In this document: positions 1 through 64,000 of the stretch, piece after piece | Numbering within the stretch: the stretch's first letter is position 1 | How the letters are laid out: every line of letters starts with the position of its first letter | NCBI GenBank assembly: GCA_002409585.1 | Contig: DHNP01000017.1 | Span: forward strand, 56,468-120,467 | DNA length: 64,000 nt | Reading direction: 5' to 3' | Origin: Ruminococcaceae bacterium UBA5413 | GTDB lineage: Bacteria; Bacillota; Clostridia; Oscillospirales; Acutalibacteraceae | The notes under the pieces: generated by a model | Told to the model about the DNA's origin: nothing | The model's database searches: none | Seen by the model: the letters and a program-made list of their open reading frames with translations, nothing else | Program-made: the position numbers and the translations under genes

Positions 1-522
1 CTGATTTCGGCTGTTGCAAAGGAACTGCCTGGGATACCCGTCGGGGTTGTCGAAGGGGACATCGCTTCGTCAATCGATGCGGAAAAACTTGAAAAGCAGG
101 GGATACGCTCAGCACAAATAAACACCTGCGGGGAATGCCACCTTGATTCACACGTTATACGCGACGGCGCTGAGCAAATCGACATGCGCGACGGCATTAT
201 CTTCATTGAAAACGTCGGCAACCTCATCTGCCCGGCAGAGTTTGACCTCGGCGAAGCTACGCGGGTTCTCGCCGCGAGCGTGCCTGAGGGTGACGACAAA
301 CCGTTCAAATACACCCCGATGTTCAGCTACGCAGACGCCGTAGTCCTTACGAAATGCGACCTTAAAGAAGCCGTCGGCTTCGACACGGAGAATTTTTCAA
401 AGGGCCTCAGGGCTGTTTCGAAAGCCCCGGTTTTTGAAGTCAGCCTGAAAGACGGCGCGCAGCCGCTTGGCATTGCCAAATTTGCAGAGTACCTTAAAGA
501 AAAGTACCTTGCCCTGAAGTGA
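1..522 (+). CDS. hypB: Hydrogenase/urease nickel-incorporation GTPase HypB (5' truncated by the window edge)
   Basis: Frame 1 is open from base 1. It reads VVEGDIAS...INTCGECHLD...IENVGNLICPAEFDLGE...LTKCDL, the HypB G-domain motifs. Confidence 0.9.
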   Translation: MISAVAKELPGIPVGVVEGDIASSIDAEKLEKQGIRSAQINTCGECHLDSHVIRDGAEQIDMRDGIIFIENVGNLICPAEFDLGEATRVLAASVPEGDDKPFKYTPMFSYADAVVLTKCDLKEAVGFDTENFSKGLRAVSKAPVFEVSLKDGAQPLGIAKFAEYLKEKYLALK

Positions 523-584
523 CTTCCGGAAGGAACAGGCTGGGAACACAGCCGGCGCTATTTTTTAAGTTTGGATGTGAACAA

Positions 585-1004
585 ATGCGTATTGCTGTCA
601 TTGACGGGCAGGGCGGCGGTTTTGGAAAAGCAATTATTGAGAACATTCGCAGGAGCCTCGGCGAGGGCCCGTTTCTCATGGCGCTGGGGACAAACTCCCT
701 TGCGACTTCCATCATGCTGAAGGCTGGCGCAAATGAAGGCGCCACAGGAGAAAACGCCATCGTCATAAATGCGCCTGAAACGGACTTCATAGTTGGCAGC
801 ATCGCCATTATCGCGGCCGACTCCATGTGCGGGGAGCTTACCCCCGCTATGGCTAAGGCTGTGGCGGATGCCCCGGCAAAAAAGCTTTTAATTCCGCTGA
901 GCCGTTCCAACATTGACATTATGGGTGTAAACCGGAAACCCCTGCCTCACTATATTGACGACATGATTGCGTTTTTAAAAACGGCAGACGTACAGAAGGA
1001 GTGA
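585..1004 (+). CDS. DUF3842 family protein
   Basis: MRIAVIDGQGGGFGK...ALGTNSLATSIMLKAGANEGATGENAI is the DUF3842 pattern. ATG at 585 is preferred over the track start at 519. Confidence 0.8.
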   Translation: MRIAVIDGQGGGFGKAIIENIRRSLGEGPFLMALGTNSLATSIMLKAGANEGATGENAIVINAPETDFIVGSIAIIAADSMCGELTPAMAKAVADAPAKKLLIPLSRSNIDIMGVNRKPLPHYIDDMIAFLKTADVQKE

Positions 1005-1010
1005 CTGTTC

Positions 1011-1214
1011 ATGTGCGAAGCAAACGTCTATTTGCTGGATGAAAACGGGGAAGCAAGCCTGTACCTGGATGCGGTTGATAAGGTTGTCCCGCAGGACGAC
1101 GGTAAAATCAAAATGGAGAACATTTACGGTGAGCGCAAGACTATCCTTGCGAAAATTAAATATATGGAGCTTGTCGACCATAAAATTTTTTTAGAAAAGA
1201 CCGGTGAGCCGTAA
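1011..1214 (+). CDS. cooT: CooT family nickel-binding protein
   Basis: 67 aa; N-terminal MCEANVYL (Cys2) and C-terminal MELVDHKI are CooT hallmarks. RBS AAGGAG upstream. Confidence 0.85.
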   Translation: MCEANVYLLDENGEASLYLDAVDKVVPQDDGKIKMENIYGERKTILAKIKYMELVDHKIFLEKTGEP

Positions 1215-1268
1215 GACTTTCGAAATAAGGACGCCTTCGTGAAGCGTCTTGCTTTAAAAGGCAGGGAC

Positions 1269-1859
1269 TTACTGGCCGGCGGCGTGTTCAATAAAGATTT
1301 TAAGCCCTATGGCTATAAGGATAATGCCGCCGAATATTTCAGCCTTGCGCGAACAAAGCTCGCCGAACTTTTTGCCTATATATATCCCGGCGTAGCATAT
1401 GGCACACGTTATAATGCCTATGGTAACGACGGCGGCAAGCATTTGCGGCGCCGTGTGCGCGCCTATGGACGACGGCAGTATGACTCCCGCCGCAAGGGCG
1501 TCTATACTTGTGGCGACGGCAAGCCCCAGGAGTGTCTTGAGCTTTATTTTACCGCAGTGCGAGGGCTTTGGCGTGTCCCCGCGGTCTTTTTTAACAGCCT
1601 CCCGTATCATGTCAGCCCCGATGTAAGAAAGCAGCAGCAACGCTATCCAGTGGCTTACGGCGCCTATAAAGTTTTCTCCGGCTTTGCCTATAAACCAACC
1701 GGCGGCAGGCATGGCTGCCTGGAACAGCCCGAAGCACAGCGCAAACTTCGACGCATAGTTAAAAGTCACTTTCTCTGCGGCTGTGCCGCTTGCTATGCAT
1801 ACGGCGAACGCATCGGCGGCAAGGCCGACGGAGATGCCGAGCAGCGAAAAATAATCCAT
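1269..1859 (-). CDS. mntP: Manganese efflux pump MntP (DUF204)
   Basis: GLAADAFAV and ATSIDALAAG repeats, FGLFQAAMP, and six hydrophobic segments. Confidence 0.9.
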   Translation of the reverse strand: MDYFSLLGISVGLAADAFAVCIASGTAAEKVTFNYASKFALCFGLFQAAMPAAGWFIGKAGENFIGAVSHWIALLLLSYIGADMIREAVKKDRGDTPKPSHCGKIKLKTLLGLAVATSIDALAAGVILPSSIGAHTAPQMLAAVVTIGIITCAICYAGIYIGKKFGELCSRKAEIFGGIILIAIGLKIFIEHAAGQ

Positions 1860-2023
1860 AAGTTTTTTATCCTTATTTTTATAATATTTTATTGCTTAAA
1901 GATACACAGCATAAGCATTATATATAATTTAATATGCGGCGGCCTGCGTGTTTATAATTGCTGCGTCACAATAAGCAGCGCGTCCGGCTTAAAGAAAATA
2001 AATGGGCGCGGGCCTCAAAACGC

Positions 2024-2052
2024 TTGCATTTTATTTACAAATCTGATACTAT
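2024..2052 (+). promoter_or_regulatory. Putative sigmaA promoter of rpmB
   Basis: TTGCAT-N17-TACTAT with an extended -10 TG. Confidence 0.5.
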
Positions 2053-2100
2053 AATAACGTTGCCTTTTAGGGAGACCTTTGACGAAGGAGGTGTTGCCAT

Positions 2101-2289
2101 ATGGCAAAATGTGAAGTATGCGGCAAAGATGTATCTTTTGGTATACAGGTATCGCACTCGCACAGGCGTTCAAACAGGACTTGGAAACCGAATGTAAGGC
2201 GTGTAAAGGCTGTTGTTAACGGTTCACCTAAGCGTATATATGTTTGCACGCGCTGCCTGCGTTCAGGTAAAGTAAAGCGCGCAGTCTGA
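2101..2289 (+). CDS. rpmB: 50S ribosomal protein L28
   Basis: MAKCEVCGK...SHSHRRSNRTWKPNV...CTRCLRSGKV, the Zn-ribbon L28 form. RBS GGAGGTG. Confidence 0.97.
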   Translation: MAKCEVCGKDVSFGIQVSHSHRRSNRTWKPNVRRVKAVVNGSPKRIYVCTRCLRSGKVKRAV

Positions 2290-2306
2290 CGTTTACGTCC
2301 GGCCGC

Positions 2307-2335
2307 AAAAAGGGACCTTTAAAGGTTCCTTTTTT
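2307..2335 (+). terminator. Intrinsic terminator after rpmB, probably bidirectional with der
   Basis: AAAAAGGGACC-TTTAAA-GGTTCCTTTTT hairpin with A/T tracts on both sides, between convergent genes. Confidence 0.75.
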
Positions 2336-2403
2336 ATTATACGTAAAGTAATATCAATAATATTTAAAACATACGGTATGCCGCCCGCACAGGGCGCGCA
2401 TAC

Positions 2404-3729
2404 TTATTTTTTGTCTCCACGCTCGCGCACAACTATGCGTATGGGCGTGCCTGTGAAGCCGAACGTTTCACGTATTGTATTTTCGAGGTAACGCCGGTAA
2501 GAAAAATGGAACAGTTCGGCCGAGTTTACGAAAAAGACGAACGTAGGCGGCTTTATGCCTGTCTGCGTGAGGTAATATATTTTAAGGCGCCTGCCCTTGT
2601 CTGTCGGCGGCTGTACCCTTGCCGCCGCCTGCGCGAGCATGTCGTTTAGCGTTCCGGTAGATATGCGCTTGCTGCCGGAGCGCGCGGCCTCGCCTGCGGC
2701 TTCGAAAAGTTCGCCGAGCCTTTGGCCGGTTTTTACAGAAATAAATACTATGCGCGCGTAGGGCATAAATGAAAAGTCGTTTTTAAGCGATTTTTCATAT
2801 TCGCGCATGGTACCGCCGCTCTTTTCGACGGCATCCCATTTGTTGACGGCTATGACGCAGCCTTTACCGGACTCATGTGCAAGGCCGGCTACTTTTGAGT
2901 CCTGCTCCGTAAACCCTTCAACAGCGTCTATCATTATCACGCATACGTCGGAATTTTCTATGGCCGACTGCGCGCGCAGGATGCTGTACTTTTCTACGGA
3001 GTCCGTGACTCGGCTTTTTTTGCGGAGGCCGGCAGTGTCTGTAAGCGTGAAGCTCCCGTATTCGTTCTCTATGCGTATATCAACGGCGTCGCGCGTGGTG
3101 CCGGCAGCGTCGGACACTATGCAGCGTTCCTGGCCGGATATTTTATTTACAAGGGAGGACTTGCCTACGTTAGGCTTGCCTATGACGGCTATCCTGATGC
3201 CGGCTTCGGTTGCAGCCGCGCTTTCCTGCGCGGGCATGGCGTTTATGACCATGTCGAGCAGGTCGCCTGTCCCATGGCCATGTACGGACGACACGCATAC
3301 TGGGTCGCCGAGCCCGAGGCTGTAGAACTCGTAAAACTCAGGCGGCGGGCCGCCTACGCTGTCGCATTTGTTTACGCACAGCACAACGGGTTTGCCGCTT
3401 TTGAGGAGCATGTTTGCTATGTCCGCGTCTTCGGCTGTTACACCGCAGCGTATGTCGGTGACAAAAATGATGACGTCGGCCGTCTCTATGGCAAGCTCTG
3501 CCTGCATGCGCGTGCGTGACAGAATCTCATCTTTCGGGTTTGACTCAATGCCGCCGGTGTCCGCTATGGAAAAGCGCCTTCCGCACCACTCGCATTTTGC
3601 GTATATTCTGTCACGCGTGACGCCCGGCGTGTCGTCTACTATTGAAAGCCGCCGCCCGGCGAGCTTATTAAAAAGCGTCGACTTGCCTACGTTGGGGCGT
3701 CCGACGATTGCAACAACAGGTTCCGGCAT
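2404..3729 (-). CDS. der: Ribosome biogenesis GTPase Der (EngA)
   Basis: Tandem G domains (GRPNVGKST, GKPNVGKSS, DTGG/DTAG, NKCD/NKWD) plus KH-like C-terminus. ATG at 3729 follows AGGAG. Confidence 0.97.
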   Translation of the reverse strand: MPEPVVAIVGRPNVGKSTLFNKLAGRRLSIVDDTPGVTRDRIYAKCEWCGRRFSIADTGGIESNPKDEILSRTRMQAELAIETADVIIFVTDIRCGVTAEDADIANMLLKSGKPVVLCVNKCDSVGGPPPEFYEFYSLGLGDPVCVSSVHGHGTGDLLDMVINAMPAQESAAATEAGIRIAVIGKPNVGKSSLVNKISGQERCIVSDAAGTTRDAVDIRIENEYGSFTLTDTAGLRKKSRVTDSVEKYSILRAQSAIENSDVCVIMIDAVEGFTEQDSKVAGLAHESGKGCVIAVNKWDAVEKSGGTMREYEKSLKNDFSFMPYARIVFISVKTGQRLGELFEAAGEAARSGSKRISTGTLNDMLAQAAARVQPPTDKGRRLKIYYLTQTGIKPPTFVFFVNSAELFHFSYRRYLENTIRETFGFTGTPIRIVVRERGDKK

Positions 3730-3819
3730 TTTTACCACTCCTACCTAATTTACAGCCCCGTTAAACCGCGGCCGTCCGCGGCTTAACGGGGAACGTCAAA
3801 AAATCCTTATAACACAAAA

Positions 3820-3845
3820 GTGGAGAAGGATTGCTCCTTCTCCAC
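3820..3845 (-). terminator. Intrinsic terminator after rpmF
   Basis: GTGGAGAAGGA-loop-TCCTTCTCCAC, followed by a T-tract on the minus strand. Confidence 0.75.
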
Positions 3846-3864
3846 GCTTAAGGCACAACATGGA

Positions 3865-4047
3865 TTAAGCTTCTTTTTTAACCACTTCACGGCCTTTGTA
3901 ATAACCGCAGTTGCCGCACACTTTGTGCGGAACTGTCCACTCGCCGCACTTTGGGCACTTAACCAGAGTAGGAGCGCTCATTTTCCAAACGTTGGAACGC
4001 CTTTTGTTTTGCCTCGCACTTGACTGTTTTCTCTTTGGTACCGCCAT
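3865..4047 (-). CDS. rpmF: 50S ribosomal protein L32
   Basis: MAVPKRKQS...CPKCG...HKVCGNCGYY. RBS GGAGGTG. Confidence 0.97.
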   Translation of the reverse strand: MAVPKRKQSSARQNKRRSNVWKMSAPTLVKCPKCGEWTVPHKVCGNCGYYKGREVVKKEA

Positions 4048-4080
4048 ATTCAGCACCTCCTTAAATTCTTAAAAACGCAC

Positions 4081-4581
4081 TCAATGTATTAACTTTCCAA
4101 GCGTGCCCGCAGCGGCCCTGTCTTTTGTGATGTCTTCGCAGTCACACGGGCCGTCGTTTAAATTTTTTCCGCACCTTGGGCAAAGGCCCCTGCAGTCGGC
4201 GCGGCATAAAAACTTTGTCGGAAGTTCAAGCAGTATGTCTTCCCTTATAAGGTCATCAAGGTTGAGCACGCCGTTTACCGCTTCTATGAGTTCCCCCGCG
4301 TCGTCTTTGTTTTCAAGATAAGGCACCGCGACGTGGGAAAATTTAAAACCGTAATGCCTGTCAACCTGCCTTGCACACCTGTCGCACGGTATGGAAAAAT
4401 CAAACGAAACAAATGCGCTGAGCAATGCTGAACCGTCAAGGCTTTTTGCTTCGCCCTTTACACGGACAGGCGAAACGAAAGGGTACACTCCGTTCATTGA
4501 TATTCCGGATAAATCAATACTGTAATCGAAAGGCCTGCTTTCGGTTTTTTCAGCGAATAAATCTTTTAAATCAAGAAGCAT
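4081..4581 (-). CDS. YceD/DUF177 family protein
   Basis: CDRC and LCRADCRGLCPRCG motifs, in the conserved position upstream of rpmF. Confidence 0.9.
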   Translation of the reverse strand: MLLDLKDLFAEKTESRPFDYSIDLSGISMNGVYPFVSPVRVKGEAKSLDGSALLSAFVSFDFSIPCDRCARQVDRHYGFKFSHVAVPYLENKDDAGELIEAVNGVLNLDDLIREDILLELPTKFLCRADCRGLCPRCGKNLNDGPCDCEDITKDRAAAGTLGKLIH

Positions 4582-4664
4582 ACCACACCTCGGCACTACA
4601 ATTTTTAATTATATAAGTTTGGAACAATTTTGTCAACAACATTTTTAACAGCGCTTCTTAAAAA

Positions 4665-5081
4665 TCAGACTGCTGTCGAAACGGACTTTATCCCGTCGGG
4701 GAGCGTGCTTTGGTCGGCAGAGATGAGGAGCGTTATCTTAGTATCGGCAAGCGACGAGAGTTTATTCATTTTTTCAATAAAAGCTGTAAGCACCGTTATG
4801 TCCTGGCCGATTATCTTAAGCGTCGAGTCTACAAAAATATCCGTCACGTCGTAGTTGCCGGCGCATATCCCGCAGATGAAGCCGCCGAGCGCGTCGGCGC
4901 CGCGTATGCCGTACGAGTCTATGTCTATGAGCCTTGCCTTGTGCGATATGTCGTACGTGAGGCCGCTGCCTTTTTCTATGACGACTACGTTTCCGTTTGA
5001 CTTGCCCACTGCCTCGTTAGCGCTGTCGACGAGCCTTTTTGTTTTACCTGTTCCCTTTTTACCTACTATAATGTTGATCAT
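4665..5081 (-). CDS. Conserved clostridial small P-loop-like hypothetical protein
   Basis: MINIIVGKKGTGKTK Walker A-like motif, FICGICAGNYDV, strong RBS GGAGG. Confidence 0.7.
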   Translation of the reverse strand: MINIIVGKKGTGKTKRLVDSANEAVGKSNGNVVVIEKGSGLTYDISHKARLIDIDSYGIRGADALGGFICGICAGNYDVTDIFVDSTLKIIGQDITVLTAFIEKMNKLSSLADTKITLLISADQSTLPDGIKSVSTAV

Positions 5082-5122
5082 TTTAATCTCCTCCAATTAC
5101 AATTAATTATCGTTATGCGCCG

Positions 5123-6460
5123 TTACCTTAGGCGCGCTTCGAGCGCGGATTTTTCGTTTTCGTAACCTGGTTTTCCCAAAAGCGCAAACATATTCTTTTT
5201 ATAGCTTTCGACGCCGGGCTGGTTAAATGGATTGACACCTTCAAGGTAGCCTGAAACAGCGCATGCTTTTTCAAAGAAATATATGAGGTAGCCCAAGGTT
5301 TTTTCGGAAAAATCCTCGGCGTGCAGCACTGTGTTGGGTACGCCGCCGTCTGTGTGCGCAAGCACTGTGCCCTCAAAGGCTTTTTCGTTTATATAAGACA
5401 TGTTTTTACCTGCGAGGAAGTTAAGGCCGTCGGCGTTTTCGGCATCCTCTTTTATGGTTATGTCGCGTTTAGGCTTGTCGAACAAAACGACGGTTTCAGT
5501 AAGGAATCGGCGCCCCTGCTGGATGTACTGGCCCATGGAGTGAAGGTCTGTTGAAAAGATGACGGAAGCGGGGAACATGCCCTTGCCGTTTTTGCCGCAG
5601 CTCTCGCCGAAGAGCTGCTTCCACCATTCACACATCATTTGGAAACAGGGTTCGTAGCTTACGAGGATTTCGACTTCTTTGCCTTTCCTTGACAATATGC
5701 TGCGTATGGCAGCGTACTTGTAGCAGCCGTTTTTGTTAAGGTCAGGCTCGGCCAGCTCCTCGCGCGCGTTTGCGGCGCCCTGCATAAGGCCGTCTATGTC
5801 TATGCCGGCGACGGCTATCGGCAGCAGCCCGACGGCTGTGAGGACGGAGTAGCGCCCGCCGACGTCGTCCGGCACTACGAACGACTCGTAGCCTTCTTTT
5901 ACGGCAAGCTGCTTTAAAGTACCCTTTGCCTTGTCTGTCGTGCAGTAAATGCGCTTTTTAGCTTCTTCTTTTCCGTATTTATTTTCCAGAAATTCACGGA
6001 AAATACGAAAAGCGACCGCTGGTTCGGTCGTTGTACCGGATTTCGATATCATATTGATGGAAACGTCTTTGCCCTCGCATATGTCGAGCAGCTCGCCCAA
6101 AGCCGCGGGGCTTATGCTGTTGCCTGTAAAGTAAACGTCGGGCGTGTCTTTTTTAAGGGCGTTGTAGTTTTGTGATTTTACGCACTCTATGACGGCGCGC
6201 GCGCCGAGGTAAGAGCCGCCTATGCCTATGACTATGAAGACGTCCGAGTTTGAGCGTATCCTTTTGGCGGCTGACTTTATGCGCGCAAATTCCTCTTTAT
6301 CGTAATTTACCGGAAGGTCCACCCAGCCCAAAAAGCCGTTTCCCAGCCCGGTGCCGCCGTGCAGCGTTTCGTGTGCGAGCCTGACGGGAGCTTCCATAGC
6401 TTGGTATTCTTCTTCGTTTATAAAGCCTGTAAGATGTTTGGCATCCAGTGTGACAGACAT
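5123..6460 (-). CDS. pgi: Glucose-6-phosphate isomerase
   Basis: [31 protein letters not shown] and [13 protein letters not shown] motifs. Confidence 0.96.
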
Positions 6461-6636
6461 GTTATAACCCCCTATAACTTAACTTTCCATAAACTTATTT
6501 TACAATATCCGGCTCTCATTTGCAAGAAGGAACAAAGTTATTTACAAAATATTATTATTTGCCGGTATTTTTGCGCATCCGCGCGGACAAAAAGGCAAAA
6601 ATTTTCCCGCCGTCCGTGCCGCGGCGGGAAACATTA

Positions 6637-7803
6637 TCAAGCCCCCATATTTATAAGGTTTTTAAACAAAAGCCCGAAAGAAGCCCTGAACGTTATTTCG
6701 GCTACGTCGTTTTTAGCGCATATGCCGTACTCCTTAAGCGTTTTGCCGTCGAGGGTAAAGACGACTTTGCCGACGGACTGCCCTTCTTTTACTGGGGCTT
6801 TTACATTTTTGTCAGTAGTCACGGAGCTTTTGACGTCTTTGGCCCTGCCTTTGGGGACAAGTATGCTGCCTGACTTTGTCACATCGGTCTGCACCTGCGG
6901 CTCCATGCCGTTTGACACGCTTACGGGCAGGCGGGCGGTTTCCGGCACCGCCGGTTCGGCGACTTCCCAGTTTGCAAAGCCGTAGTCCAAAAGCGTGCGC
7001 GCCGCCGCGAAACGGTCTTTTGTGTTGGAACTGCCGAGCACGACTGCTATGAGGCTTACGCCGTTCCTCTCGGCCGTCGCTGAGATGCAGCTGCCGGCCT
7101 TGCCTGTAGTGCCGGTTTTAAGCCCGGTTATGCCGTCGTAGTATTTTACGAGCTTGTTTGTGTTTACGAGCTGCGTTTTGCCGCCGCGCAGGTAGTCTAT
7201 CCACACTTTTGTATATTTGAATATTTTATCGTGCTTTATAAGTTCACGCGACATTATGGCGACATCGTTTGCCGAGGTAAGGTGGCCGTCTTCGTCGAGG
7301 CCGTTGCAGTTTTTAAACGTAGTGTCGTTCATTTGGAGCTTTTTTGCCTTTTCGTTCATCTGCTTTACAAATTCGTCCTCGCTTCCCGCAACGTACTCGG
7401 CCAGGGCGGTAGCCGTGTCGTTGGCGCTCGCTATGACGGTTGCTTTCAGCATGTCGTCCACAGTCATGGTTTCGCCGGACTTGAGCCATATCTGCGAGCC
7501 GCCCATGGAAGATGCGTGGTCGCTTGCGGTTACCGTGTCGTCAAGCCCTATTTTGCCGGAATCTATGGCTTCCATAACGAGTAAAAGCGTCATCACTTTA
7601 GTTATGGAGGCGCAGCAGCGCTTTTCATGCGGATTTTTTTCAAAAAGCGTTTTTCCGGTGTTTGCTTCAACAAGTACGGCCGAAGGCGCGTTCACCTCGT
7701 CGTTTGTAAGTGCCGACGCACTTACGGGCAGGCATGAAATCGTAAGCAAAACGGCAAGCGAAAAAGCAGCCGCTTTTTTGAGCTTCAAGACAAGCACCCC
7801 CAA
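6637..7803 (-). CDS. dacF: D-alanyl-D-alanine carboxypeptidase, DacF-like (peptidase S11)
   Basis: SITK (SxxK), SAN (SxN) and KTG motifs, signal peptide and PBP5 C-domain. The exact start is uncertain. Confidence 0.85.
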   Translation of the reverse strand: MGVLVLKLKKAAAFSLAVLLTISCLPVSASALTNDEVNAPSAVLVEANTGKTLFEKNPHEKRCCASITKVMTLLLVMEAIDSGKIGLDDTVTASDHASSMGGSQIWLKSGETMTVDDMLKATVIASANDTATALAEYVAGSEDEFVKQMNEKAKKLQMNDTTFKNCNGLDEDGHLTSANDVAIMSRELIKHDKIFKYTKVWIDYLRGGKTQLVNTNKLVKYYDGITGLKTGTTGKAGSCISATAERNGVSLIAVVLGSSNTKDRFAAARTLLDYGFANWEVAEPAVPETARLPVSVSNGMEPQVQTDVTKSGSILVPKGRAKDVKSSVTTDKNVKAPVKEGQSVGKVVFTLDGKTLKEYGICAKNDVAEITFRASFGLLFKNLINMGA

Positions 7804-7935
7804 AAATAAAGATGGCGTTTCGCCGCTTTTTCGCTTCGGGCAGCGCGCGCCCTTTATTAAATCTTATGCCGATCCGGGGCGTTCTATCCATTAAAATTCA
7901 TGTTTGGAGCATACGCTGAAAATGGCGCCGTATAC

Positions 7936-7963
7936 TTGTAATTTATCGTTTCTGTGTTATAAT
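7936..7963 (+). promoter_or_regulatory. Putative sigmaA promoter of corA with ~120 nt leader
   Basis: TTGTAA-N16-TATAAT with an extended -10 TG. Confidence 0.55.
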
Positions 7964-8090
7964 AACAACTGTATTTAAGATACGGATAAAACTGCGCGGG
8001 GCGCGTCTTTGTCCATGAACGGAGGTGGCATTGTGAAACCTGACCCTTTAGGTGATTGTACAGTAAAATTTAATAAAGGAGATGAACACA

Positions 8091-9014
8091 ATGCTGTCCT
8101 ACTACAAGACCGTGGATGGAAGCATTACCCGTATAGGCGGCTGTACCAAGGGCTGCTGGATAAACTGCGTTGAGCCGTCCGACAGCGAGATAAACGGCCT
8201 TATTTCCGACTTTAACATCGAGCCGGATTTTTTTCGCGCCGCTATGGATGAAGAGGAGTCGTCGCACATAGACCACGAGGGCGACAACACGCTCATCATC
8301 ATAGACATACCGGTAGTCGAAAAAGAAGGAAAAAACATCACCTACACGACCATGCCTCTCGGCATCATCGCTACTGAGGAAAACGTCATAACGGTTTCGA
8401 TTAAAGATAATTCCATAGTAAAGGAATTTGCCGGCGGAGCCGTAAAAAACGCGGAAACAAACCTGCGCACGCGGTTTATACTCGCTCTTATGCTTCGAGT
8501 GGCCGTAAGGTACCTGCAGTACCTTAAGCAAATAGAGAAAATAAGCAATTATGTTGAGACAGAGCTTCGCGCATCCATGAAAAACTCGGAGCTTCTGCAG
8601 CTTTTGGATATTGAAAAGTCCCTTGTTTATTTTTCATCTTCGCTTAAGGGCAACCAGATAACGCTTGAAAAAATAATGCGCGGGCGCGTGATAAAGCTGT
8701 ACGAAGACGACCAGGACCTGCTTGAGGACGTGCTTATAGAAGTAAAGCAGGCCATCGAGATGACTACTATCTACCTTAACATACTTTCGGGCACCATGGA
8801 TGCTTTCGCATCGGTTATTTCCAATAATTTAAACATAGTTATGAAAGTACTCGCCTCCATAACGCTGCTGTTTTCCATACCGGCGGTTATTTCAGGCTTT
8901 TACGGCATGAACGTAAGCAATATACCGATGGCAAGCTTTTGGTTTCCGACGCTTATAACCGCGGTATGCATGCTTATAGGGTACTTTATCCTGCGCAGGA
9001 AGAATATGCTTTAA
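8091..9014 (+). CDS. corA: CorA family magnesium transporter
   Basis: GFYGMNV signature, two C-terminal TM helices, RBS AAGGAG 9 nt before the ATG at 8091. Confidence 0.92.
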   Translation: MLSYYKTVDGSITRIGGCTKGCWINCVEPSDSEINGLISDFNIEPDFFRAAMDEEESSHIDHEGDNTLIIIDIPVVEKEGKNITYTTMPLGIIATEENVITVSIKDNSIVKEFAGGAVKNAETNLRTRFILALMLRVAVRYLQYLKQIEKISNYVETELRASMKNSELLQLLDIEKSLVYFSSSLKGNQITLEKIMRGRVIKLYEDDQDLLEDVLIEVKQAIEMTTIYLNILSGTMDAFASVISNNLNIVMKVLASITLLFSIPAVISGFYGMNVSNIPMASFWFPTLITAVCMLIGYFILRRKNML

Positions 9015-9048
9015 TACGGGCGTGTTTTTACACCGCTTTTATCTGTAC

Positions 9049-9078
9049 AAAAGGAGACTGCGCCGCGGTTTCCTTTTT
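9049..9078 (+). terminator. Intrinsic terminator after corA
   Basis: AAAAGGAGACTGC-gcc-GCGGTTTCCTTTT hairpin plus T-tract. Confidence 0.6.
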
Positions 9079-9098
9079 ATAATCCGGGGGCTGTTAAT

Positions 9099-9635
9099 AT
9101 GGAAACTTTAAAGGTTGACACTCGTGACATGTCAGAGGCGGCGCGCACGCTGCGCGCCGGCTGCAGGGTGCTTCTGAGCGGCACTGTTTACACCGCGCGG
9201 GACGCTGCGCACAAACGGATTTTTTCCCTGCTGGACAGCGGCGGTGAACTGCCGTTTGATTTAAACGGGGCCGCCGTCTATTACGCGGGGCCTACGCCGC
9301 CGCCTCCGGGGCTGCCCGTTGGGTCGTGCGGGCCTACTACGTCGGCGCGCATGGACGCGTACGCGCCGAGGCTTTTGGACCTTGGGCTTAAGTGCATGAT
9401 AGGCAAGGGCGACCGCTCGCGGGAAGTAACCGAGGCTATACGGCGCAACGGCGCTGTGTACCTGTGCGCCATAGGCGGGGCGGGAGCGCTGGCGGCAAAA
9501 TGCATACGCTCGCTTGAGGTAATAGCTTTTGAGGACTTGGGGTGCGAATCAGTTAAAAAACTGGAGTTCCGCGATTTCCCGCTTATCACAGCGATAGACT
9601 GCGCCGGCGGCAGCCTTTTTGGAAGGGCGACATGA
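9099..9635 (+). CDS. Fe-S hydro-lyase (fumarate/tartrate hydratase) beta subunit
   Basis: YTARDAAHKR, GPTTSARMD, MIGKG and YLCAIGGAGAL motifs of class I fumarase beta. Confidence 0.9.
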   Translation: METLKVDTRDMSEAARTLRAGCRVLLSGTVYTARDAAHKRIFSLLDSGGELPFDLNGAAVYYAGPTPPPPGLPVGSCGPTTSARMDAYAPRLLDLGLKCMIGKGDRSREVTEAIRRNGAVYLCAIGGAGALAAKCIRSLEVIAFEDLGCESVKKLEFRDFPLITAIDCAGGSLFGRAT

Positions 9636-10822
9636 CAAAGTTTTTAATACACATGTTTGTCAAGAATTATAACGACACGGAAAATACAGACGTGCGCCAA
9701 AGTTACGGCAGGCTGTCCGGCATTGTCGGCATAGCTACCAACACGCTGCTGTTTTTTATAAAGGTAACGGCCGGTACGGTGTTCCACAGCATTTCCATTA
9801 CGGCCGACGCCGTAAACAACCTCAGCGACTGCGGTTCTTCGGTTATAACGCTTATAGGCTTTAAGATATCCGCCAAGCCGGCCGATATAGAGCACCCGTA
9901 CGGCCACGCGCGGTTTGAGTATATAAGCGGGCTCATAGTTTCTCTCATAGTGTTTATAGTCGGCCTTCAGCTTGCCGAAAGCTCCGTAAGGAAGATTATT
10001 TCCCCTGAGGACGCCAAGTACAGCTTTTTGGCGGTTATTATCTTAATAGTTTCGATATTAATAAAACTTTGGCAGAGCGCTTTTTACAAAAAAACAGGTT
10101 CGCTCATAAAGTCGTCGGCGCTGTCGGCGGCCTCGACAGACAGCAGGAACGACGTCGTTTCAACCGCGGCGGTTTTGGCCGGCGTACTCATAACGGATTA
10201 TACGGGCTTTAACCCTGACGGCGTGATAGGGCTTTGCGTAGCAGGCATCATCATGTTCACAGGCTACAAGCTTATACGCGAAACGAGCGGCCCCCTTTTG
10301 GGCGAGGCGCCGCCTAAGGAACTTGTAGACAGCATCTACAGCACCATACGCGGGTACGACGGCATACTCGGCATACACGACCTTAATGTGCACAGCTACG
10401 GCCCGGGCAGGTGCTTTGCCTCAGTACACTGCGAGGTGCCGGCCGAAAGGGATATACTCGAAAGCCACGATATAATAGACAATATAGAGCGTGACTTTTT
10501 AAGTAAGAAAGGCATACATCTCGTAATACACATGGACCCGATAATAACCGACGACGAGAGGACAAACGAACTTAAGGCGAAGGTGAAGGGCATAATCGCC
10601 GGCATTTCACCGGAGATAGGGATGCATGACTTCCGCGTCGTGTGGGGGCCTACGCATGCCAACATAGTCTTTGACGTCTGCGTGCGGTTCGGGTTTCCGC
10701 TGGACGACGATGAACTTAAAAAGAAAATTACGGAGGAAATAAAAAAGTTGAACGTTAATTACTTCACCGTAATAACCGTGGACCACGACTATGTGCCGGC
10801 TGTCAGAGGCAGCGGCACTTGA
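9632..10822 (+). CDS. Cation diffusion facilitator (CDF) transporter, predicted Mn-type
   Basis: KPADIEHPYGHARFEY signature; site A residues N-x3-D (NNLSD) and D-x3-D (DSRND); extended C-terminal domain. Confidence 0.9.
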   Translation: MTKFLIHMFVKNYNDTENTDVRQSYGRLSGIVGIATNTLLFFIKVTAGTVFHSISITADAVNNLSDCGSSVITLIGFKISAKPADIEHPYGHARFEYISGLIVSLIVFIVGLQLAESSVRKIISPEDAKYSFLAVIILIVSILIKLWQSAFYKKTGSLIKSSALSAASTDSRNDVVSTAAVLAGVLITDYTGFNPDGVIGLCVAGIIMFTGYKLIRETSGPLLGEAPPKELVDSIYSTIRGYDGILGIHDLNVHSYGPGRCFASVHCEVPAERDILESHDIIDNIERDFLSKKGIHLVIHMDPIITDDERTNELKAKVKGIIAGISPEIGMHDFRVVWGPTHANIVFDVCVRFGFPLDDDELKKKITEEIKKLNVNYFTVITVDHDYVPAVRGSGT

Positions 10823-10955
10823 TATGTATTGGAAGCCCGGCGCCTTATGCGCCGAGGCTTTAACTCATCAAATCCTAATGTTTTATTCATCACAAATTTA
10901 AATTTATATATTAAATTTAAAGCTAAGTAAAATATTACGAAAAGGATACGACAGA

Positions 10956-12524
10956 ATGACAATCATATCACTAAAATTCCTGTTATTTCTTGCTGTAACA
11001 CTGGCTATTTATTATATAGTCCCGGGAAAGGCGCAGTGGCTCGTACTCTTTGCCGCGAGCGTTGCGTTTTACATATACGCAGGACCATACTACATATTAT
11101 TTGCGGCGGCGCTTATTACCGTTTCATATTTTGCGGCACGCGCGATTTCGGGGATGCATGAAAAGCAGCGCGCGCAGTCGCAGCACTTGGAAAAAGCGGA
11201 GAAAAAGCAATGCGCGGCGTTTTGGACGTGCAAAAAAAGGAAAGTGCTCGCGGCTGCGCTTACGGCAGTCGTAGGCTCGCTTGTTTTTCTTAAGACATAC
11301 CGTATCATTATAAGCGGGCTTAACGCGTTCATCGGCCTTTTCGGGACGTGGCGCTTTAAACCCGCTTCTATTATTTTTCCGCTTGGATTTTCTTTTTACT
11401 CTTTCCAGATTGTCGCGTACCTTGTAGACGTTTACCGCGGAAAATGCGAAGCGCAGAAGAACTTTGTCAAATACGCACTGTTCGTACTTTTCTTTCCGCA
11501 GATAACCGAGGGCCCCATAGCCCGGTACGACAGGCTCGCGCCACAGCTTTACGAGCCGCACAAGGCGGACTACAAAAACCTTAAGTCCGGCGCGCAGCTC
11601 ATGCTTTGGGGCTTTTTTAAGAAACTTGTCATAGCGGACAGGCTCGGCCTGTTTGTAAACTCCGTGTTCGCGGACCTCAATAAGTACTCGGGGCTTGTTT
11701 TAGTCGTAACACTGTCGTTTTATTCCATACAGATGTACGCCGACTTTTCGGGCTGCATAGACATAGTGACGGGCGCTGCGGAGATGTTCGACATTACGCT
11801 TGACAAAAACTTCAACCACCCTTATTTTTCAAAGACGGTGCCTGAGTACTGGCGCAGGTGGCATATGTCGCTTTCCGGATGGTTCAAGGACTACGTCTTT
11901 TACCCGGTTTCTGCTTCTAAACTGTCGCTTAAGCTTAACAAATTCGCGAGGCGAAGGTTCGGCGGTACGGTAAGCCGCGCCGTCGCAGCCAGTTTTCCTG
12001 TTATAATCGTATGGCTGCTGACAGGCTTTTGGCATGGCGCCCAGCTTAATTACATAGTTTGGGGGCTTTATTACGGCGTCATCATTATCGCCGGCATTAT
12101 TTTCGCGCCTTACGGCAGAAAGTTAACCGCCGCCATGCATATAAACACAGACAGCTTTTTGTGGCGCCTTTTTCAGATGCTGCGCACGTTTGCCATATGC
12201 ACTTTTGCGCGTATCTTTTTCAGGGCCAAGGATTTTTCGGAGTCCGTCCTTATTATTTCAAAAATGTTCGGCGGATGGCCGTCGTCGGTTAATTTTTTCT
12301 CGTTAGGGCTTGACCGCTTCGACTTTACGGTTGTCGTGCTGTCCGTGCTTTTGCTGCTTTCTGTGAGCATTCTGCAGGAAAAAACCTGCGTAAGGGAAAG
12401 GATAGCGCGGCAGAACGTTTTTGTCAGGTGGGCTGTTTATTACGCGGCGCTTTTCGCCGTAATAATTTACGGCGTATACGGTTCGTCTAATACGGGTACG
12501 GCGTTCATATATGAAAAATTTTAA
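10956..12524 (+). CDS. MBOAT family O-acyltransferase (DltB/AlgI/PatA-like)
   Basis: PLGFSFYSFQ, FFPQITEGPI, FKKLVIAD, YADFSG, NFNHPY, WRRWHMSLS and GFWHG (catalytic His) motifs. Confidence 0.93.
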   Translation: MTIISLKFLLFLAVTLAIYYIVPGKAQWLVLFAASVAFYIYAGPYYILFAAALITVSYFAARAISGMHEKQRAQSQHLEKAEKKQCAAFWTCKKRKVLAAALTAVVGSLVFLKTYRIIISGLNAFIGLFGTWRFKPASIIFPLGFSFYSFQIVAYLVDVYRGKCEAQKNFVKYALFVLFFPQITEGPIARYDRLAPQLYEPHKADYKNLKSGAQLMLWGFFKKLVIADRLGLFVNSVFADLNKYSGLVLVVTLSFYSIQMYADFSGCIDIVTGAAEMFDITLDKNFNHPYFSKTVPEYWRRWHMSLSGWFKDYVFYPVSASKLSLKLNKFARRRFGGTVSRAVAASFPVIIVWLLTGFWHGAQLNYIVWGLYYGVIIIAGIIFAPYGRKLTAAMHINTDSFLWRLFQMLRTFAICTFARIFFRAKDFSESVLIISKMFGGWPSSVNFFSLGLDRFDFTVVVLSVLLLLSVSILQEKTCVRERIARQNVFVRWAVYYAALFAVIIYGVYGSSNTGTAFIYEKF

Positions 12525-12541
12525 CGGGAGTCTGGTCTTAA

Positions 12542-13612
12542 TTGCGAAAAAAAGAAACTCTTAAAATATTAATATTTTTTATCGTTTTTGCCGTGCTGCT
12601 GCTGCCGGTGTCTTATCTGCTCCGCCCTGACGACGGGCATACAAAGGCGACCTTTGCGGGGTTTTACGCTGAGGAGAACAACACCCTTGACACAGTCTTT
12701 ATAGGCAGCAGCGCTGCGTACCGCTACTTCGTACCGCCCCTGCTGTGGAAAAATTACGGCGTTACTTCGTATGTACTCGCCACTTCGGCCCAGCCGCTTG
12801 ATACCGTGCCGTACATTATAGCCGAAGCGGAAAAAACACAGAGCCCCAAGCTCTATGTAGTTGAAATACGGAGGCTGATAATGGAAGACTACAACATTAA
12901 GAACAACCTTTATCAGGAGTCATCTGACAGGGAGTCGCAGCTGCGCCAGGTCGCGGACAACATGAAGTACTCACGTAACAGGACGCAGCTTATAAACAGC
13001 ACGGTAGACGGTGACAAGACGGACTGGCTTATCGACATAATACATAACCATTCAAACTGGAAATATATTACATCAAAATCGTTCGGGCTGATGCTCTACA
13101 ATAAAAAGAGCAGCGTCAAAAGCGCCACCACCATAGGCGCTTGGAAGGAGCTGCAAAAGTTTGAGACGGAGTCTTATGCGGGGGAGCAGCTCGAGCTTGA
13201 AAACAAAACAAAGCAGAAACTCGTAAACCTGCTGAAGTTTTGCAAGGGCAGGGGGCTTAACGTGCTTTTTGTTTCAACACCTTATGTCGAGGACAGCCAG
13301 TATATCGCTTTGGAAAATTATGCTGCCGAAGTCATAAAAAACTACGGGTACGGGTATTTGAACTGCAATTACCTCTATGATGAGATAGGGGTCGATTTTT
13401 CAAGCGATTTTTATAACAGCCAGCACACTAATATTTTAGGCGCCGAAAAGGTGACAAGCTATATAGGCGACTACATAGTGAAAAATTACGCTGTCTTGAG
13501 CAGCCACGGCGAAAGCATAGCAAAAGACTGGGATAAAGCTTATGAATCCTGGTCAGCCATAGCCGCGGCACAGGAACAGGCGGTAAAGTCGGCTGTCGGC
13601 AAAAATAAATAA
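12542..13612 (+). CDS. Membrane-anchored SGNH-like putative acyltransferase (DltD/AlgJ-like)
   Basis: N-terminal TM helix, FIGSS nucleophile block, DFYNSQHTNILGA C-terminal His block. TTG start. Confidence 0.7.
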   Translation: MRKKETLKILIFFIVFAVLLLPVSYLLRPDDGHTKATFAGFYAEENNTLDTVFIGSSAAYRYFVPPLLWKNYGVTSYVLATSAQPLDTVPYIIAEAEKTQSPKLYVVEIRRLIMEDYNIKNNLYQESSDRESQLRQVADNMKYSRNRTQLINSTVDGDKTDWLIDIIHNHSNWKYITSKSFGLMLYNKKSSVKSATTIGAWKELQKFETESYAGEQLELENKTKQKLVNLLKFCKGRGLNVLFVSTPYVEDSQYIALENYAAEVIKNYGYGYLNCNYLYDEIGVDFSSDFYNSQHTNILGAEKVTSYIGDYIVKNYAVLSSHGESIAKDWDKAYESWSAIAAAQEQAVKSAVGKNK

Positions 13613-13636
13613 TTACCTGCAAAACGGTTAAAAAGG

Positions 13637-15076
13637 ATGATGACGTTGGCAAAGTCGGTGGTAGGCAGGCGGGCGGCCAATCTGATTATGGGACCTGCGC
13701 TTTTTGTGGTTTTTACTGTTTTTCTGCCCGCGGGCGTTTTTACTACATTTGCCCAAAGGACCGCGGTGGCGACTGTGGCATGGATGGCTTACTGGTGGAT
13801 AACCGCCCCTGTGGATTATGCCGTGACCGGTTTTGTGCCTATAGTCGCTAATGCCCTGTTCTCCATGGTAAGTATGGACAAACTTATAGCAAGCTACTCA
13901 GATGAAACTATCATGCTGCTTATCGGTGCCTGCATACTTTCAGTTTCATGGGGTGAAGTGGGGCTCGACAAGCGCATTGCATCTTCTTTCCTTGCCCTTA
14001 TAGGTCCGTCGCTGACAAACCAGATTATCTTTTGGTTTATGCTTTGTGCGTTCCTTTCATCTATTCTGCCGAATGCGGTTGTTTGCGCGGTTATAACACC
14101 CATAGCCGTTTCAATGCTTAAGTATGTGGGCATAACTGACATATCAAAGAGTGAGACCGGTTCCGTCATACTGCTTACCATAGCGTGGGCGACGGGCATA
14201 GGCGGGCTTGCTACTCCGCTTGGCGGAGCGATGAACCTTGTCATAATAAATTACATACAAAAACTTACGGGAAAAGAGTACTTGTACTGGGACTGGGTGG
14301 TTAAGTTCGCTCCGGTCATGCTTGTGCTTGTTTTAAGCAATATAGCCTATCTGCTGGCAATTAAGCCCAAAGGCGGAGACCTTACAGGCTCAAAAGAGTA
14401 CTTTGCACGTCTTAAAAAATCAATGGGAAAGATGGGCCGCAGCGAGATTGCATGCCTTGTGCTTTTTATATCGGCAACAGCACTGGCATTTACACGCAGC
14501 CTTTATGCTTCCGTTCTGCCAGGCCTTAAGCCTGCCTATGTTTTCATTATATTCGCCGTAATTTCGTTTTTTCTGCGCAGACCTGACGGTACAAGGATTA
14601 TGGTATGGAGCAGTGTGCAAAAAAAAATGACATGGGGTCTTTTCTTCGTTTTCGGAGGGGGCCTTGCCGTAGGTACGCTTATAAGCGAAAGCGGGGCCGG
14701 CAAATCCCTTGGAGCCTTGTGCGCTTCAATGGGGCTTAAAGGCGGATTTATTACCGTATTTGCCATTATGCTTTTAGTGATGATTGTTTCGGATATAACG
14801 AGTAATACTGCCACAGCTGCCGTTTGCATACCCGTTGTTATAAGCGTGGCATCCGGTATTGACCTTAATCCAATTCCTTATATTTACACTGCTACCATAG
14901 GCGTAAACCTCGCATATGTGTTTCCTACGTCTATCAGGGCCATTCCGGTAGGGTACGGCCTTTCACCTAAGTATATGTTTAAAAAGGGAATCGCGCTTTG
15001 GGCTATCACGTGCATTTTAATGAGTGTTACGGCGTGGGCGCTTATATCTTTCTGGCCGGCGTTCAGCCTGGCGTAA
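13637..15076 (+). CDS. SLC13/DASS family anion (di/tricarboxylate or sulfate):Na+ symporter
   Basis: Polytopic membrane protein with GIGGLATPLGGAMN and ITSNTATAA motifs. Confidence 0.85.
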   Translation: MMTLAKSVVGRRAANLIMGPALFVVFTVFLPAGVFTTFAQRTAVATVAWMAYWWITAPVDYAVTGFVPIVANALFSMVSMDKLIASYSDETIMLLIGACILSVSWGEVGLDKRIASSFLALIGPSLTNQIIFWFMLCAFLSSILPNAVVCAVITPIAVSMLKYVGITDISKSETGSVILLTIAWATGIGGLATPLGGAMNLVIINYIQKLTGKEYLYWDWVVKFAPVMLVLVLSNIAYLLAIKPKGGDLTGSKEYFARLKKSMGKMGRSEIACLVLFISATALAFTRSLYASVLPGLKPAYVFIIFAVISFFLRRPDGTRIMVWSSVQKKMTWGLFFVFGGGLAVGTLISESGAGKSLGALCASMGLKGGFITVFAIMLLVMIVSDITSNTATAAVCIPVVISVASGIDLNPIPYIYTATIGVNLAYVFPTSIRAIPVGYGLSPKYMFKKGIALWAITCILMSVTAWALISFWPAFSLA

Positions 15077-15106
15077 ACTTGACGACTGAGGAAAGGATTT
15101 TATTTT

Positions 15107-16558
15107 ATGAAGTTTAAATCCATACTTGAAGCATTAAAATTTTTTTCCATGAAAACCCCCGGCAAGCTCTGCCTTGCCGACATGGACGAAAAAGTAACTT
15201 ACTCGCAGTACTACGGCAGGATATGCGGCACGGCGGATTTTTTACTTAAAAAGGGCATAAAGGCCGGCGACAAAGTCGTTATGAGCGCACAGCAGACCGT
15301 GGGCTACCTTACCGCCTGCCACGCCGTGCAGATGGCCGGAGGAATTTTTGTACCTTTGGAAAAAAATGCCGGTACGGACAGGGTAAACGAGATAATAGAA
15401 AGGACTGGCGCGGCGCTCTACATAGGGCCGGAGGCGGTGGACATATGCCCGCGGCTTGACGCGGCGGCTTTGCCCAAGCTCTGCAGGGACGGCGAGCCGT
15501 GCGCGCTGCCGGAAGCAGACGGCGACTCCATGATACTTTTTACAACCGGTACGACAGGCGCCTCAAAGGGGATACTCCTTACACATTCGTCAGAAGTGGC
15601 CGTTGCCGAAAATGTCAAATACGGCGTTGAAATGAAAGAAAACAACGTGGAAATTATTCCGATGCCGATGAACCATTCGTTTGCCATACGCCGCTATTTT
15701 GCCGATATGATAAACGGCAGCACGGCGCTGCTGCTTGACGGCACGGTTTTTGTAGAAAACTTTTTCCATATGATGGACGAGTATAAGGCGACGTCGTTTG
15801 CCATGGCTCCGGCGGCCCTTGCCATTATACTTAAACTGTCGGGCGACAGGCTCGGCAGGTACGGTAAGCAGCTTGACTACATACAGTTCGGTTCGGCGCC
15901 TATCCCCGAAACTGAAAAGAAAAAGCTGCTTGAGCTTCTGCCGGAGTGCCGCCTCTACAACATTTACGGTACCACCGAGGCCGGCTGCGCGTGCGTGCTG
16001 AACTTTAACAGCAAAGAAAACCGCCCCGGCTGCATAGGCAGGCCGACGGTTAATTCAAAGTTTACGTTTTCCGATGAAAACGGACGGATTTTTGAAGCTA
16101 AAGAGAACCGCCCCGGCTGCCTCGTTTGCTCAGGCGGCATGACCATGAAAGGGTACTTTAACGACCCCTGCCTGACAAAGTCGGTAATGAAGGACGGCGG
16201 CGTTTACTCAAATGACATCGGTTATGTCGGCGGCGACGGGCTCATCTACCTTATAGGGCGCGCCGACGACGTCATCAACACAGGCGGCAACAAAATCGCG
16301 CCCGGTGAAATAGAAGAGCTTGCGAACAGTTTTCCCGGTGTTGCGGAAAGCGCCTGCGTGCCTGTGGGCGACCCGCTTTTAGGCAGCGTGCCTAAACTTT
16401 TCATAGCCGCGGACAAAGAGGTGGACACAACGCTCCTGTACAGCTACCTTTCCGAAAAACTTGAAAAGTATAAATTGCCGAAGTCTATAGTACAGATAGA
16501 CAAGCTCCCGCGTACATATAACGGCAAGATATGGCGCAGCAAGTTAAAGGAAGCTTAA
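15107..16558 (+). CDS. Class I adenylate-forming enzyme (acyl-AMP/acyl-ACP ligase)
   Basis: FTTGTTGASKG, YGTTE, GRADDVINTGGNKI and LPRTYNGKI motifs. Confidence 0.9.
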   Translation: MKFKSILEALKFFSMKTPGKLCLADMDEKVTYSQYYGRICGTADFLLKKGIKAGDKVVMSAQQTVGYLTACHAVQMAGGIFVPLEKNAGTDRVNEIIERTGAALYIGPEAVDICPRLDAAALPKLCRDGEPCALPEADGDSMILFTTGTTGASKGILLTHSSEVAVAENVKYGVEMKENNVEIIPMPMNHSFAIRRYFADMINGSTALLLDGTVFVENFFHMMDEYKATSFAMAPAALAIILKLSGDRLGRYGKQLDYIQFGSAPIPETEKKKLLELLPECRLYNIYGTTEAGCACVLNFNSKENRPGCIGRPTVNSKFTFSDENGRIFEAKENRPGCLVCSGGMTMKGYFNDPCLTKSVMKDGGVYSNDIGYVGGDGLIYLIGRADDVINTGGNKIAPGEIEELANSFPGVAESACVPVGDPLLGSVPKLFIAADKEVDTTLLYSYLSEKLEKYKLPKSIVQIDKLPRTYNGKIWRSKLKEA

Positions 16559-16602
16559 AGCAGGCAGTTTCAGCCGTATGAACGGCAGAAGGAGTATTAG
16601 TT

Positions 16603-16830
16603 ATGGAAGAACTGATAGATATTCTTTTGACTGTAAAACCAAACATAGACTACACAAAGGAAAAAGCACTGGTAGACGACGGGATTATCGACTCGCTCGA
16701 CATCGTAAGCATAATCTCCGAACTGTCAGACGCTTACGGCATAACCGTCCCGTCAACGGAAATAAAGCCGGAAAATTTCAACTCGGCTTCCGCCATATAC
16801 GGTATGGTGCAGAGGCTTAAGGAAGACTGA
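16603..16830 (+). CDS. Acyl carrier protein (DltC-like)
   Basis: 75 aa, acidic, GIIDSLDIV phosphopantetheine site and NFNS C-terminal motif. RBS AAGGAG. Confidence 0.9.
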   Translation: MEELIDILLTVKPNIDYTKEKALVDDGIIDSLDIVSIISELSDAYGITVPSTEIKPENFNSASAIYGMVQRLKED

Positions 16831-16848
16831 GCGTTTTTAAGTTTTTTC

Positions 16849-16883
16849 CGCCGCCGTTTTTTAAAGTACGGCGGCACTTTTTT
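16849..16883 (+). terminator. Putative terminator after the acyl-transfer cluster
   Basis: CCGCCGT...ACGGCGG hairpin plus T-tract. A second inverted repeat lies at 16892-16943. Confidence 0.55.
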
Positions 16884-17107
16884 GCCCTCAGGAAACGCGC
16901 CGCGCAAAGTCAGGACATCAGGGCGTTGCGCGGCGTACGTTTCAGCGGAACACAAGCTGTGCGGAAGTGTGATTAAATTTTTAAAAAATTGTAAGATATA
17001 TTTACTTTTTACATATATAAATGATATAATTGATAAAATTGAAAAGATATAATTTTTCTCTTTAAAAATATTGTCGCCGTATATTTAACGGAAGAGGGTA
17101 TTAAGAA

Positions 17108-18055
17108 TTGTACTATCTCGGTGTGGACCTTGGCGGCACAAACATAGCCGCCGGAGTTGTTGACGAAAATTACCGCATTATTGCGCGTGCTAACAGAAAA
17201 ACCCATGTGCCGTGTACTCCCGACGAAATTTGCTGCCAGATAGCCGGAACCGTTTTTGACGCCATAGAAAATGCGGGCGAAACGGTAGACAGCTTCAAGT
17301 ACATAGGCATAGGCACTCCGGGAGCCGTTAACCGCGACACCGGCATTGTGGAGTATGCAAACAACCTGCACTTTACAAACCTTGAGCTGCAAAAGCTTTT
17401 AAAGGAACGCGTAAGGAAAGACGTAATCATCGAAAACGACGCGAACGCCGCGGCTTACGGCGAGTATAAAGCAGGCGTGCTTAAAGGCGCAACAAACGCG
17501 CTTGCCATAACGCTCGGCACGGGCATAGGCAGCGGCATAATCATAAACGGCGCAATATATGCCGGTACTAATTTTTCCGCTGGGGAAATGGGCCATATGG
17601 TAATAGCCGCCGGCGGCAGGGAATGCACCTGCGGCAGAAAAGGCTGCTGGGAGGCGTACGCTTCCGCTACAGGCCTTATAAATATGACTAAGGAAGAAAT
17701 GGCCAAAACGGATAAAAATTCGGAAATGTGGAGAACCGCCGGAAGCCTTGACAACGTTGACGGGCGCACGGCCTTTGATGCCATGCGCAAGGGCGACGCG
17801 GCCGCTAAAAAAGTAGTTGACGGGTACATATATTACCTTGCGTGCGGCATCATAAACTGCATAAACATCCTTGAGCCGGATAAACTGTGTATCGGCGGAG
17901 GCATAAGCAACGAGGGCGAAAGCCTTCTCGCGCCTCTGCGTGAGTACGTAGCTCGTGAAAATTACGCGAAAAATTCTAAAAAGCAGACAGTCATATGCAA
18001 GGCGAGCCTCGGCAACGATGCGGGCATAATAGGCGCGGCGCTTCTCGGTGAATAA
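17108..18055 (+). CDS. ROK family glucokinase
   Basis: DLGGT, ENDANAAA, LGTGIG, GEMGH and CTCGRKGCWE motifs; no HTH domain. Confidence 0.9.
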   Translation: MYYLGVDLGGTNIAAGVVDENYRIIARANRKTHVPCTPDEICCQIAGTVFDAIENAGETVDSFKYIGIGTPGAVNRDTGIVEYANNLHFTNLELQKLLKERVRKDVIIENDANAAAYGEYKAGVLKGATNALAITLGTGIGSGIIINGAIYAGTNFSAGEMGHMVIAAGGRECTCGRKGCWEAYASATGLINMTKEEMAKTDKNSEMWRTAGSLDNVDGRTAFDAMRKGDAAAKKVVDGYIYYLACGIINCINILEPDKLCIGGGISNEGESLLAPLREYVARENYAKNSKKQTVICKASLGNDAGIIGAALLGE

Positions 18056-18111
18056 CCTGCCGCGCCGCTTTTTTTCTGCCGGCAGGGGAACTTAATGTAA
18101 GGACTTGCGAT

Positions 18112-18696
18112 ATGTTCCATTTTTTTGCAATGCTTTCACGTATGAAAAATATAAACAGGTGGGGCCTGATGAGGAACACGCGCCCTGAGAACCTGTGCGA
18201 GCACAGCTTTGAAACCGCCGTCATAGCGCATGCCCTCGCCGTCCTGCGCAACACGCGCTTCGGCGGCAGCGTGAGCGCGGAGCGCACGGCGGTGCTCGCG
18301 CTGTACCACGACTGCACCGAAATTATAACCGGCGACATGCCTACGCCGGTAAAGTATTTCAGCGCGGATATCCGTTCGGCTTACGGCGAGGTTGAAAAAG
18401 TCGCAAGGGAGAAACTGCTGGACTTTCTGCCGGACGATATGGCCGACGTTTACCGGCCGCTTTTGGGGCAGCCTGAAGAAGCTTCAGATAAAGAGCTTAT
18501 GCCGCTCGTAAAAGCTGCCGACAAGATATCGGCGCTTATAAAATGCGTAGAGGAAAAACGCATGGGCAACAAGGAATTTTCAAAAGCGGAGGTCTCTTTA
18601 AGAAAAAGCATTGCAGGCTTCCATCTGCCGGAGGCCGACTGCTTTGTAAAAGAATTCCTGCCGTCATACAGCCTCACGCTTGACGAGCAGGAATAA
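18112..18696 (+). CDS. yfbR: HD-domain 5'-deoxynucleotidase YfbR
   Basis: RWGLMRN...ENLCEHS...YHD...GDMPTPVKY...KAADKISA. Confidence 0.9.
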   Translation: MFHFFAMLSRMKNINRWGLMRNTRPENLCEHSFETAVIAHALAVLRNTRFGGSVSAERTAVLALYHDCTEIITGDMPTPVKYFSADIRSAYGEVEKVAREKLLDFLPDDMADVYRPLLGQPEEASDKELMPLVKAADKISALIKCVEEKRMGNKEFSKAEVSLRKSIAGFHLPEADCFVKEFLPSYSLTLDEQE

Positions 18697-18750
18697 AGTT
18701 CGGGGCTTACGCAAAGCTGCTCACTGATTAAAATTAAAGGGTTTGATACT

Positions 18751-19833
18751 GTGAAAAAAAGTAAACTTGTCATACTGCGCAACGCTGCCATACTGGTTTT
18801 GAGCCTTATAATGCTTGTGGCCGGCATAGGGTGCCTTTACGCCGACAACCTGCTTAACAAGATAAACTATGTTTCACCGGACGATTCTTCAAAGGTAAAG
18901 ACAGGCTCCCTTTTCGCCGACGACAGCGCCGCCGGCACGGGCAATGAAAAAGCGGGCACGGTTGGCGGGCTTTACCATGACGATGCCATAACGAACATAC
19001 TGCTTTTAGGGGTGGACGATTACCAGAAAAACGACAGCGGGAGAAGCGACAGCATGATGCTTGTTTCTGTTGACACGCGCCATCAAAAGCTGAAGGTGAC
19101 GTCGTTTTTGCGCGACACGTACCTTGCCATACCAGGCATAGGCAGCAATAAGCTCACAAACGCGTACAGCTTAGGCGGCGGAAAAGTAAAAGGCGCCAAA
19201 AAGATAGTTTCAACTATTGAGGCAAATTTCGGTACGGACATAGACCGCTTCGTTATAATAGATTTTAACGCTTTTGTAAAAATAATCGACCGGCTCGGCG
19301 GCGTTACCATAACCCTTACAACGAAAACGGATTCGCGGGGCCGCACGGAAGCCGACCTTATAAACCTTTACTCGGGCGATAAAAACAAAGTGCATAACGG
19401 CGTTAACAACCTGAGCGGCAAGCAGGCAAGGTACTACGCGCGCATAAGGGCTATAGGCGACGACTACGGGCGCACTGAGCGCCAGCGCAAAATCTTTTCA
19501 AGCCTTGTGGGCAAGCTTAAAAGTTCAAGCATAACGGATATTTACGGTATATTGGCCGACACGCTTTCGCTTGTTACTACCAATATGACAAAGGGTGAAG
19601 TTACGTCCATGGCTTCTAACTCGCTCACTTACCTTAACTATCCGGTAACGCAGAGCCGTATTCCCGCAGACGGCGAATATACACCGAGTGACAATGTGAT
19701 TATTGCCGGCAAAAAAAGCGATGTCCTGATTCCAGACTTAGCTAAATGCAAAAAAACACTTGCTGATTTTATTTTCGAAAATGATATACCGAGCGAGGTA
19801 TATGACGACACATCCGCGTCTGCCGCCGGATAA
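18751..19833 (+). CDS. LCP (LytR-CpsA-Psr) family cell-wall polymer ligase
   Basis: N-terminal TM, NILLLGVD, GRSDSMML, RDTY, KLTNAY and DYGRTERQR motifs. Confidence 0.92.
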   Translation: MKKSKLVILRNAAILVLSLIMLVAGIGCLYADNLLNKINYVSPDDSSKVKTGSLFADDSAAGTGNEKAGTVGGLYHDDAITNILLLGVDDYQKNDSGRSDSMMLVSVDTRHQKLKVTSFLRDTYLAIPGIGSNKLTNAYSLGGGKVKGAKKIVSTIEANFGTDIDRFVIIDFNAFVKIIDRLGGVTITLTTKTDSRGRTEADLINLYSGDKNKVHNGVNNLSGKQARYYARIRAIGDDYGRTERQRKIFSSLVGKLKSSSITDIYGILADTLSLVTTNMTKGEVTSMASNSLTYLNYPVTQSRIPADGEYTPSDNVIIAGKKSDVLIPDLAKCKKTLADFIFENDIPSEVYDDTSASAAG

Positions 19834-19887
19834 TATTTTATAACAGGCGTTAATAAATGCAAATGCGCCGCGCGGCGTATTAAAAAA

Positions 19888-19935
19888 CACCCCTTTAGTT
19901 ATCACAGTATAGCATACTGCCTGACTAAAGGGGTG
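19888..19935. terminator. Long hairpin between the convergent LCP and ispA genes
   Basis: Perfect 12-bp arms CACCCCTTTAGT/ACTAAAGGGGTG enclosing an inner CAGTAT/ATACTG stem. Confidence 0.65.
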
Positions 19936-19966
19936 CGCTGCAGTTAGGGCTTATGGCATTTTTATA

Positions 19967-20854
19967 TCAGTTTTTTCTGTTTGCAAGCCGCCCTGCAAAA
20001 TTTTTAAGGTACTGCCCGTCTTTACCGAATACGTCAAGTGCCGAAACAGCCGTTCCGGTAAGCTCCCTGACGGCTTCTTGCGCTTTTTCCATACCCATTG
20101 TCGAAACGTAAGTGCTTTTGCCCTTTTCGGCGTCGCTGCCGACGGGCTTGCCTAGGGCTTCCTCATTTGCCGAAACGTCAAGTATATCGTCGACTATCTG
20201 GAAGGATATGCCGACTGCTTTGGAGAAGGTAACGGCGGCGGCGGTCTGCTTTTCATCAGCTCCGGCGAGAATGCATCCCATCTTTGCCGCAGCCAGTATA
20301 AGGGCGCCGGTTTTGCACTCGTCCATTTTGAGCAGCATGTCGGCTGAAATGCTCTGCCCTTCGCTTTCGAGGTCTATTTCCTGGCCGCCGGCCATACCGT
20401 AAGCGCCTGCCGCTTTTGCAAGCGTCCCCGCGGCGGCGGCCGCTTTTTCGGCTCCGGCATTGTTTATGCTTTCTTCGGAGAGCATGGTTTCAAAAGCGGC
20501 GGTCAGAAGGGCGTCGCCCGCGAGCAAGGCCTGTGCCTCACCGAAAACAACGTGGTTTGAGGGCCTGCCGCGCCTCATGCCGTCGTCGTCCATGCATGGC
20601 AGGTCGTCGTGTATGAGCGAGTACGTATGCACCATCTCAAGCGCGCACGCGAAAGGCAGCGCGGCCTCCTGGTCGCCGCCGCACAGGCCGCAGAACTCAA
20701 GCAGCAGTACGGGGCGGATCCTTTTCCCGCCTGCAAGGAGGCTGTAACGCATTGCATTAAAAAGTTTTTGCTGGGGCAATGCTTTCTCAGGAACATATTC
20801 AGCGAGTGATGTTTCTATTGCTTTAACGTAATCTTCCCTTTTAATCCTGCCCAT
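19967..20854 (-). CDS. ispA: Geranyltranstransferase / farnesyl diphosphate synthase
   Basis: GGKRIRP, HDDLPCMDDD, RRGRPSNH, FQIVDDILD and KSTY motifs. Confidence 0.95.
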   Translation of the reverse strand: MGRIKREDYVKAIETSLAEYVPEKALPQQKLFNAMRYSLLAGGKRIRPVLLLEFCGLCGGDQEAALPFACALEMVHTYSLIHDDLPCMDDDGMRRGRPSNHVVFGEAQALLAGDALLTAAFETMLSEESINNAGAEKAAAAAGTLAKAAGAYGMAGGQEIDLESEGQSISADMLLKMDECKTGALILAAAKMGCILAGADEKQTAAAVTFSKAVGISFQIVDDILDVSANEEALGKPVGSDAEKGKSTYVSTMGMEKAQEAVRELTGTAVSALDVFGKDGQYLKNFAGRLANRKN

Positions 20855-21053
20855 CTTTTTTCTCCTCAACAGCAGTAAGCTCTGTTATTTTCTGCTCGGC
20901 GGAAGAAAGCTTTTTGTAGCAGAACGATGCGAGCGCCGTCCCTTCTTCAAAAAGCTTAAGCGAGCCTTCAAGGGTTTCTTCCCCGCCCTCGAGCTTTTCA
21001 ACTATTGCGCCGAGCTTTTCCGCCGCGTCTTCAAAAGTCATCTTCTTATTCAT
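20841..21053 (-). CDS. xseB: Exodeoxyribonuclease VII small subunit
   Basis: MTFEDAAEKL...LEGSLKLFEEG, positioned between xseA and ispA. Confidence 0.93.
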   Translation of the reverse strand: MNKKMTFEDAAEKLGAIVEKLEGGEETLEGSLKLFEEGTALASFCYKKLSSAEQKITELTAVEEKKDGQD

Positions 21054-22302
21054 ACTTTTCCGCCTCCGATGCAAAACTGTTTTTTACGGACCTTTTCACT
21101 GCCTTACTGTTTACGGTGCAGCCTAACTCGCCGTCAGACATTTTTACCGTAATTTTGTCGCCGGTGCCTATGCCTTCAACACTGCTTAAGGATTTGCCGT
21201 TCCTGCCGTAGACGGCGGCGTACCCACGCCCAAGTACCGAAAGAGGGCTTAAGGAGTTGAGCCTTAAGCCGGTTTCGGACAAAAGTGCACGGCTTTTTGA
21301 CATTTTATCTTTTACGGCTTTATTGAGCCTGCTTACGGTGCCGTCAAGGTTTATTCTGCGCGTTTCTACTGCCCCGAGGGGGTTTGTAAACACGCGGCTT
21401 TTCATAAAACCGTCTATTCTTTCCTTTGAGGAGCCTGTCTTTGCGGACATAGCCCTTAACATCCTGTCTTTCTGGTAAAGGACAGAGTAAAGAAGCTCGG
21501 CCGCGTCGGGTACGGCAAGCTCCGCGGCGGCCGACGGCGTCGGCGCGCGCAGGTCTGCCGCAAAGTCACATATGGTGAAGTCCGTTTCATGGCCTACGGC
21601 GGAAATGATGGGTATGCGCGACGCGGCTACCGCCCGCGCAACGCTTTCCTCGTTAAACGCCCATAAATCCTCTATGGAACCGCCGCCGCGGCCGAGTATA
21701 ATTACGTCCGCGCAGCCAGCGCGGTTAAAGCGCCCGATGGCGTCCGTTATCTGCGGGGCGGCGTTTTCCCCCTGTACAAGCACGGGGCAGAAGATTATAC
21801 GGGCGGCGGGATACCTGCGGCCGAGTACGGTTATTATGTCGTGTACGGCAGCACCGGTGGGTGAGGTTATAACGCCTATTTTTTCGGGAAAACGCGGTAT
21901 TGGTTTTTTGCGTTCGGCGGCAAAAAGCCCCTCTTTTTCAAGCTTGTTTTTAAGCTGCTCAAACGCAAGGCTGAGGGCGCCTATGCCTTCGGGCTGCATG
22001 TCCTCTATATACAGCTGGTAACGGCCGGCTGCCTCGTAAACGCTGACTTTTCCGCGCGCTATGACTTTCATGCCGTCTGCCGGCCTGAACCGCAGGCGCG
22101 CGGCGTAACGTGAGAACATGACGGCGCTTACGGCGCACTTTTCGTCCTTCAGGGTAAAGTATAAATGCCCTGAACGGTAATGACCCGTAAAGTTTGATAT
22201 TTCACCGGCAATAAAAATGTTCGCGAGTTTTACGTCGCCGTCAAGCAGTGACTTTACGTACGTGTTAAGCTGCGTTACGGTAAGTACAAACGAGCCGGCC
22301 AT
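21046..22302 (-). CDS. xseA: Exodeoxyribonuclease VII large subunit
   Basis: GEISNF, GHLYFTLKD, RGGGSIEDLWAFN, AVGHETD and RAPTPSAAAE motifs. Confidence 0.96.
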   Translation of the reverse strand: MAGSFVLTVTQLNTYVKSLLDGDVKLANIFIAGEISNFTGHYRSGHLYFTLKDEKCAVSAVMFSRYAARLRFRPADGMKVIARGKVSVYEAAGRYQLYIEDMQPEGIGALSLAFEQLKNKLEKEGLFAAERKKPIPRFPEKIGVITSPTGAAVHDIITVLGRRYPAARIIFCPVLVQGENAAPQITDAIGRFNRAGCADVIILGRGGGSIEDLWAFNEESVARAVAASRIPIISAVGHETDFTICDFAADLRAPTPSAAAELAVPDAAELLYSVLYQKDRMLRAMSAKTGSSKERIDGFMKSRVFTNPLGAVETRRINLDGTVSRLNKAVKDKMSKSRALLSETGLRLNSLSPLSVLGRGYAAVYGRNGKSLSSVEGIGTGDKITVKMSDGELGCTVNSKAVKRSVKNSFASEAEKYE

Positions 22303-22304
22303 TT

Positions 22305-23234
22305 TTAAACACCGCCTTTTTTAACCGCGGCAAGCACCGCGATGCCCGCGGCATTGTCGGAAGAATACTCAGGCGCCGCGAAGAAAGCACCGTATTTTTC
22401 CGTTAATGCTTTACGTATGGCTGCATTTGAGGTAACCCCTCCGGCAAAGACAAGCGGCAGGCTGCCGAATTTTTTTATAAGCGCTTCGGACATTCCGTCC
22501 AATGCGGCAAGTACGGACTGTATGCAGTACGATGCTATATCTTCTTTTGGGAAACCTTTTGAGAGCATGGCGGCGCACCTGTTCTCTACACCGGAAAGGG
22601 AACAGTCGGCGCCTTTCATACAAGGCTTTATTTTAAATTCTGCACGGGATTTAAGCGCAAGCTTTTCAAGCTCCGCCCCGGCGGGGAACCCGAGCCCGAG
22701 CATCCTGCCGACCCTGTCAACGGCCTGCCCGCCTTTAAGGTCGAGCGACTGGGCGGCTATCTGCGTACTGATGATATTACCCGCGTCTGGCGAAACCAAA
22801 AGTGCCTCTGTCGTACCGCCCGAAACGTGGAAAGCGATAAAACGTCCGGACAAGAGGCCCAGCTTGCCGGCGGAATATAGAGCCGCCGCTATGTGCCCCT
22901 GCTGGTGTGAAAAAGTGTAAAGCGGTATCCCAAGTGAAAGTGAAACGGCCTTAGCCGCGCAGCAGCCTGCCAAAAAGCACGGCATATATGAGCCTTCCAT
23001 GCTTCGCGGCTTGTCCGAAACTCCCGCCGCCGTAAGGCTTTTGCCGCTGAAGCGCAGGCTTTCAAGCACTTCGGGCAGCTGGCGTACATGGTAAAAGACG
23101 GCATCGCTCTGCCTTAGGCCGAGCCTGCCGTGTTCCACGGGCAGCATTTTTTTTGACATATGCATTTGCCCGCCGTCAAAAAATGCGGCGGAAGTAGTGT
23201 AGTTGCTTGTATCTATGCCGAGAGTGCTAAGCAT
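22305..23234 (-). CDS. TsaD/Kae1-like (peptidase M22/ASKHA) paralog of unknown function
   Basis: LGIDTSNYTTS, SHQQGH metal motif, HVSGGTTE, GGVTSN and SSDNAAGIA. Confidence 0.75.
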   Translation of the reverse strand: MLSTLGIDTSNYTTSAAFFDGGQMHMSKKMLPVEHGRLGLRQSDAVFYHVRQLPEVLESLRFSGKSLTAAGVSDKPRSMEGSYMPCFLAGCCAAKAVSLSLGIPLYTFSHQQGHIAAALYSAGKLGLLSGRFIAFHVSGGTTEALLVSPDAGNIISTQIAAQSLDLKGGQAVDRVGRMLGLGFPAGAELEKLALKSRAEFKIKPCMKGADCSLSGVENRCAAMLSKGFPKEDIASYCIQSVLAALDGMSEALIKKFGSLPLVFAGGVTSNAAIRKALTEKYGAFFAAPEYSSDNAAGIAVLAAVKKGGV

Positions 23235-23634
23235 CCTTTTCACCGATTTCCTTTGCGGCCGAACCGAGCACGCCGTTTACAAACGGCGCATCCTCAGCCC
23301 CGCCGTACTTGCCCGCTATGAGGACGGCTTCGTTTATGGAGACGCTTACGGGGATGTCCTTTTCAAACATCATTTCGTAAAGTGCGAGCCTTAAAACGGA
23401 GAGGGTGACTTTTGAAAGGCGGGCGAAGGACCAGCCGCGTATATATTTTTTAATCATGCCGTCCAGAGCTTCCTCGTTTGCCTCTACCCCGCACGCCGTC
23501 TTTTGGGCGAAAGCGTCTATGCCGCCGTCGTAAACGCCCTCGTCACCGGCTATGTTTTCCGTAACGGTGCTTTTGTTTATGCTGCTTTCGAATATAAGCG
23601 CGAACGCCTGCTCGCGCGCCTTGTGCCTTGTCAT
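23227..23634 (-). CDS. nusB: Transcription antitermination factor NusB
   Basis: RHKAREQAF, ILRLA-like VLRLALYEM, INEAV and FVNGVL motifs. ATG at 23634 follows GGAGG. Confidence 0.95.
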   Translation of the reverse strand: MTRHKAREQAFALIFESSINKSTVTENIAGDEGVYDGGIDAFAQKTACGVEANEEALDGMIKKYIRGWSFARLSKVTLSVLRLALYEMMFEKDIPVSVSINEAVLIAGKYGGAEDAPFVNGVLGSAAKEIGEKDA

Positions 23635-23767
23635 GTTTCCCTCCGGAATGTTATTAAAATTAAAGGCCCTCCAGCGTATGTGGAAGGCCGATTTTTTATA
23701 AATTATATTTTCAAACATCCACTGAGATATTATACCACAGTTTTTTTCAAAACAACAGCATAAGCTT

Positions 23768-24343
23768 TTATTTGTTCTCTATAATCTTAATTTTGTCATA
23801 TGAAATGCCGGACTGGCCGGATATGATGTCTTTAATGATGATTGCGTCGTCCTGGGCCGTGCCCTTAGGCTCTACGACGACGGCACATTCGCCGTTTTCT
23901 ATTGAAACTATGCAGTTCGCAAAGCCCTTTGCCTTTATGAGGTTTTCTATGCTGTTTTCCTTAAGTATGTTGTCGGCTATGGCGGCTGCTTTTGTTACGG
24001 CTTCTTTTTTGGCGGTGTCGTCTGACTTTGCGTTTCCGAGCACGTCGCTTATGGTTTCTTTTGCGGCGTCCCTTGCCTTCTGCCTTGAAAGTTCGGCTTC
24101 GGCGAAGTAGTCGCTCTTACTTGTTTTCGCTGCTGCCGCCGCCTTTGACGAACCGGCCGGCTTTGAGGTTATGGCGCTGCCGGACGCGTTTACAAAAAGA
24201 GTCTGGCCGAGCTGCCTGCCCGAAGTTACCGCATCGGTCGCCGGCAGCTTTGTGCTGCCTGATAAAGCAAAGTTTAAATATACGGCCGCGCCCAGTGCGA
24301 CAACCAACGCCGCAAGTACGAGCTGCCGCTTTCCGATACTCAT
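23768..24343 (-). CDS. spoIIIAH: Stage III sporulation protein AH
   Basis: AVYLN N-terminal TM, YFAEA...R, IENLIKAKGF; last gene of the spoIIIA operon. Confidence 0.88.
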   Translation of the reverse strand: MSIGKRQLVLAALVVALGAAVYLNFALSGSTKLPATDAVTSGRQLGQTLFVNASGSAITSKPAGSSKAAAAAKTSKSDYFAEAELSRQKARDAAKETISDVLGNAKSDDTAKKEAVTKAAAIADNILKENSIENLIKAKGFANCIVSIENGECAVVVEPKGTAQDDAIIIKDIISGQSGISYDKIKIIENK

Positions 24344-24368
24344 GACCTTTATTCCCCCTGTTTAAGTT

Positions 24369-24926
24369 TTATTTTGCTTTTAAGACGCACACCCGCACTG
24401 AAGTAACGTGGAGCGCGGTCGTTACAGCGTTGACTATGTTTTGCTTTACGGCGGGGTCGTCCCCGCCGTCGCATACGACTACGACGCCTTTTATGACGGG
24501 CTGTACCTGTGTTACGGCAAGCGCGCTTTCGGAACCGTCGTCGTTTTTAACGAGGAGGTAGGTTTTTTCGCTGCTCTCTTCCGACTGGCCGCTGGCCGTC
24601 TGTCCGCTTTTTTTATCTTCCGTCGCATATATGCTTTCCTCGGTCTGCTCAAGGGTGACCATCACTTTTGCGCTGCCTGCGCCTTCTATTTGCGTTATAA
24701 TACCTGTCAGGCTGCTTTCGAGCCGCGTTTCGTATTCCTGCGCCGCGGCGCTGTACGACGGCGACTCCGAAGCGCCGGTGCTTTTTCCGCTTGGGATAAG
24801 GCTCGAGAGAAAGATAAGCAATATACCGGCAAAGCCCGCGAAAATGACTATTTTTCTGTACTTGCCGTTTTCAAGGAGCCTGCCCGCCGATGTGCTTTTT
24901 TTGTCCGCTTTTTTATCAGCCGTCAT
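24369..24926 (-). CDS. spoIIIAG: Stage III sporulation protein AG
   Basis: IEGAGSAKVMVTLE and IKGVVVVCDGGDD...AVTTAL motifs, plus operon position. Confidence 0.88.
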   Translation of the reverse strand: MTADKKADKKSTSAGRLLENGKYRKIVIFAGFAGILLIFLSSLIPSGKSTGASESPSYSAAAQEYETRLESSLTGIITQIEGAGSAKVMVTLEQTEESIYATEDKKSGQTASGQSEESSEKTYLLVKNDDGSESALAVTQVQPVIKGVVVVCDGGDDPAVKQNIVNAVTTALHVTSVRVCVLKAK

Positions 24927-25395
24927 CTGTAGCAACCTCCGCTTTAAATCCCAGTGTTTTTTCAAGGCCTGCCGAAACCCGTCCGATATCCGCGGCATTT
25001 TCTTTTCCTATGGTGACAATCACTTTATTAATTGATATGCGCCCGTCTGCGTCCGTATCCATACTAACCGAAACATTTTTGCACCTGACGTTCATGCTTT
25101 TGAGCTGTGCTGCTATAAGGTTTTTGATGCTGCTCTGCGCGGCCGTTTCCATCTGGCCTTTTACGGCGGAGTTTAAAGACGTGCTGCCGGAGGCGGTTTC
25201 GCCGCTGCTTTTGATATTCATGCTTATCTTAGGGACTGCCTTTGAGAGGGGCATGATTATGGCGCATATTATAAAAGCGCCTATGACAAACTTTGCCATG
25301 CGCTCCATGGTTCCGCTCGGCGCGAGGCTTTGCAGCAGCGCCGCCGCAAGCGCGGACATGCATATAACCGAGGCCCACTCGCGTATTTCACTCAT
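24916..25395 (-). CDS. spoIIIAF: Stage III sporulation protein AF
   Basis: Two N-terminal TMs (W...LAP...MERMAKFVIG) and operon position. Confidence 0.8.
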   Translation of the reverse strand: MSEIREWASVICMSALAAALLQSLAPSGTMERMAKFVIGAFIICAIIMPLSKAVPKISMNIKSSGETASGSTSLNSAVKGQMETAAQSSIKNLIAAQLKSMNVRCKNVSVSMDTDADGRISINKVIVTIGKENAADIGRVSAGLEKTLGFKAEVATDDG

Positions 25396-26552
25396 GATGC
25401 GCCTCCTATTATCAGCATTAAAGCAGTAGATATGATAAGCACGGTTATGCTGCACAGCAGAACGGCGAGTATGGTAGACGTAACGTCGGCCGAGGACTTC
25501 AGCAGGGACGTTACTTCGTCAAGCCCGAACATCTGGCCTATGCCGGAGCAGATGTTGAGCATTATTATCCAAAGGATACACTCTATGACTATAGGTAAAA
25601 AAATAAATATGCCCGCAAGGAGCCCGAAGGCGCACACGCCGGACTTAAGCATTTTGATGCAGCCGTTTACGGTGTTCATCGCTTCACCGAGTGCGTTGCC
25701 GACAACAGGCACAAAACTGCTGACGACAAACTTCACGGCTTTGGAGCCTGTCCTGTCTATTGATGAAGCGGCTATGGAGTGCATTGTTACAAGGCTCGTG
25801 AAAAGCGTCATGCAGAGGCCTATTATCCACTTTGCCGCTTTATTTAAGGCTGAACATATGCCGGAAAGCTTTATGCCTGGAGACACGGAAGAAACAACCG
25901 ACATGGCAAGCAGTATGTTTAGCAGAGGTACGAGAAAGTCTGCAGCCAGTACTGAAACGGCGTTGCCGGCCGTAAGCATCAGCAGGTTCCATGAGCTTGC
26001 CTGTGCAGGCTGGCCTGCCGCCACCATTATCCCCGTGACCACCGGGACGCACGCAAGCATAAACTCGGACGACCCTTTAAGTACGTTGGCGGCATCGTTT
26101 ATGCATGTGACGAGCGGCGTGACTACGACGGTGCATATGCACAGCGTGCCGACCATGCTTATGACCCCGCCGAGGGGCTGTTCCCCAAATGAGAGCTTCA
26201 TGCCGTTAAGCAGCGCGCACAGCAGGATGACGGTTATTACTTTGCAGAATACCAAAAAGGGGCTTTTAAATTTGTCGGTAAAGATATTTACCGCTTTCTC
26301 AAAAAAATTCTGCGGCGTAACCGATTTTATTTCGTTTATATCAGTGCCTGTGACGCCTATGTCCTCAAGCGAGTCCATTGTGCCGGCCGGCAGTTCTTCT
26401 TTAAGTTTGTCCGCGCCGCTTGCCTTGAGCTGCTCGCCGTAGTACTCCGCGTAAACGCCGCTTTCCGCGGAGGCCGTACTTTCCGCGTGCGCCGGAACGG
26501 CGGTAAGAAAGGCGAGAAGAAGCGCCGCGGCAGCACAAAAGATTTTTTTCAT
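25392..26552 (-). CDS. spoIIIAE: Stage III sporulation protein AE
   Basis: Polytopic membrane protein with FVPVVGNALGEA motif and operon position. Confidence 0.9.
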   Translation of the reverse strand: MKKIFCAAAALLLAFLTAVPAHAESTASAESGVYAEYYGEQLKASGADKLKEELPAGTMDSLEDIGVTGTDINEIKSVTPQNFFEKAVNIFTDKFKSPFLVFCKVITVILLCALLNGMKLSFGEQPLGGVISMVGTLCICTVVVTPLVTCINDAANVLKGSSEFMLACVPVVTGIMVAAGQPAQASSWNLLMLTAGNAVSVLAADFLVPLLNILLAMSVVSSVSPGIKLSGICSALNKAAKWIIGLCMTLFTSLVTMHSIAASSIDRTGSKAVKFVVSSFVPVVGNALGEAMNTVNGCIKMLKSGVCAFGLLAGIFIFLPIVIECILWIIMLNICSGIGQMFGLDEVTSLLKSSADVTSTILAVLLCSITVLIISTALMLIIGGAS

Positions 26553-26950
26553 CCTTTACCACCAATCAGTTCCGTAGCGGTTTTTGCAATTTCTTCGAAA
26601 AGCGGGAGGGAGATTATGACTATGAAGACCTTTCCGGCAATCTCGGTTTTCGAGGCCAGCGCATCCTCGCCGGCGTCCCTGCACGAGTCAGCCGCGAACT
26701 GCGTCAAAAAGCATATGCCGAGCGTTTTAAGCAGTATGCCGGTGTACTTTGAGGAAAGGCCGGCCGACTTTAGGAATGTGCTTATCTCCTTTACGGCGGG
26801 CATTATGTTTGCGAAGACGGCAAATAAAATGAAAAGCCCCGCCGCAATGCTAAGCACGACGGCGTACTCTGTATTGTAGCGTTTCAGCATGACGGATATT
26901 ATGGCGGTTAAAATGGCTATGCCCGCTATACCTATGATGTTCATGTTCAT
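26549..26950 (-). CDS. spoIIIAD: Stage III sporulation protein AD
   Basis: LLKTLGICFLTQFAADSCRDAGE...KTEIAGKV. Confidence 0.92.
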   Translation of the reverse strand: MNMNIIGIAGIAILTAIISVMLKRYNTEYAVVLSIAAGLFILFAVFANIMPAVKEISTFLKSAGLSSKYTGILLKTLGICFLTQFAADSCRDAGEDALASKTEIAGKVFIVIISLPLFEEIAKTATELIGGKG

Positions 26951-27141
26951 AGCCCGAATATGGATTTGATTGTTTTAAAAAGTACGCTTATCTGCTTTAC
27001 CACCATCATAAGGACTACTATAAGCCCCGCAAGCGTTGTCATAAGCGCCTGCTCCTCCCTCCCGGCGCGCGTGAGCAGCTGGTTAAGCACCGCGACTATT
27101 ATGCCTATAGCGGCTATTTTAAAGATCAGATCCACATCCAT
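26947..27141 (-). CDS. spoIIIAC: Stage III sporulation protein AC
   Basis: MDVDLIFKIAAIGIIVAVLNQLL...GREEQA. Confidence 0.93.
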   Translation of the reverse strand: MDVDLIFKIAAIGIIVAVLNQLLTRAGREEQALMTTLAGLIVVLMMVVKQISVLFKTIKSIFGL

Positions 27142-27226
27142 TTTATTTCCTCCTGCTTTTAATGCGGCCGTTGAAGGCCGCGCGGCCTTGGCTTTGCCGC
27201 CATGCGGCTTGCACCGGGGTGAAGGT

Positions 27227-27733
27227 TTAAATAAGCAGAAGCGACAGCGATATCCCCGCGAAGATGCCGAGCATTTGGTAAAGCCGCGACTTGCGTGCCT
27301 GCTCGTCTTTTGCGTTTTTCAGGTTTTCCGCAGCAAGCTGGGAGTAAAGCCGGCAGTGGGAAATCTGCCCGTTTGTGTCGCTTGTCCCGAAACCTTCGCC
27401 AAAACCGAGGAGCAGCTCGCAGTCTTTTGCGCTGAACCCTTCGTTTTCGGCTTCTGACTTAACGGCGGATATCCAGGCTTCACCGAAAGATGAGCCGTCC
27501 CTGCCGTACTTTATGCAGTCTGATAAAAAATCAAGCCCGGCGCCGTGCTTTGCGACTATCTCGTCAACGGGCGCCGCGGAGTAACGCACTTCGGCGCCGG
27601 CTGATGTTATAAATATTAAAAACCTCTCAAGCTTTTCCACTCTTAGCGCGAGCTTATGCGATTCCATATATCCCGCAAGCGTCCCCGACGCTATAAGTAT
27701 CAGCGAGCCTAAAATCTTCAGCAAGCAAATCAC
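27227..27733 (-). CDS. spoIIIAB: Stage III sporulation protein AB
   Basis: N- and C-terminal TMs, FGTSDTNGQ, LYQMLG, and operon position. Confidence 0.85.
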   Translation of the reverse strand: MICLLKILGSLILIASGTLAGYMESHKLALRVEKLERFLIFITSAGAEVRYSAAPVDEIVAKHGAGLDFLSDCIKYGRDGSSFGEAWISAVKSEAENEGFSAKDCELLLGFGEGFGTSDTNGQISHCRLYSQLAAENLKNAKDEQARKSRLYQMLGIFAGISLSLLLI

Positions 27734-28676
27734 CCGTTTTATATATACCGCTGACGGTGCCCGGCACTTTGCCGCCGAGCATGACTATATTTTCGAAGGC
27801 GCCTGTCCTGAGAAGCCCCGCCGCCTGCCGCCGCTTCAAAAGTTCCTCTATGCTTCCGGCGTGTATGCTCGCGACTACGGCGGCTCCGGCGTTGAGGCTC
27901 TGCTCTACGGCGGATGCTTCGGCCTGCGTACCGAGCTCGTCGCATACTATGAACTGCGGTGAAAGCGCGCGTATGGCCTGCATGATCCCGCCGGCCTTAG
28001 GGTACCCGTCGAGTACGTCGCAGCAAGGCCCTAAGTCGTTCTGCGGTACTCCGAGGTATGTGCCGGCAATTTCCCCGCGCTCGTCTACGACAGTCACTTT
28101 TTTGCTTTCACCGTTTTCACCGCATGAAAGCTGCCGCGCTATGTCCCTTAATATAGTCGTCTTGCCGCTCGAGGGCGCGCCGGCAAGCAGCAGGCCGCCG
28201 GAAAGGGAGCTTTTAAGCTCTGCCATGATTGCATCGGCACAGCCTATAACTTCACGCGCGACCCTTACGTTTATGGATGAAATATCTTTCATGCCGCATA
28301 CGTTCCCGTCTTTAAATACCGCCGTGCCGCATATGCCTACCCTGTGCCCGCCGTAAACCGTTATGTACCCGTTCCTGATTTCATTTTCATGGCTGTAAAC
28401 GGAGTATCCGCATATGTTTTTAAAACTTCCGTCCAAGTCCTCTTTCGTTGCCGTAAGGCATGCTTCTGCCGGGCAGCGTGTAAGCCTGCCGGACCTGCCT
28501 AAAAAATATATCCCGCCGGTACAGCACAGCGACACGGGGCGGCCTGCACGCAGGCGTATCTCCTGTGCCGAGTTTTTTACTTCAGGGGGAAGGGCGTGAA
28601 GGCAGTCTCCGATTTTTCCGCAGAGCGCGTTTGCGGCCGTGTCAAACCTTCCATTGGTTTTCAGTTCCGTTTCCAC
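27654..28676 (-). CDS. spoIIIAA: Stage III sporulation protein AA (ATPase)
   Basis: EIRLR, GGHRVGICG, GAPSSGKTT, VDERGEIAG and VCDELG motifs. GTG at 28676 follows GGAGAGG. Confidence 0.93.
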   Translation of the reverse strand: METELKTNGRFDTAANALCGKIGDCLHALPPEVKNSAQEIRLRAGRPVSLCCTGGIYFLGRSGRLTRCPAEACLTATKEDLDGSFKNICGYSVYSHENEIRNGYITVYGGHRVGICGTAVFKDGNVCGMKDISSINVRVAREVIGCADAIMAELKSSLSGGLLLAGAPSSGKTTILRDIARQLSCGENGESKKVTVVDERGEIAGTYLGVPQNDLGPCCDVLDGYPKAGGIMQAIRALSPQFIVCDELGTQAEASAVEQSLNAGAAVVASIHAGSIEELLKRRQAAGLLRTGAFENIVMLGGKVPGTVSGIYKTGDLLAEDFRLADTYSVGDACGIYGIA

Positions 28677-28701
28677 TGACTTGTCCTCTCCTTTCATAAC
28701 A

Positions 28702-28730
28702 TAAATATGGACAAAGCCGCGGGCTTAGAA
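28702..28730 (-). promoter_or_regulatory. Putative sigmaE promoter of the spoIIIA operon
   Basis: TTCTAA-N15-CATATTTA on the minus strand. spoIIIA is sigmaE-dependent in characterised spore formers. Confidence 0.5.
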
Positions 28731-28895
28731 CCGAAAAATAAACGCCGTCCGTTAAACGCGGGCGGCGGAGCGCTTTTTGGGGTAAATAATATTTTTCGCG
28801 CGCGGCTTCTAGCGTAACGCGTTAAGGCGTATTTTTTATCTTTTACTGTAAATAATTATTATAAGAGCAATCTGTTTATACAGGAGGATGACGAT

Positions 28896-30896
28896 ATGTA
28901 TAAAAAGCTTTTCGAACCTATTGCTATCGGCAAAGTAAAAATAAAAAACCGTATATCTATGGCGCCGATGGGCGCTTTCGGGCTGTGCTTTGAGGACGGG
29001 GCATATAACCAGCGCGCCATAGACTACTACGTCGAGCGCGCAAAGGGCGGCACGGGGCTTATCATAACGAGCATTACAAAAGTTGAGAACGAAATAGACA
29101 AAACTGTAATGCCGGCTTTCCCGTGCGTTACCACAAACCCTATTCATTTTTTGGAAACGGCGGCTGAGATGACCGAGAGGGTGCATTCCTACGGCACTAA
29201 AATATTCCTTCAGCTTACCATGGGCTTCGGTCGCAGCGGGGCACCGGCGCTTATGGCCGCGCCGCCGGTTTCTGCTTCGGCCATACCGAACTACTGGGAC
29301 CCGCGCGTTACGTGCAGGCCGCTTTCCACTGAAGAAGTGGAAACAATAGTGAGACGCTTCGGGCAGTCGGCGGGCATAGCAAAGCAGGCAGGGTTCGACG
29401 GGGTGGAGATACACGCCGTACACGAAGGGTACCTGCTCGACCAGTTCACGCTTGCCATCTTTAACCACCGCACGGATAAGTACGGAGGCGGCCTGCGCGG
29501 CAGGCTCACGCTTCCGATAGAAATACTAAGCATAATTAAGGAAACCTGCGGTGCGGATTTTCCGGTTGGCCTCCGTTACAGCGTTAAGAGCGCCATTAAG
29601 GACTGGCGGCAGGGCGGCCTGCCCGAAGAAGAGTACAGTGACAAAGGACGCGGGCTTGAGGAGGGCATAGAGGCGGCAAAGATCCTTGAAGATGCCGGTT
29701 ATGACGAACTTAACACAGACGTGGGGACTTATGACGCATGGTACTGGTCGCATCCTCCGATATACCAGAAACACGGCCTCTACCTGCCGTATACGGAGGA
29801 ACTTAAAAAAGCGGTCCACATACCGGTTATAGTTGCCGGTAAGCTCGATATGCCTGAGATGGCAGAAAAAGCGCTCGAAGACGGCAAGGCGGATATGATA
29901 GGCCTCGGCAGGGCGCTGCTGACTGACCCTGACTGGCCTAAAAAAGTTATTGAAAACGACATTGCGGATATACGCCCGTGCATAGGATGCCACGCGGGCT
30001 GCCTTGGGCGCGCGTTTGAGGGCAAGCCGCTTTCATGTGCTGTAAACCCCGCCTGCGGCAGGGAGGAGATATATAAGATAGAACCTGCGCAAAAGCCTAA
30101 AAACGTGCTTGTAGCCGGCGGCGGCATAGCAGGCATGGAGGTTGCCCGCACAGCGTCCCTGCGCGGGCATAAAGTTTCGCTTTACGAAAAGTCGGGCGAA
30201 CTCGGCGGGCACGTTATCCCAGGCTCAAAGCCGGACTTCAAGCTTGACGACCGCAGGCTGCTCGACTGGTACAAATACCAAATGCTTAACCTTAAAATTG
30301 ATATCCATATGGAAAGTGAAGTTACAGAGGAAACGATAAAAAAGGAAAAACCGGACGCTGTAGTCGTAGCTACAGGCTCCCACGATAAGCACATTCCGGT
30401 TCCCGGTATAAACAAGCCGCATGTAAAAACGGCGACGGACGTACTGAACGGCATCGACGCGGCGGGTGAACACGCGGCTGTGATAGGCGGCGGCCTTGTA
30501 GGCTGTGAAACGGCGCTTTATATGGCAAAAGCGGGCAAAGAGGTAACAGTCGTCGAAATGCTTGACGATATACTCCTTTCTTCCGGTAACCCGATACCCC
30601 ATATGAACAGGATAATGCTTATAGACCTTTTAAAGTTTTACAATGTAAGGGTAATAACCGGTACTTCTCTCCTTGAAGTAAAAGACAACAGCGTCATCCT
30701 TATAAACGAAAGCTTCCGCAGGTGCGAGCTTATGTGCGACACAGTAGTAACCGCCGTAGGCTATGACAGGGACAACAGCCTTTACGACAAGCTCAGCGGG
30801 AAGTTTGCGGAGACCTATGTCGTCGGAGATGCAAACAAGGTTGAAAACATCATGCACGCAATATGGACGGCATACGAGGTAGGCATAAAAATCTGA
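28896..30896 (+). CDS. 2-enoate reductase-type NADH:flavin oxidoreductase (OYE + 4Fe-4S + FAD domains)
   Basis: MAPMGAFGL, YYVERAKGGTGLIITSITKVENEIDK, EIHAVHEGYLLDQF, CIGCHAGC-x11-C cluster motif and GGGIAG. From memory it closely resembles clostridial Enr/FldZ. Confidence 0.85.
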   Translation: MYKKLFEPIAIGKVKIKNRISMAPMGAFGLCFEDGAYNQRAIDYYVERAKGGTGLIITSITKVENEIDKTVMPAFPCVTTNPIHFLETAAEMTERVHSYGTKIFLQLTMGFGRSGAPALMAAPPVSASAIPNYWDPRVTCRPLSTEEVETIVRRFGQSAGIAKQAGFDGVEIHAVHEGYLLDQFTLAIFNHRTDKYGGGLRGRLTLPIEILSIIKETCGADFPVGLRYSVKSAIKDWRQGGLPEEEYSDKGRGLEEGIEAAKILEDAGYDELNTDVGTYDAWYWSHPPIYQKHGLYLPYTEELKKAVHIPVIVAGKLDMPEMAEKALEDGKADMIGLGRALLTDPDWPKKVIENDIADIRPCIGCHAGCLGRAFEGKPLSCAVNPACGREEIYKIEPAQKPKNVLVAGGGIAGMEVARTASLRGHKVSLYEKSGELGGHVIPGSKPDFKLDDRRLLDWYKYQMLNLKIDIHMESEVTEETIKKEKPDAVVVATGSHDKHIPVPGINKPHVKTATDVLNGIDAAGEHAAVIGGGLVGCETALYMAKAGKEVTVVEMLDDILLSSGNPIPHMNRIMLIDLLKFYNVRVITGTSLLEVKDNSVILINESFRRCELMCDTVVTAVGYDRDNSLYDKLSGKFAETYVVGDANKVENIMHAIWTAYEVGIKI

Positions 30897-30914
30897 CGGC
30901 GGAAGGCATCATAA

Positions 30915-30959
30915 AAGCGCGCGGAGTACAGGGTGTACTTTCGCGCGCTTAGGTTTTTT
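30915..30959 (+). terminator. Intrinsic terminator after the enoate reductase gene
   Basis: 16-bp stem with one bulge, AAGCGCGCGGAGTACA/TGTACTTTCGCGCGCTT, plus T-tract. Confidence 0.7.
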
Positions 30960-31023
30960 ATGTGTGCCGCGCAGCAGCGGCTTTAAAATTTATTTAAGGC
31001 CAGGCATATAACCTCACTTGGCA

Positions 31024-31863
31024 TCAGGGCTTCAGGAATGGCGTTATTGCCTCCGCATCTTTATAACCTTTTGCGTACATTTCCTCAAGGCGCTTTTTGT
31101 CTTTTGTGAGTGTTTTCATGCCGCAGCAGTTGTCCGGCGCTATAATAACAGCCTTGCCGGCGCTCTCATATTTTTTGGCAAGCGCGACTTCGCTGTTGTA
31201 CTTTTTGTAGCGCAGCATGAGGCTTTCCGCGGCTTTGGGGTATTTGTGCTTTAAAATCCTTGCCAGACGCGCGTCGCTTTTTTGTTTCCTGATGAAATCG
31301 CGCGGCTTCGTAAGCACGACGACGACTTTGCCGCAGCCGTCGGCAAAAGCCTTTTCTACCGGCACCGGGTCGGCAAGGCCGCCGTCAAAGCACGGCACCC
31401 CTTTTACCGTATACGGCTCGCAGAAAACTGGTATGCAGGAGGACGCTTTTAAGATATCGTAATTGTCCTGGGACATGTCGCTTTTGTCAAAATAAATGGT
31501 TTCACCCGTTTCGGCGTTTAACGCCACTACTTTCATAATGCTTTCAGAGCGGCTGAAAGCATCAAAGTCAAGCGGGTTTTCCCCGTCCTTTGCCGAAAGC
31601 TCGCCGTATATATAGTCAAGGTTCAGGTACGAACCGGTATGGAGCATATTGTCGAAGCCCATATATTTTTTACGGAAAGAGTACTCCATGTAGTACTTGC
31701 AGTTGCGCTCCTTTTGGCCGGCAAGAAATGAGGCCATGTTTGCGCTTCCGGCCGAAACGCCTATGCAGTAGTCGAACTTTATACCTTTATCAAGGCAGTA
31801 GTCAAGGACTCCCGCACCGTAAATGCCCCTTAAGCCGCCGCCGGCATCTATTATCCCGTTCAT
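31024..31863 (-). CDS. Patatin-like phospholipase family protein
   Basis: GGGLRG, GVSAG (GxSxG) and DGG motifs. Confidence 0.9.
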   Translation of the reverse strand: MNGIIDAGGGLRGIYGAGVLDYCLDKGIKFDYCIGVSAGSANMASFLAGQKERNCKYYMEYSFRKKYMGFDNMLHTGSYLNLDYIYGELSAKDGENPLDFDAFSRSESIMKVVALNAETGETIYFDKSDMSQDNYDILKASSCIPVFCEPYTVKGVPCFDGGLADPVPVEKAFADGCGKVVVVLTKPRDFIRKQKSDARLARILKHKYPKAAESLMLRYKKYNSEVALAKKYESAGKAVIIAPDNCCGMKTLTKDKKRLEEMYAKGYKDAEAITPFLKP

Positions 31864-32023
31864 ACGGATTCCCCTTTTCGGCCGCACGCCGTAAAACTTA
31901 TTTTATATTGTATAATTAAATTTTACCATATTGCGGGGCGGTTGTTAAGTATATTGCAAAAATAAAAACAGCCGCGGCTTTGACGGCTTAATGCCGTAAG
32001 GCGTGCGGCTGCTTTGCTCATGC

Positions 32024-32320
32024 TTACTGCGTGACGGAGGGCAGGCTCCCGAGGTTGTTGTTTTCGCTGCCGTCCGGGACGGACTTGAGGTATTCGCTGC
32101 CTTTTCTTTTGGCAACGCCTACGCCGCGTATGCCGCCGTCTTTGGCGAGCCTTACGCCATCCTCTTTGCTTACAATATTACCGTCGGAAAGTTTGTACCC
32201 GCTGACGCGGCCTTTTTCCCTTACGAGCGCGACTATCCTTTTAGCGTCCGCCCTGGCGGCCGGAATATCTTCCATTGCCATTGCGGGTAATTTTGATACA
32301 TTGTTTTCATTGTCTGACAT
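32024..32320 (-). CDS. DUF3892 domain protein
   Basis: GYKLSDG...EYLKSVPDGSENNNLGSLP pattern. RBS AGGAGG. Confidence 0.75.
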   Translation of the reverse strand: MSDNENNVSKLPAMAMEDIPAARADAKRIVALVREKGRVSGYKLSDGNIVSKEDGVRLAKDGGIRGVGVAKRKGSEYLKSVPDGSENNNLGSLPSVTQ

Positions 32321-32457
32321 AATGCTGACGGCCTCCTGAACAAAATCATTTTTATGTGCATAAAGTAGTTTTTCCGTATAAGGAGGCCGTTAACCGTTTT
32401 AAATTTTTCCATATCATATGGAGTGTGATGGAACGCCGTGTTTTGCCGCGGGGCGCT

Positions 32458-33360
32458 TTAATGCAAAGGCCCCATGATGCCGGCAGCGTTGATTGCCGCG
32501 CCGACGATGCCCGCGTGCGCGTCGAAGGATGAAAGCTCTATCCTGAAAGCGTTCCTCGGGTTTGGGACGCGCAGGTTGACTCTTACGGCGTTTATAAATT
32601 CTTCGAGGGGAAAGCCCTCCATCTCAACCACGCCTCCGCCGAGAATGACGTGTTTTGGGTCTAAAATAGTGATTTCAGTTGCGGCTGCGATGGCGCACAT
32701 GTTTACAGTGTTTTTTGCTTCCTCGCTTGAACGATGCAGCTTAAAGATCTCTTTTACAGGGCAGTTGAATTTTTCAGCGGCAAGTTTTTCCAAAGCTTTT
32801 CCGCTTGCTTTAATTTCAATGCAGCCGGCCTTGCCGCATCCGCACTCCTCTGTGAGCCCGTAAAGCGGTATGTGGCCTAACTCGCATGACGAACCTGTGC
32901 TGCCCCTGTAAATCCGGCCGTCTATGCACATGGCGTTGCCAAGGCCCGTGCCGATGTAAATGCCGATTATAATTCCGCTTTTATCGTAACCTTTTTTCCA
33001 TATGTCGTAGAGAAGTGAAGTGTTTACGTCCCTTTCCATAAATACGGGCATCCCTGTTTTTTTACGCAGGATATCCGCCAGCGGCAAATTGTCAAAGCCC
33101 TTTATGTTTGGGGAGGAGTAGCACATTGAGCGTTTTTCGTCCATCAGCGAAGCTATGGAAAGCGAAAGGCAGCGTATGTTTTCAGAACCGTATTTTTTTA
33201 CTAAAGGCTGAAGCAAGCCGTTTATATAATCATCTTTCCGCACGGCGTCAGAAAGGGCCTCCGTTTTTATTTTAGAAAAACTCAAAAGCTGAAAATCTTC
33301 ACTTACCGCGCCGTATCTTAAATTGGTTCCTCCTATTTCCATGCAAAGGTAATACTTCAT
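32458..33360 (-). CDS. ROK family sugar kinase, D-allose kinase (AlsK)-like
   Basis: EIGGT, RDVN, YIGTGLG, ELGHIPL, CGCGKAGC and ILGGGV; the RDVN and ELGHIPL motifs match my recollection of E. coli AlsK. Confidence 0.75.
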   Translation of the reverse strand: MKYYLCMEIGGTNLRYGAVSEDFQLLSFSKIKTEALSDAVRKDDYINGLLQPLVKKYGSENIRCLSLSIASLMDEKRSMCYSSPNIKGFDNLPLADILRKKTGMPVFMERDVNTSLLYDIWKKGYDKSGIIIGIYIGTGLGNAMCIDGRIYRGSTGSSCELGHIPLYGLTEECGCGKAGCIEIKASGKALEKLAAEKFNCPVKEIFKLHRSSEEAKNTVNMCAIAAATEITILDPKHVILGGGVVEMEGFPLEEFINAVRVNLRVPNPRNAFRIELSSFDAHAGIVGAAINAAGIMGPLH

Positions 33361-33398
33361 CTGTTGGAGACTCCTTTTGTTTAGTGCGCGGCGCGGCT

Positions 33399-34370
33399 TT
33401 AGGCGCGGCCGGCGCTGCCCATAACGTCAATCTTATGAAGGTACAGCTTTTCAAGCTCCGGCCGTATTTTCAGCGTGAAGACGCGGCTGTCTATGGCGCC
33501 GGGGTTTTCGGCAAGGATACGCCTTGTATGCGCGAGGGCGCATATCCAGCCGTCGGTGGCAATGTTTACTTTGCAGACTGCCATTTTAGCAGCTTTGGAT
33601 ATCTGGTCTTCCGGTATGCCCACGGCCTGCTCTATATGACCGCCGTAAGTATTTATCATTTGTACGAACTCAGGCGCTATGGTTGAAGCACCGTGGAGGA
33701 CTATAGGGAATCCAGGGTTGCTTTTTTCTATTTTTTCAAGTATGTCATACCGCAAATCCGGCAGGTTGCCGTTGGCATCCGGCTTGAGTTTTACCATGCC
33801 GTGGCATGTGCCTATGGAAATGGCGAGGCTGTCGGCGCCGGACCTTTTAATGAACTCCGACGCCATACCGGGGTCGGTGTAGAGGCTTTCTAAGTTACCG
33901 CCGCCGCCTTCTTCAGCGCCGGAAAGGATGCCGAGTTCGGCTTCTACAGTAACGCCGCGGCTATGGGCATACTCGGCGGTTTTTTTAGTTAACGCTATAT
34001 TTTCTTCAAAGGGAAGCGCGCTTCCGTCAATCATAATGGATGAGAACCCGTTTTCTACGGCAAGAACGCACTGCTCGTACGTCATGCCGTGGTCAAGGTG
34101 CAGCGCGACAGGAATATCAAGCCCTTCGTTTTTTATACGGTCAACCCCAGACTGCGCGACCCTTGCGAGCATTTCATGCCCCAACTGCCTGTGGAGGTTT
34201 GGGGAAACAAGCAGTATAATGGGTGACTTTTTCTTTATGACGGCATCCATAATGGCGTTGTACTGTTCAATGGTAACGAAATTGAACGCGGGTACGGCAT
34301 AACCGCCGCCGTATGCTTTTTGGAACATTCCGGCAGTGTTTACAAATCCTAAGTCCTTGTAGCTGTACAA
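33399..34370 (-). CDS. fba: Class II fructose-bisphosphate aldolase
   Basis: HLDHG, SSIMIDGS, VEAELG, IGTCHG, VLHGAS and KVN motifs. Confidence 0.9.
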   Translation of the reverse strand: MYSYKDLGFVNTAGMFQKAYGGGYAVPAFNFVTIEQYNAIMDAVIKKKSPIILLVSPNLHRQLGHEMLARVAQSGVDRIKNEGLDIPVALHLDHGMTYEQCVLAVENGFSSIMIDGSALPFEENIALTKKTAEYAHSRGVTVEAELGILSGAEEGGGGNLESLYTDPGMASEFIKRSGADSLAISIGTCHGMVKLKPDANGNLPDLRYDILEKIEKSNPGFPIVLHGASTIAPEFVQMINTYGGHIEQAVGIPEDQISKAAKMAVCKVNIATDGWICALAHTRRILAENPGAIDSRVFTLKIRPELEKLYLHKIDVMGSAGRA

Positions 34371-34410
34371 AGTAATTCCTCCTTAAGTATGTTTGTTGAG
34401 TGTTTGTATG

Positions 34411-35604
34411 TTATTGGGCGATTGTTTTTTTTAATGACGCATATCGGGGCAGATCGCCTATGAGTGGAACGATATAGTTTAAAAACGATGGTTTTATGCC
34501 GTTGTGTGTTTCATTTATATATTCTGTAGGAAGAAAATTATTGCTTGCCGCCACTTTTTCAAGGTCTATTAAGACAGTTTCGGTTTGGTAAGAAAGCTCT
34601 GATGTCCTGCGCAGCGACACCATTTTTCCGCTTGCGCCTTCCAAAGAGGCTTTTACGGCGGCCGCGCCGAGCAGCACGGCTTCCTTTTGGTCCACTGCGG
34701 AAACATTATGCGCTGAACACCTTTGCATCAGCCCCATATCTATGCAGCGTATTTTGCACGGGAAGCGCTTTTTAAGCAGCATATTTAAGTATGGGGTGAC
34801 GCCGCCCATGTTAAGCGGCGGCTTGTTTGCGCCGCGCGCAGCCGGTTCTTCAAAAAGGTAGCTGCCGGATTGGTTTTTTACGCCTTCGGCTACGACGGCA
34901 AAGCATTTTCCCTTTTGGGCGACGACCCTGCCGATGTCGTTTATAAACGCCTCCTCGTTAAACACGGTTTCCGGAACATAGATTAAATCAGGGCCGAAGC
35001 CTGTTAAACCGGCGGCTGAAGTCGAGGCGGCGAGGTAGCCGGAGTTCCGGCCCATTACTTCGGCCGCCATAATTAAATCGGTATCGTAAACCATCATGTC
35101 CTGTATAAGCTCCGAAATGCTTATTACAAGATGCCTTGCCGCCGACGGGAAACCGGGGGAGTGGTCAATATTTGAAATATCGTTGTCTACCGTTTTTGGT
35201 ATTTCAACAATACTGCATTTGTAATTCACTTTTGAAAGGAATTTGTAAAGCTGTAGGCAGCCGCGCACGGAACCGTTTCCGCCGTTCATAAAAATACAGC
35301 GGATATTGAAACGTTTGAGCGTGCCTAAAAACTTGTGGCAGTCTACATCGCTTATCATATGGCGGCACGAACCGAATACCATGGCCGGAGTCTGCTGTAA
35401 AAGCGAAAATTCCGCGGGCTTTTCAAGTGAAAGGTCGAACAACCTTCCGTTTATGGCTCCGGCTAAGCCGTGCTCCGCTGCGTAGAGTTTGCCTATGCTG
35501 CCGCTGTGTTTTGCGCACTCTGTAATGACTCCGTAAGCCGATGAATTTATGACGGCAGTAGGGCCGCCGGATTGTATATATAATGCATTGTACAAAGAAC
35601 TCAC
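34411..35604 (-). CDS. PfkA-family phosphofructokinase (PPi-PFK-like scaffold, GGNGS/PKTVD active site)
   Basis: QSGGPTAVINSS, GGNGS, PKTVDND and EVMGRNSGY motifs. Confidence 0.85.
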   Translation of the reverse strand: MSSLYNALYIQSGGPTAVINSSAYGVITECAKHSGSIGKLYAAEHGLAGAINGRLFDLSLEKPAEFSLLQQTPAMVFGSCRHMISDVDCHKFLGTLKRFNIRCIFMNGGNGSVRGCLQLYKFLSKVNYKCSIVEIPKTVDNDISNIDHSPGFPSAARHLVISISELIQDMMVYDTDLIMAAEVMGRNSGYLAASTSAAGLTGFGPDLIYVPETVFNEEAFINDIGRVVAQKGKCFAVVAEGVKNQSGSYLFEEPAARGANKPPLNMGGVTPYLNMLLKKRFPCKIRCIDMGLMQRCSAHNVSAVDQKEAVLLGAAAVKASLEGASGKMVSLRRTSELSYQTETVLIDLEKVAASNNFLPTEYINETHNGIKPSFLNYIVPLIGDLPRYASLKKTIAQ

Positions 35605-35611
35605 CTGTTTT

Positions 35612-37120
35612 TCATTTTTGCAGTTTTGGGAAGATGTTTTTTATATTTTTATACAGTTCAGTAAAAATCTGCTGTTGTTCCGCATAAGTTTTTACGTTTT
35701 CGGCAACAGGACATACGGGTTCTTTACAGATATGGACTATTTCCTCGCACGCTTCTTCAATGCAGCCGTAGCAGCCGGTGCCTACCGCCGCCATAATGAC
35801 TGCGCCGGTGCAGGCTTCCTCTGTATTTTCAACTGTGTAGACGGGTTTGTTTAAAACATCCGCCGTTATCTGCCGCCACAAAAAGCTTTTTGCGCCGCCT
35901 CCGGAAAAAATCAGCTTTTGACTTGAAATCCCCATGCTGTCGAAAACTTTTGCGCATTCGCATAAGTTAAAGGAAACGCCCTCCATCGTCGCCCTGAATA
36001 TATGACGGAGGTCATGGTTCATGCCAAGGCCGAAGTAGACGCCTTTCGCAGCGGGGTCCATAAAGGGGGTGCGTTCACCTGAAAGGAACGGAATGAAAAT
36101 CAGCCGGTCAGACCCTGCAGGAACTTCAGCGGCGCCTTCGTCAAGCTCTTTAAACGAAGCGGAGTCATGCAGGACTTTATCCCGCAGCCAGTTAATAGTG
36201 TTGCAGCCGTTAAGCGTACCGCCCTGCACGTACCAACGCCCCGGAACCGCGTGGCACCAAGTCTGGCATCTGAGGTCTGGCTTTTCGGGCGGTTTCCTTA
36301 TAAAAGCCGCTATCTGCGACGCCGTACCGATATTGCATACCATAGTGCCCTCTTTAACAATACCGTTGCCGATTAATGCCATGGCGGAGTCCCCGCCGCC
36401 CATTACTACTTTTGTCTTAGGCGAAAGCCCCGTTTCTTTGGCCGCTCTTTGCGAGATATGGCCGGCAACGTCGAACGGCGCCGCTGTGTCCGGCCATATA
36501 TCTGTTTTAAGGCCGAGCTTTTTTATCAGGGGCATGCACCATTTATTGTTTTTAACCGAGTATGCGAACGTTGACGATGCATCCGTGTAGTCGCAGCCGA
36601 TGGCGCCTGTCAGGCGGTAGCGGATATAGTCTTTAGGAAGCATTACGCTTTTAATTTTTCCGTAAACGGCGGGCCTGTTGTTTTTGAGCCAGAGAAGGGA
36701 ACAGATGAGCATGCCGGCGCCGGGCTGGTTAAGCAAGTCTGACTTTATCAGGCCGCCGGCCGCGCGTAGGACGTCATCGCGCTCTTTTGCGGAACGCTGG
36801 TCCAAATGGATAATTGCCGGATAAACAGGTGCCCCGTCGCTGCCAAGCGCAACCATGCCGTGCATTTGCCCGGAGAGGCCGATGCCGAGGATCTTATCAG
36901 GGGGAACGCATGAAGCCTTGAGCGCTTTGGCAACGGCCGACTTGACAGCGTCCCACCATTGACTTGGGTCCTGCTGCGCGTAACCTGCTTTTGGTATGTG
37001 GATTTCGTATCCTGATTTACCGCTTCCGACGGGCCTTCCGCCCAAATCCGTAATAAGCGCTTTAACACTGGATGTGCCGAGGTCTATACCGGCCAGATAC
37101 TCCATTTTTTTCACCCGCAA
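35612..37120 (-). CDS. FGGY family pentulose kinase (xylulokinase-like)
   Basis: GIDLGTSSVK, SGQMHG, DYTDAS, GGGDSA, GTASQ, PFLSGERTP and GGGAKS motifs. Confidence 0.88.
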   Translation of the reverse strand: MRVKKMEYLAGIDLGTSSVKALITDLGGRPVGSGKSGYEIHIPKAGYAQQDPSQWWDAVKSAVAKALKASCVPPDKILGIGLSGQMHGMVALGSDGAPVYPAIIHLDQRSAKERDDVLRAAGGLIKSDLLNQPGAGMLICSLLWLKNNRPAVYGKIKSVMLPKDYIRYRLTGAIGCDYTDASSTFAYSVKNNKWCMPLIKKLGLKTDIWPDTAAPFDVAGHISQRAAKETGLSPKTKVVMGGGDSAMALIGNGIVKEGTMVCNIGTASQIAAFIRKPPEKPDLRCQTWCHAVPGRWYVQGGTLNGCNTINWLRDKVLHDSASFKELDEGAAEVPAGSDRLIFIPFLSGERTPFMDPAAKGVYFGLGMNHDLRHIFRATMEGVSFNLCECAKVFDSMGISSQKLIFSGGGAKSFLWRQITADVLNKPVYTVENTEEACTGAVIMAAVGTGCYGCIEEACEEIVHICKEPVCPVAENVKTYAEQQQIFTELYKNIKNIFPKLQK

Positions 37121-37142
37121 ATGTTTATTTTAACGTTTAAGC

Positions 37143-38189
37143 TCATTTTTGTATGATTTCTATTTCCACGTTGTTTGGGTCGGTTATAAGCATGGTCACA
37201 CATTTTAACGCATCTATGTAAGAAGGTTTTTTCCGCACGGAGACGTTGTTTTTTCTGCAGGCTTCGTAAATTAAATTGATATTATCGGTCTCGATACAAA
37301 AATGCCGGTAAATATCCCTGCTGGTTTCACGCACAGAGGCCGCGTCAGTATGTGTAAGGTAATGGATTAATTCAAGGCGTGTCTGATTTGTAAGGTCAAA
37401 GTAGGTCAGCGTATGGTCGCCCATGTCTATAAAGCCTGATTTTTTAAGCCCGAGTATCCGCGAATAAAAGTTTTCAGATTTTCCGAGGTCCGAAACGTTT
37501 ATGGCTATGTGGTTGATGGAAAGCACGCTTGCCGTGCCCGCAGGCGGTAAATCACCGTTTAAGGAGCGCGCGTGTTCCAAAGGCGTTAAATGGTGCGAGT
37601 CATTTAAAAGCCGTAACATAGTGCGGTCTTTCAGCACGTCTATTATGGTCACTGAGGCGTTGTCAAGTTCAAGGCAGCGGTAAAAGCGGCAGCTCATGTC
37701 CAAAAGGGAAAAAATAATTAATTTAAGTATGCCGCCGTGCGTCACAACCGCGACGGTTTTTTCTGAAGCGCCGTAACGGCTTTTTATATCCTGCACGGCG
37801 GCATCAACGCGGAGCTTCGCGTGGGCTAAAGAACCCTCGCCAGGCATAGGGTAGAAAAACGGCTCGCGCCGGTAATTTAAAAAATCATTGCCAAAGCTGC
37901 TTTTAAGCTCGTCCCTTGTAAGGCCGTCCCATTTGCCGAAATCAAGTTCGCTTAAACGCCCGTCGGCGGTTATACCGGCCGGCCTGCCTGCCGCAAGCGC
38001 GCGGGCGGTATCATACGCGCGGCTCAAAGGCGAAGTATAGATTATATCGATAGGCATGCCTTTTAATGACTCGGCAAGCAGCCCGGCCTGCAGTTTTCCG
38101 CGCTCAGAAAGGGGGGTGTCGCTTCTTCCCTGGTAGCGCCCCTCGGAGTTCCACACGGTTTCAGCATGCCGTATCAGTAAGAATCGCAT
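37143..38189 (-). CDS. Histidine phosphatase fused to a C-terminal VOC (glyoxalase-like) domain
   Basis: RHAET...ELDFGKWDG...VTHGG phosphatase core, then NHIAINVSD...LELI...RHFCI...DPNNVEIEI with the four H/E/H/E VOC metal ligands, all in one open frame. Confidence 0.85.
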   Translation of the reverse strand: MRFLLIRHAETVWNSEGRYQGRSDTPLSERGKLQAGLLAESLKGMPIDIIYTSPLSRAYDTARALAAGRPAGITADGRLSELDFGKWDGLTRDELKSSFGNDFLNYRREPFFYPMPGEGSLAHAKLRVDAAVQDIKSRYGASEKTVAVVTHGGILKLIIFSLLDMSCRFYRCLELDNASVTIIDVLKDRTMLRLLNDSHHLTPLEHARSLNGDLPPAGTASVLSINHIAINVSDLGKSENFYSRILGLKKSGFIDMGDHTLTYFDLTNQTRLELIHYLTHTDAASVRETSRDIYRHFCIETDNINLIYEACRKNNVSVRKKPSYIDALKCVTMLITDPNNVEIEIIQK

Positions 38190-39013
38190 GGCTGGCTTTC
38201 CTTATCAGAGTCGTCATGGCTTTGGGAAGAAGCTACAATCACGTTTGTAACCGATTGGAACGAGTCGACATCCTCTTTTTCGATGCCGTCGTCGGTTATC
38301 AGGGCGGTAATGCTTTGCAGGTCGCTTATCTTTGCAAATGTTACCGTGCCTATCTTGCTGCTGTCGCTGAGGACATAAATTTCGCAGCTTGAGGTAAGCA
38401 CCTGCTGTATGCCGAGCGCATTGTCAAGGTTAGGCGTTGTGACGCCGTTTCTAAGCGTAACGCCGTTGCAGGAAACAAACGCCTTGTCTATATTCAGCCG
38501 TCCCAGCAATTCGCTTTTGATGGGCGATATTATGCTGTGATATTTGTTGCGGACGAAACCGCCAAGTATAAATATAGTGTAGTCGGTGTTTTCTTCCAGC
38601 CATGAAGCAAAATGGATATCGTTCAATACTACGGTCAGGTTTTTTCTCTGCGGCAGCAGTTTTATGAGTTCTCCTGACGTCGTCCCGGATGTTATGGCTA
38701 TGGTGTCGCCGTCCTCAATAAGCTGCAGCGCTTCACGTGCGATGGACCTTTTTTGGTTCAGCATTTTTGATTCCTTTGTAGCCGGAAGCAGCTCCCTGCT
38801 GGTTTTTGTGTTGCTTATTGCGCCGCCGTGGGTTCTCGTTAAAAGATGCTCGTTTTCAAGGTCCCTTAAATCGTTCCTTATGGTCGAGGCGGATACTCCA
38901 AAGATATCGCATAGTTCCGGAACTACAATTTTGCCGCGGTTGTTTATTAATTCGATTATTTTGCCTTTGCGTTCTTCGGCAAACATTGTGGTATTGTTTT
39001 GCTCGCAATCCAT
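38174..39013 (-). CDS. DeoR/GlpR family transcriptional regulator
   Basis: ERKGKII...VSASTIRNDL...RTHGGA HTH, SGTT, and DSSKIG sensor domain. Confidence 0.93.
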   Translation of the reverse strand: MDCEQNNTTMFAEERKGKIIELINNRGKIVVPELCDIFGVSASTIRNDLRDLENEHLLTRTHGGAISNTKTSRELLPATKESKMLNQKRSIAREALQLIEDGDTIAITSGTTSGELIKLLPQRKNLTVVLNDIHFASWLEENTDYTIFILGGFVRNKYHSIISPIKSELLGRLNIDKAFVSCNGVTLRNGVTTPNLDNALGIQQVLTSSCEIYVLSDSSKIGTVTFAKISDLQSITALITDDGIEKEDVDSFQSVTNVIVASSQSHDDSDKESQPCDSY

Positions 39014-39113
39014 ATGTTATCATCTCCATTCCGTACATTCTCATTTTAACAAAGTAAACTGCTATTGTAAATAGCTTTTTAGCATTTGATACGATATTTT
39101 AAGATATTTTCAC

Positions 39114-39143
39114 TTGACACGCGTATTATTTATTGATTATAAT
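39114..39143 (+). promoter_or_regulatory. sigmaA promoter of the transketolase operon
   Basis: Perfect TTGACA-N18-TATAAT. Confidence 0.7.
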
Positions 39144-39274
39144 AAAATACGTTAATAAATAGTACTATATAATACAATACAGCAACAGACAAACAGCGGC
39201 AAGCCTTTAACAACAATGTGCATAAACTGCGGTGCAGAAATTCATTTAATGCGGAAAAGATGATGATATTTATT

Positions 39275-40123
39275 ATGGAAAAAGAAATAGACAGAAAGAA
39301 GTTGGAACTTTTAGCCGCGCGCATACGCCTTGAAAGCATAAGGGCCATGCACGCAAGCGGCGGCGGGCACGTAGGCGGCTGTATGTCCATCGCCGAAGTG
39401 CTTGCGGTACTTTACGGCGGCATAATGCATTACAATCCGGAAAACCCGAAGGCTGAACCGCGGGATAAGCTTGTCCTTTCAAAGGGCCACTGCGGCCCGG
39501 CTCTTTACGCGGCGCTTGCGCTGTCGGGTTTTTTCCCGCTGGAGGAGCTCCTTACGCTGAACAAAAACGGCACGCGCCTGCCGAGCCACTGCGACATGCG
39601 TAAAACGCCGGGCATAGATATGACGACAGGCTCCCTCGGGCAGGGCGCTTCAACCGCGGCGGGGCTTGCGCTTGGGAAAAAGATGAAGAGCGAACCGGGC
39701 AATGTTTTTCTGATTTTAGGCGACGGAGAGTGCGATGAAGGCCAGGTGTGGGAAATGGTTATGTTTGCAAAGCAGCGCCGTCTTGACAACCTTATAACAT
39801 TTGTAGACCTTAACCATCAGCAGCTTGACGGTTATACGGAGGATATATGCAGTATGGGCGGCTTATGCGGCAGGTTTACTTCTTTCGGCTGGGAAAGCTG
39901 CATCATAAACGGCAATGACGTATGCGCCGTTTATGATGCAGCGGCTAAGGCTGTGCTCAGGCACAGCGGTTCCCCCTCGTGCATTGTTTTAGATACTGTC
40001 AAGGGAAAAGGGTGGAGCCTTACCGAAGGCAAAACAGGCATACACCATATGGCGGTGACAGACGGCATGATGGCTGAAGCGGAAAAAGAATTTGCGTTTG
40101 CGTTTGACAAAAGCGTAACCTGA
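39275..40123 (+). CDS. Transketolase, N-terminal (ThDP-binding) subunit
   Basis: GHVGG, SKGH, TGSLGQG, GDGE-x-N ThDP motif and TVKGKG. The start may be 39260. Confidence 0.92.
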   Translation: MEKEIDRKKLELLAARIRLESIRAMHASGGGHVGGCMSIAEVLAVLYGGIMHYNPENPKAEPRDKLVLSKGHCGPALYAALALSGFFPLEELLTLNKNGTRLPSHCDMRKTPGIDMTTGSLGQGASTAAGLALGKKMKSEPGNVFLILGDGECDEGQVWEMVMFAKQRRLDNLITFVDLNHQQLDGYTEDICSMGGLCGRFTSFGWESCIINGNDVCAVYDAAAKAVLRHSGSPSCIVLDTVKGKGWSLTEGKTGIHHMAVTDGMMAEAEKEFAFAFDKSVT

Positions 40124-40140
40124 GGAAAGCGGAGGAATTT

Positions 40141-41094
40141 ATGGAATTATCGGAATATAGCGTTGATATGCGGACATCGCTTTGCAGCACGCTTATAGAA
40201 CTTTCAAAAAACAACGGTAATATCGTATGGCTTGATGCCGATCTGCTGGCTTCAAGCGGCATGATGAAGTTTAAGGAAGCTTTTCCGGAGCGCGTTATAG
40301 ACTGCGGCATACAGGAAGCAAACATGATGGGTGTTGCGTGCGGCCTGTCGGCCGAGGGCATGGTGCCGTTTGTACACTCGTTCGCGCCTTTCAGCAGCCG
40401 CCGCATAGCGGACCAAATTTTTGTTTCCGGCATATATGCCGGCCAGTCGGTGCGCATAGTTGGCAGTGACCCGGGCATTTTGGCAGGCCCTAACGGAGGC
40501 ACCCATATAAGCCTTGAAGACATGGCTATTCTTCGTTCAATGCCGGGGACCGTTGTGCTGGATCCGTGCGATGCGGCGCAGCTTACGGGCGTTATTAAGA
40601 ATACCGTCTCTGAAAAAGGCATTTACTATATACGCCTTGCAAGGAAAAGTAAGGTGAAGTTTTACAGCAGTGGGCAGAACTTTACAGTAGGGAAGGCAGT
40701 GGTGTACAGGGAAGGGTCTGACGTAACCATAATAGCGGCCGGTGCGGTATGTATGGCTGAAGCCGTAAAAGCGGCGGGCATTTTACACGAAGACGGCATA
40801 GAAGCGCGCATACTTGATATGTTCACGGTTAAACCGCTGGACAGTGAAGCGGTTCTGCGGGCTGCCGCGGAAACACGTGCCGTAATCACACTTGAAAACC
40901 ACAATATTTTAAACGGCCTCGGTTCGGCTGTCGCAGAAGTAATAGCGGAAAACAGCTGCGGCGTCCTTTTTAAGCGCATGGGAGTACCGGACTGTAAAGG
41001 TGAAGTGGGTACGCTGGAGTACCTGCTTGAAAAGTTCCATATGTCCGCTTCATATGTTGCGGATACCGCAAAAAAAATGTTAAAGGGAGGATAA
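40141..41094 (+). CDS. Transketolase, C-terminal subunit
   Basis: [26 protein letters not shown] and [10 protein letters not shown] motifs. Confidence 0.92.
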
Positions 41095-41102
41095 TAAATA
41101 AA

Positions 41103-41765
41103 GTGGATAAAGAAAAAATTTTAAAGTGCGTTGACCACACAATATTATCACAGACGGCAACATGGGATGAGGTACAAAAGATCTGCGACGACGCAATGCT
41201 GTACCATACGGCATCGGTATGCATACCGCCGTGCTTTGTAAGTAAAGCAAAAAAGTACGTGGGCAGCCGTATGGCGGTGTGCACCGTCATAGGTTTTCCC
41301 AACGGCTACAGCACGACGGCGGTTAAAGAAGCAGAAACGGGGGATGCCGTCGAAAACGGCGCGGACGAGATTGACATGGTCATTAATTTAGGCTGGGTAA
41401 AAGAAAAAAGATACGACAGCCTTTTAAACGAAATTAAGGCGGTAAAAGCGGCATGCGGCGGGAAAATATTGAAAGTGATTATAGAAGCGTGCCTCCTGAC
41501 GGAAGAAGAAAAGATCAGTATGTGCCGCGTTGTGACGGAGTCAGGCGCTGACTTTATCAAAACTTCAACCGGCTTTTCAACTGGCGGCGCCACTTTTGAA
41601 GACGTAGCCCTGTTTAAAAAATATATTGGCGGGAACGTAAGGATAAAAGCCGCCGGAGGTATACGCTCTTTTGAGGATGCTGAAAAATTCATCAGGCTCG
41701 GCGCTTCAAGGCTTGGGACAAGCAGGCTTGTAAATCTGGTAAAGGGCGCGCGGAAGCCTGAATAA
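41103..41765 (+). CDS. deoC: Deoxyribose-phosphate aldolase
   Basis: [32 protein letters not shown] and KAAGGIR motifs. Confidence 0.92.
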
Positions 41766-41782
41766 TATCGGAGGAAAATGCC

Positions 41783-42727
41783 ATGGATATTTTCTGTATA
41801 GGGGAAGCGGTGATTGACTTTCTCCCGGGCGGGGAACCCGCAAGCTATATACGCAATTTAGGCGGGGCGCCTGCCAACGTTGCCATTGCCGTTTCGCGCA
41901 ACGGCCTGGAGGCGGGTTTTTGCGGGAAAGTGGGCGACGATGACTTCGGGCGCTTTCTTGTAAGCACGCTTAAAGAAAATGGCGTTAGGTACTTATGCGA
42001 CGGCTTCTGCGGCAGTGCCGTTACTACAATGGCGTTTGTAACTCTTACCGGCGGCGGGGAGCGTTCGTTTACTTTTGCGCGCAAGCCCGGCGCTGATATG
42101 TTCTTAACAAAAGAAGATGTAAAGAAAACAGACATAGAGTCAGCGACGGTAGTGCACGCCGGCTCGTGCTCGCTTTCGGCTGAGCCGGCGGCGTCGGCTA
42201 CCTTTTATGCGCTCAGGCTTGCCGGAAGCATGGGCAAGATCGTAAGCTTTGACGTTAATTACCGGAACCTCATGTGGAAAAATGACAGCAAAGCCGCGGC
42301 TGAAAAAATATTTGAGGTTCTGCCGTATGTTGATTTACTAAAAGTTTCGGAAGAAGAAGCCGCGATGCTTGGCGGCGAGGACGGTTTTTTTAACCTTATG
42401 GAAAGTAACGGCCTGTCTGCCGTTGTTGAAACACTCGGACCTGAAGGCGCTGTGTGCTACTTTAAAGGCGGAACCTTAAGGGTGGGGGGGACTTCGGCAA
42501 AGCCGGTTGACACAACCGGAGCAGGAGATGCCTTTTGGGCCGGCTTCCTCTCAAAACTCGTCATGCAGGGAATGGGGCGCGTTTCGGATCTGACGGAAGA
42601 AAAAATTAAAAAGGCAATGGAGTACGGCAACGTGGCTGGCTCGCTGTGCATACTTTCTAAAGGCGCCATATCGTCGCTGCCCACACGTGCCATGGTAGAA
42701 AAATATTTAGAAAAAGGGTTTGATTAA
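41783..42727 (+). CDS. PfkB family carbohydrate kinase (fructokinase-like)
   Basis: GGAPANVA, SFDVNYR and DTTGAGDAF motifs. Confidence 0.92.
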   Translation: MDIFCIGEAVIDFLPGGEPASYIRNLGGAPANVAIAVSRNGLEAGFCGKVGDDDFGRFLVSTLKENGVRYLCDGFCGSAVTTMAFVTLTGGGERSFTFARKPGADMFLTKEDVKKTDIESATVVHAGSCSLSAEPAASATFYALRLAGSMGKIVSFDVNYRNLMWKNDSKAAAEKIFEVLPYVDLLKVSEEEAAMLGGEDGFFNLMESNGLSAVVETLGPEGAVCYFKGGTLRVGGTSAKPVDTTGAGDAFWAGFLSKLVMQGMGRVSDLTEEKIKKAMEYGNVAGSLCILSKGAISSLPTRAMVEKYLEKGFD

Positions 42728-42729
42728 AA

Positions 42730-43434
42730 GTGAACAGCGTCTGGCAGGAACCGTGTATTTTTTCACCTTCGCTTATTTGTTTTGATTTGTGCAATCTGGA
42801 AGAACAGGTACATACGCTGGAGCGTTTGGGCGTGAAAGTCCTGCATGTTGATATTTTGGACGGTCATTTCAGCCCGAGCATGCCGCTTGGCCTTGACACG
42901 GTGAGGCAGCTGCGCGCGAAAACCGACATGGAATTTGACTGCCACGTTATGACAACGCGCAATGAATTTTTTGTAGATGAGCTTTTGGACATAGGCGTGC
43001 AGCAAATTGTTTTTCATGTTGAGACTGAACCGCACGCGGACGGGCTTTTAAACAAAATACGCGCGCGCGGGGTAAGGGCGGGAGTTGCCCTTAAACCTGC
43101 CACACCGCTTGACAGCCTGGACTTTATTATTGAAAAGTGCGATACCGTGCTTTTAATGCTGATAAATCCCGGGTACGCGTCAAGTTCGTCTGAAAAGCAG
43201 GCTGTTTACGCTGAACGTAAAATAAAACAGTTAAGTGATATTATCAGCGGCAGGGAACTTGGTACAAAAATAGAAATTGACGGGCGTGTATCTGAAGAAA
43301 ATATCAAGAAGTACGGCGGAAGTGAGGTCGGCATCTTTGTCACCGGCAGCACGTGCATAAAGAAAAGCGATATTGAAGGTTCGGTTAAAAACCTTAATAA
43401 TATCCGCCGAAGCATTGTAGGCGGAGAGCTGTGA
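42730..43434 (+). CDS. Ribulose-phosphate 3-epimerase family protein, AlsE (allulose-6-P 3-epimerase)-like
   Basis: SPSLIC, HVDILDGHF, DCHVM, MLINPG and IEIDG motifs. GTG start. Confidence 0.8.
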   Translation: MNSVWQEPCIFSPSLICFDLCNLEEQVHTLERLGVKVLHVDILDGHFSPSMPLGLDTVRQLRAKTDMEFDCHVMTTRNEFFVDELLDIGVQQIVFHVETEPHADGLLNKIRARGVRAGVALKPATPLDSLDFIIEKCDTVLLMLINPGYASSSSEKQAVYAERKIKQLSDIISGRELGTKIEIDGRVSEENIKKYGGSEVGIFVTGSTCIKKSDIEGSVKNLNNIRRSIVGGEL

Positions 43435-43457
43435 AATGCATAAGAGGGAGGAAAGCA

Positions 43458-44027
43458 ATGGACTTTGAGGAAAGATATGAAGAAACCTGCGGCTGCGTGA
43501 TTGACGAACTGCAAAGGGCGCTGCGCAGCATAGACCCATCGTCGGTTGAACGGCTTGCAAAGGCGGTGCTTGACGCAGACCAGGTGTTCTTTGTAGGCGT
43601 GGGGCGCGTTATGCTGTCGCTTCAGGCGGTAGCAAAAAGGCTTGCTCATATAGGCGTAAAGGCACACTGCGTCGGGGAGATAACCGAACCCGCCATAACC
43701 GAGAACGACCTTCTGATAGTCGGCTCAGGCAGCGGCTCGAGCCTGTTTCCGGTAGGCATTGCAAAAAAAGCGAAAAGCATACACTGCAAAATAATACATA
43801 TAGGCTCTAACCCTGACGGCGAGATGAAAGGTATAGCCGACTTTATGGTAAGGGTACCTGTGCGGACAAAGCTTTACCTAAGCGATGAAATCGACTCCGC
43901 ACAGCCTATGACGTCGCTTTTTGAACAGACGGTTCTGCTTTTGGGGGACATCGTCGCAAAAATGATAATTGACGAAAAGAAGATTGACATGAAAGCCCTG
44001 TGGAGATATCATGCCAATCTGGAATAG
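43458..44027 (+). CDS. hxlB: SIS-domain sugar-phosphate isomerase (6-phospho-3-hexuloisomerase-like)
   Basis: GVGRV, GSGSG and QPMTSLFEQ...HANLE C-terminus typical of the HxlB family. Confidence 0.8.
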   Translation: MDFEERYEETCGCVIDELQRALRSIDPSSVERLAKAVLDADQVFFVGVGRVMLSLQAVAKRLAHIGVKAHCVGEITEPAITENDLLIVGSGSGSSLFPVGIAKKAKSIHCKIIHIGSNPDGEMKGIADFMVRVPVRTKLYLSDEIDSAQPMTSLFEQTVLLLGDIVAKMIIDEKKIDMKALWRYHANLE

Positions 44028-44036
44028 GAGCGGCCC

Positions 44037-45098
44037 GTGGACAAGAAAACACTTATGAAATACACCGGCAGCCTGCAGCAGGCCGCTTACGTGCGGCCTG
44101 TGAGGTACACCGAGGGCCGCGCCGCCATGGATGCTTTCCAAATAAAGAACGGGAGCCTTATGTTTACCGTTATGGCGGATAAATGCCTTGATATAGGGGA
44201 ACTGTCATATAAAGGCATAAATTTTAATTTCCTGTCAAAGCCAGGCCTGAACGGAAGGAACCCGTTCGACACGGCAGGCAGCGAAGCGCAGAGAAGCATT
44301 ATGGGCGGGCTTTTTTTTACGGCCGGCCTTGAAAACATCTGCGCGCCGTGCACGTTGGGCGGACACGACTACCCTATGCACGGCAGAATGAGGACAACAC
44401 CCGCCGAGCATCTCTCGGGCGATGCCTTTTGGGATGGTGACAGCTACATCCTGACGGTTTCAGGTGAAATGCGTGAGGCGGAACTTTTTGGGGAAAACAT
44501 GCTGCTCCGCAGGAAAATTGAAACGAGGTACGGGGAAAAGTCGGTTACAGTGCATGATGAATTTGAAAACCTGTCGTTCAGGCCTGAGCCTATGATGCTC
44601 CTGTACCACTGCAATGTCGGGTTTCCGCTGCTTGACGGGAACTGCCGCGTCTTTCTGCCGGCAAAAAAGGTTACGCCGAGGGATGAAGCGGCGGCCTGCC
44701 ATATGGAAACGTGGAATAAGATGGAGCAGCCCTTGGACAACGAACCGGAGCGCGTCTATATTTTTGACCTTGCCGCGGATATGTACGGCAATACCATGGC
44801 CGCCGTCTTAAATATGGAAACATATATGGGACTTAAAATAGAGTGGAACCGGAAATACCTGCCGTACTTTATGGAATGGAAGTCTGTGGCGTCCGGCGAC
44901 TATGTAATTGGATTTGAGCCTGCTAATTCAAGCGTTTACGGCAGGCCTTATCATACAGCACACAAATGCCTGCACACGTTGGACCCGTTCTGCAAAGAAA
45001 CGATAAACCTTAAGTTTACTGCCATTGACGGAAAAGAAGAATGTTTGGAGACGGAAAGCAAAATTGAAAAATTACTGAAGGGAGATACTGAAAAATGA
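44037..45098 (+). CDS. DUF4432 / aldose 1-epimerase-like protein
   Basis: DKCLDI, GGLFFTAG, PMHGR, LYHCNVGFPL and GFEP motifs. Confidence 0.85.
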   Translation: MDKKTLMKYTGSLQQAAYVRPVRYTEGRAAMDAFQIKNGSLMFTVMADKCLDIGELSYKGINFNFLSKPGLNGRNPFDTAGSEAQRSIMGGLFFTAGLENICAPCTLGGHDYPMHGRMRTTPAEHLSGDAFWDGDSYILTVSGEMREAELFGENMLLRRKIETRYGEKSVTVHDEFENLSFRPEPMMLLYHCNVGFPLLDGNCRVFLPAKKVTPRDEAAACHMETWNKMEQPLDNEPERVYIFDLAADMYGNTMAAVLNMETYMGLKIEWNRKYLPYFMEWKSVASGDYVIGFEPANSSVYGRPYHTAHKCLHTLDPFCKETINLKFTAIDGKEECLETESKIEKLLKGDTEK

Positions 45099-45793
45099 AA
45101 AGGTCGGAAATAAACGCGGTTATTAAAAAATTCGAAGCACTTCTCGCACAGCATAATTTTGAACTGCCCCCGTTTTGCAAATTTACACCGGAAGAGTGGC
45201 AGTCAAAGAGCCGTGAGTACGATGAAATACGCGACAATATGCTCGGGTGGGACGTTACGGACTACGGCGAGGGGCACTACGACAAGCTGGGGCTTGCGCT
45301 CATTACCCTGCGCAACGGAAATTTCCATAAGAAAGATTTGTACCCTAAGGTTTTTGCAGAAAAAATAATGATGATTGAAGAAGGCCAGGTTTCCCCTATG
45401 CACTTCCATTGGAACAAGATGGAGGACATCATAAACAGGGGCGGCGGGAATATTGTCTTTAAACTTTATAATGCCGATAAAAACGAACAGCTTTCAGATA
45501 CCGACGTGACTGTTTTCCAGGACGGCAGAAATTACAAGGTGAAAGCGGGGCGGGAGATTATTCTTCACCCCGGTGAGAGCCTGACGCTTTATCCGTACTA
45601 TTACCACGAGTTTACCATTCAAAAAGGTTCGGGCACGACGCTTGTCGGTGAGGTTTCCATGACAAACGACGACAACACCGACAACCGTTTTTTAAAACCG
45701 TTAGGCAGGTTCCCCGTTATAGAGGAGGACGAACCGCCTTACAGGCTGCTCTGCACCGAGTACCCTGGCGCCGCGGGCAGCAGCGCGGGCTAA
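45095..45793 (+). CDS. D-lyxose/D-mannose isomerase (cupin, DUF1498 family)
   Basis: MKRSEIN, GWDVTDYG, TLRNG, PMHFHWNKMEDIINRGGG and GEVSMTNDDNTDN motifs. Confidence 0.9.
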   Translation: MKRSEINAVIKKFEALLAQHNFELPPFCKFTPEEWQSKSREYDEIRDNMLGWDVTDYGEGHYDKLGLALITLRNGNFHKKDLYPKVFAEKIMMIEEGQVSPMHFHWNKMEDIINRGGGNIVFKLYNADKNEQLSDTDVTVFQDGRNYKVKAGREIILHPGESLTLYPYYYHEFTIQKGSGTTLVGEVSMTNDDNTDNRFLKPLGRFPVIEEDEPPYRLLCTEYPGAAGSSAG

Positions 45794-45973
45794 GCGGCGG
45801 AAGGCAGGCGGTGCTTTTGCGTTATAATGTAATTAATTCCCGCTTCGGATTCAAAATGTTAATAAAAACTACGAATTAAGAATAAAAATTAAGATTGCGG
45901 AACTGCACGCCAATACTCACAAAAGAAATATGCACAAACCACTAAAAAGTGATAATTAAATATAATTTTATTG

Positions 45974-46002
45974 TTGACTTTTAGTGTGATATGATGTAAA
46001 AT
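45974..46002 (+). promoter_or_regulatory. sigmaA promoter of the sugar ABC operon
   Basis: TTGACT-N17-TAAAAT. Confidence 0.65.
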
Positions 46003-46151
46003 ACAGTTAACAACAGAAAACAAAACTAATCTGCTTAGAAACCCAGTACAAATACAGCAAAACGAGACAAAACAATAGTAAACCAACAAACGTCTATTAA
46101 AAAAGACGTTTCAGGAACAATGGCACTATTCAACACATGAAAGAGGGAGAA

Positions 46152-47288
46152 ATGAAAATGAAGGCAAAATTCGTAAGCGCGGTTCTTAGCGTCTTTCTGT
46201 TAATATCCACATTAGCGGGATGCTCCGGGGGAGGGACCGCTTCATCGGCGGCAAGCGGCAGCACAGCTTCAAAGGAATCTTCTGCTGCGTCTGATACTTC
46301 GGCAGAGTCTGACGATGACGTTTACCACTTGGGTATATGCGTACATTCCCTTGACAACGAGTATTGGGCGCAGGAAGCGGCCGGCGCGGAGCTTTTCGCT
46401 AAAAGCGTAAAAAATTGCAAATACGATGTTTTGACCTGCAACAGCGACGACAACAAGCAGATTCAAGGTATTAAAGATTACATAGCGCGTTACGGCAAAA
46501 AGGCCATTTTTGTAGTTGACCCGTCTTCTACGGCAAACACCGCGAATATCGCGGATGTATGTGAACAGTCCGGCAACTATGTCGTTATACTTGCCCACAG
46601 GGCTGACGGCCTGTACCCTAAAGATTACCCGCACTTTGTTGTAAGCCTTATGCTTTCAGACTATGACAACGGCTACAAAACCGCATGTAAGCTTTTTGAC
46701 TCCATCGGCGGTAAAGGCGAGGTCTGTGAGCTTCAGGGGCAGCTTGGCGACGACAGCGCGGCAAACCGCCACAAGGGCTTTGAGGCTGCGCTTAAAAAGT
46801 ATCCGAACATAAAGTGCGTAGACACGCAGGTTGCCAACTGGGAACAGTCCAAGGCGATGAGCCTTACGGAAGAATGGCTTGTAAGCCACCCGAACATAAA
46901 GGCGATTTACAGCGCAAACGACACGATGGCGCTCGGAGCTGTAGAGGCGCTTAAAAACAAAGGCATGAACACAAAGATTGCGGTCTGCGGCTGCGACGGA
47001 ACTAAAGCTGCGCTGAATGAAATCAAAGCGGGCAACATGCTCTGCACAATAGCAAACAACGGCTTCTGCATTGCCGGCTACGGTGCTTCCTATGCTTATC
47101 AGGCGGCTACCGGCACGCTGGACGTTTCATCCATGGATCCGGCTAAACGCTTGATTTATTGCAAAACGACATATGTAGACAGCTCAAACGTAGATGACGT
47201 AATCGACAAATTTATTACGAAAGGCGATCCCGGATACGATTATTCAGACCTTAGTTACTGCATCGACAGCTACCAGAAAGTCTCATAA
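46152..47288 (+). CDS. Sugar ABC transporter substrate-binding lipoprotein (RbsB-like)
   Basis: LAGC lipobox, Ser/Ala linker, NRHKGF, ANWE and NDTMALGA. The start is 46152 or 46158. Confidence 0.9.
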   Translation: MKMKAKFVSAVLSVFLLISTLAGCSGGGTASSAASGSTASKESSAASDTSAESDDDVYHLGICVHSLDNEYWAQEAAGAELFAKSVKNCKYDVLTCNSDDNKQIQGIKDYIARYGKKAIFVVDPSSTANTANIADVCEQSGNYVVILAHRADGLYPKDYPHFVVSLMLSDYDNGYKTACKLFDSIGGKGEVCELQGQLGDDSAANRHKGFEAALKKYPNIKCVDTQVANWEQSKAMSLTEEWLVSHPNIKAIYSANDTMALGAVEALKNKGMNTKIAVCGCDGTKAALNEIKAGNMLCTIANNGFCIAGYGASYAYQAATGTLDVSSMDPAKRLIYCKTTYVDSSNVDDVIDKFITKGDPGYDYSDLSYCIDSYQKVS

Positions 47289-47322
47289 AAGCAGCATGGC
47301 TTTTTGATAAATGAAATGAAAG

Positions 47323-47358
47323 TTTGGGCTCTCCAAGCGTAGGTGAGCCCAAATTTTT
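47323..47358 (+). terminator. Hairpin between the SBP and permease genes (terminator or mRNA stabiliser)
   Basis: TTTGGGCTC...GAGCCCAAA plus T5. Confidence 0.6.
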
Positions 47359-47392
47359 GGTAAAAGTACAAATAAGGAGGGTATCTGTTTAG

Positions 47393-48418
47393 ATGAAGAA
47401 AAAATTGGTTGAATATATGGGATCTTCAACAGTGGCCCAGCAGTTTACGTATAAAGTCAAACTGGACGCGAAAAATGAAAAAATCCGGCGGTATGCCCCG
47501 CTTATCCTGCTTATAGTTATGACGATAATATGTGCATCAAGCCAAAAAAGTTTTTTTACATGGGGCAATATCGTTAACCTCATGTACCAGATGTCTATCC
47601 CTTTGGTTATATCTGTAGGCCTGACTTATGTTTTGCTGCTTGGCAGCATAGACCTTTCTATCGAGGGTGTTATGGGTTTTGCGGGCTCGCTGGTTGCCTA
47701 CCTCGTTTTAAACCGTACCAACAGCAACAATTTCGGTATTTGGGGCATTATTTTTGTTATTATACTCTGCACGCTTGTAGGCGCTTTCACAGGGGTACTT
47801 CACGTAAAGGCAAGGATAGCCTCGTTTATAGTTACATATGCCATAGGGTGCATAATGACAGGCTTTGCGGTGCTTGTCTATAACAGCAACCCCATACAGG
47901 TTTCGGAGCCTTTGTTCGACAGCATTTCAAGAGGAAGCTTTTTACAGATCCCGTATATAACACTTATCTCTTTCCTTATTTTCCTCATAGGCGCGGTCAT
48001 CTTAAAGTACACCGCGTTCGGACGCGCCGTATATGCCATAGGAGACAACGAGGTGGCTACACGCTCCGCTGGTATTAATGTTGATTTGGTGAAAATAAAG
48101 GTCTTTGCGCTTTGCGCGTGCACCGCGTGCCTTGCAGGCATTTTGCAGTGCGTAAGACTTAAGATAGGGCAGTCCAGCCTCGGCACCGACCAAATGTTCC
48201 CGGTAGTAACGGCCATTGTCGTCGGAGGCGGCAGCCTTTACGGAGGCAAAGGCGGAGCGTTCCAATCGTTTATAGGCGTTTTGATTTACACGGAGCTGGC
48301 CAACTGGCTTACTTTGATGGGTGTTGACCCTTATTTCAAGGAAGTTATTTTGGGCTTGATTATAATAATAGCCGTTACGCTTACTATTGAACGCAACCGT
48401 CAGACGATATCGAAATGA
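47393..48418 (+). CDS. Sugar ABC transporter permease (RbsC-like)
   Basis: GSIDLS, FGRAVYAIGDN and AIVVGG motifs. Confidence 0.9.
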   Translation: MKKKLVEYMGSSTVAQQFTYKVKLDAKNEKIRRYAPLILLIVMTIICASSQKSFFTWGNIVNLMYQMSIPLVISVGLTYVLLLGSIDLSIEGVMGFAGSLVAYLVLNRTNSNNFGIWGIIFVIILCTLVGAFTGVLHVKARIASFIVTYAIGCIMTGFAVLVYNSNPIQVSEPLFDSISRGSFLQIPYITLISFLIFLIGAVILKYTAFGRAVYAIGDNEVATRSAGINVDLVKIKVFALCACTACLAGILQCVRLKIGQSSLGTDQMFPVVTAIVVGGGSLYGGKGGAFQSFIGVLIYTELANWLTLMGVDPYFKEVILGLIIIIAVTLTIERNRQTISK

Positions 48419-48431
48419 AGAGGGCCGGAGT

Positions 48432-49952
48432 ATGAAAGAACTATTATTTGAGACGAAAGGTATTGGCAAAACATACGGCACCAACACCGTTTTGCATGAT
48501 ATAGACATGAAGGTTTACAGCGGTGAAGTCATCGGCCTTATCGGTGAGAACGGCGCCGGAAAGTCGACCTTGATGAAACTTATCTGCGGAGCCGAAAAGC
48601 CTTCTATGGGTTCAATGTATCTGAGGGGCGAAGAGCACCACAGCAACTCTATTTTGGAGTCAAACCACCAGGGCATAGGGATGGTATTTCAGGAGCAGTC
48701 ACTTGTAGGGGCTCTTACCATAGCGCAGAACATATTTTTGGGACGTGAAAAAAAATACTCCAAGGCGGGGTTTGTCAACTGGGCGGCCATGAACCAGGAC
48801 GCTAAAAAAACTCTCGGACAGGTTGGCCTGAATTTTGACCCGAACAAAAAAGTAAGGGATTTGGACTTTGCCGCAAGGCAGATGGTTGAAATCGCGAAAG
48901 TCCTTAACGTGGTTACAGAGTCGGCTGAAGGCCATGCCGTTATACTGCTTGACGAACCGACGACCGTGCTTTCAAACGAGGAAATCGAAAACCTGTTTAA
49001 GCAGATAGAACGTATGAAAAAAGAGGGCAACGCGGTTATCTTTATTTCGCACAGGCTGGATGAGGTCCTTAAAGTCACCGACCGCATATATGTGTTTAAA
49101 GACGGCGCCTGCACTGCGGATATGAACACGAAGGATGCCGACGAGAGCGTACTTTACGAAAAGATGGTAGGACGCTCCACCACAGGCGAATTTTACCATG
49201 AAGACAGGCAGACAGCCCCATCGGACGATGTTGTGCTTGAAGTCAACGACTTAAGCTTATTCGGTATTTTCAACCATGTGGGTTTCAAACTTAAAAAAGG
49301 CGAGGTTTTAGGCCTCTGCGGAGTTGAAGGCTCCGGCAAAGAAGCGTTGTGCTCGGTACTTATGGGCGACGAGGGGCAGACAAGCGGCACAATGTCTATG
49401 GACGGCAGGGAGGTAACGTTTAAGAACCCCTGCAAAGCGAGACGGTCCGGCATAATATGCGTTCCGAAAGAACGGCGCGACGAAGGCATCATTGGAATAT
49501 TGTCCATATCGGATAATATAGTTATCTCCCATATGGAGCAGATATCCAGCAGAGGATACGTTTCCGGCAAAAAAATGAAGAAAATCTCTTCTGACTGGGT
49601 GCAAAAGCTGAAAATTAAATGTGTTTCTATAAATGACCGCATAAACCAGCTTTCAGGCGGCAACGCGCAAAAGGTGATTTTCGCGCGGGCTTTGGAAAGC
49701 GGATGCCATATACTGATACTAAACCACCCGACGCGCGGCGTTGACGTAGGCTCGAAAGAGGAAATATACAGCTTGATCCGCGATATCACTGAAAAGGGAA
49801 ATTCGGTAATACTTCTTGGCGACACTCTTGACGAGTGCATAGGAATGTCAAGCAGAATAATAGTTTTAAAAGATGGAGTCATAAGCGGCGAGTTCGACTT
49901 CCCGGCAGGGGAGAAGCCTTCACAATTTGATATTGTAAAGATGATGATGTAA
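48432..49952 (+). CDS. Sugar ABC transporter ATP-binding protein (CUT2, two NBDs)
   Basis: GENGAGKST, LLDEPT, LSGGNAQK and PTRGVDVG motifs. Confidence 0.92.
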   Translation: MKELLFETKGIGKTYGTNTVLHDIDMKVYSGEVIGLIGENGAGKSTLMKLICGAEKPSMGSMYLRGEEHHSNSILESNHQGIGMVFQEQSLVGALTIAQNIFLGREKKYSKAGFVNWAAMNQDAKKTLGQVGLNFDPNKKVRDLDFAARQMVEIAKVLNVVTESAEGHAVILLDEPTTVLSNEEIENLFKQIERMKKEGNAVIFISHRLDEVLKVTDRIYVFKDGACTADMNTKDADESVLYEKMVGRSTTGEFYHEDRQTAPSDDVVLEVNDLSLFGIFNHVGFKLKKGEVLGLCGVEGSGKEALCSVLMGDEGQTSGTMSMDGREVTFKNPCKARRSGIICVPKERRDEGIIGILSISDNIVISHMEQISSRGYVSGKKMKKISSDWVQKLKIKCVSINDRINQLSGGNAQKVIFARALESGCHILILNHPTRGVDVGSKEEIYSLIRDITEKGNSVILLGDTLDECIGMSSRIIVLKDGVISGEFDFPAGEKPSQFDIVKMMM

Positions 49953-49964
49953 GAGGTCGATAAA

Positions 49965-50930
49965 ATGACGAAAAAGCTTAATCTTTCCGATATATCCTAT
50001 TCTTTTTCAAAGTATATGTACATTGTAAGCATCGTTTTGGTTTTCCTTGTGTTTACCATTATGTCACCGCAGTTTCTCAGCCTTTACAGCCTGCAGAACT
50101 TAGCCCTTGAAACTGCGCCGATGCTGCTCATGTCGTGCGGTATTTCCTTTGTAATCTTTACAGGCGGCATTGATTTGGGGACAGGTTCCATCGCTTCATG
50201 CACCTGCGTCATAACGGGGCTGTATGTAAGCCAAGTCGGAAATTCCATAATCCTGCTCATGCTTGTTGTAGGATGTGTAATGGGGGTTATTAACGGCATA
50301 CTCGTGTCAAAGCTTAAACTGCCTTCATTTATTGTTACTTTGTGTACGACAAACTTTTGGAATTTCGTTGCCCTCAGGCTCTCGCCGAGCGGCTCACAGA
50401 TTATTCCTCTTAATAAAAGGAGTATGGTAAACTGGGCTACTAAGGATGTAATCGGATTTCCGGTTATTTTTTGGATAGCGTTAGCGATAACCGCCCTGCT
50501 TTATTTTATACAGCAGTATACAGTATTCGGCAAAACTATTTTATCCGTCGGGGCAAATACGAGGGCGACGCGCATGGCCGGCGTTGACACAGATAAGGCG
50601 CAGATAGCCGCGTTTGTCATATGCGATGCGTGCTGCGCGCTGGCAGGCGCTTTCTATGCCTACAAATTAAAAAGCGCGGTGCCTACAGTCGGCCTTGACC
50701 TTAACCTGCTGTCTATAGCTGCGGTAGCCTTAGGCGGAGCTTCCATGGTAGGAGGCCGCGGGAGCATTCTGCACACTCTTGTCGGAGTTATAACCATTAC
50801 GGCGGTTACGTCGGGACTTGAAATTATAGGCTGCAATGCGCTTTGGAAAGACATTATCATAGGCATGATTTTAATTTTGGCAGTGTGCTTAAATTCAGAT
50901 TCTAAAGGCAGAGACCTCATAATTAAATAA
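49965..50930 (+). CDS. Sugar ABC transporter permease (second subunit)
   Basis: GGIDLG, FGKTILSVGAN and AAVALGG motifs. Confidence 0.9.
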   Translation: MTKKLNLSDISYSFSKYMYIVSIVLVFLVFTIMSPQFLSLYSLQNLALETAPMLLMSCGISFVIFTGGIDLGTGSIASCTCVITGLYVSQVGNSIILLMLVVGCVMGVINGILVSKLKLPSFIVTLCTTNFWNFVALRLSPSGSQIIPLNKRSMVNWATKDVIGFPVIFWIALAITALLYFIQQYTVFGKTILSVGANTRATRMAGVDTDKAQIAAFVICDACCALAGAFYAYKLKSAVPTVGLDLNLLSIAAVALGGASMVGGRGSILHTLVGVITITAVTSGLEIIGCNALWKDIIIGMILILAVCLNSDSKGRDLIIK

Positions 50931-50961
50931 TCAGGCTGCGTTTTTCTCCGCGGCAGCTCAA

Positions 50962-51006
50962 GCAAAAAGGCAAAGTATCTCTTTATATGGTACTTTGCCT
51001 TTTTGC
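50962..51006. terminator. Bidirectional terminator between the ABC operon and the ROK gene
   Basis: Perfect 16-bp arms GCAAAAAGGCAAAGTA/TACTTTGCCTTTTTGC. Confidence 0.75.
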
Positions 51007-51158
51007 GCATATAAATTTAAAAGCATATGTCAGATAATTAGAAAATTAATCTTTATGCGCCATACATTTCTTTTAAGGATATATATTTTAATTCCAAAAG
51101 GGGCTCATCGTCAGCTTACGGCTGTGATGGACCCCCTAACAATATCATTTCAGAAATA

Positions 51159-52268
51159 TTATTCGTTAAGGAAGGAATCAACGAAAAGGAGAGCCGCGCC
51201 GACGGTACTCGCTTTGTCTCCGTATTTACTGAAGCGAATGTAATCGTACTGTCTGTCAAAGGAATTTGCATAAGAGAGGTTACGGTTTAAAAATTCTGAA
51301 CTCTGCTGAATGTACTGGCTGATTTCGCCACCGATAATAATATCTGAATCGAATATTGTGTGTATATTGTTTATTCCTGTGGATAAATAGCCCAAATATG
51401 TCTTCCATTTTTCGATACAATACTTATCTCCGGTACTTATTGCGCCGAAAAAATCATCTATATCGTTAAAGTTAGGTTCAGTGAGGACTTTTGTAGAGCA
51501 ATAAGCTTCAAAGCATCCTTTTTTACCGCATGAACATGTAAGGCCGTCTTTAACGATTGTCATATGCCCGAATTCCCCCGCACGGCCGTTGCAGCCGTTG
51601 TACAGCTTGTTACCTATAATTATGGCGCCGCCTACGCCTTTATTGACAGAGAGGAAGATGGCGTTGTCAATGCTGTCTATTGTCCATATTTCCGCAAACC
51701 CCGCGAGGTTTGCTTCATTATTTGCCATGGTAGCGTAAGGAAAGTATGAGGTGAGAACTTCAAGGGGCAGGTTCTTAACGCCAAGAGTAGGGCTGTACTC
51801 AAGCATGCCGTTTTTAACGTCGACTACGCCGGGCAGTGCAATGCCTACACCTAAAATAGATGCCGGGTCTATACTGTTTTCTTCAAAAAAAAGTTCAAGG
51901 GAGTCAGCGACTTTCCCAAAGTATTTATTGTCGTTTTGGAATGGCTCGCGTATTTTTTTATAATGCAAAACATGGCCGCTGAGGTCAATTATAACAAAGC
52001 GCAGGTGGTTTTGGGTAATTTCTATGCCGGCGGACAGTTTTGCGTTGTAAACAAGAGAAATAGCAGTTGGCTTTCTTCCTCCGGAGGACTGCAGAACACC
52101 TGATTTTTTAACCAGCCCTTGTGCAAAGAGCTTTTTTAGTATTAGTGAAACGGTAGGTGTGCTTAGGTTAAGCGACTTAGCGATATCTTGTTTTGTAGCT
52201 TTGGTGTTAGCGTATAAAAAGTTTACAATCCTTTTTTTATTTGTATTCCTGACTTCAAGGTTATTCAT
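51159..52268 (-). CDS. ROK family transcriptional repressor (XylR-like), copy 1
   Basis: N-terminal HTH, GGRKP, NEANLA, GEFGH and CSCGKKGC motifs; 369 aa. Confidence 0.92.
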   Translation of the reverse strand: MNNLEVRNTNKKRIVNFLYANTKATKQDIAKSLNLSTPTVSLILKKLFAQGLVKKSGVLQSSGGRKPTAISLVYNAKLSAGIEITQNHLRFVIIDLSGHVLHYKKIREPFQNDNKYFGKVADSLELFFEENSIDPASILGVGIALPGVVDVKNGMLEYSPTLGVKNLPLEVLTSYFPYATMANNEANLAGFAEIWTIDSIDNAIFLSVNKGVGGAIIIGNKLYNGCNGRAGEFGHMTIVKDGLTCSCGKKGCFEAYCSTKVLTEPNFNDIDDFFGAISTGDKYCIEKWKTYLGYLSTGINNIHTIFDSDIIIGGEISQYIQQSSEFLNRNLSYANSFDRQYDYIRFSKYGDKASTVGAALLFVDSFLNE

Positions 52269-52350
52269 AACTGCACCTTTTCTAAATATAATTTATACTT
52301 ACTTTTTTTAAATTATAACATCTTATATATTTAAATACTATACATAAATT

Positions 52351-52376
52351 GAATATTAAAAGTATTTTAATAAACT
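52351..52376 (-). promoter_or_regulatory. Candidate ROK operator 1
   Basis: Perfect palindrome TATTAAAA-GTA-TTTTAATA. Its minus-strand form matches operator 2. Confidence 0.5.
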
Positions 52377-52513
52377 GCGTTTTATTTCTGTATTATCACT
52401 AATTTAAGCTTAGCTAAACCGCGGATTGAACGTACAGCTAACCGTGTAGCCGTTAGTTCGGGGCTATTACTAACGTTTTGCAATGCAAAAGGCTTTAAAA
52501 TCAAAATATTTTG

Positions 52514-52542
52514 TTGACATATAACAATTATTGTGTTATAAC
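52514..52542 (+). promoter_or_regulatory. sigmaA promoter of chvE-mmsAB
   Basis: TTGACA-N17-TATAAC with an extended -10 TG. Confidence 0.7.
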
Positions 52543-52555
52543 TACATTAATACAT

Positions 52556-52582
52556 ACTTTATTAAAACAATTTTATAAAAAT
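52556..52582 (+). promoter_or_regulatory. Candidate ROK operator 2
   Basis: ACTTTATTAAAA-CAA-TTTTATAAAAAT just downstream of the predicted transcription start. Confidence 0.55.
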
Positions 52583-52697
52583 AGTTGGCTATTGTAGGCG
52601 GATTAAAGGGCCGTTTATATCATTGCAGCTGCTTTCCGCAGGCGCATTTACCGCTCTGCGGTTCAGTTAAATTTTATTTTTAGGAGAGGATAAGATT

Positions 52698-53834
52698 ATG
52701 AAACCATGGAAAAAAATTCTTTCGACCATAATGACGTTTATTTTAGCTTTTACGTTTGTTGGATGCTCAGGCGGTGAGAAAGCTAACGCAGTACCTTCAT
52801 CAGCTGCTTCCGAAGCTTCGCAGGAGTCCAAGGAGGCGTCAAAAGAAAAGAAAATAGGGATCGCAATGCCGGAAAAGACACTGCAGCGCTGGGTTCAGGA
52901 CGGCAGCAATATGAAAAAAGTATTGGAAGACAAAGGTTATTCATGCGAACTGCAGTATGCAAACAATGACGTAAACCTGCAGGCGCAGCAATGTGAAAAT
53001 ATGATAACAAATGGCTGTACAGTTTTGGTTATCGCTTCTATAGACGGCTCAAGCCTTTCAAATGTGCTGAATCAGGCGCATCAAAATAATGTAAAGGTCA
53101 TAGCATATGACAGGCTTCTGATGAATTCACCTTATGTTGACTATTACGCGACATTTGATAATTATAAAGTAGGCCAAATGCAGGGGCAGTTTCTTGTAGA
53201 CCAGCTGGGCGTAAGTGACGGCAAAGGCCCTTTCAATATTGAAATATTCGCCGGTGCGCCGGATGATAACAATGCCAAGTTTTTCTATAAAGGAGCTATG
53301 GACGTCTTAAACAAATACCTTGGGAAGAGCCTGGTAGTAAAAAGCGGACAGACGGATTTCAACAAGTGCGCTACTGAACACTGGAAAACAGAAGTCGCAC
53401 AGTCAAGAATGGATAACTTGCTGTCGGCACATTATGCCAGCGGCGTTAAGTTAAGCGGCGTGCTTGCCCCTAACGATGCTATTGCACGCGGAGTGCTTGC
53501 GGCTCTTAAAAATATAGGATATGGGTCTTCGGACAAACCGCTGCCGATAATAACTGGCCAGGATGCAGAGAAAGCTAATATTATTGATATAAAAAATGGT
53601 GAGATATCAATGACAGTATTTAAAGATACGCGCGTGCTTGCCGACAAAGTCGCCGGCATGGTGGATGCGGTGCTGCAGAATAAAGACGCTGAGATAAACG
53701 ATACAGAATCGTACAATAACGGCAGCAAAGTAGTGCCTACATACCTTTGTGACCCTACCGTCGTTACAAAGGACAATTACAAAGAAGTTCTCATAGACTC
53801 TGGCTATTACAGTGAACAGGATATAGCCGGATAA
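52698..53834 (+). CDS. chvE: Multiple monosaccharide ABC transporter substrate-binding lipoprotein ChvE
   Basis: FVGC lipobox, RWVQDG, IAYDRLL, FDNYKVG, GAPDDNNA, ITGQDAE and TVFKDTR motifs. Confidence 0.9.
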   Translation: MKPWKKILSTIMTFILAFTFVGCSGGEKANAVPSSAASEASQESKEASKEKKIGIAMPEKTLQRWVQDGSNMKKVLEDKGYSCELQYANNDVNLQAQQCENMITNGCTVLVIASIDGSSLSNVLNQAHQNNVKVIAYDRLLMNSPYVDYYATFDNYKVGQMQGQFLVDQLGVSDGKGPFNIEIFAGAPDDNNAKFFYKGAMDVLNKYLGKSLVVKSGQTDFNKCATEHWKTEVAQSRMDNLLSAHYASGVKLSGVLAPNDAIARGVLAALKNIGYGSSDKPLPIITGQDAEKANIIDIKNGEISMTVFKDTRVLADKVAGMVDAVLQNKDAEINDTESYNNGSKVVPTYLCDPTVVTKDNYKEVLIDSGYYSEQDIAG

Positions 53835-53855
53835 AAGAATAAAATTTTTTCAATT

Positions 53856-53880
53856 ACCCGGGTGAATTATTCATCCGGGT
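53856..53880 (+). other. Intercistronic hairpin after chvE
   Basis: ACCCGGGTGAA-tta-TTCATCCGGGT with no T-tract; typical of stabilisers downstream of SBP genes. Confidence 0.55.
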
Positions 53881-53907
53881 GAATTGAATAATAACGGAGT
53901 GGTGAAT

Positions 53908-55455
53908 TTGCTTACGAACGACTTCATTTTAGAGATGCATGATATCATAAAGGAATTTTCGGGAGTGCGCGTCCTTAAAAAAGTCAATTTGTCTGTAAAA
54001 AAAGGTACGATACATGCCCTGGTTGGTGAAAACGGGGCAGGTAAATCTACCCTTATGAATATTTTAAGCGGTGTTTACCCTTACGGTACATATGATGGCA
54101 GCATCATTTTTGAAGGCAGCGAGTGCAAGTTTAAAAATATAAAAGACAGTGAAAAAACCGGTATAGCCATAATACATCAGGAATTAGCGCTCGTACCGTA
54201 CCTCACGATAGGCGAAAATCTATTTTTGGGAAACGAATATCAAAAAAACGGCATGGTAAATTGGGACGAGACTTATTTAGAAGCTGGCCGGCTCTTACAC
54301 AAAGTAGGTTTGAACGAAGACCCGCATACTTTAGTTAAGGACATAAACATAGGAAAACAGCAGCTGGTTGAAATAGCGAAGGCACTCGGAAAGAGTGCAA
54401 AGCTTTTAATCCTTGATGAACCGACGGCCGCGCTTACCGAAACGGACTCCCAGCATTTACTTGACTTGATGAAAGAATTAAAGGCAAATGGGTTAACGTC
54501 TATACTGATTTCACATAAATTAAACGAAGTAACCGAAGTGGCTGACAGTATTACCGTGATACGCGACGGTGAGACTATTGAAAATTTAGTTAAGGGCACG
54601 GACGACATTACGGAAGACCATATCATACAAGGCATGGTTGGACGAAAAATGACGGAGCGTTTCCCGGAACGCCAGTCAAAAGTCAGCGAAGAAGTAGGCT
54701 TTGAAATAAAAAACTGGACTGCGGATAATGAACTTGTTGAAGGGAAAAAACTGCTCGATGATATAAATATCAAAGTGCACAAAGGCGAGGTCGTAGGTTT
54801 GGCAGGCCTTATGGGCGCAGGGCGGACTGAACTTGCAATGAGCGTATTTGGAAAATTACGTGGTAAAAATATACATGGCACGGTTGTAAAAGACGGAAAA
54901 GAGATTGACACCGGCACCGTGCGGGATGCTATTAACAATAAAATAGCGTATGTGACAGAGGACCGCAAATCAGCGGGGCTGATTTTGTCAGGCAGCGTAT
55001 GTATGAATATAACAATCGCGGATCTCAGGCATTTTTCAAAACACCATGTTTTGGACGAAGACCTTGAAGTCAGGACCGCAGACGAGTGCAGGAGCAAACT
55101 CGGCATAAAGTCAAATGATGTATTTCAGACCGTAGGCAGTTTATCGGGAGGGAACCAGCAGAAAGTTGTCCTTGGCAAGTGGATATTGACAAACCCTGAT
55201 ATATTGATTTTGGATGAACCTACGCGTGGCATAGATGTTGGCGCTAAATATGAAATTTATACGATAATAAACCAGCTTGCCGAGAACGGCAAGTGCGTTA
55301 TTATAATTTCCTCAGAATTGCCTGAAATCCTTGGGATAAGTGACAGGATATACGTTATGAATGACGGAAAAATTGTAGGGGAATTGTCAAAGGATGAGGC
55401 AAAACCCGAGAGGGTCATGCAATGTATAATGGCGAATAAAAAGATAGGAGCGTAA
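53908..55455 (+). CDS. mmsA: Multiple monosaccharide ABC transporter ATPase MmsA/GguA
   Basis: GENGAGKSTLMNILSGVYPYGTYDG, LSGGNQQK and DEPTRGIDVGAK. TTG start follows GGAG. Confidence 0.92.
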   Translation: MLTNDFILEMHDIIKEFSGVRVLKKVNLSVKKGTIHALVGENGAGKSTLMNILSGVYPYGTYDGSIIFEGSECKFKNIKDSEKTGIAIIHQELALVPYLTIGENLFLGNEYQKNGMVNWDETYLEAGRLLHKVGLNEDPHTLVKDINIGKQQLVEIAKALGKSAKLLILDEPTAALTETDSQHLLDLMKELKANGLTSILISHKLNEVTEVADSITVIRDGETIENLVKGTDDITEDHIIQGMVGRKMTERFPERQSKVSEEVGFEIKNWTADNELVEGKKLLDDINIKVHKGEVVGLAGLMGAGRTELAMSVFGKLRGKNIHGTVVKDGKEIDTGTVRDAINNKIAYVTEDRKSAGLILSGSVCMNITIADLRHFSKHHVLDEDLEVRTADECRSKLGIKSNDVFQTVGSLSGGNQQKVVLGKWILTNPDILILDEPTRGIDVGAKYEIYTIINQLAENGKCVIIISSELPEILGISDRIYVMNDGKIVGELSKDEAKPERVMQCIMANKKIGA

Positions 55456-55462
55456 TAGAATT

Positions 55463-56635
55463 ATGGGTTACTACAAATCTAAAAAATCCTCGGTAAATTT
55501 ACGGCAGTACAGCATGCTTATTGCCCTTATTGTAATGATAGTGCTGTTCGAAATACTTACAGGGGGAGTATTTCTCAAACCACAAAATGTAACGAACCTT
55601 ATACTTCAAAACAGTTACGTTATTATACTTGCGATAGGTATGCTGCTTTGCATTATAAGCAGCGGCTCTATCGATTTATCCGTCGGCTCCGTCGTTGCTA
55701 TAACCGGTGCGCTGCTTGGGGTGCTTATAGTGCAAAATGGCATGAACCCGTGGCTGGCGGTTATTATCACACTTATAGTAGGCGCGCTCATAGGGGTATG
55801 GCAGGGGTTTTGGATTGCATATGTGGGGATACCGGCATTTATTGTAACTTTGGCAGGGATGCTTATTTTCAGAGGACTGACGCTGTACATACTGCAGGGC
55901 ATGACGTTGTCGCCTTTTCCCAGTGACTTTTTGGCCATAAGTTCCGGCTTTTTGCCTGGCGCAAAAGCAGGTGCGCTTAACATATCTGCTTTGATTTTTG
56001 GGGCGGCCGCAATGCTGCTTTACGCTCTGGTTAAAGTAAGTATGTACAGGCACAGGAAAAAAAGCGGCTACGATGTTGCGCCTATAGGAGCCTTTATGGT
56101 TCAGCTTATTGTAATATTGGCTGTTATCGCCTTGTTTTCAATTTGGCTTTCACTTTATGAGGGCATCCCTATACTTCTGCTGATTTTACTGGCGTTAATT
56201 TTAGCGTACTCGTTTTTTACAAACAAAACTGTTTCAGGCCGACATTTATATGCCATGGGCGGCAATGAAAAGGCGGCTGTACTGTCGGGCATCAATACCA
56301 AAAAGGCACTTTTTTTAACGTTTGTTAATATGGGGGTATTAGCTGCGCTTGGGGGCATAGTATTTACTTCGCGCCTGCAGTCGGCAACACCGACAGCCGG
56401 TAACGGCTTTGAAATGGATGCCATAGCTGCGTGTTACATTGGCGGCGCGGCAGTGATGGGCGGCAGCGGTACTGTTTTGGGAGCGGTCGTCGGTGCTTTG
56501 GTAATGGGCGTTATAAACAATGGACTGTCAATCATGGGCGTCGGCAGTGACATAACGCAGGTTATAAAAGGTCTTGTACTTTTAGCTGCAGTGGTTTTTG
56601 ACATTGTATCTAAGAAGAACGCGGCGAAAGCCTAA
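55463..56635 (+). CDS. mmsB: Multiple monosaccharide ABC transporter permease MmsB/GguB
   Basis: QNSYVIILAIGM, IDLSVGS, GRHLYAMGGNEKAA and DAIAACYIGG motifs. Confidence 0.92.
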   Translation: MGYYKSKKSSVNLRQYSMLIALIVMIVLFEILTGGVFLKPQNVTNLILQNSYVIILAIGMLLCIISSGSIDLSVGSVVAITGALLGVLIVQNGMNPWLAVIITLIVGALIGVWQGFWIAYVGIPAFIVTLAGMLIFRGLTLYILQGMTLSPFPSDFLAISSGFLPGAKAGALNISALIFGAAAMLLYALVKVSMYRHRKKSGYDVAPIGAFMVQLIVILAVIALFSIWLSLYEGIPILLLILLALILAYSFFTNKTVSGRHLYAMGGNEKAAVLSGINTKKALFLTFVNMGVLAALGGIVFTSRLQSATPTAGNGFEMDAIAACYIGGAAVMGGSGTVLGAVVGALVMGVINNGLSIMGVGSDITQVIKGLVLLAAVVFDIVSKKNAAKA

Positions 56636-56691
56636 TTGCATAATGCAAAGTCCAGCATGTGCATAACCGCTGCATTATTATATATTTCGGT

Positions 56692-56996
56692 AAGCAGCGC
56701 CGGAACTTATATGTAAACAAACTTTGTTTTAAAGTTAAAATAGACTCTGCTAAAATTAAGAGCAGAGCCTGAAAAAGCAGAGCATATTCGGTTAATAACC
56801 TTTGAAATGGGTATTGTTTAAACAACCATTTTAAGGTCGCCGATATGCTCTGCAATTATTGTACCGGAAAACCGGCATGGTTGGAAGGTAAAGCAGCCGC
56901 AGTTATTGATATATGGATAAATAAAGCAGCGCATACCGGCAGAGCCATATAAACGCACATTATGTCGTACGTTTAACAGACGCCGGTATGCGCTGC
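56692..56996. repeat. Cluster of related long inverted repeats (GCAG[A/C]GC motif)
   Basis: Hairpins at 56777-56853 and 56926-56996 have related outer arms (GCAGAGCATAT, GCAGCGCATAC). Confidence 0.6.
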
Positions 56997-57076
56997 TGTA
57001 CATTTTTTAAATTGCCTGGCAGTAACCCGTGCCGTTTATGCGGCCCGGGTGTTTATTTTTGAAGTTACAGCTGTTA

Positions 57077-57625
57077 TCAGCAGCAGATGCTGCAGTTATC
57101 CACCGCTATGGCTGAAATAGTGCCGCTTACGGTTGTTCCGGCCTGGGCCAATGTAGCGTTAGAGATTTCAACGGTATAGGTGACGCACTCGCAGCACTCG
57201 CCGCAGTCGCATACCTGGAAGGCAAACGTCTGGCTTTGGAGGACGTTTATGGCTGAACTGTAGTTGTAGCTTCCGCCGATTGCCTGCGACGAGCCGCCGC
57301 ACGATTTTTTCAGCCTGAATGAAATGTTAGGCAGTGCGCCTGCCGGCACGTTTATCAAACCGGTGAAGGTTATCAGGACCGTTGGATTTTTAAAACCCTT
57401 CAGGTTTAAGTTAACGCTGGCTACAGAGTATGGGCTTACTATGCTGGCGCCCGCCAAGTCCATTATCGGCAGAGGGCCTGCCGAACCTGACCCGCAATTT
57501 ATAACGGCCGAATGCCTGTCGGAAACAGGGCAACTTGTGCTGCCGGTACAGTAAGGGGCAAGGGCACTGTTTTGGCATGCGCTGGAATTCTGCATAGTAT
57601 ATAAACTATTAGAATAATTGTCCAT
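57077..57625 (-). CDS. Cys-rich DUF4489-like protein, putative spore-surface protein
   Basis: VASVNLNLKGFKNPTVLITF, FRLKKSC and FQVCDCGECCECVTYTVE; ends in CSICC. RBS AAAGGAG before the ATG at 57625. Confidence 0.7.
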   Translation of the reverse strand: MDNYSNSLYTMQNSSACQNSALAPYCTGSTSCPVSDRHSAVINCGSGSAGPLPIMDLAGASIVSPYSVASVNLNLKGFKNPTVLITFTGLINVPAGALPNISFRLKKSCGGSSQAIGGSYNYSSAINVLQSQTFAFQVCDCGECCECVTYTVEISNATLAQAGTTVSGTISAIAVDNCSICC

Positions 57626-57676
57626 AGATATACTCCTTTCATAAGAAAGCAATTTTACCTTTACTTTTTTACAGTA

Positions 57677-57703
57677 TATCTTATGCATAATTTTTTCAAG
57701 TGT
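57677..57703 (-). promoter_or_regulatory. Putative sigmaK promoter of the DUF4489 gene
   Basis: AC-N16-CATAAGATA matches the sigmaK consensus AC-N16-CATANNNTA. Confidence 0.5.
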
Positions 57704-57876
57704 GTGCCGGCGGGGCTGTGTACGGGCTTTCGCGTGCAATGTTATGCCGTGAGCGGGTTTTTGCCGATAAAAAACCGGCACAGGCGATAAAAGAAGGCTC
57801 TCTGCCGCTTTGCGGGCAGGGAGCCTTACGCTTTGCAGGTACTTTAACCTACTGCATAAATATGGCGCCGCACGGG

Positions 57877-59640
57877 TTATTTTTTGTCATCGTACATACC
57901 GGTGCTTGCGTAAACTATGCCGCGGAATGCATCAACCGTTACGGTAGTCCCGCTTTTAAGTATGTGCGTGGCGTTATACGCGCCTACTATAACCGGCTTA
58001 TCGAGCGAAAGCCCTACTATGGCCGCGTGCGAGTTAAGCCCGCCCTTTTCGGTTATTATGGCGGAAGCTGATTTTATTATAGGCATGAGGGCGTTTGTAG
58101 TTTCATCTATTACAAGGACGTCTCCGCTTTTAAAGTTGCGCTGGGCCTCCGCCTCGTTTTTACAGACGCAGAGGTTCCCGCAGACAGCCCCACGGACGGC
58201 GCTTGTGCCTGAAACGAGTACGTCGCCTACTAAGTGGACTTTAAGCAGGTTTGTAGTGCCTGAAAATCCGAGCGGCACGCCGGCGGTTATTACGACGAGG
58301 TCGCCGTTCTGCAGGAACCCTCTTTTTTTAGCCATGCACACGGCGTGCTGGAAAAGCTCGTCCGTGTTTTTCTTTTCTTCAAGGAGTATAGGCAGTACGC
58401 CCCAGTAGAGGTTCATCTGCCGCATAATCTTTGGGTCTGTCGTACCGCCGATTATGGGGCAAGCCGGCCGGAACTTGGATATCATGCGGGCGGTGCGCCC
58501 GGACTTTGTAACCGTTACTATGGCTACGGCCCTGAGGTCGTGCGCGGTGGTGCACGTGGCGTGTGAGATAGCCGACGTAACGCTCGGTGTGCGGCTTATC
58601 TCCTGCTTTTTGAAGCGCTGCTTGTAGTCTATGTCTTTTTCGGTATAGCGGGCAATCTTGTCCATAGTCTGCACGGCCTTTATCGGGTAAAGGCCGGCTG
58701 CTGTTTCACCGGAGAGCATTATTGCGCCGGTACCGTCGTAAATAGCGTTTGCCACATCGGTTGCCTCAGCGCGTGTCGGGCGTGGGTTTTTAATCATGGA
58801 GTCGAGCATCTGGGTAGCCGTTATGACCTGTTTGCCGGCGGCGGAAGCTTTTTTGATAAGCTTTTTCTGTATGCTCGGTATTTCTTCAAACGGTATTTCG
58901 ACACCCATGTCGCCGCGCGCGACCATTATGCCGTCCGAAACTTTTATAATGTCGTCAATATTGTTTACACCGTCGAAATTTTCAATTTTTGCTATTATCT
59001 GTATATCATGGCAGTCGAGCTTTTCAAGCTCGGTCCGAAGGTCTATTATGTCCTGGGCGCTGCGCGTGAAAGATGCGGCTATATAGTCGAAATCTTCGTG
59101 TACGGCGAAAGCTATGTCGGACTTGTCCTGCTCGCTTATAAACGGGAGTGAGAGATGCATGCCGGGTACGTTTACACCTTTGTGCGACGAGACCTGACCG
59201 CCGTTTTCAACAGTGCAAAGGATGTCGGTGTCGGTGTGGGATTTTACTTTCAGCTCTATAAGGCCGTCGTCTATGAGTATGGTGGTTCCCTGGACAACTT
59301 CGCGCGGAAGGCGCTCGAACGTAACGGAGGCGATTTCTTCGCTGCCGGTTACGTCGCGGCTGGTAAGCGTAAACTCGCTGCCGGTTTTTAATGTCACGGG
59401 GGATTTGGCAAACTCTTTCAGCCGTATTTCAGGGCCTTTTGTATCGAGCAGAAGCGCGATGGGCAGCCCAAGCTCTTTTCTGAGCTTCTTTATGGAGTCC
59501 GCGTACCCTTTCTGCTCTTCATGCGTGCCGTGTGAAAAGTTAAGACGGGCCACGTCCATACCGGCGAGCATCAACTGTTTTAAAATTTTTTCGTCTTCCA
59601 CCGCAGGCCCGATAGTACATACAATTTTTGTTTTCCGCAT
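57877..59640 (-). CDS. pyk: Pyruvate kinase with C-terminal PEP-utiliser domain
   Basis: TKIVCTIGP, RLNFSHG, DTKGPEIR, AKIE, MVARGDMGVE, TRAEATD and SHAAIVG motifs. Confidence 0.97.
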   Translation of the reverse strand: MRKTKIVCTIGPAVEDEKILKQLMLAGMDVARLNFSHGTHEEQKGYADSIKKLRKELGLPIALLLDTKGPEIRLKEFAKSPVTLKTGSEFTLTSRDVTGSEEIASVTFERLPREVVQGTTILIDDGLIELKVKSHTDTDILCTVENGGQVSSHKGVNVPGMHLSLPFISEQDKSDIAFAVHEDFDYIAASFTRSAQDIIDLRTELEKLDCHDIQIIAKIENFDGVNNIDDIIKVSDGIMVARGDMGVEIPFEEIPSIQKKLIKKASAAGKQVITATQMLDSMIKNPRPTRAEATDVANAIYDGTGAIMLSGETAAGLYPIKAVQTMDKIARYTEKDIDYKQRFKKQEISRTPSVTSAISHATCTTAHDLRAVAIVTVTKSGRTARMISKFRPACPIIGGTTDPKIMRQMNLYWGVLPILLEEKKNTDELFQHAVCMAKKRGFLQNGDLVVITAGVPLGFSGTTNLLKVHLVGDVLVSGTSAVRGAVCGNLCVCKNEAEAQRNFKSGDVLVIDETTNALMPIIKSASAIITEKGGLNSHAAIVGLSLDKPVIVGAYNATHILKSGTTVTVDAFRGIVYASTGMYDDKK

Positions 59641-59972
59641 AATAAAATCCTCACTTCCGAAATTTATACAAATCCTTTGTTAAGCGAATAACAATGCCGG
59701 ATGTGCGGAACAGCCGCCAACGGCATTTTATATTAAGGATAAAAGTTTGATATTATATCAGGCGCAAGGGGCGGGTTTAAGCGGCAGATAAGGAATGTAC
59801 CGAATGCTTTTCAGTATGGCTGCAGGCCGTTTTAAACGATGATATAATTATTCAAAACCTTTTCCAGTATACATGATACTATCGCATCGCAGATAAGTCA
59901 AATAGAAAATAACTTACTGTATATGCGTATGAAAATATGCCGCAAGAGGCGGATTTTTAGGCTATAATAAAC

Positions 59973-60003
59973 AAGCGCGGCTCCTTTATGCGGAACCGCG
60001 CTT
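59973..60003 (-). terminator. Terminator after the RluA gene
   Basis: AAGCGCGG...CCGCGCTT hairpin. Confidence 0.55.
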
Positions 60004-60046
60004 TGATGCAGCGTATAACACGGTGACTGTAATGCCGCCAGCGTTT

Positions 60047-61009
60047 CTAAGAAAAATCATAAAATTCGTCGAGAAACCATATATCGTTTGCCTCGAACGA
60101 TTTGCCGTTTAAATAGTTCAAAGGGCCTGCATCGGTAGTGAATTTAAACTCAAGTTTGTATGAATACAGCGCCTGGTAGGGAAAATTAATTTTTTTGTTA
60201 ACTGCGTTTTTCCCGTACTTGCCGTCGCCGGCGATAGGGTGGCCTATGGACGCGAGATGTGCCCTTATCTGATGGGTGCGTCCGGTTAAAAGCTCCACCT
60301 CAAGCAGGCTGAAACCGCCGCGCTCGTTAAGTACGCGGTAACGCGTCCTTATGATTTTAGCGCTGCCGAAGGGCCTGTCTTTTATATACACGCGGTTTTG
60401 CTTTTCATTTTTTTCAAGGTAGCCCTCTATGGTGTCCTCTTTCTTTTCCATACTGCCGCAAACAACGCAGAGGTAAAGCTTTGACATTTCGCGCTTTTTG
60501 ACTTTTTCGTTCATTATGCGCAATGTTTCGGCGTTTTTGGCGGCCATGACTATGCCGCCGGTGTTCCTGTCTATTCTGTTTATAAGGGCCGGGGCAAATG
60601 AGTTTTCATTTTCGGGTATATATTCTTTTTTGTCATACAAATAATGCTGTATGCGTGCTATAAGCGAGTCAAAGTGGTAATTTTCGTCAGGGTGCACTAT
60701 AAGGCCCGGCTTTTTATCTACTATAAGTATATTATCGTCTTCATATAACACTTTTATTCTGCACGGCGCCTTCAAAAAGTCATAAGCTTCCGGTTCTGTC
60801 TGAAAAAATTCTTCTTTAAGGAACAGTGTAAGCACGTCGCCTTCGTTAAGGCGGCTGGAGATTTCACAGCGCCTGCCGTTAATCTTTATATCCTTTTTTC
60901 TAATGCTTTTGTACATCATTGATGAGGGCAGGTTCGGAAATGACTTTGAAAGGAACTTGTCCACCCGCTGGCCGGCGTCGTTTCCGCCTGCCGTAACAGT
61001 TTTTTTCAT
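60047..61009 (-). CDS. RluA family pseudouridine synthase (RluC/RluD-like)
   Basis: S4 domain, DKKPG, NRIDRNTGG (catalytic Asp) and TGRTHQIRAHL motifs. Confidence 0.93.
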   Translation of the reverse strand: MKKTVTAGGNDAGQRVDKFLSKSFPNLPSSMMYKSIRKKDIKINGRRCEISSRLNEGDVLTLFLKEEFFQTEPEAYDFLKAPCRIKVLYEDDNILIVDKKPGLIVHPDENYHFDSLIARIQHYLYDKKEYIPENENSFAPALINRIDRNTGGIVMAAKNAETLRIMNEKVKKREMSKLYLCVVCGSMEKKEDTIEGYLEKNEKQNRVYIKDRPFGSAKIIRTRYRVLNERGGFSLLEVELLTGRTHQIRAHLASIGHPIAGDGKYGKNAVNKKINFPYQALYSYKLEFKFTTDAGPLNYLNGKSFEANDIWFLDEFYDFS

Positions 61010-61218
61010 ATATTTAATTCTCCAAAATATGCGGCTTTACACCGCCGGTACCATGCCGGCGGCTGTCCGCGCTGTAATATTTATGTGTCGTAAGGCGCGG
61101 CCGGTGTACGTGTCTGCGTTTAGCCTGCGGCACATTAATATATTAAATCAGCGCTCCCGCGCTGTCAAGCGGAAAACATCCCGGGCTTTTGCGGTTTAAA
61201 GCGCCGTATGGCAGCCGC

Positions 61219-62241
61219 TCAGAGAAACTGGCGTATGTTCCAAACTATTGTCCTTTGAAGGCCGGCGCAAAGCGACGTAAAGTATTTAAAGCCTGACTCC
61301 GACGTTATTTTTGTTATATCGGGCTTTATTCCGCCGCGGCACAGCCATGCGGGGCTGTCAGCTTTGCTTTCTTCATTTTTTACCGAGAGCGGGCTTCCTG
61401 TAAGGAATGATATTTCTTCGGCGAGGTGCCTTGCGGAAACGGCCTCACGGCCGCCTATATTGTAAACATCGCTTTTCCCGTAAATCAGCACATAAAGCAG
61501 CATGACAATGCAGTCGGCAGCATAGCAGAACGTATGCAGGCCGCTCCAGCTGCCGCTCACATTTATTTTTCGCCTGAAAAGGGCCTCGCCTATGAAGCGC
61601 CCCATAATGTTTTTGTCAAAAACAGTCATACCGGGACCGTAAACGGGGAAGACCCTCGCTATTTTTACTTCCACCGTTTTATGCCGGGGGAAGGTGCGGC
61701 AGGCGGTTTCACCAAGGCGCTTTGACTCTGCGAAAGCCGCTCCTGCCACTTGCGTGGAACAAAGGCACGGGCATGCTTCCGTTATAGGTATATTTTCGGG
61801 TATCATGTCGCCGTACACTTCAGACGAGCTTACAAAAAGGAATTTAGCGCCGTCCCTTTTTGCTTTTTGTAAAAAATTTTCGGTGGCGAAAACGTTGAGC
61901 CGGACGGTGTCAGAAAGATTCCCGCCTGGCGCGCATGTACCGCAGTGTATAATGTAGTCGGCCTTAGGCAGGTCGCCGGTACCCTCTGACATGAGGTCAA
62001 GCGGGTAGAATTTATACATAACGTCAAAAATATCGCCAAATTTACCCGACGGCATATGCCTGCTGACGGCCACAATGTTTATGTTAAGGTTCGCGCATAA
62101 GTTTGAAAGATGCAGAAAACAGATGATATATGCGCCTATAAGCCCGTTTGCCCCCGTGACGAGGACTGTTTTGCCAGCCATAGGCGACAGGTCCACGTCG
62201 CTTATATGTTCAAGGCAGTCGCGACCTATGATTTCGTCCAA
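61219..62241 (-). CDS. NAD-dependent epimerase/dehydratase (extended SDR) with Phe at the catalytic Tyr position
   Basis: TGANGLIG, SSSEVYG, FAESK (for YxxxK), VYGPG and VYNIG motifs. TTG start follows AGGAGG. Confidence 0.8.
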   Translation of the reverse strand: MDEIIGRDCLEHISDVDLSPMAGKTVLVTGANGLIGAYIICFLHLSNLCANLNINIVAVSRHMPSGKFGDIFDVMYKFYPLDLMSEGTGDLPKADYIIHCGTCAPGGNLSDTVRLNVFATENFLQKAKRDGAKFLFVSSSEVYGDMIPENIPITEACPCLCSTQVAGAAFAESKRLGETACRTFPRHKTVEVKIARVFPVYGPGMTVFDKNIMGRFIGEALFRRKINVSGSWSGLHTFCYAADCIVMLLYVLIYGKSDVYNIGGREAVSARHLAEEISFLTGSPLSVKNEESKADSPAWLCRGGIKPDITKITSESGFKYFTSLCAGLQRTIVWNIRQFL

Positions 62242-62575
62242 AGTGCCGCCTCCTGTTCCAGCGGTATGGGGTTCACATATCCGTTTGTAAGGCGCCGGTT
62301 TTACGGGTATAATGCCATGCCGGCCTTTTACATGTTATGTGCAAACCGTTTTTATGTTCGCCGTGAATTTGACCGTAAGCACTGTTTAATCTTTATGCGG
62401 CGGCATGAGTGTTATTTAAGATTTATTTTTAAAAAATTTATAAACCGTAACGGAAAGTAAGGGTTACATAAATTAAGCGCGCGGACTGCAGCTTAGTCCG
62501 TGCGCCTCTATGTGCCATGAGCCGGGGCGTATGTAAGCAGGACGCCCTGCAGTAATAAAATATTGGGGTTAGGAA

Positions 62576-63685
62576 TCAGTCGCTTAAAAACATATCCACC
62601 CATAAAAGCGCGGCGCCAATGGCGCTTGCATCCGAGCCGTACTTGCTGAAATGCAGGTAGTTGCGGCGCTCGTCGAAAGTGTTAAGCGGCAGCAGCTTTT
62701 GGTATACCATTTCGGAGTACTGCTCAAGGTACCGGCTTATCTCGCCGCCTACAATGATGTCGGAGTCAAATATTGTGTGGATATTGTTTATGCCGGTGGC
62801 AAGGTAGTCAAGGTATGTCTTCCACTTTTCGATGCAGATGCGGCTGCCGGAGTTCAGCGCATCAAAGAACTCATCAACGTCGTTAAAGCCTGGCTCCGTC
62901 AGCACGCGCGTCGAGCAGTAGGCTTCGAGGCATCCTTTTTTGCCGCATGAACATGTAAGGCCGTCCTTTACTATTGTCATATGGCCGAATTCACCTGAGC
63001 GGCCGTTTATGCCGTTGTAGAGCTTATTGTCAATTATTATGGCGCCGCCGACGCCTTTGTTTACGGACAAAAACACCGCGTCTTCTATGTTGTCTATTTT
63101 CCATATTTCCGCGAAGCCGGCAAGGTTTGCCTCATTGTTAGACATAACGGGGTATGGTATATATTTAGCCATTATATCGAGCGGCAGGTTTTTAGTTTTT
63201 AAAGTAGGGCTGTACTCGAGTATATTGTTTTTAGTGTCGACCGTGCCGGGAACCGAAAGCCCCACCCCTATGACGGACTTAGGGTCTACTCCGCTCCCCG
63301 TTAAAAAAGCTTTAAGGTATGCGCCTATTTGTCTGAAGTATGTGTCGTCGTTCCGGAAAGGCTCGCGTACTTTTTTGTCATGCAGTACATTTTCGTTAAG
63401 GTCTATGAGTACAAAGCGCAGGTGGTTCTGCGTAATTTCTATGCCGACAGACAGCTTTGCATCGTATGCGAGCGAGATTACCGCTGGTTTTCTCCCGCCT
63501 GAAGACTCCAAAGTGCCGGACTTTTTAACAAGGCCGTTCTCGGCAAGGCCTTTTAAAATCAACAAGACGGTAGGCATGCTGAGGTTTAATGCCTGCGCTA
63601 TGTCGTGCTTTGTTGCGCTGTCGTTTGAGTATAAAAAATTTATAATCCTTTTTTTATTTGTGTTTCTGACTTCAAAGTTATTTAT
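62576..63685 (-). CDS. ROK family transcriptional repressor, copy 2; predicted ATA start or lost start codon
   Basis: The frame extends 36 codons above the track ATG (63577) to ATA at 63685, giving 369 aa colinear with copy 1. An in-frame TGA lies three codons upstream. Confidence 0.85.
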   Translation of the reverse strand: MNNFEVRNTNKKRIINFLYSNDSATKHDIAQALNLSMPTVLLILKGLAENGLVKKSGTLESSGGRKPAVISLAYDAKLSVGIEITQNHLRFVLIDLNENVLHDKKVREPFRNDDTYFRQIGAYLKAFLTGSGVDPKSVIGVGLSVPGTVDTKNNILEYSPTLKTKNLPLDIMAKYIPYPVMSNNEANLAGFAEIWKIDNIEDAVFLSVNKGVGGAIIIDNKLYNGINGRSGEFGHMTIVKDGLTCSCGKKGCLEAYCSTRVLTEPGFNDVDEFFDALNSGSRICIEKWKTYLDYLATGINNIHTIFDSDIIVGGEISRYLEQYSEMVYQKLLPLNTFDERRNYLHFSKYGSDASAIGAALLWVDMFLSD

Positions 63686-64000
63686 GGCGTATCACTCTCC
63701 GTTGAAACTATTATCTTAATACAGCCGCTTTACATAAATGTATGGAATCTTACTTTGCGCGGGGAACATGCTTTAAGCGGGCCTGTACGGCCGTGCTTCG
63801 TAACTTAAGCCAGAAACGGAGCCTGCTATGTAATGCGGGTGAGGCATTAAAAAGATAATAAAATTCTCTGGCAAAAGTTTAGCACATAAAAGGCAGATGC
63901 GCAAGTACCGCCGTACCATGCCGTTAAAAATAAAAACAATCCTGCAAAAAAAGAAAGCCGGAACCCAAGTACAGGCACCGGCAGTCTTTTGGCGTTGTTA

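Follow-up and report, generated by a model that had tools for sequence, protein, structure and literature searches.

The window analyzed here, a stretch of 64,000 nucleotides, contains an 18.5-kb sugar-uptake and breakdown island made up of 14 enzyme and regulator genes and a four-gene ABC importer, all intact and closely spaced. Genes were called from open reading frames (ORFs) and from Pfam and NCBIfam matches, which reproduced every gene and coordinate listed in the first-pass annotation. The two divergent arms that it described were also found, but the DeoR gene, which it had placed between them, is simply the first gene of the minus-strand operon. Within each arm, neighboring genes overlap by up to 16 nt or lie up to 40 nt apart, except for a 343-nt spacer in front of the importer. 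No glycoside hydrolase was found within the locus among the ORFs and Pfam and NCBIfam matches, as had been claimed, and the pgi, ROK glucokinase and pyk genes said to lie elsewhere in the window were located at 5123-6460, 17108-18055 and 57877-59640, respectively. The locus ends at a bidirectional intrinsic terminator at 50962-51006, a hairpin with an 18-bp perfect stem (-30.4 kcal/mol, z = -5.6). A ROK-HTH regulator gene at 51159-52268 is probably part of the neighboring ChvE-type ABC operon, from which it is transcribed divergently.

The minus-strand operon opens with a DeoR-family repressor (38174-39013; Pfam HTH_DeoR and DeoRC). The adjacent gene (37143-38189) encodes a two-domain protein in which a histidine phosphatase (residues 4-197) is fused to a VOC/glyoxalase-fold domain (residues 225-345), both identified by Pfam. 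Stand-alone VOC proteins, 129-141 aa long, adjoin the FGGY kinase or ABC genes in related loci L100 and L105 and a JGI contig, and also occur in a tagatose-like module. The XylB-like FGGY kinase of the island (FGGY', 35612-37120) passed the xylulokinase equivalog cut-off (TIGR01312, 431 versus 380 bits), and its top PDB match was E. coli xylulokinase, 2ITM. Its orthologs in Enterocloster, Blautia and Ndongobacter (47-57% identity) adjoin orthologous ABC genes, and equally long FGGY genes occupy the equivalent position in L100, L101, L104 and L105; FGGY' consistently accompanies the two-permease importer. Two dedicated enzymes come next, a phosphofructokinase (PFK)-family protein (34411-35604; NCBIfam PRK14072, 384 bits, cut-off 273) and a class II ketose-bisphosphate aldolase paralog (33399-34370; Pfam F_bP_aldolase, 7.5e-80). 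The PFK has a PPi-PFK-type scaffold with Gly104/Lys124-type motifs (GGNGS at 108, PKTVDND at 136) and is only 26% identical to the other PFK of the genome. TIGR00167, the ketose-bisphosphate subfamily, was the only subfamily model passed by the aldolase, which is 75% identical to its Enterocloster ortholog and 45% identical to a housekeeping class II aldolase on contig C2. The final gene (32458-33360; Pfam ROK, 2e-49) encodes an AlsK-like ROK-family sugar kinase without an HTH domain, scoring 256 bits against the NCBIfam allose kinase model (cut-off 253), with E. coli D-allose kinase, 3HTV, as its top PDB match. Its Enterocloster orthologs (60% identity) directly follow the aldolase, and size-matched ROK genes are found at the same position in L100, L101 and L104.

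Both arms start from a common divergent promoter region of ~205 bp (39014-39217), with a 12/12 sigma-70 match at 39114-39143 on the plus strand, a 10/12 match with an extended TG at 39071-39043 on the minus strand, and palindromes and direct repeats at 39123-39180. DeoR is likely the regulator of both promoters; its orthologs in Enterocloster (54-55% identity) have the same role, and L104 also has a DeoR gene there.

The plus-strand arm begins with a dedicated split transketolase (Pfam), comprising an N subunit (39218-40123), whose true start may be a few codons downstream of 39218, and a C subunit (40141-41094). Orthologs with 63-71% identity adjoin the cassette described below in Enterocloster and L037 (63-68% in L037), and split transketolase genes are also found in the L098, L100, L104 and JGI contexts; the genome itself has two more, on C21 and C4. 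The following gene (41103-41765) is a copy of the deoxyribose-phosphate aldolase gene deoC (TIGR00126, 247 bits, cut-off 117). It is an accessory part of the island, present in L098 and L100 and absent in Enterocloster and Blautia. It duplicates a second deoC on C10 (70% identity), and DeoC is elsewhere part of nucleoside operons; there is no sign of deoxyribose as the main substrate, nor of apiose or hamamelose, all of which had been suggested.

The remaining genes of this arm form a five-gene cassette, also on the plus strand. The first (41783-42727; Pfam PfkB, 1e-50) encodes a fructokinase-like ketose kinase of the PfkB family, whose top NCBIfam match was fructokinase (217 bits, under the cut-off) and top PDB match the fructokinase 5EY7; orthologs in related loci are 50-65% identical. 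The second, RpeL (42730-43434; Pfam, 5e-47), encodes a divergent enzyme of the ribulose-phosphate-3-epimerase family that falls under the cut-offs for both rpe (170 versus 212.6) and AlsE (142 versus 271). Its catalytic residues H39, D41, H72 and D184 are invariant, its signature is HFSPSxPLG, and orthologs (58-67% identity) were found in 4 of 301 Lachnospiraceae genomes, the next best match reaching at most 39%. The third gene (43431-44027) encodes a single-SIS-domain isomerase (TIGR03127, 169.5 bits, cut-off 160) with B. subtilis YckF/HxlB as its top PDB match (5e-33). This protein is a paralog of 6-phospho-3-hexuloisomerase; because L018 and L052 also encode a genuine HxlB (234-237 bits), a different specificity is expected for it. 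The fourth (44037-45098; Pfam DUF4432, 3.7e-88; PDB 3TY1, 3e-25) has an aldose-1-epimerase/mutarotase fold and is 33% identical (343 aa) to an unassigned "aldose 1-epimerase" gene of the D-tagatose cluster validated in E. coli Nissle; genes of a sister clade (DUF4432 plus isomerase) adjoin GH2 beta-mannosidase and GH38 and GH125 alpha-mannosidases. The fifth (45095-45793; Pfam Lyx_isomer, 6e-100) encodes a cupin D-lyxose/D-mannose isomerase (LyxI) that shares 50% identity with E. coli O157 Z5688/ECs5070, whose structure (PDB 3KMH) was deposited as D-lyxose isomerase, with metal ligands H103, H105, E110 and H171 invariant in 71 sequences. This gene order is kept in 57 of 86 related loci, 10 others being interrupted by contig ends, and was found across Lachnospiraceae, Oscillospiraceae, Synergistota and alpha-proteobacteria.

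The surroundings of the cassette bear on a route centered on D-tagatose or D-talose, which we regard as unlikely. The isomerase would convert D-talose to D-tagatose, or tagatose would be imported; DUF4432 would provide the furanose form, PfkB would produce tagatose-6-P, and the HxlB-like and Rpe-like enzymes would carry out a new epimerization, inverting C4 via 3-keto-hexulose-6-P to yield F6P, while PFK and aldolase cleaved tagatose-1,6-bisphosphate in a parallel branch. The Nissle DUF4432 homolog adjoins the tagatose kinase, and the Nissle route likewise requires PFK and a class II aldolase (PMC9720028). In ~15 loci the cassette is flanked by genes for a TagK-like kinase (top NCBIfam match TagKinase, 256 bits), a GatY-like aldolase and a GatZ-like protein, and the E. 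coli O157 lyxose-isomerase locus includes both a PfkB kinase and a "ketose 1,6-bisphosphate aldolase". The different specificity expected of the SIS protein is consistent with this route, as is RpeL being nearer Rpe than AlsE, which would suit a substrate equivalent to Ru5P extended at C1. However, the chemistry is wholly hypothetical, the PfkB of the window is fructokinase-like (93 bits against a TagKinase cut-off of 420, and 26% identical to Nissle TagK), D-talose is very rare, the GatZ-like epimerase beside the L013 cassette would be redundant, and the FGGY kinase and transketolase are unaccounted for.

The importer (46137-50930, plus strand) was assigned by Pfam and NCBIfam to the CUT2 family and consists of a lipoprotein-type substrate-binding protein (SBP, 46137-47288), a permease (47393-48418), a double-cassette ABC ATPase (48387-49952) and a second permease (49965-50930). 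The plus-strand spacer between LyxI and the SBP (45794-46136) contains a 47-nt inverted repeat (45940-45986) that extends into a promoter-like site (45974-46002). Orthologous four-gene sets in Blautia are 60-66% identical; for the SBP, identity ranges from 52 to 82% across L098-L105. The top PDB match of the SBP was 2RJO (3e-53), whereas the D-allose SBP headed its NCBIfam matches with a score of 125, below the cut-off of 335.

A D-allose/D-allulose (psicose) island with an AlsB-like importer for either sugar is unlikely, though allose and allulose, like lyxose, are still candidate substrates, as first proposed. The AlsK-like kinase would yield allose-6-P, the SIS protein would replace RpiB, which is absent from the locus, as allose-6-P isomerase, and RpeL would act as allulose-6-P 3-epimerase to give F6P; PfkB would phosphorylate free allulose, and PFK and aldolase could cleave allulose-1,6-bisphosphate. 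Gut Firmicutes are known to use allulose via AlsE (PMC12216980), which is among the matches of RpeL, and the ROK kinase and SBP matches point the same way. Nevertheless, the SBP and RpeL scores are below the respective D-allose SBP and AlsE cut-offs, RpeL is nearer to true Rpe, and the core cassette never includes the ROK kinase, yet always contains DUF4432 and the lyxose/mannose isomerase. Such a pathway also gives no role to the FGGY kinase and transketolase. The described D-lyxose isomerases are not known to act on allose.

Rather than the single oversized super-pathway first envisaged, the island is a mosaic of three modules, each also occurring alone: the cassette (A), the two-permease importer with its FGGY kinase and VOC protein (B), and DeoC (C). 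In many cases module B is equipped with a split transketolase, PFK, class II aldolase and AlsK-like ROK kinase of its own. The modules recur jointly in several gut and fermenter bacteria. In Enterocloster aldenensis/hominis, the transketolase, DeoR, FGGY, PFK, aldolase, ROK kinase and SBP genes are joined to the cassette (55-75% identity); matching gene families accompany a cassette or SBP ortholog in varying order in L098, L100 and L104, and in Blautia the ABC, FGGY and cassette genes form one string. Contig C4 of this genome carries another locus with the same logic as the island, which combines ABC, FGGY, split transketolase, HisPhos and DeoR genes but has a dehydrogenase where the island has the isomerase.

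That the cassette, the importer with its kinase, the pentose-phosphate paralogs and deoC are independent adjacent operons for different substrates is improbable. The modules do occur apart (module B is missing from ~90% of cassette loci, and the cassette from 4 of 8 importer contexts), the inverted repeat at the importer's own promoter-like site is unlike that of the divergent region, and DeoC is accessory. On the other hand, A and B have been brought together in four or more different gene orders, one of them a 16-kb co-directional string in L100, and this argues for functional coupling; the lineages involved share only 55-85% protein identity, and no strong terminator was found between cassette and importer (45794-46136).

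The reading that we prefer, at a probability of roughly 40%, is that one or a few free aldoses with lyxo/manno-configured C2 and C3 hydroxyls are imported, isomerized to the ketose, phosphorylated and passed on as Xu5P or F6P. The leading candidates are D-lyxose and D-mannose, with D-talose a further possibility. The earlier view of a route for free monosaccharides is supported by the combination of kinases with a CUT2 importer, an aldose-ketose isomerase and a mutarotase-fold protein, and by the lack of a hydrolase; the enzyme set, as also noted earlier, matches no described pathway. The sugar would enter through the two-permease system, DUF4432 would switch the aldose or its ketose product between ring or anomeric forms, and the cupin isomerase, with its conserved metal ligands, would form xylulose, fructose or tagatose. 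By their best family matches, FGGY' would phosphorylate the pentulose and PfkB the hexulose. RpeL and the dedicated transketolase would distribute xylulose-5-P, and the always-paired Rpe-like and HxlB-like enzymes may convert a cassette-specific ketose phosphate to a central sugar phosphate. No xylose isomerase was found in this genome, Enterocloster or Blautia.

PFK and aldolase, previously taken for private lower-glycolysis paralogs, are indeed dedicated copies, but are better read as a transaldolase substitute or as cleaving a ketose bisphosphate, because no transaldolase was found in the 91%-complete genome. They would convert sedoheptulose-7-P via sedoheptulose-1,7-bisphosphate to DHAP and erythrose-4-P, a bypass documented in clostridia (PMC7029132), or else cleave a ketohexose bisphosphate as in the Nissle tagatose route. 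The convergence of these two enzymes and transketolase on sedoheptulose-7-P would also suit import of sedoheptulose, or of D-glycero-D-manno-heptose isomerized to it by the cupin enzyme, with the FGGY kinase producing sedoheptulose-7-P. Mammalian sedoheptulokinase is an FGGY-family enzyme, and importer-FGGY modules without the isomerase, which would suit a free ketose, occur in some genomes. We nonetheless consider a heptose route very improbable: FGGY' is closest to xylulokinases, no heptose-specific family match was found (GmhA, 20 bits for the SIS protein), and PfkB, RpeL and SIS are unaccounted for.

Several observations sit uneasily with a lyxo/manno-configured substrate. Mannose would not require the RpeL/SIS pair, and lyxose explains only half of it; the AlsK-like kinase, VOC and phosphatase domains and DeoC have no step in the scheme; the tagatose-type genes beside the cassette suggest a C4-epimeric hexose; and D-lyxose and D-talose are scarce in nature. 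As ~90% of cassette loci have no FGGY kinase, PfkB must be the sole cassette kinase in most of them. Conversely, FGGY' may act on a directly imported sugar, since Ndongobacter massiliensis has the importer and FGGY module without the lyxose isomerase, its canonical xylA-xylB pair being elsewhere.

The core of the island, a widespread and uncharacterized five-gene cassette, most likely acts on a free sugar of the mannose/lyxose type. The island would have been built up from separable modules, and is accessory in its host, a Caproiciproducens-like Acutalibacteraceae genome.

The ORF map and the Pfam and NCBIfam scans bore out the anatomy described in the first-pass annotation, which had described, at 32458-50930, two divergent arms around a DeoR gene; pgi, the ROK glucokinase gene and pyk were also all present elsewhere in the window, as it had stated. 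The minus-strand operon starts with the DeoR gene (38174-39013), followed by a histidine-phosphatase::VOC fusion (37143-38189), which directly precedes an XylB-like FGGY kinase (35612-37120; 431 bits with TIGR01312, cut-off 380). Then come a phosphofructokinase (PFK; 34411-35604) assigned to the PPi-PFK subfamily PRK14072 (384 bits vs 273), a class II ketose-bisphosphate aldolase (33399-34370) and an AlsK-like ROK kinase (32458-33360) that passes its model only marginally (NF007251, 256 bits, cut-off 253). On the plus strand, a split transketolase (39218-41094) and DeoC (41103-41765) come first. Next are a kinase of the PfkB type (41783-42727), a member of the Rpe family (42730-43434), a protein with one SIS domain that scores above the HxlB cut-off (43431-44027), a DUF4432 protein (44037-45098) and a cupin D-lyxose/D-mannose isomerase (45095-45793). 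Beyond a 343-nt spacer lies a CUT2-type ABC importer (46137-50930), whose two permeases differ from each other. We refer to the five genes from PfkB to the isomerase as the cassette.

Within each arm the intergenic distances range from a 16-nt overlap to a 40-nt gap. In the 205-nt divergent region, positions 39114-39143 match the sigma-70 consensus perfectly, and a good site faces the other way. A further promoter-like site (45974-46002) lies upstream of the gene for the importer's solute-binding protein, and a 47-nt inverted repeat found nowhere else in the window overlaps it. The locus ends in a strong hairpin at 50962-51006 (z = -5.6), and no comparable terminator was found in the interval between the isomerase and solute-binding protein genes. 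The importer promoter and the divergent region were searched for an operator in common, and none was found. The starts of two ORFs are uncertain: that of the transketolase N subunit (39218) begins with GTG some 20-30 codons ahead of the family match, and that of the ATPase (48387) begins with TTG and has a 32-nt overlap with the permease gene. Just upstream of the locus, 28896-30896 encodes a 666-aa Fe-S flavoenzyme of the BaiCD/bilirubin-reductase/OYE type that scores below every equivalog cut-off.

Related loci were gathered with a scan based on a DUF4432 alignment, which returned 80 species-level loci; a single-protein PfkB scan of genome contigs gave no matches. All window proteins were then mapped onto the scan loci and those collected earlier, 86 in total. 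The order PfkB, Rpe-like, SIS, DUF4432, isomerase was found in 57 of the 86, and 10 more were interrupted by contig ends. Carriers belong to the Lachnospiraceae, the Oscillospiraceae and the Synergistota, with a permuted order in alpha-proteobacteria, and include many gut, rumen and fermenter Clostridia; the DUF4432 protein itself has numerous homologues at 57-72% identity. Full-text literature searches found no published pathway with this combination of enzymes and hardly any mention of DUF4432, and searches for Z5688, 2RJO or lyxose isomerase combined with the other enzymes yielded nothing useful. We class the locus as a binding-protein-dependent rare-sugar catabolic island built around an uncharacterised, widely distributed core.

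The cupin isomerase matches PF07385 over its full length (333 bits, residues 1-223 on profile positions 1-222) and shares 50% identity with E. coli O157 Z5688, while scoring 276 bits against the NCBIfam Gram-negative equivalog, whose cut-off is 350. Residues H103, H105, E110 and H171, which we take to be the cupin metal ligands (Z5688 numbering), are invariant in 71 aligned isomerase sequences, including Z5688. The Rpe-like protein forms a tight orthogroup, with matches of 58-67% in 4 of 301 sampled Lachnospiraceae genomes and everything else at or below 39%. It retains the catalytic His/Asp tetrad and carries an invariant HFSPSxPLG signature, at a position where Rpe and AlsE have HFVPN, and it reaches neither the rpe nor the AlsE curated cut-off.

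In sequence the SIS protein is similar to B. subtilis HxlB/YckF, and it exceeds the cut-off of the HxlB-type 6-phospho-3-hexuloisomerase model (TIGR03127, 169.5 bits vs 160). HxlB and the 3-hexulose-6-P synthase HxlA form the ribulose monophosphate (RuMP) pair. The window's genome lacks HxlA (TIGR03128 absent), and formaldehyde fixation by the RuMP route was rejected for it. In Faecousia and alpha-proteobacteria, the cassette SIS gene occurs within a few kilobases of a genuine, much higher-scoring HxlA-HxlB pair, and the two SIS proteins are only 31-35% identical. Since it coexists with the genuine pair, the cassette SIS protein is a distinct paralog, presumably with another specificity than HxlB. 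Genuine HxlB-HxlA pairs directly adjoin the cassette and importer in a Faecousia MAG (L018:15503-16729) and in alpha-proteobacteria (L052:2944-4312), the latter in the same operon as a NanE-ROK (ManNAc) fusion and a GntR regulator.

It is conceivable, at rather long odds, that the cassette constitutes an undescribed route in which the SIS and Rpe-like proteins act as a two-enzyme epimerase and DUF4432 converts ring forms, tied in this genome to a self-contained, transaldolase-free pentose phosphate module. Starting from a ketohexose-6-phosphate, the HxlB paralog would shift the carbonyl group from C2 to C3, the Rpe paralog would invert C4, and the HxlB paralog would then return the carbonyl, turning, for example, tagatose-6-P into fructose-6-P. 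DUF4432 would be a dedicated mutarotase or pyranase feeding PfkB-type ketose kinases.

Four clues bear on the cassette substrate. First, a sister clade of the DUF4432 protein, mostly still accompanied by the isomerase, adjoins GH2 beta-mannosidase, GH38 and GH125 alpha-mannosidases and oligosaccharide importers. Here the DUF4432-isomerase pair would most simply convert released mannose to fructose. We also noted DUF4432, with or without the isomerase, in Lachnospiraceae mannoside-utilisation loci (L079, L083, L087, L090, L027, L029 and others), which contain the GH2 beta-mannosidase, GH38, GH125, a CUT1 ABC importer and a two-component system. Second, PfkB-DUF4432 pairs are also found alone, and in E. 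coli Nissle 1917 a full-length DUF4432 homologue annotated as 'aldose 1-epimerase family' (ECOLIN_RS18670, L103:6903-7949; 33% identity over 343 aa, E = 7e-63) adjoins the tagatose kinase gene. These two arrangements point to a role of DUF4432 in the ring form, and suggest that it readies the form required by PfkB ketose kinases. Third, some 15 loci of Lachnospiraceae have a second gene set flanking the cassette, made up of a CUT2-type importer, a ROK kinase, a GatY-like aldolase, a VOC protein and a TagK-like kinase. Identity to the tagatose enzymes of Nissle is 38-39% for the kinase and aldolase of this set, and one of these loci adds a GatZ-like gene. The last gene of this partner module (L013, L091, L095 and others) encodes a 212-aa P-loop protein (AAA_18/AAA_33/zeta-toxin-like) that may be a small-molecule kinase.

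The fourth clue is the E. coli O157:H7 Z5688/ECs5070 locus (ECs5067-5073), where the isomerase is accompanied by a kinase of the PfkB family and an annotated 'ketose 1,6-bisphosphate aldolase'. Like the window, this locus places a cupin isomerase, with the same metal ligands, beside a CUT2-type importer, a PfkB kinase and a class II aldolase for ketose bisphosphates. However, it lacks DUF4432, the Rpe-like and SIS proteins, the FGGY kinase and the transketolase, its importer has one permease, and its PfkB kinase and aldolase are only 25-31% identical to those of the window. Jointly, the four clues favour manno- or lyxo-configured aldoses, although they could also accommodate a C4-epimeric hexose (talose, tagatose).

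A tagatose or talose route with a new two-enzyme C4 epimerisation is rather unlikely for this locus. The experimentally validated D-tagatose cluster of Nissle 1917, whose route uses PfkA and tagatose-bisphosphate (TBP) aldolase (PMC9720028), shares the CUT2 importer, a PfkB ketose kinase, a class II aldolase, DeoR and the requirement for PFK, but is without the isomerase, the Rpe-like and SIS proteins, the FGGY kinase and the transketolase. The window PfkB is not a TagK orthologue (26% identical to Nissle TagK; 93 bits vs 420 for NCBIfam TagKinase). The window aldolase may or may not be of the TBP type; it is 32% identical to the Nissle TBP aldolase, and the generic ketose-bisphosphate subfamily model is the only one it passes. 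Import and catabolism of allose or allulose is similarly improbable. The E. coli alsRBACEK operon resembles the locus in its AlsK-like ROK kinase (best PDB match 3HTV), AlsB-like CUT2 solute-binding protein and Rpe-family epimerase, but the window epimerase reaches 141.6 bits against the AlsE cut-off of 271 (NF007266) and the solute-binding protein 125 against 335. The als operon has one permease (AlsC) and the RpiR-type AlsR, whereas the window has two permeases and DeoR, and RpiB, although present in the genome, is not in the locus.

The importer and FGGY kinase form a second module. Orthologues of the solute-binding protein (52-85% identical) always came with the same permease-ATPase-permease set, and in 7 of the 8 contexts examined the importer lay beside the FGGY kinase; in L098 the kinase would fall beyond the contig end. 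Often a small VOC protein, fused to the phosphatase in the window, is next to the kinase. Ndongobacter massiliensis has only the importer, FGGY kinase and regulator, to which L105 adds VOC, L101 adds PFK, aldolase and ROK kinase, and a JGI contig adds transketolase; the fullest contexts are complete unions with the cassette. In two loci (L041:5306-5983, L100:14795-15523), though not in the window, a 225-242 aa protein with a trigger-factor C-terminal domain is encoded between importer and kinase. The Ndongobacter genome has no lyxose isomerase and carries a canonical xylA-xylB pair at a separate site, so the kinase orthogroup is not the housekeeping xylulokinase; its substrate may be imported as such. 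D-xylose was rejected as the locus substrate, given this separate xylAB and the lack of xylose isomerase in the window's own genome, Enterocloster and Blautia. An autoinducer-2 (Lsr-like) system was also rejected: the likeness is limited to the two-permease layout and the FGGY kinase, and no orthologue of LsrB, LsrK, LsrF or LsrG was recognised. For none of the proteins of the locus was an Lsr-specific model the top hit or at its cut-off, the scores being 19 bits for LsrB and 227 for LsrK (cut-off 528).

Cassette and importer module were found together in at least four orders: transketolase-DeoC-cassette-ABC in the window and L098; cassette, inverted transketolase, then DeoR-FGGY-PFK-aldolase-ROK-ABC in Enterocloster aldenensis/hominis, L037 and L104; a single 16-kb string transketolase-PFK-aldolase-ROK-ABC-VOC-FGGY-cassette in L100; and ABC-FGGY-cassette in Blautia. 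Where window proteins were mapped (Enterocloster, Blautia, L037), the orthologues were 51-75% identical. That the modules were brought side by side repeatedly and independently is the chief argument for their cooperation, and it makes mere adjacency of separate operons distinctly improbable. The modules also exist apart, so the locus is a mosaic and not a single inseparable pathway.

The genome encodes further copies of the aldolase, PFK, Rpe and DeoC and two additional split transketolases. Deoxyribose, one of the sugars first listed for growth tests, was given low weight, since DeoC is an accessory duplicate. No match to transaldolase (PF00923) was found in the 91%-complete genome, in which the controls were positive. 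In transaldolase-free clostridia, PFK and aldolase stand in via sedoheptulose-1,7-bisphosphate (PMC7029132), so the locus would have everything needed to bring pentose phosphates to glycolysis. The cellulolytic clostridia likewise combine the absence of transaldolase with a transketolase, a PPi-PFK-type PFK and a class II aldolase; the window enzymes differ in being extra paralogs in a substrate-specific locus. The PFK that phosphorylates sedoheptulose-7-P in the clostridia studied is of the PPi type (PMC7029132); the window enzyme passes the PPi-PFK subfamily model yet has GGNGS/PKTVDND motifs with the ATP-type Gly104, which leaves its phosphoryl donor uncertain. By analogy with PfkA and TBP aldolase of the Nissle tagatose route, the PFK-aldolase pair could instead cleave a ketohexose bisphosphate. 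A heptulose as the imported substrate is very unlikely.

A D-apiose transketolase pathway, reportedly described by Carter et al. in Nat Chem Biol in 2018, follows a shared logic, from CUT2 importer to isomerase, kinase and dedicated split transketolase. Its isomerase, however, is a xylose-isomerase-like TIM barrel (PF01261), whereas that of the window is a cupin, and the window has many extra enzymes. Apiose, also among the sugars first listed for growth tests, was rejected, as no locus protein matches PF01261. A second transketolase-centred sugar locus lies outside the window on another contig of the same genome (C4:57429-67289), where DeoR diverges from an FGGY kinase, a split transketolase, a Zn-dependent MDR dehydrogenase, a CUT2 solute-binding protein, ATPase and permease, and a histidine phosphatase. 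This locus follows the same logic and seems to be a polyol-to-ketose counterpart, the dehydrogenase serving as the ketose-forming step.

The locus is accessory in its host lineage: the DUF4432 gene is without an orthologue in all 17 genomes of the same genus, and relatives offer matches of 32-37% identity at best. The host genome (1.93 Mb, 48 contigs, 91% complete) encodes a pyruvate kinase 74-76% identical to the Caproicibacter and Caproiciproducens enzymes, and the window sequence was detected in metagenomes from fermentation, sludge and manure; a search for RNA-seq runs containing the locus found none. As a possible regulator of the cassette, the ROK-HTH gene at 51159-52268 was rejected, since its identity to the ROK genes of the related loci, cassette-linked regulators included, is just 20-31%, and it is divergent from the next, ChvE-type ABC operon, which it probably regulates instead. 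It is 68% identical to a second ROK-HTH regulator at 62576-63700; the two flank this ChvE/GguAB-type multiple-sugar ABC operon (52698-56635), pyk and other genes.

Our preferred reading, with a probability of roughly 40%, is that a free lyxo- or manno-configured aldose is imported, isomerised and phosphorylated, and enters metabolism via Xu5P/F6P. DUF4432 would convert ring forms, the cupin enzyme would isomerise the aldose, and the product would be phosphorylated by the FGGY kinase if a pentulose or by PfkB if a hexulose. Beyond the entry point at Xu5P/F6P, the dedicated transketolase, PFK and aldolase would form a transaldolase-free pentose phosphate module under DeoR. The lyxo/manno-aldose reading draws on the best family assignment of most genes and fits the lack of xylose isomerase in the window's genome, Enterocloster and Blautia. 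It is weakened by the occurrence of the importer module without the isomerase, and it accounts neither for the obligatory pair of Rpe-like and SIS proteins nor for the AlsK-like kinase, DeoC or the phosphatase and VOC domains.

If a substrate can be assigned to the cassette, this would provide a function for DUF4432 and, as the Nissle gene is a DUF4432 homologue, would also explain the orphan gene of the E. coli B2-phylogroup tagatose cluster. It would add two new specificities in the families of Rpe and HxlB, both of which have industrial use in making rare sugars, and would reveal which rare sugars, low-calorie sweeteners included, are fermentable by the carriers. The island illustrates how a transaldolase-free organism packages a private transketolase, PFK and aldolase with a substrate-specific front end.

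Follow-up and report, generated by a model that had tools for sequence, protein, structure and literature searches.

The DNA analyzed here, a 64,000-nucleotide stretch of the genome of Ruminococcaceae bacterium UBA5413 (hereafter, the window), harbors genes for an AlsK-like kinase and a ribulose-phosphate 3-epimerase (Rpe) family protein, and raises the question of whether a SIS protein acts there in place of the isomerase RpiB in a pathway for D-allose. This was the proposal of a first-pass annotation, whose named genes all exist where it had placed them, including those for PFK and the class II aldolase FBA. The locus is not an allose operon minus its isomerase, and the allose reading of it is weak. 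We tentatively regard the region as a divergently transcribed, DeoR-controlled sugar locus of gut Clostridia which combines a conserved five-gene cassette with an ABC importer, a description that falls slightly short of an even chance of being correct.

Organization of the locus and conservation of its cassette

Table 1. Features of the divergent sugar locus (positions in the window)
Feature	Position	Strand	Basis or remark
ROK sugar kinase, AlsK clade	32458..33360	-	PF00480 (residues 4-290), without HTH; 300 aa; last gene of the minus-strand operon
Class II ketose-bisphosphate aldolase (FBA) paralogue	33399..34370	-	PF01116
PFK paralogue, PRK14072 (PPi-PFK-like) subfamily	34411..35604	-	NF010675, 384.6 bits vs 273
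FGGY kinase, xylulokinase-like	35612..37120	-	TIGR01312 (XylB), 431 bits vs cut-off 380
Histidine-phosphatase::VOC (glyoxalase-like) fusion	37143..38189	-	PF00300 + PF00903, single frame
DeoR-family regulator	38174..39013	-	PF08220 + PF00455; opens the minus-strand operon
Divergent promoter region, between both operons	39043..39143	.	Predicted, consensus matches only
Split transketolase	39218..41094	+	N half 39218-40123, PF00456; C half 40141-41094, PF02779 + PF02780
Deoxyribose-phosphate aldolase (DeoC) paralogue	41103..41765	+	TIGR00126, 247 bits vs 117
PfkB-family ketose kinase, core cassette gene 1	41783..42727	+	PF00294
RpeL, core gene 2	42730..43434	+	PF00834; third ribulose-phosphate 3-epimerase subfamily
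PHI-like SIS isomerase, core gene 3	43458..44027	+	PF01380; TIGR03127, 169.5 bits vs 160
DUF4432, mutarotase-like, core gene 4	44037..45098	+	PF14486, 295.7 bits; PDB 3TY1
Cupin D-lyxose/D-mannose-type aldose-ketose isomerase, core gene 5	45095..45793	+	PF07385, E 6e-100
Monosaccharide ABC importer (SBP, permease, ATPase, permease)	46137..50930	+	Pfam + NCBIfam

The promoters predicted between the two operons, on the plus strand (TTGACA-18-TATAAT, 12/12, 39114-39143) and on the minus strand (10/12, extended TG, 39071-39043), are consensus matches only. The minus-strand class II aldolase, which scores above the TIGR00167 ketose-bisphosphate aldolase subfamily cut-off and under all FBA equivalog cut-offs, has four other paralogues in the genome, and a second PFK, 26% identical to that of the locus, is located on contig C3. 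Orthologues of the FGGY kinase (51-53% identity) are encoded by all three Blautia-type operons (L080, L101, and L117), and the histidine-phosphatase::VOC fusion was present in 0 of 80 related loci.

Among the plus-strand genes, the split transketolase (TK) is one of several, two more split pairs being present in the genome, and its orthologues (63-68%) adjoin the cassette in locus L135; a second copy of DeoC (70% identity) lies on contig C10. The top NCBIfam match of PfkB is fructokinase, at 217 bits and under the cut-off of 450. The cupin matches PF07385 over its full length (profile positions 1-222) and shares 50% identity with E. coli O157 Sakai ECs_5070, a close relation to a characterized D-lyxose isomerase, and scores under the Gram-negative D-lyxose isomerase equivalog (276 versus 350). 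The importer, for which a promoter of its own is possible at 45974-46002 (predicted), has an SBP whose top family is AlsB, yet at 125 bits against 335; among the 80 related loci, importer orthologues (58-66%) were found only in the three Blautia-type operons.

The gene order PfkB-RpeL-SIS-DUF4432-cupin isomerase is shared, at 55-77% identity, by members of the Oscillospiraceae, Lachnospiraceae, Erysipelotrichaceae, and Synergistota. When the 80 related loci were counted over those scorable for each gene, RpeL immediately preceded SIS in 72 of 76, and orthologues of PfkB (60/72), DUF4432 (60/67), and the lyxose isomerase LyxI (61/67) were usually alongside; RpiB was present in 0/80. PfkB is the sole kinase in most loci, and a class II aldolase is added in 17 of the 80, several of these with a second PfkB. 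The cassette, for which the species collection gave 394 matches, is widespread and unstudied; among gut Clostridia and their allies, its carriers number several hundred genomes at species level, and cultured ones include Blautia ammoniilytica and Laedolimicola intestinihominis. In it, an epimerase of unusual type and a protein resembling hexulose isomerases are constant companions. Outside the cassette, the RpeL-SIS pair also follows Mtl- or Man-type phosphotransferase systems (PTS) and polyol-P dehydrogenases, and E. coli carries it on accessory islands for polyols; locus L107 combines a sorbose-type PTS with a GatD-like dehydrogenase, and an RpeL-SIS-TalC-Tkt arrangement is present in genomes G497 and G709, TK or transaldolase (TAL) accompanying the pair in few lineages only. 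Housekeeping Rpe and RpiB were encoded by all five genomes tested, and no transaldolase was found in the UBA5413 genome.

The ROK kinase, RpeL, and the SIS protein

The ROK kinase narrowly passes the NCBIfam allose kinase model NF007251 (256 bits, cut-off 253), the next-best family being ROK glucokinase at 124 bits, and its closest solved structure is that of E. coli AlsK (3HTV, 31% identity). Its nearest homologues in related genomes (34-42% identity) belong to canonical AlsA-AlsC-AlsE-AlsK-AlsB-RpiB operons. These results bear out the earlier assignment as AlsK-like; judged by its sequence, the protein is a true AlsK-clade kinase and may phosphorylate D-allose. AlsE, AlsBAC, and RpiB are not alongside it; instead, ROK and its orthologues at 56-59% identity, which head the three Blautia-type operons that also include RpeL-SIS, accompany the cassette. 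Such an AlsK-like kinase is present in 3 of the 80 cassette loci and absent from 77, and two cassette-bearing genomes of the order sample (G126 and G167) contained no match to the ROK orthologue at E<=1e-45. The reported absence of RpiB holds for the window, in which no RpiB/LacAB domain is encoded, but the enzyme is not missing: in the 1.93-Mb assembly (91% complete), the sole PF02502 match lies on a different contig (C10:116327-116740) in the context TsaE-TsaB-RpiB-Upp, no other ribose-5-P isomerase having been found in the genome. E. coli rpiB is likewise located outside the als operon proper.

To call the epimerase AlsE-like proved an overstatement, although neither is it the plain Rpe that the first-pass annotation had named as counting against its proposal. 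RpeL fails the AlsE model NF007266 (141.6 bits, cut-off 271) as well as the Rpe models TIGR01163 (170 versus 212.6) and NF004076 (158.9 versus 165), and E. coli AlsE is 38% identical to the housekeeping Rpe of the genome, a canonical enzyme encoded on contig C2, and only 29% identical to RpeL. Its motifs (ILDG.FSPSMPLGL, NPGYA with a 3-aa insertion, DGR, and GSTC) were compared with the canonical IMDG, PGFGGQ, and DGG of Rpe and with the AlsE loops PGFAGQ and DGSCN; the phosphate loops are unlike those of any Rpe, and the alanine of PG[FY]A is common to RpeL and AlsE. The catalytic motifs are retained, the His/Asp/His/Asp core (H.D, dcH.M, and eiDG) aligning with Streptococcus pyogenes RPE (2FLI). 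In the tree, RpeL forms a separate clade with 100/99 support and does not group with AlsE. Identification as AlsE was rejected on the failed model, the separate clade, and the different loops, and identification as plain Rpe on the failed cut-offs, the altered motifs, and the clade of its own; RpeL forms a third clade of the Rpe family.

The SIS protein directly follows the epimerase, as had been read, with its start moved from 43431 to the ATG at 43458, which has an AGGGAGG ribosome-binding site and lies 23 nt past the epimerase stop. As a member of PF01380 and not of the RpiB/LacAB family PF02502, it would fill an RpiB-like role by analogy, not homology. [quoted passage not shown] Its clade stands apart from the PHI paralogues linked to HxlA, the hexulose-phosphate synthase (HPS), and genomes carrying HxlA encode a distinct SIS paralogue beside it, with 29-34% identity to the SIS of the module. 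The near-constant adjacency to RpeL, set beside the rarity of the AlsK-like kinase, the lack of RpiB in all 80 loci, and the polyol contexts, leads us to predict that SIS is obligately partnered with RpeL and has ketose phosphates as its substrates. The claim that it is an allose-6-P isomerase was not supported, given its PHI motifs, its pairing with RpeL rather than with AlsK-like kinases, and its occurrence behind dehydrogenases which deliver ketose phosphates, not aldose phosphates. Its candidate roles are those of an Rpi-like isomerase, near the earlier idea, or of a 2-keto/3-keto shifter, and a weaker form of that idea survives, SIS being found in several operons at the position where an Rpi would round off an Rpe/TK/TAL set. 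Generalized, the same idea would make PHI-like SIS proteins an aldose-ketose isomerase class in their own right, the third beside RpiA and RpiB and orthologous to neither. Always teamed with a new Rpe subfamily, they would provide accessory sugar operons with a ribose-5-P isomerase and perhaps also an allose-6-P isomerase. We consider this generalization as a whole unlikely.

Automatic pipelines would call SIS "6-phospho-3-hexuloisomerase" and RpeL "ribulose-phosphate 3-epimerase," names already applied in the E. coli island; in light of the genomic context, neither is safe at face value. Solving the chemistry of the pair would correct a systematic misannotation and reveal which rare dietary sugars and sugar alcohols (lyxose, mannose, tagatose, allulose, or arabitol-like) abundant gut carriers use, and might bring to light either a pentose/hexose-phosphate isomerase of a new class or a new two-enzyme epimerization route useful for rare-sugar biocatalysis.

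Proposed pathway and competing explanations

We propose the following pathway, the substrates and reactions of which are all inferred. An imported manno- or lyxo-configured aldose would be converted to a ketose by the cupin isomerase, DUF4432 would provide the ring form or anomer required by the kinase, and PfkB would phosphorylate the ketose, pentuloses being phosphorylated instead by the XylB-like FGGY kinase of this lineage. The next steps would fall to RpeL and SIS as a tandem, which would use 2,3-enediol chemistry to turn the ketose phosphate into intermediates usable by transketolase and glycolysis. In this genome, the cassette is accompanied by its own paralogues of transketolase, PFK, and the class II aldolase, and by the histidine phosphatase. 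The AlsK-like kinase may be a lineage-specific addition through which an aldohexose enters, and any allose-6-P formed could be isomerized by the RpiB encoded elsewhere. The alternative route of the first-pass annotation, by which the cupin and PfkB supply a ketose-6-P to the epimerase, agrees with the conserved core. Our preferred sub-mechanism, with RpeL as Rpe and SIS as an Rpi-type isomerase forming, together with the paralogues, a self-contained, transaldolase-independent non-oxidative pentose phosphate set, is put forward tentatively and is, on balance, doubtful.

A pentose phosphate link is favored by the split TK within the operon, the TK orthologues beside the cassette in L135, and the RpeL-SIS-TalC-Tkt arrangement, and the pathway is further supported by an XylB-like kinase above its cut-off, the failure to find TAL in the genome, the status of PFK, FBA, and TK as extra paralogues, and the presence of DUF4432 in a validated ketohexose (tagatose) cluster (PMC9720028). 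The conserved gene order of the cassette, the separate clades of RpeL and SIS with their retained catalytic motifs and changed phosphate loops, the recurrence of the pair behind PTS and polyol-P dehydrogenases, and the location of RpiB outside the locus likewise count in its favor. Against it, an ordinary Rpe/Rpi role would be redundant because housekeeping Rpe and RpiB occur in every genome tested, the phosphate loops of RpeL differ from those of every Rpe, and TK or TAL lies beside the pair in few lineages. By our own stereochemical reasoning, canonical PHI chemistry on ribulose-5-P would yield arabinose-5-P, not ribose-5-P. Hexuloses, moreover, are the normal substrates of PfkB kinases, and PfkB is the only kinase of most loci. 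The proposed pathway leaves the AlsK-like kinase, DeoC, and the phosphatase::VOC fusion unaccounted for.

It is also conceivable, if improbable, that PfkB forms a non-fructose ketohexose-6-P, such as tagatose-6-P from talose or tagatose, and that SIS moves its carbonyl from C2 to C3, RpeL epimerizes C4, and SIS shifts the carbonyl back to give fructose-6-P, a net two-enzyme 4-epimerization. The phosphate-to-carbonyl spacing of a 3-ketohexose-6-P is that of ribulose-5-P, and this explanation would suit an obligate pair of PHI-type and Rpe-type enzymes, the PHI motifs kept by SIS, and the standing of RpeL outside both Rpe and AlsE, as well as the added class II aldolase and second PfkB of some loci and the gene content of L107. 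PfkB and DUF4432 both feature in the validated tagatose cluster, in which alpha-proteobacteria encode a tagatose-6-P epimerase in the DUF4432 position (PMC9720028). Literature searches, however, found no precedent for a two-enzyme C4 epimerization via 3-ketohexose-6-P, and the TK, TAL, and XylB associations are left unaccounted for. D-Talose, furthermore, is very rare in nature. Quite improbable in our view is the original allose proposal, according to which ROK phosphorylates D-allose, SIS (for RpiB/AlsI) converts allose-6-P to allulose-6-P, RpeL (for AlsE) yields fructose-6-P for PFK and FBA, and the cupin and PfkB feed allulose directly. The equivalog score and AlsK neighborhood of ROK, the joining of its orthologue to RpeL-SIS in one operon in the three Blautia-type loci, the top family of the importer SBP, and the shared PG[FY]A alanine speak in its favor; DeoR, DeoC, PfkB, and an Rpe-family gene recur in the validated Klebsiella psicose locus (PMC6020474), and DeoC is able to make allose-6-P from glycolaldehyde and erythrose-4-P (reviewed in PMC8879981). 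These points are opposed by the lack of the ROK orthologue in 77 loci and of a match in G126 and G167, by the position of the pair behind polyol-P dehydrogenases, where aldose-6-P does not arise, by the retained PHI motifs, and by the RpiB of the genome. The carbonyl of the PHI substrate lies one carbon nearer the phosphate than that of allulose-6-P. The sugars reported for characterized D-lyxose isomerases, in addition, are lyxose, mannose, talose, and L-ribose and do not include D-allose (PMC8378251). That SIS is an ordinary RuMP-type PHI serving a hexulose-phosphate synthase in formaldehyde metabolism, with its adjacency to the epimerase fortuitous, is very improbable: it passes the HxlB cut-off with all PHI motifs kept, but no HPS was found in the genome, in which a single OMPdecase-family gene is present and Lawsonibacter HxlA is unmatched, HxlA genomes carry their own SIS paralogue beside HxlA, and RpeL adjacency is near constant.

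Relation to known sugar utilization systems

Like the E. coli K-12 D-allose system (alsBAC-alsE-alsK plus rpiB/alsI), the locus encodes a ROK kinase of the AlsK clade, an epimerase of the Rpe family, and an ABC importer of the ribose/allose type, but its epimerase is not AlsE by clade or motifs, RpiB is lacking, the regulator is DeoR rather than AlsR, and PfkB, PHI-like SIS, DUF4432, the cupin isomerase, TK, PFK, FBA, and XylB are added; true als operons with AlsE and RpiB exist in related genomes. The RuMP pair HxlA/HxlB (HPS and PHI; B. subtilis YckG/YckF) resembles the present pair in the HxlB model and in the GSGSG, QPM.SLFEQ, and HANLE motifs, whereas the partner of SIS is here an Rpe-family protein, not HPS, and SIS falls in a clade separate from the HxlA-linked copies of the same genomes.

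The D-tagatose cluster of E. coli Nissle 1917 (PMC9720028) shares an ABC importer, a PfkB-family kinase, DUF4432, and a class II ketose-bisphosphate aldolase with the locus, PFK being required for the second phosphorylation; the likeness is at family level only (DUF4432, 33%; kinase, 26-28%; aldolase, 32% identity), and RpeL, SIS, and the cupin isomerase are lacking from the Nissle cluster. A Nissle-type tagatose pathway was rejected, as the kinase and TBP aldolase are not orthologous (TagKinase model, 93 versus 420). The psicose (allulose) locus of Klebsiella pneumoniae has a PfkB-type kinase, an Rpe-family epimerase, DeoR, and DeoC in common with the locus, a likeness by gene families, but relies on a permease where the locus has an ABC importer, and is without SIS, DUF4432, and the cupin (PMC6020474). 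The D-lyxose isomerase cluster of E. coli O157:H7 (Z5688/ECs_5070) shares the cupin isomerase (50%), an ABC importer, a PfkB kinase, and a class II aldolase, and is without RpeL, SIS, and DUF4432. The pentitol operons of Listeria reportedly carry most enzymes of the pentose phosphate pathway (Rpe, RpiB, Tkt, and Tal), as attributed to Kentache et al. 2016. Firmicute pentitol PTS operons (Listeria monocytogenes and Enterococcus avium; cited in PMC6685057) combine a PTS with polyol-P dehydrogenases that lead to pentose phosphates, as in operons carrying the RpeL-SIS pair. In contrast to these pentitol operons, the loci described here have a PHI-like SIS protein in the isomerase slot and RpeL as the epimerase.

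Organization of the divergent operons

The window spans positions 56468 to 120467 of contig C18, within an assembly of 1.93 Mb that is 91% complete, and the closest protein matches were found in Oscillospiraceae and Lawsonibacter-like gut bacteria. The locus comprises two divergent operons separated by a 204-nt spacer, in which a sigma-70-type promoter is predicted for each direction. The minus-strand operon encodes, in order, a DeoR regulator, a histidine-phosphatase::VOC fusion, an XylB-like FGGY kinase, a PRK14072-type phosphofructokinase (PFK), a class II aldolase, and a ROK kinase, and the plus-strand operon specifies a split transketolase, DeoC, a PfkB kinase, an Rpe-family protein (termed RpeL), a SIS protein, a DUF4432 protein, a cupin D-lyxose isomerase, and four ABC importer genes. 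The coordinates and family assignments of the first-pass annotation hold with a single correction: the start of the SIS gene is the ATG at 43458, following an AGGGAGG site, rather than position 43431. The phosphatase superfamily of the fusion protein also includes the sedoheptulose bisphosphatase SHB17 of yeast, and on the basis of this kinship the fusion could conceivably act as a bisphosphatase alongside PFK and FBA. ROK-type regulators, such as that encoded beyond the importer genes, are also located upstream of the PfkB-RpeL-SIS-DUF4432-cupin cassette in many related loci.

Coordinates of features in the window and in compared loci
Feature	Location	Positions	Strand	Remark
Two divergent operons	Window	32458-50930		
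Predicted promoter	Window, spacer	39114-39143	+	Perfect consensus match
Predicted promoter	Window, spacer	39071-39043	-	Good consensus match
Histidine-phosphatase::VOC fusion	Window	37143-38189	-	Counterpart in 0/80 related loci
RpeL	Window	42730-43434	+	
SIS	Window	43458-44027	+	
Binding protein of ABC importer	Window	46137-47288	+	
ROK-family regulator	Window	51159-52268	-	369 aa; convergent to end of ABC genes
Further sugar ABC system	Window	from 52698		Beyond ROK-family regulator
SIS paralogue and HxlA	L004, Lawsonibacter-type contig	16182-18644		Directly after cassette ABC genes
SIS without RpeL	L102, Hungatella hathewayi DSM 13479 (NZ_CP102274.1)	8328-10564		70% identical to window SIS
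Two RpeL copies	L153 (G497:C1)	9182-9886; 13417-14121		One operon
D-lyxose isomerase cluster	L012, E. coli O157:H7 Sakai	5159700-5168850		Between yjcS and yjdP
als operon and rpiB	L009, E. coli K-12	4306870-4313799		Same yjcS-yjdP site

RpeL, SIS, and the conserved cassette

Relative to known rare-sugar systems, the locus is a variant that contains two uncharacterized enzyme subfamilies, RpeL and SIS, in addition to DUF4432. RpeL, formerly described as AlsE-like, fell below the cutoffs for both AlsE and Rpe, sharing 29% identity with E. coli AlsE, as against 38% for the canonical Rpe encoded on contig C2 of the same genome. Maximum-likelihood analysis placed RpeL in its own clade (100/99 support), apart from AlsE and 15 housekeeping Rpe proteins. 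The His/Asp metal and acid-base residues are retained, but the substrate loops are altered, reading ILDG.FSPSMPLGL, NPGYA with a three-residue insertion, DGR, and GSTC, as opposed to IMDGHFVPN, PGFGGQ, and DGG in Rpe and PGFAGQ and DGSCN in AlsE. The failed cutoffs, the different loops, and the separate clade rule out assignment as either a plain Rpe or an AlsE.

[quoted passage not shown] No hexulose-phosphate synthase (HPS; HxlA) was found in the genome, and 83 SIS sequences of the RpeL-paired kind formed a clade apart from HxlA-linked paralogues, a representative of which (29 to 34% identical) directly adjoins an HxlA gene in six related contigs. A RuMP PHI is thereby ruled out, and SIS is predicted from these comparisons to be PHI-like in chemistry but not a RuMP enzyme. 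In Lawsonibacter-type contigs (L004, L072, L078, L081, L086, and L095), the SIS paralogue and HxlA (OMPdecase family) directly follow the cassette ABC genes, preceded by an MFS transporter gene in at least L004, L072, and L081, so that a stretch of about 8 kb in such genomes carries PHI-like genes of both kinds.

Searching a single genome for each species returned 394 encoded relatives, of which the best 80 loci (67 to 75% identical) were analyzed; these derive from Oscillospiraceae, Lachnospiraceae (Blautia, Hungatella, and Laedolimicola), Erysipelotrichaceae, and Synergistota. Bacteria in culture that carry the cassette include Blautia ammoniilytica, Laedolimicola intestinihominis, and Oscillospiraceae 50-16. 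Among these 80, RpeL lies directly upstream of SIS in 72 of 76 scorable loci, with orthologues of PfkB in 60/72, DUF4432 in 60/67, and the cupin isomerase in 61/67. The gene order of this PfkB-RpeL-SIS-DUF4432-cupin cassette is constant, and an AlsABC-like importer is usually next. A class II aldolase was present in 17 of the 80 loci, a transketolase orthologue in one, and RpiB in none, while ROK and FGGY orthologues (three loci each) are confined to the same loci, L080, L101 (Blautia ammoniilytica), and L117, in a single ROK-ABC-FGGY-PfkB-RpeL-SIS-DUF4432-cupin operon. In L102, one of the four loci that break RpeL-SIS adjacency, the SIS gene is instead preceded by an ABC importer and by two putative esterases (PF00756). 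Literature searches found no publication on either the cassette or the RpeL-SIS pair; the cassette occurs widely, receives incorrect names from annotation pipelines, and is amenable to direct testing.

The pair also occurs outside the cassette. It accompanies a mannitol-type PTS, an MtlD-like dehydrogenase, and a HAD phosphatase in a Lachnospiraceae MAG (L116), in genome G623, and in a rare island of E. coli SCU-172, whose RpeL and SIS are 48% and 59% identical to those of the window. When E. coli genomes were searched by blastn with the epimerase-to-cupin stretch, only an hxlB-like gene matched (12 strains); the E. coli cupin and DUF4432 genes, missed by blastn, emerged when individual records were searched with Pfam. 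Two genera of another Bacillota order (G497 and G709) possess the arrangement RpeL-SIS-TalC-Tkt-MtlD-IIA-IICB, the dehydrogenase and PTS of G497 scoring above mannitol models, and in L107 the pair is found with a sorbose-type PTS, two Zn-dehydrogenases, and another Rpe-family gene. The two RpeL copies of G497 (98.4% DNA identity; 233/234 residues) represent a recent tandem-like duplication flanking SIS-TalC-Tkt; a single copy is present in the sister genus (G709, L156).

Substrate and role of the RpeL-SIS pair

The first-pass annotation proposed an allose pathway without RpiB, in which SIS acts as a non-orthologous allose-6-P isomerase. The isomerase is, however, not missing, as one RpiB copy is encoded on contig C10, between tsaE/tsaB and upp; RpiA was not found in the 91%-complete assembly, and this RpiB would therefore be the housekeeping ribose-5-P isomerase, available for allose-6-P. 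The rpiB gene of E. coli K-12 is likewise a separate unit adjoining the als operon. A lack of RpiB from module-bearing genomes would have pointed to SIS as an Rpi; all four genomes tested carry RpiB, an outcome that favors neither reading. The AlsK-like assignment of the ROK kinase was borne out, narrowly, by the NCBI allose-kinase equivalog (256 versus 253 bits, with 124 for the second-ranked family), and of proteins with solved structures E. coli AlsK is its best match. In a sample of 300 genomes of the same order, strong homologues (33 to 42% identity) were confined to five genomes, and none at E ≤ 1e-45 was found in the two cassette-bearing genomes (G126 and G167). In 4/4 genomes with readable context, the homologues lay in canonical or partial als operons, beside AlsE and RpiB proteins 40 to 55% and 58 to 72% identical, respectively, to those of E. 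coli. The lineage thus knows the standard allose pathway, and the window kinase is a diverged AlsK-clade member sited outside an als operon.

An allose-6-P isomerase requires a source of allose-6-P, and most cassettes have no AlsK-type kinase. SIS is linked to RpeL rather than to such a kinase, and the PTS versions of the pair would receive sugar phosphates converted by polyol-P dehydrogenases to ketose phosphates. Furthermore, as is established for the PHI family, the carbonyl of the PHI substrate and that of ribulose-5-P lie three carbons away from the carbon bearing the phosphate, versus four in allulose-6-P. Taken together, these points render the proposed function improbable and its headline weakly supported, even though an AlsK-clade kinase is joined to the pair in four loci, DeoR, DeoC, PfkB, and an Rpe-family gene are common to the window and a validated Klebsiella psicose locus (PMC6020474), and a review reports that DeoC can produce allose-6-P by joining glycolaldehyde and erythrose-4-P (PMC8879981).

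It is instead proposed that the cupin, DUF4432, and PfkB proteins would convert an aldose to a ketose and then to a ketose phosphate, which RpeL and SIS would jointly process. D-Lyxose is a substrate of the characterized lyxose isomerases, most of which also accept D-mannose, and D-talose and L-ribose have served as further test substrates (PMC8378251). DUF4432 may supply the furanose form needed by the PfkB kinase, which fits the place of a DUF4432 gene in an experimentally validated, tagatose-induced cluster of E. coli Nissle (PMC9720028). The tagatose reading is not transferable to the cupin clusters, as the E. coli O157 PfkB lacks significant similarity to the Nissle tagatose kinases.

Two sub-mechanisms for the ketose phosphate fit about equally well. 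RpeL and SIS could tentatively serve as Rpe and Rpi in a dedicated non-oxidative pentose-phosphate pathway, by which manno/lyxo-configured substrates (D-lyxose and D-arabitol) would yield xylulose-5-P and a sedoheptulose-bisphosphate bypass could operate through the PFK, the aldolase, and the histidine phosphatase; SIS would then be an RpiB analogue, in line with the core of the earlier idea. This accounts for the transketolase in the window operon and beside locus L135, the RpeL-SIS-Tal-Tkt operons, and the XylB-like kinase, as well as for the presence of an extra PFK, an extra aldolase, and the histidine phosphatase where no transaldolase is detectable in the genome, but housekeeping Rpe and RpiB occur in every genome tested, the RpeL loops are unlike those of all Rpe, canonical PHI stereochemistry would yield arabinose-5-P, and PfkB is a hexulose-type kinase. 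Alternatively, though this is rather doubtful, SIS would shift the carbonyl of a hexulose phosphate from C2 to C3, RpeL would epimerize the 3-ketohexose-6-P at C4, and SIS would shift the carbonyl back, converting, for example, tagatose-6-P to fructose-6-P; the obligate pairing and unusual subfamilies are then explained, but the transketolase and transaldolase links are not.

Pentose-phosphate genes and related loci

Transaldolase/FSA (PF00923) was not found in the 91%-complete assembly, which encodes three split transketolase pairs, five class II aldolase paralogues, and two PFKs, and this suggests a transaldolase-independent pentose-phosphate pathway. Distant DUF4432 paralogues (34 to 37% identity) lie directly beside split transketolase genes at four loci in other genomes of the same order (L049, L058, L060, and L061), from which RpeL, SIS, and the cupin are absent, hinting at a recurring DUF4432-transketolase link.

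The D-lyxose isomerase cluster of E. coli O157:H7 Sakai comprises a regulator, PfkB, a class II aldolase, a cupin, ABC genes, and a histidine kinase, and, given that the als operon and rpiB of K-12 occupy exactly the same site, the D-lyxose and als systems alternate there.
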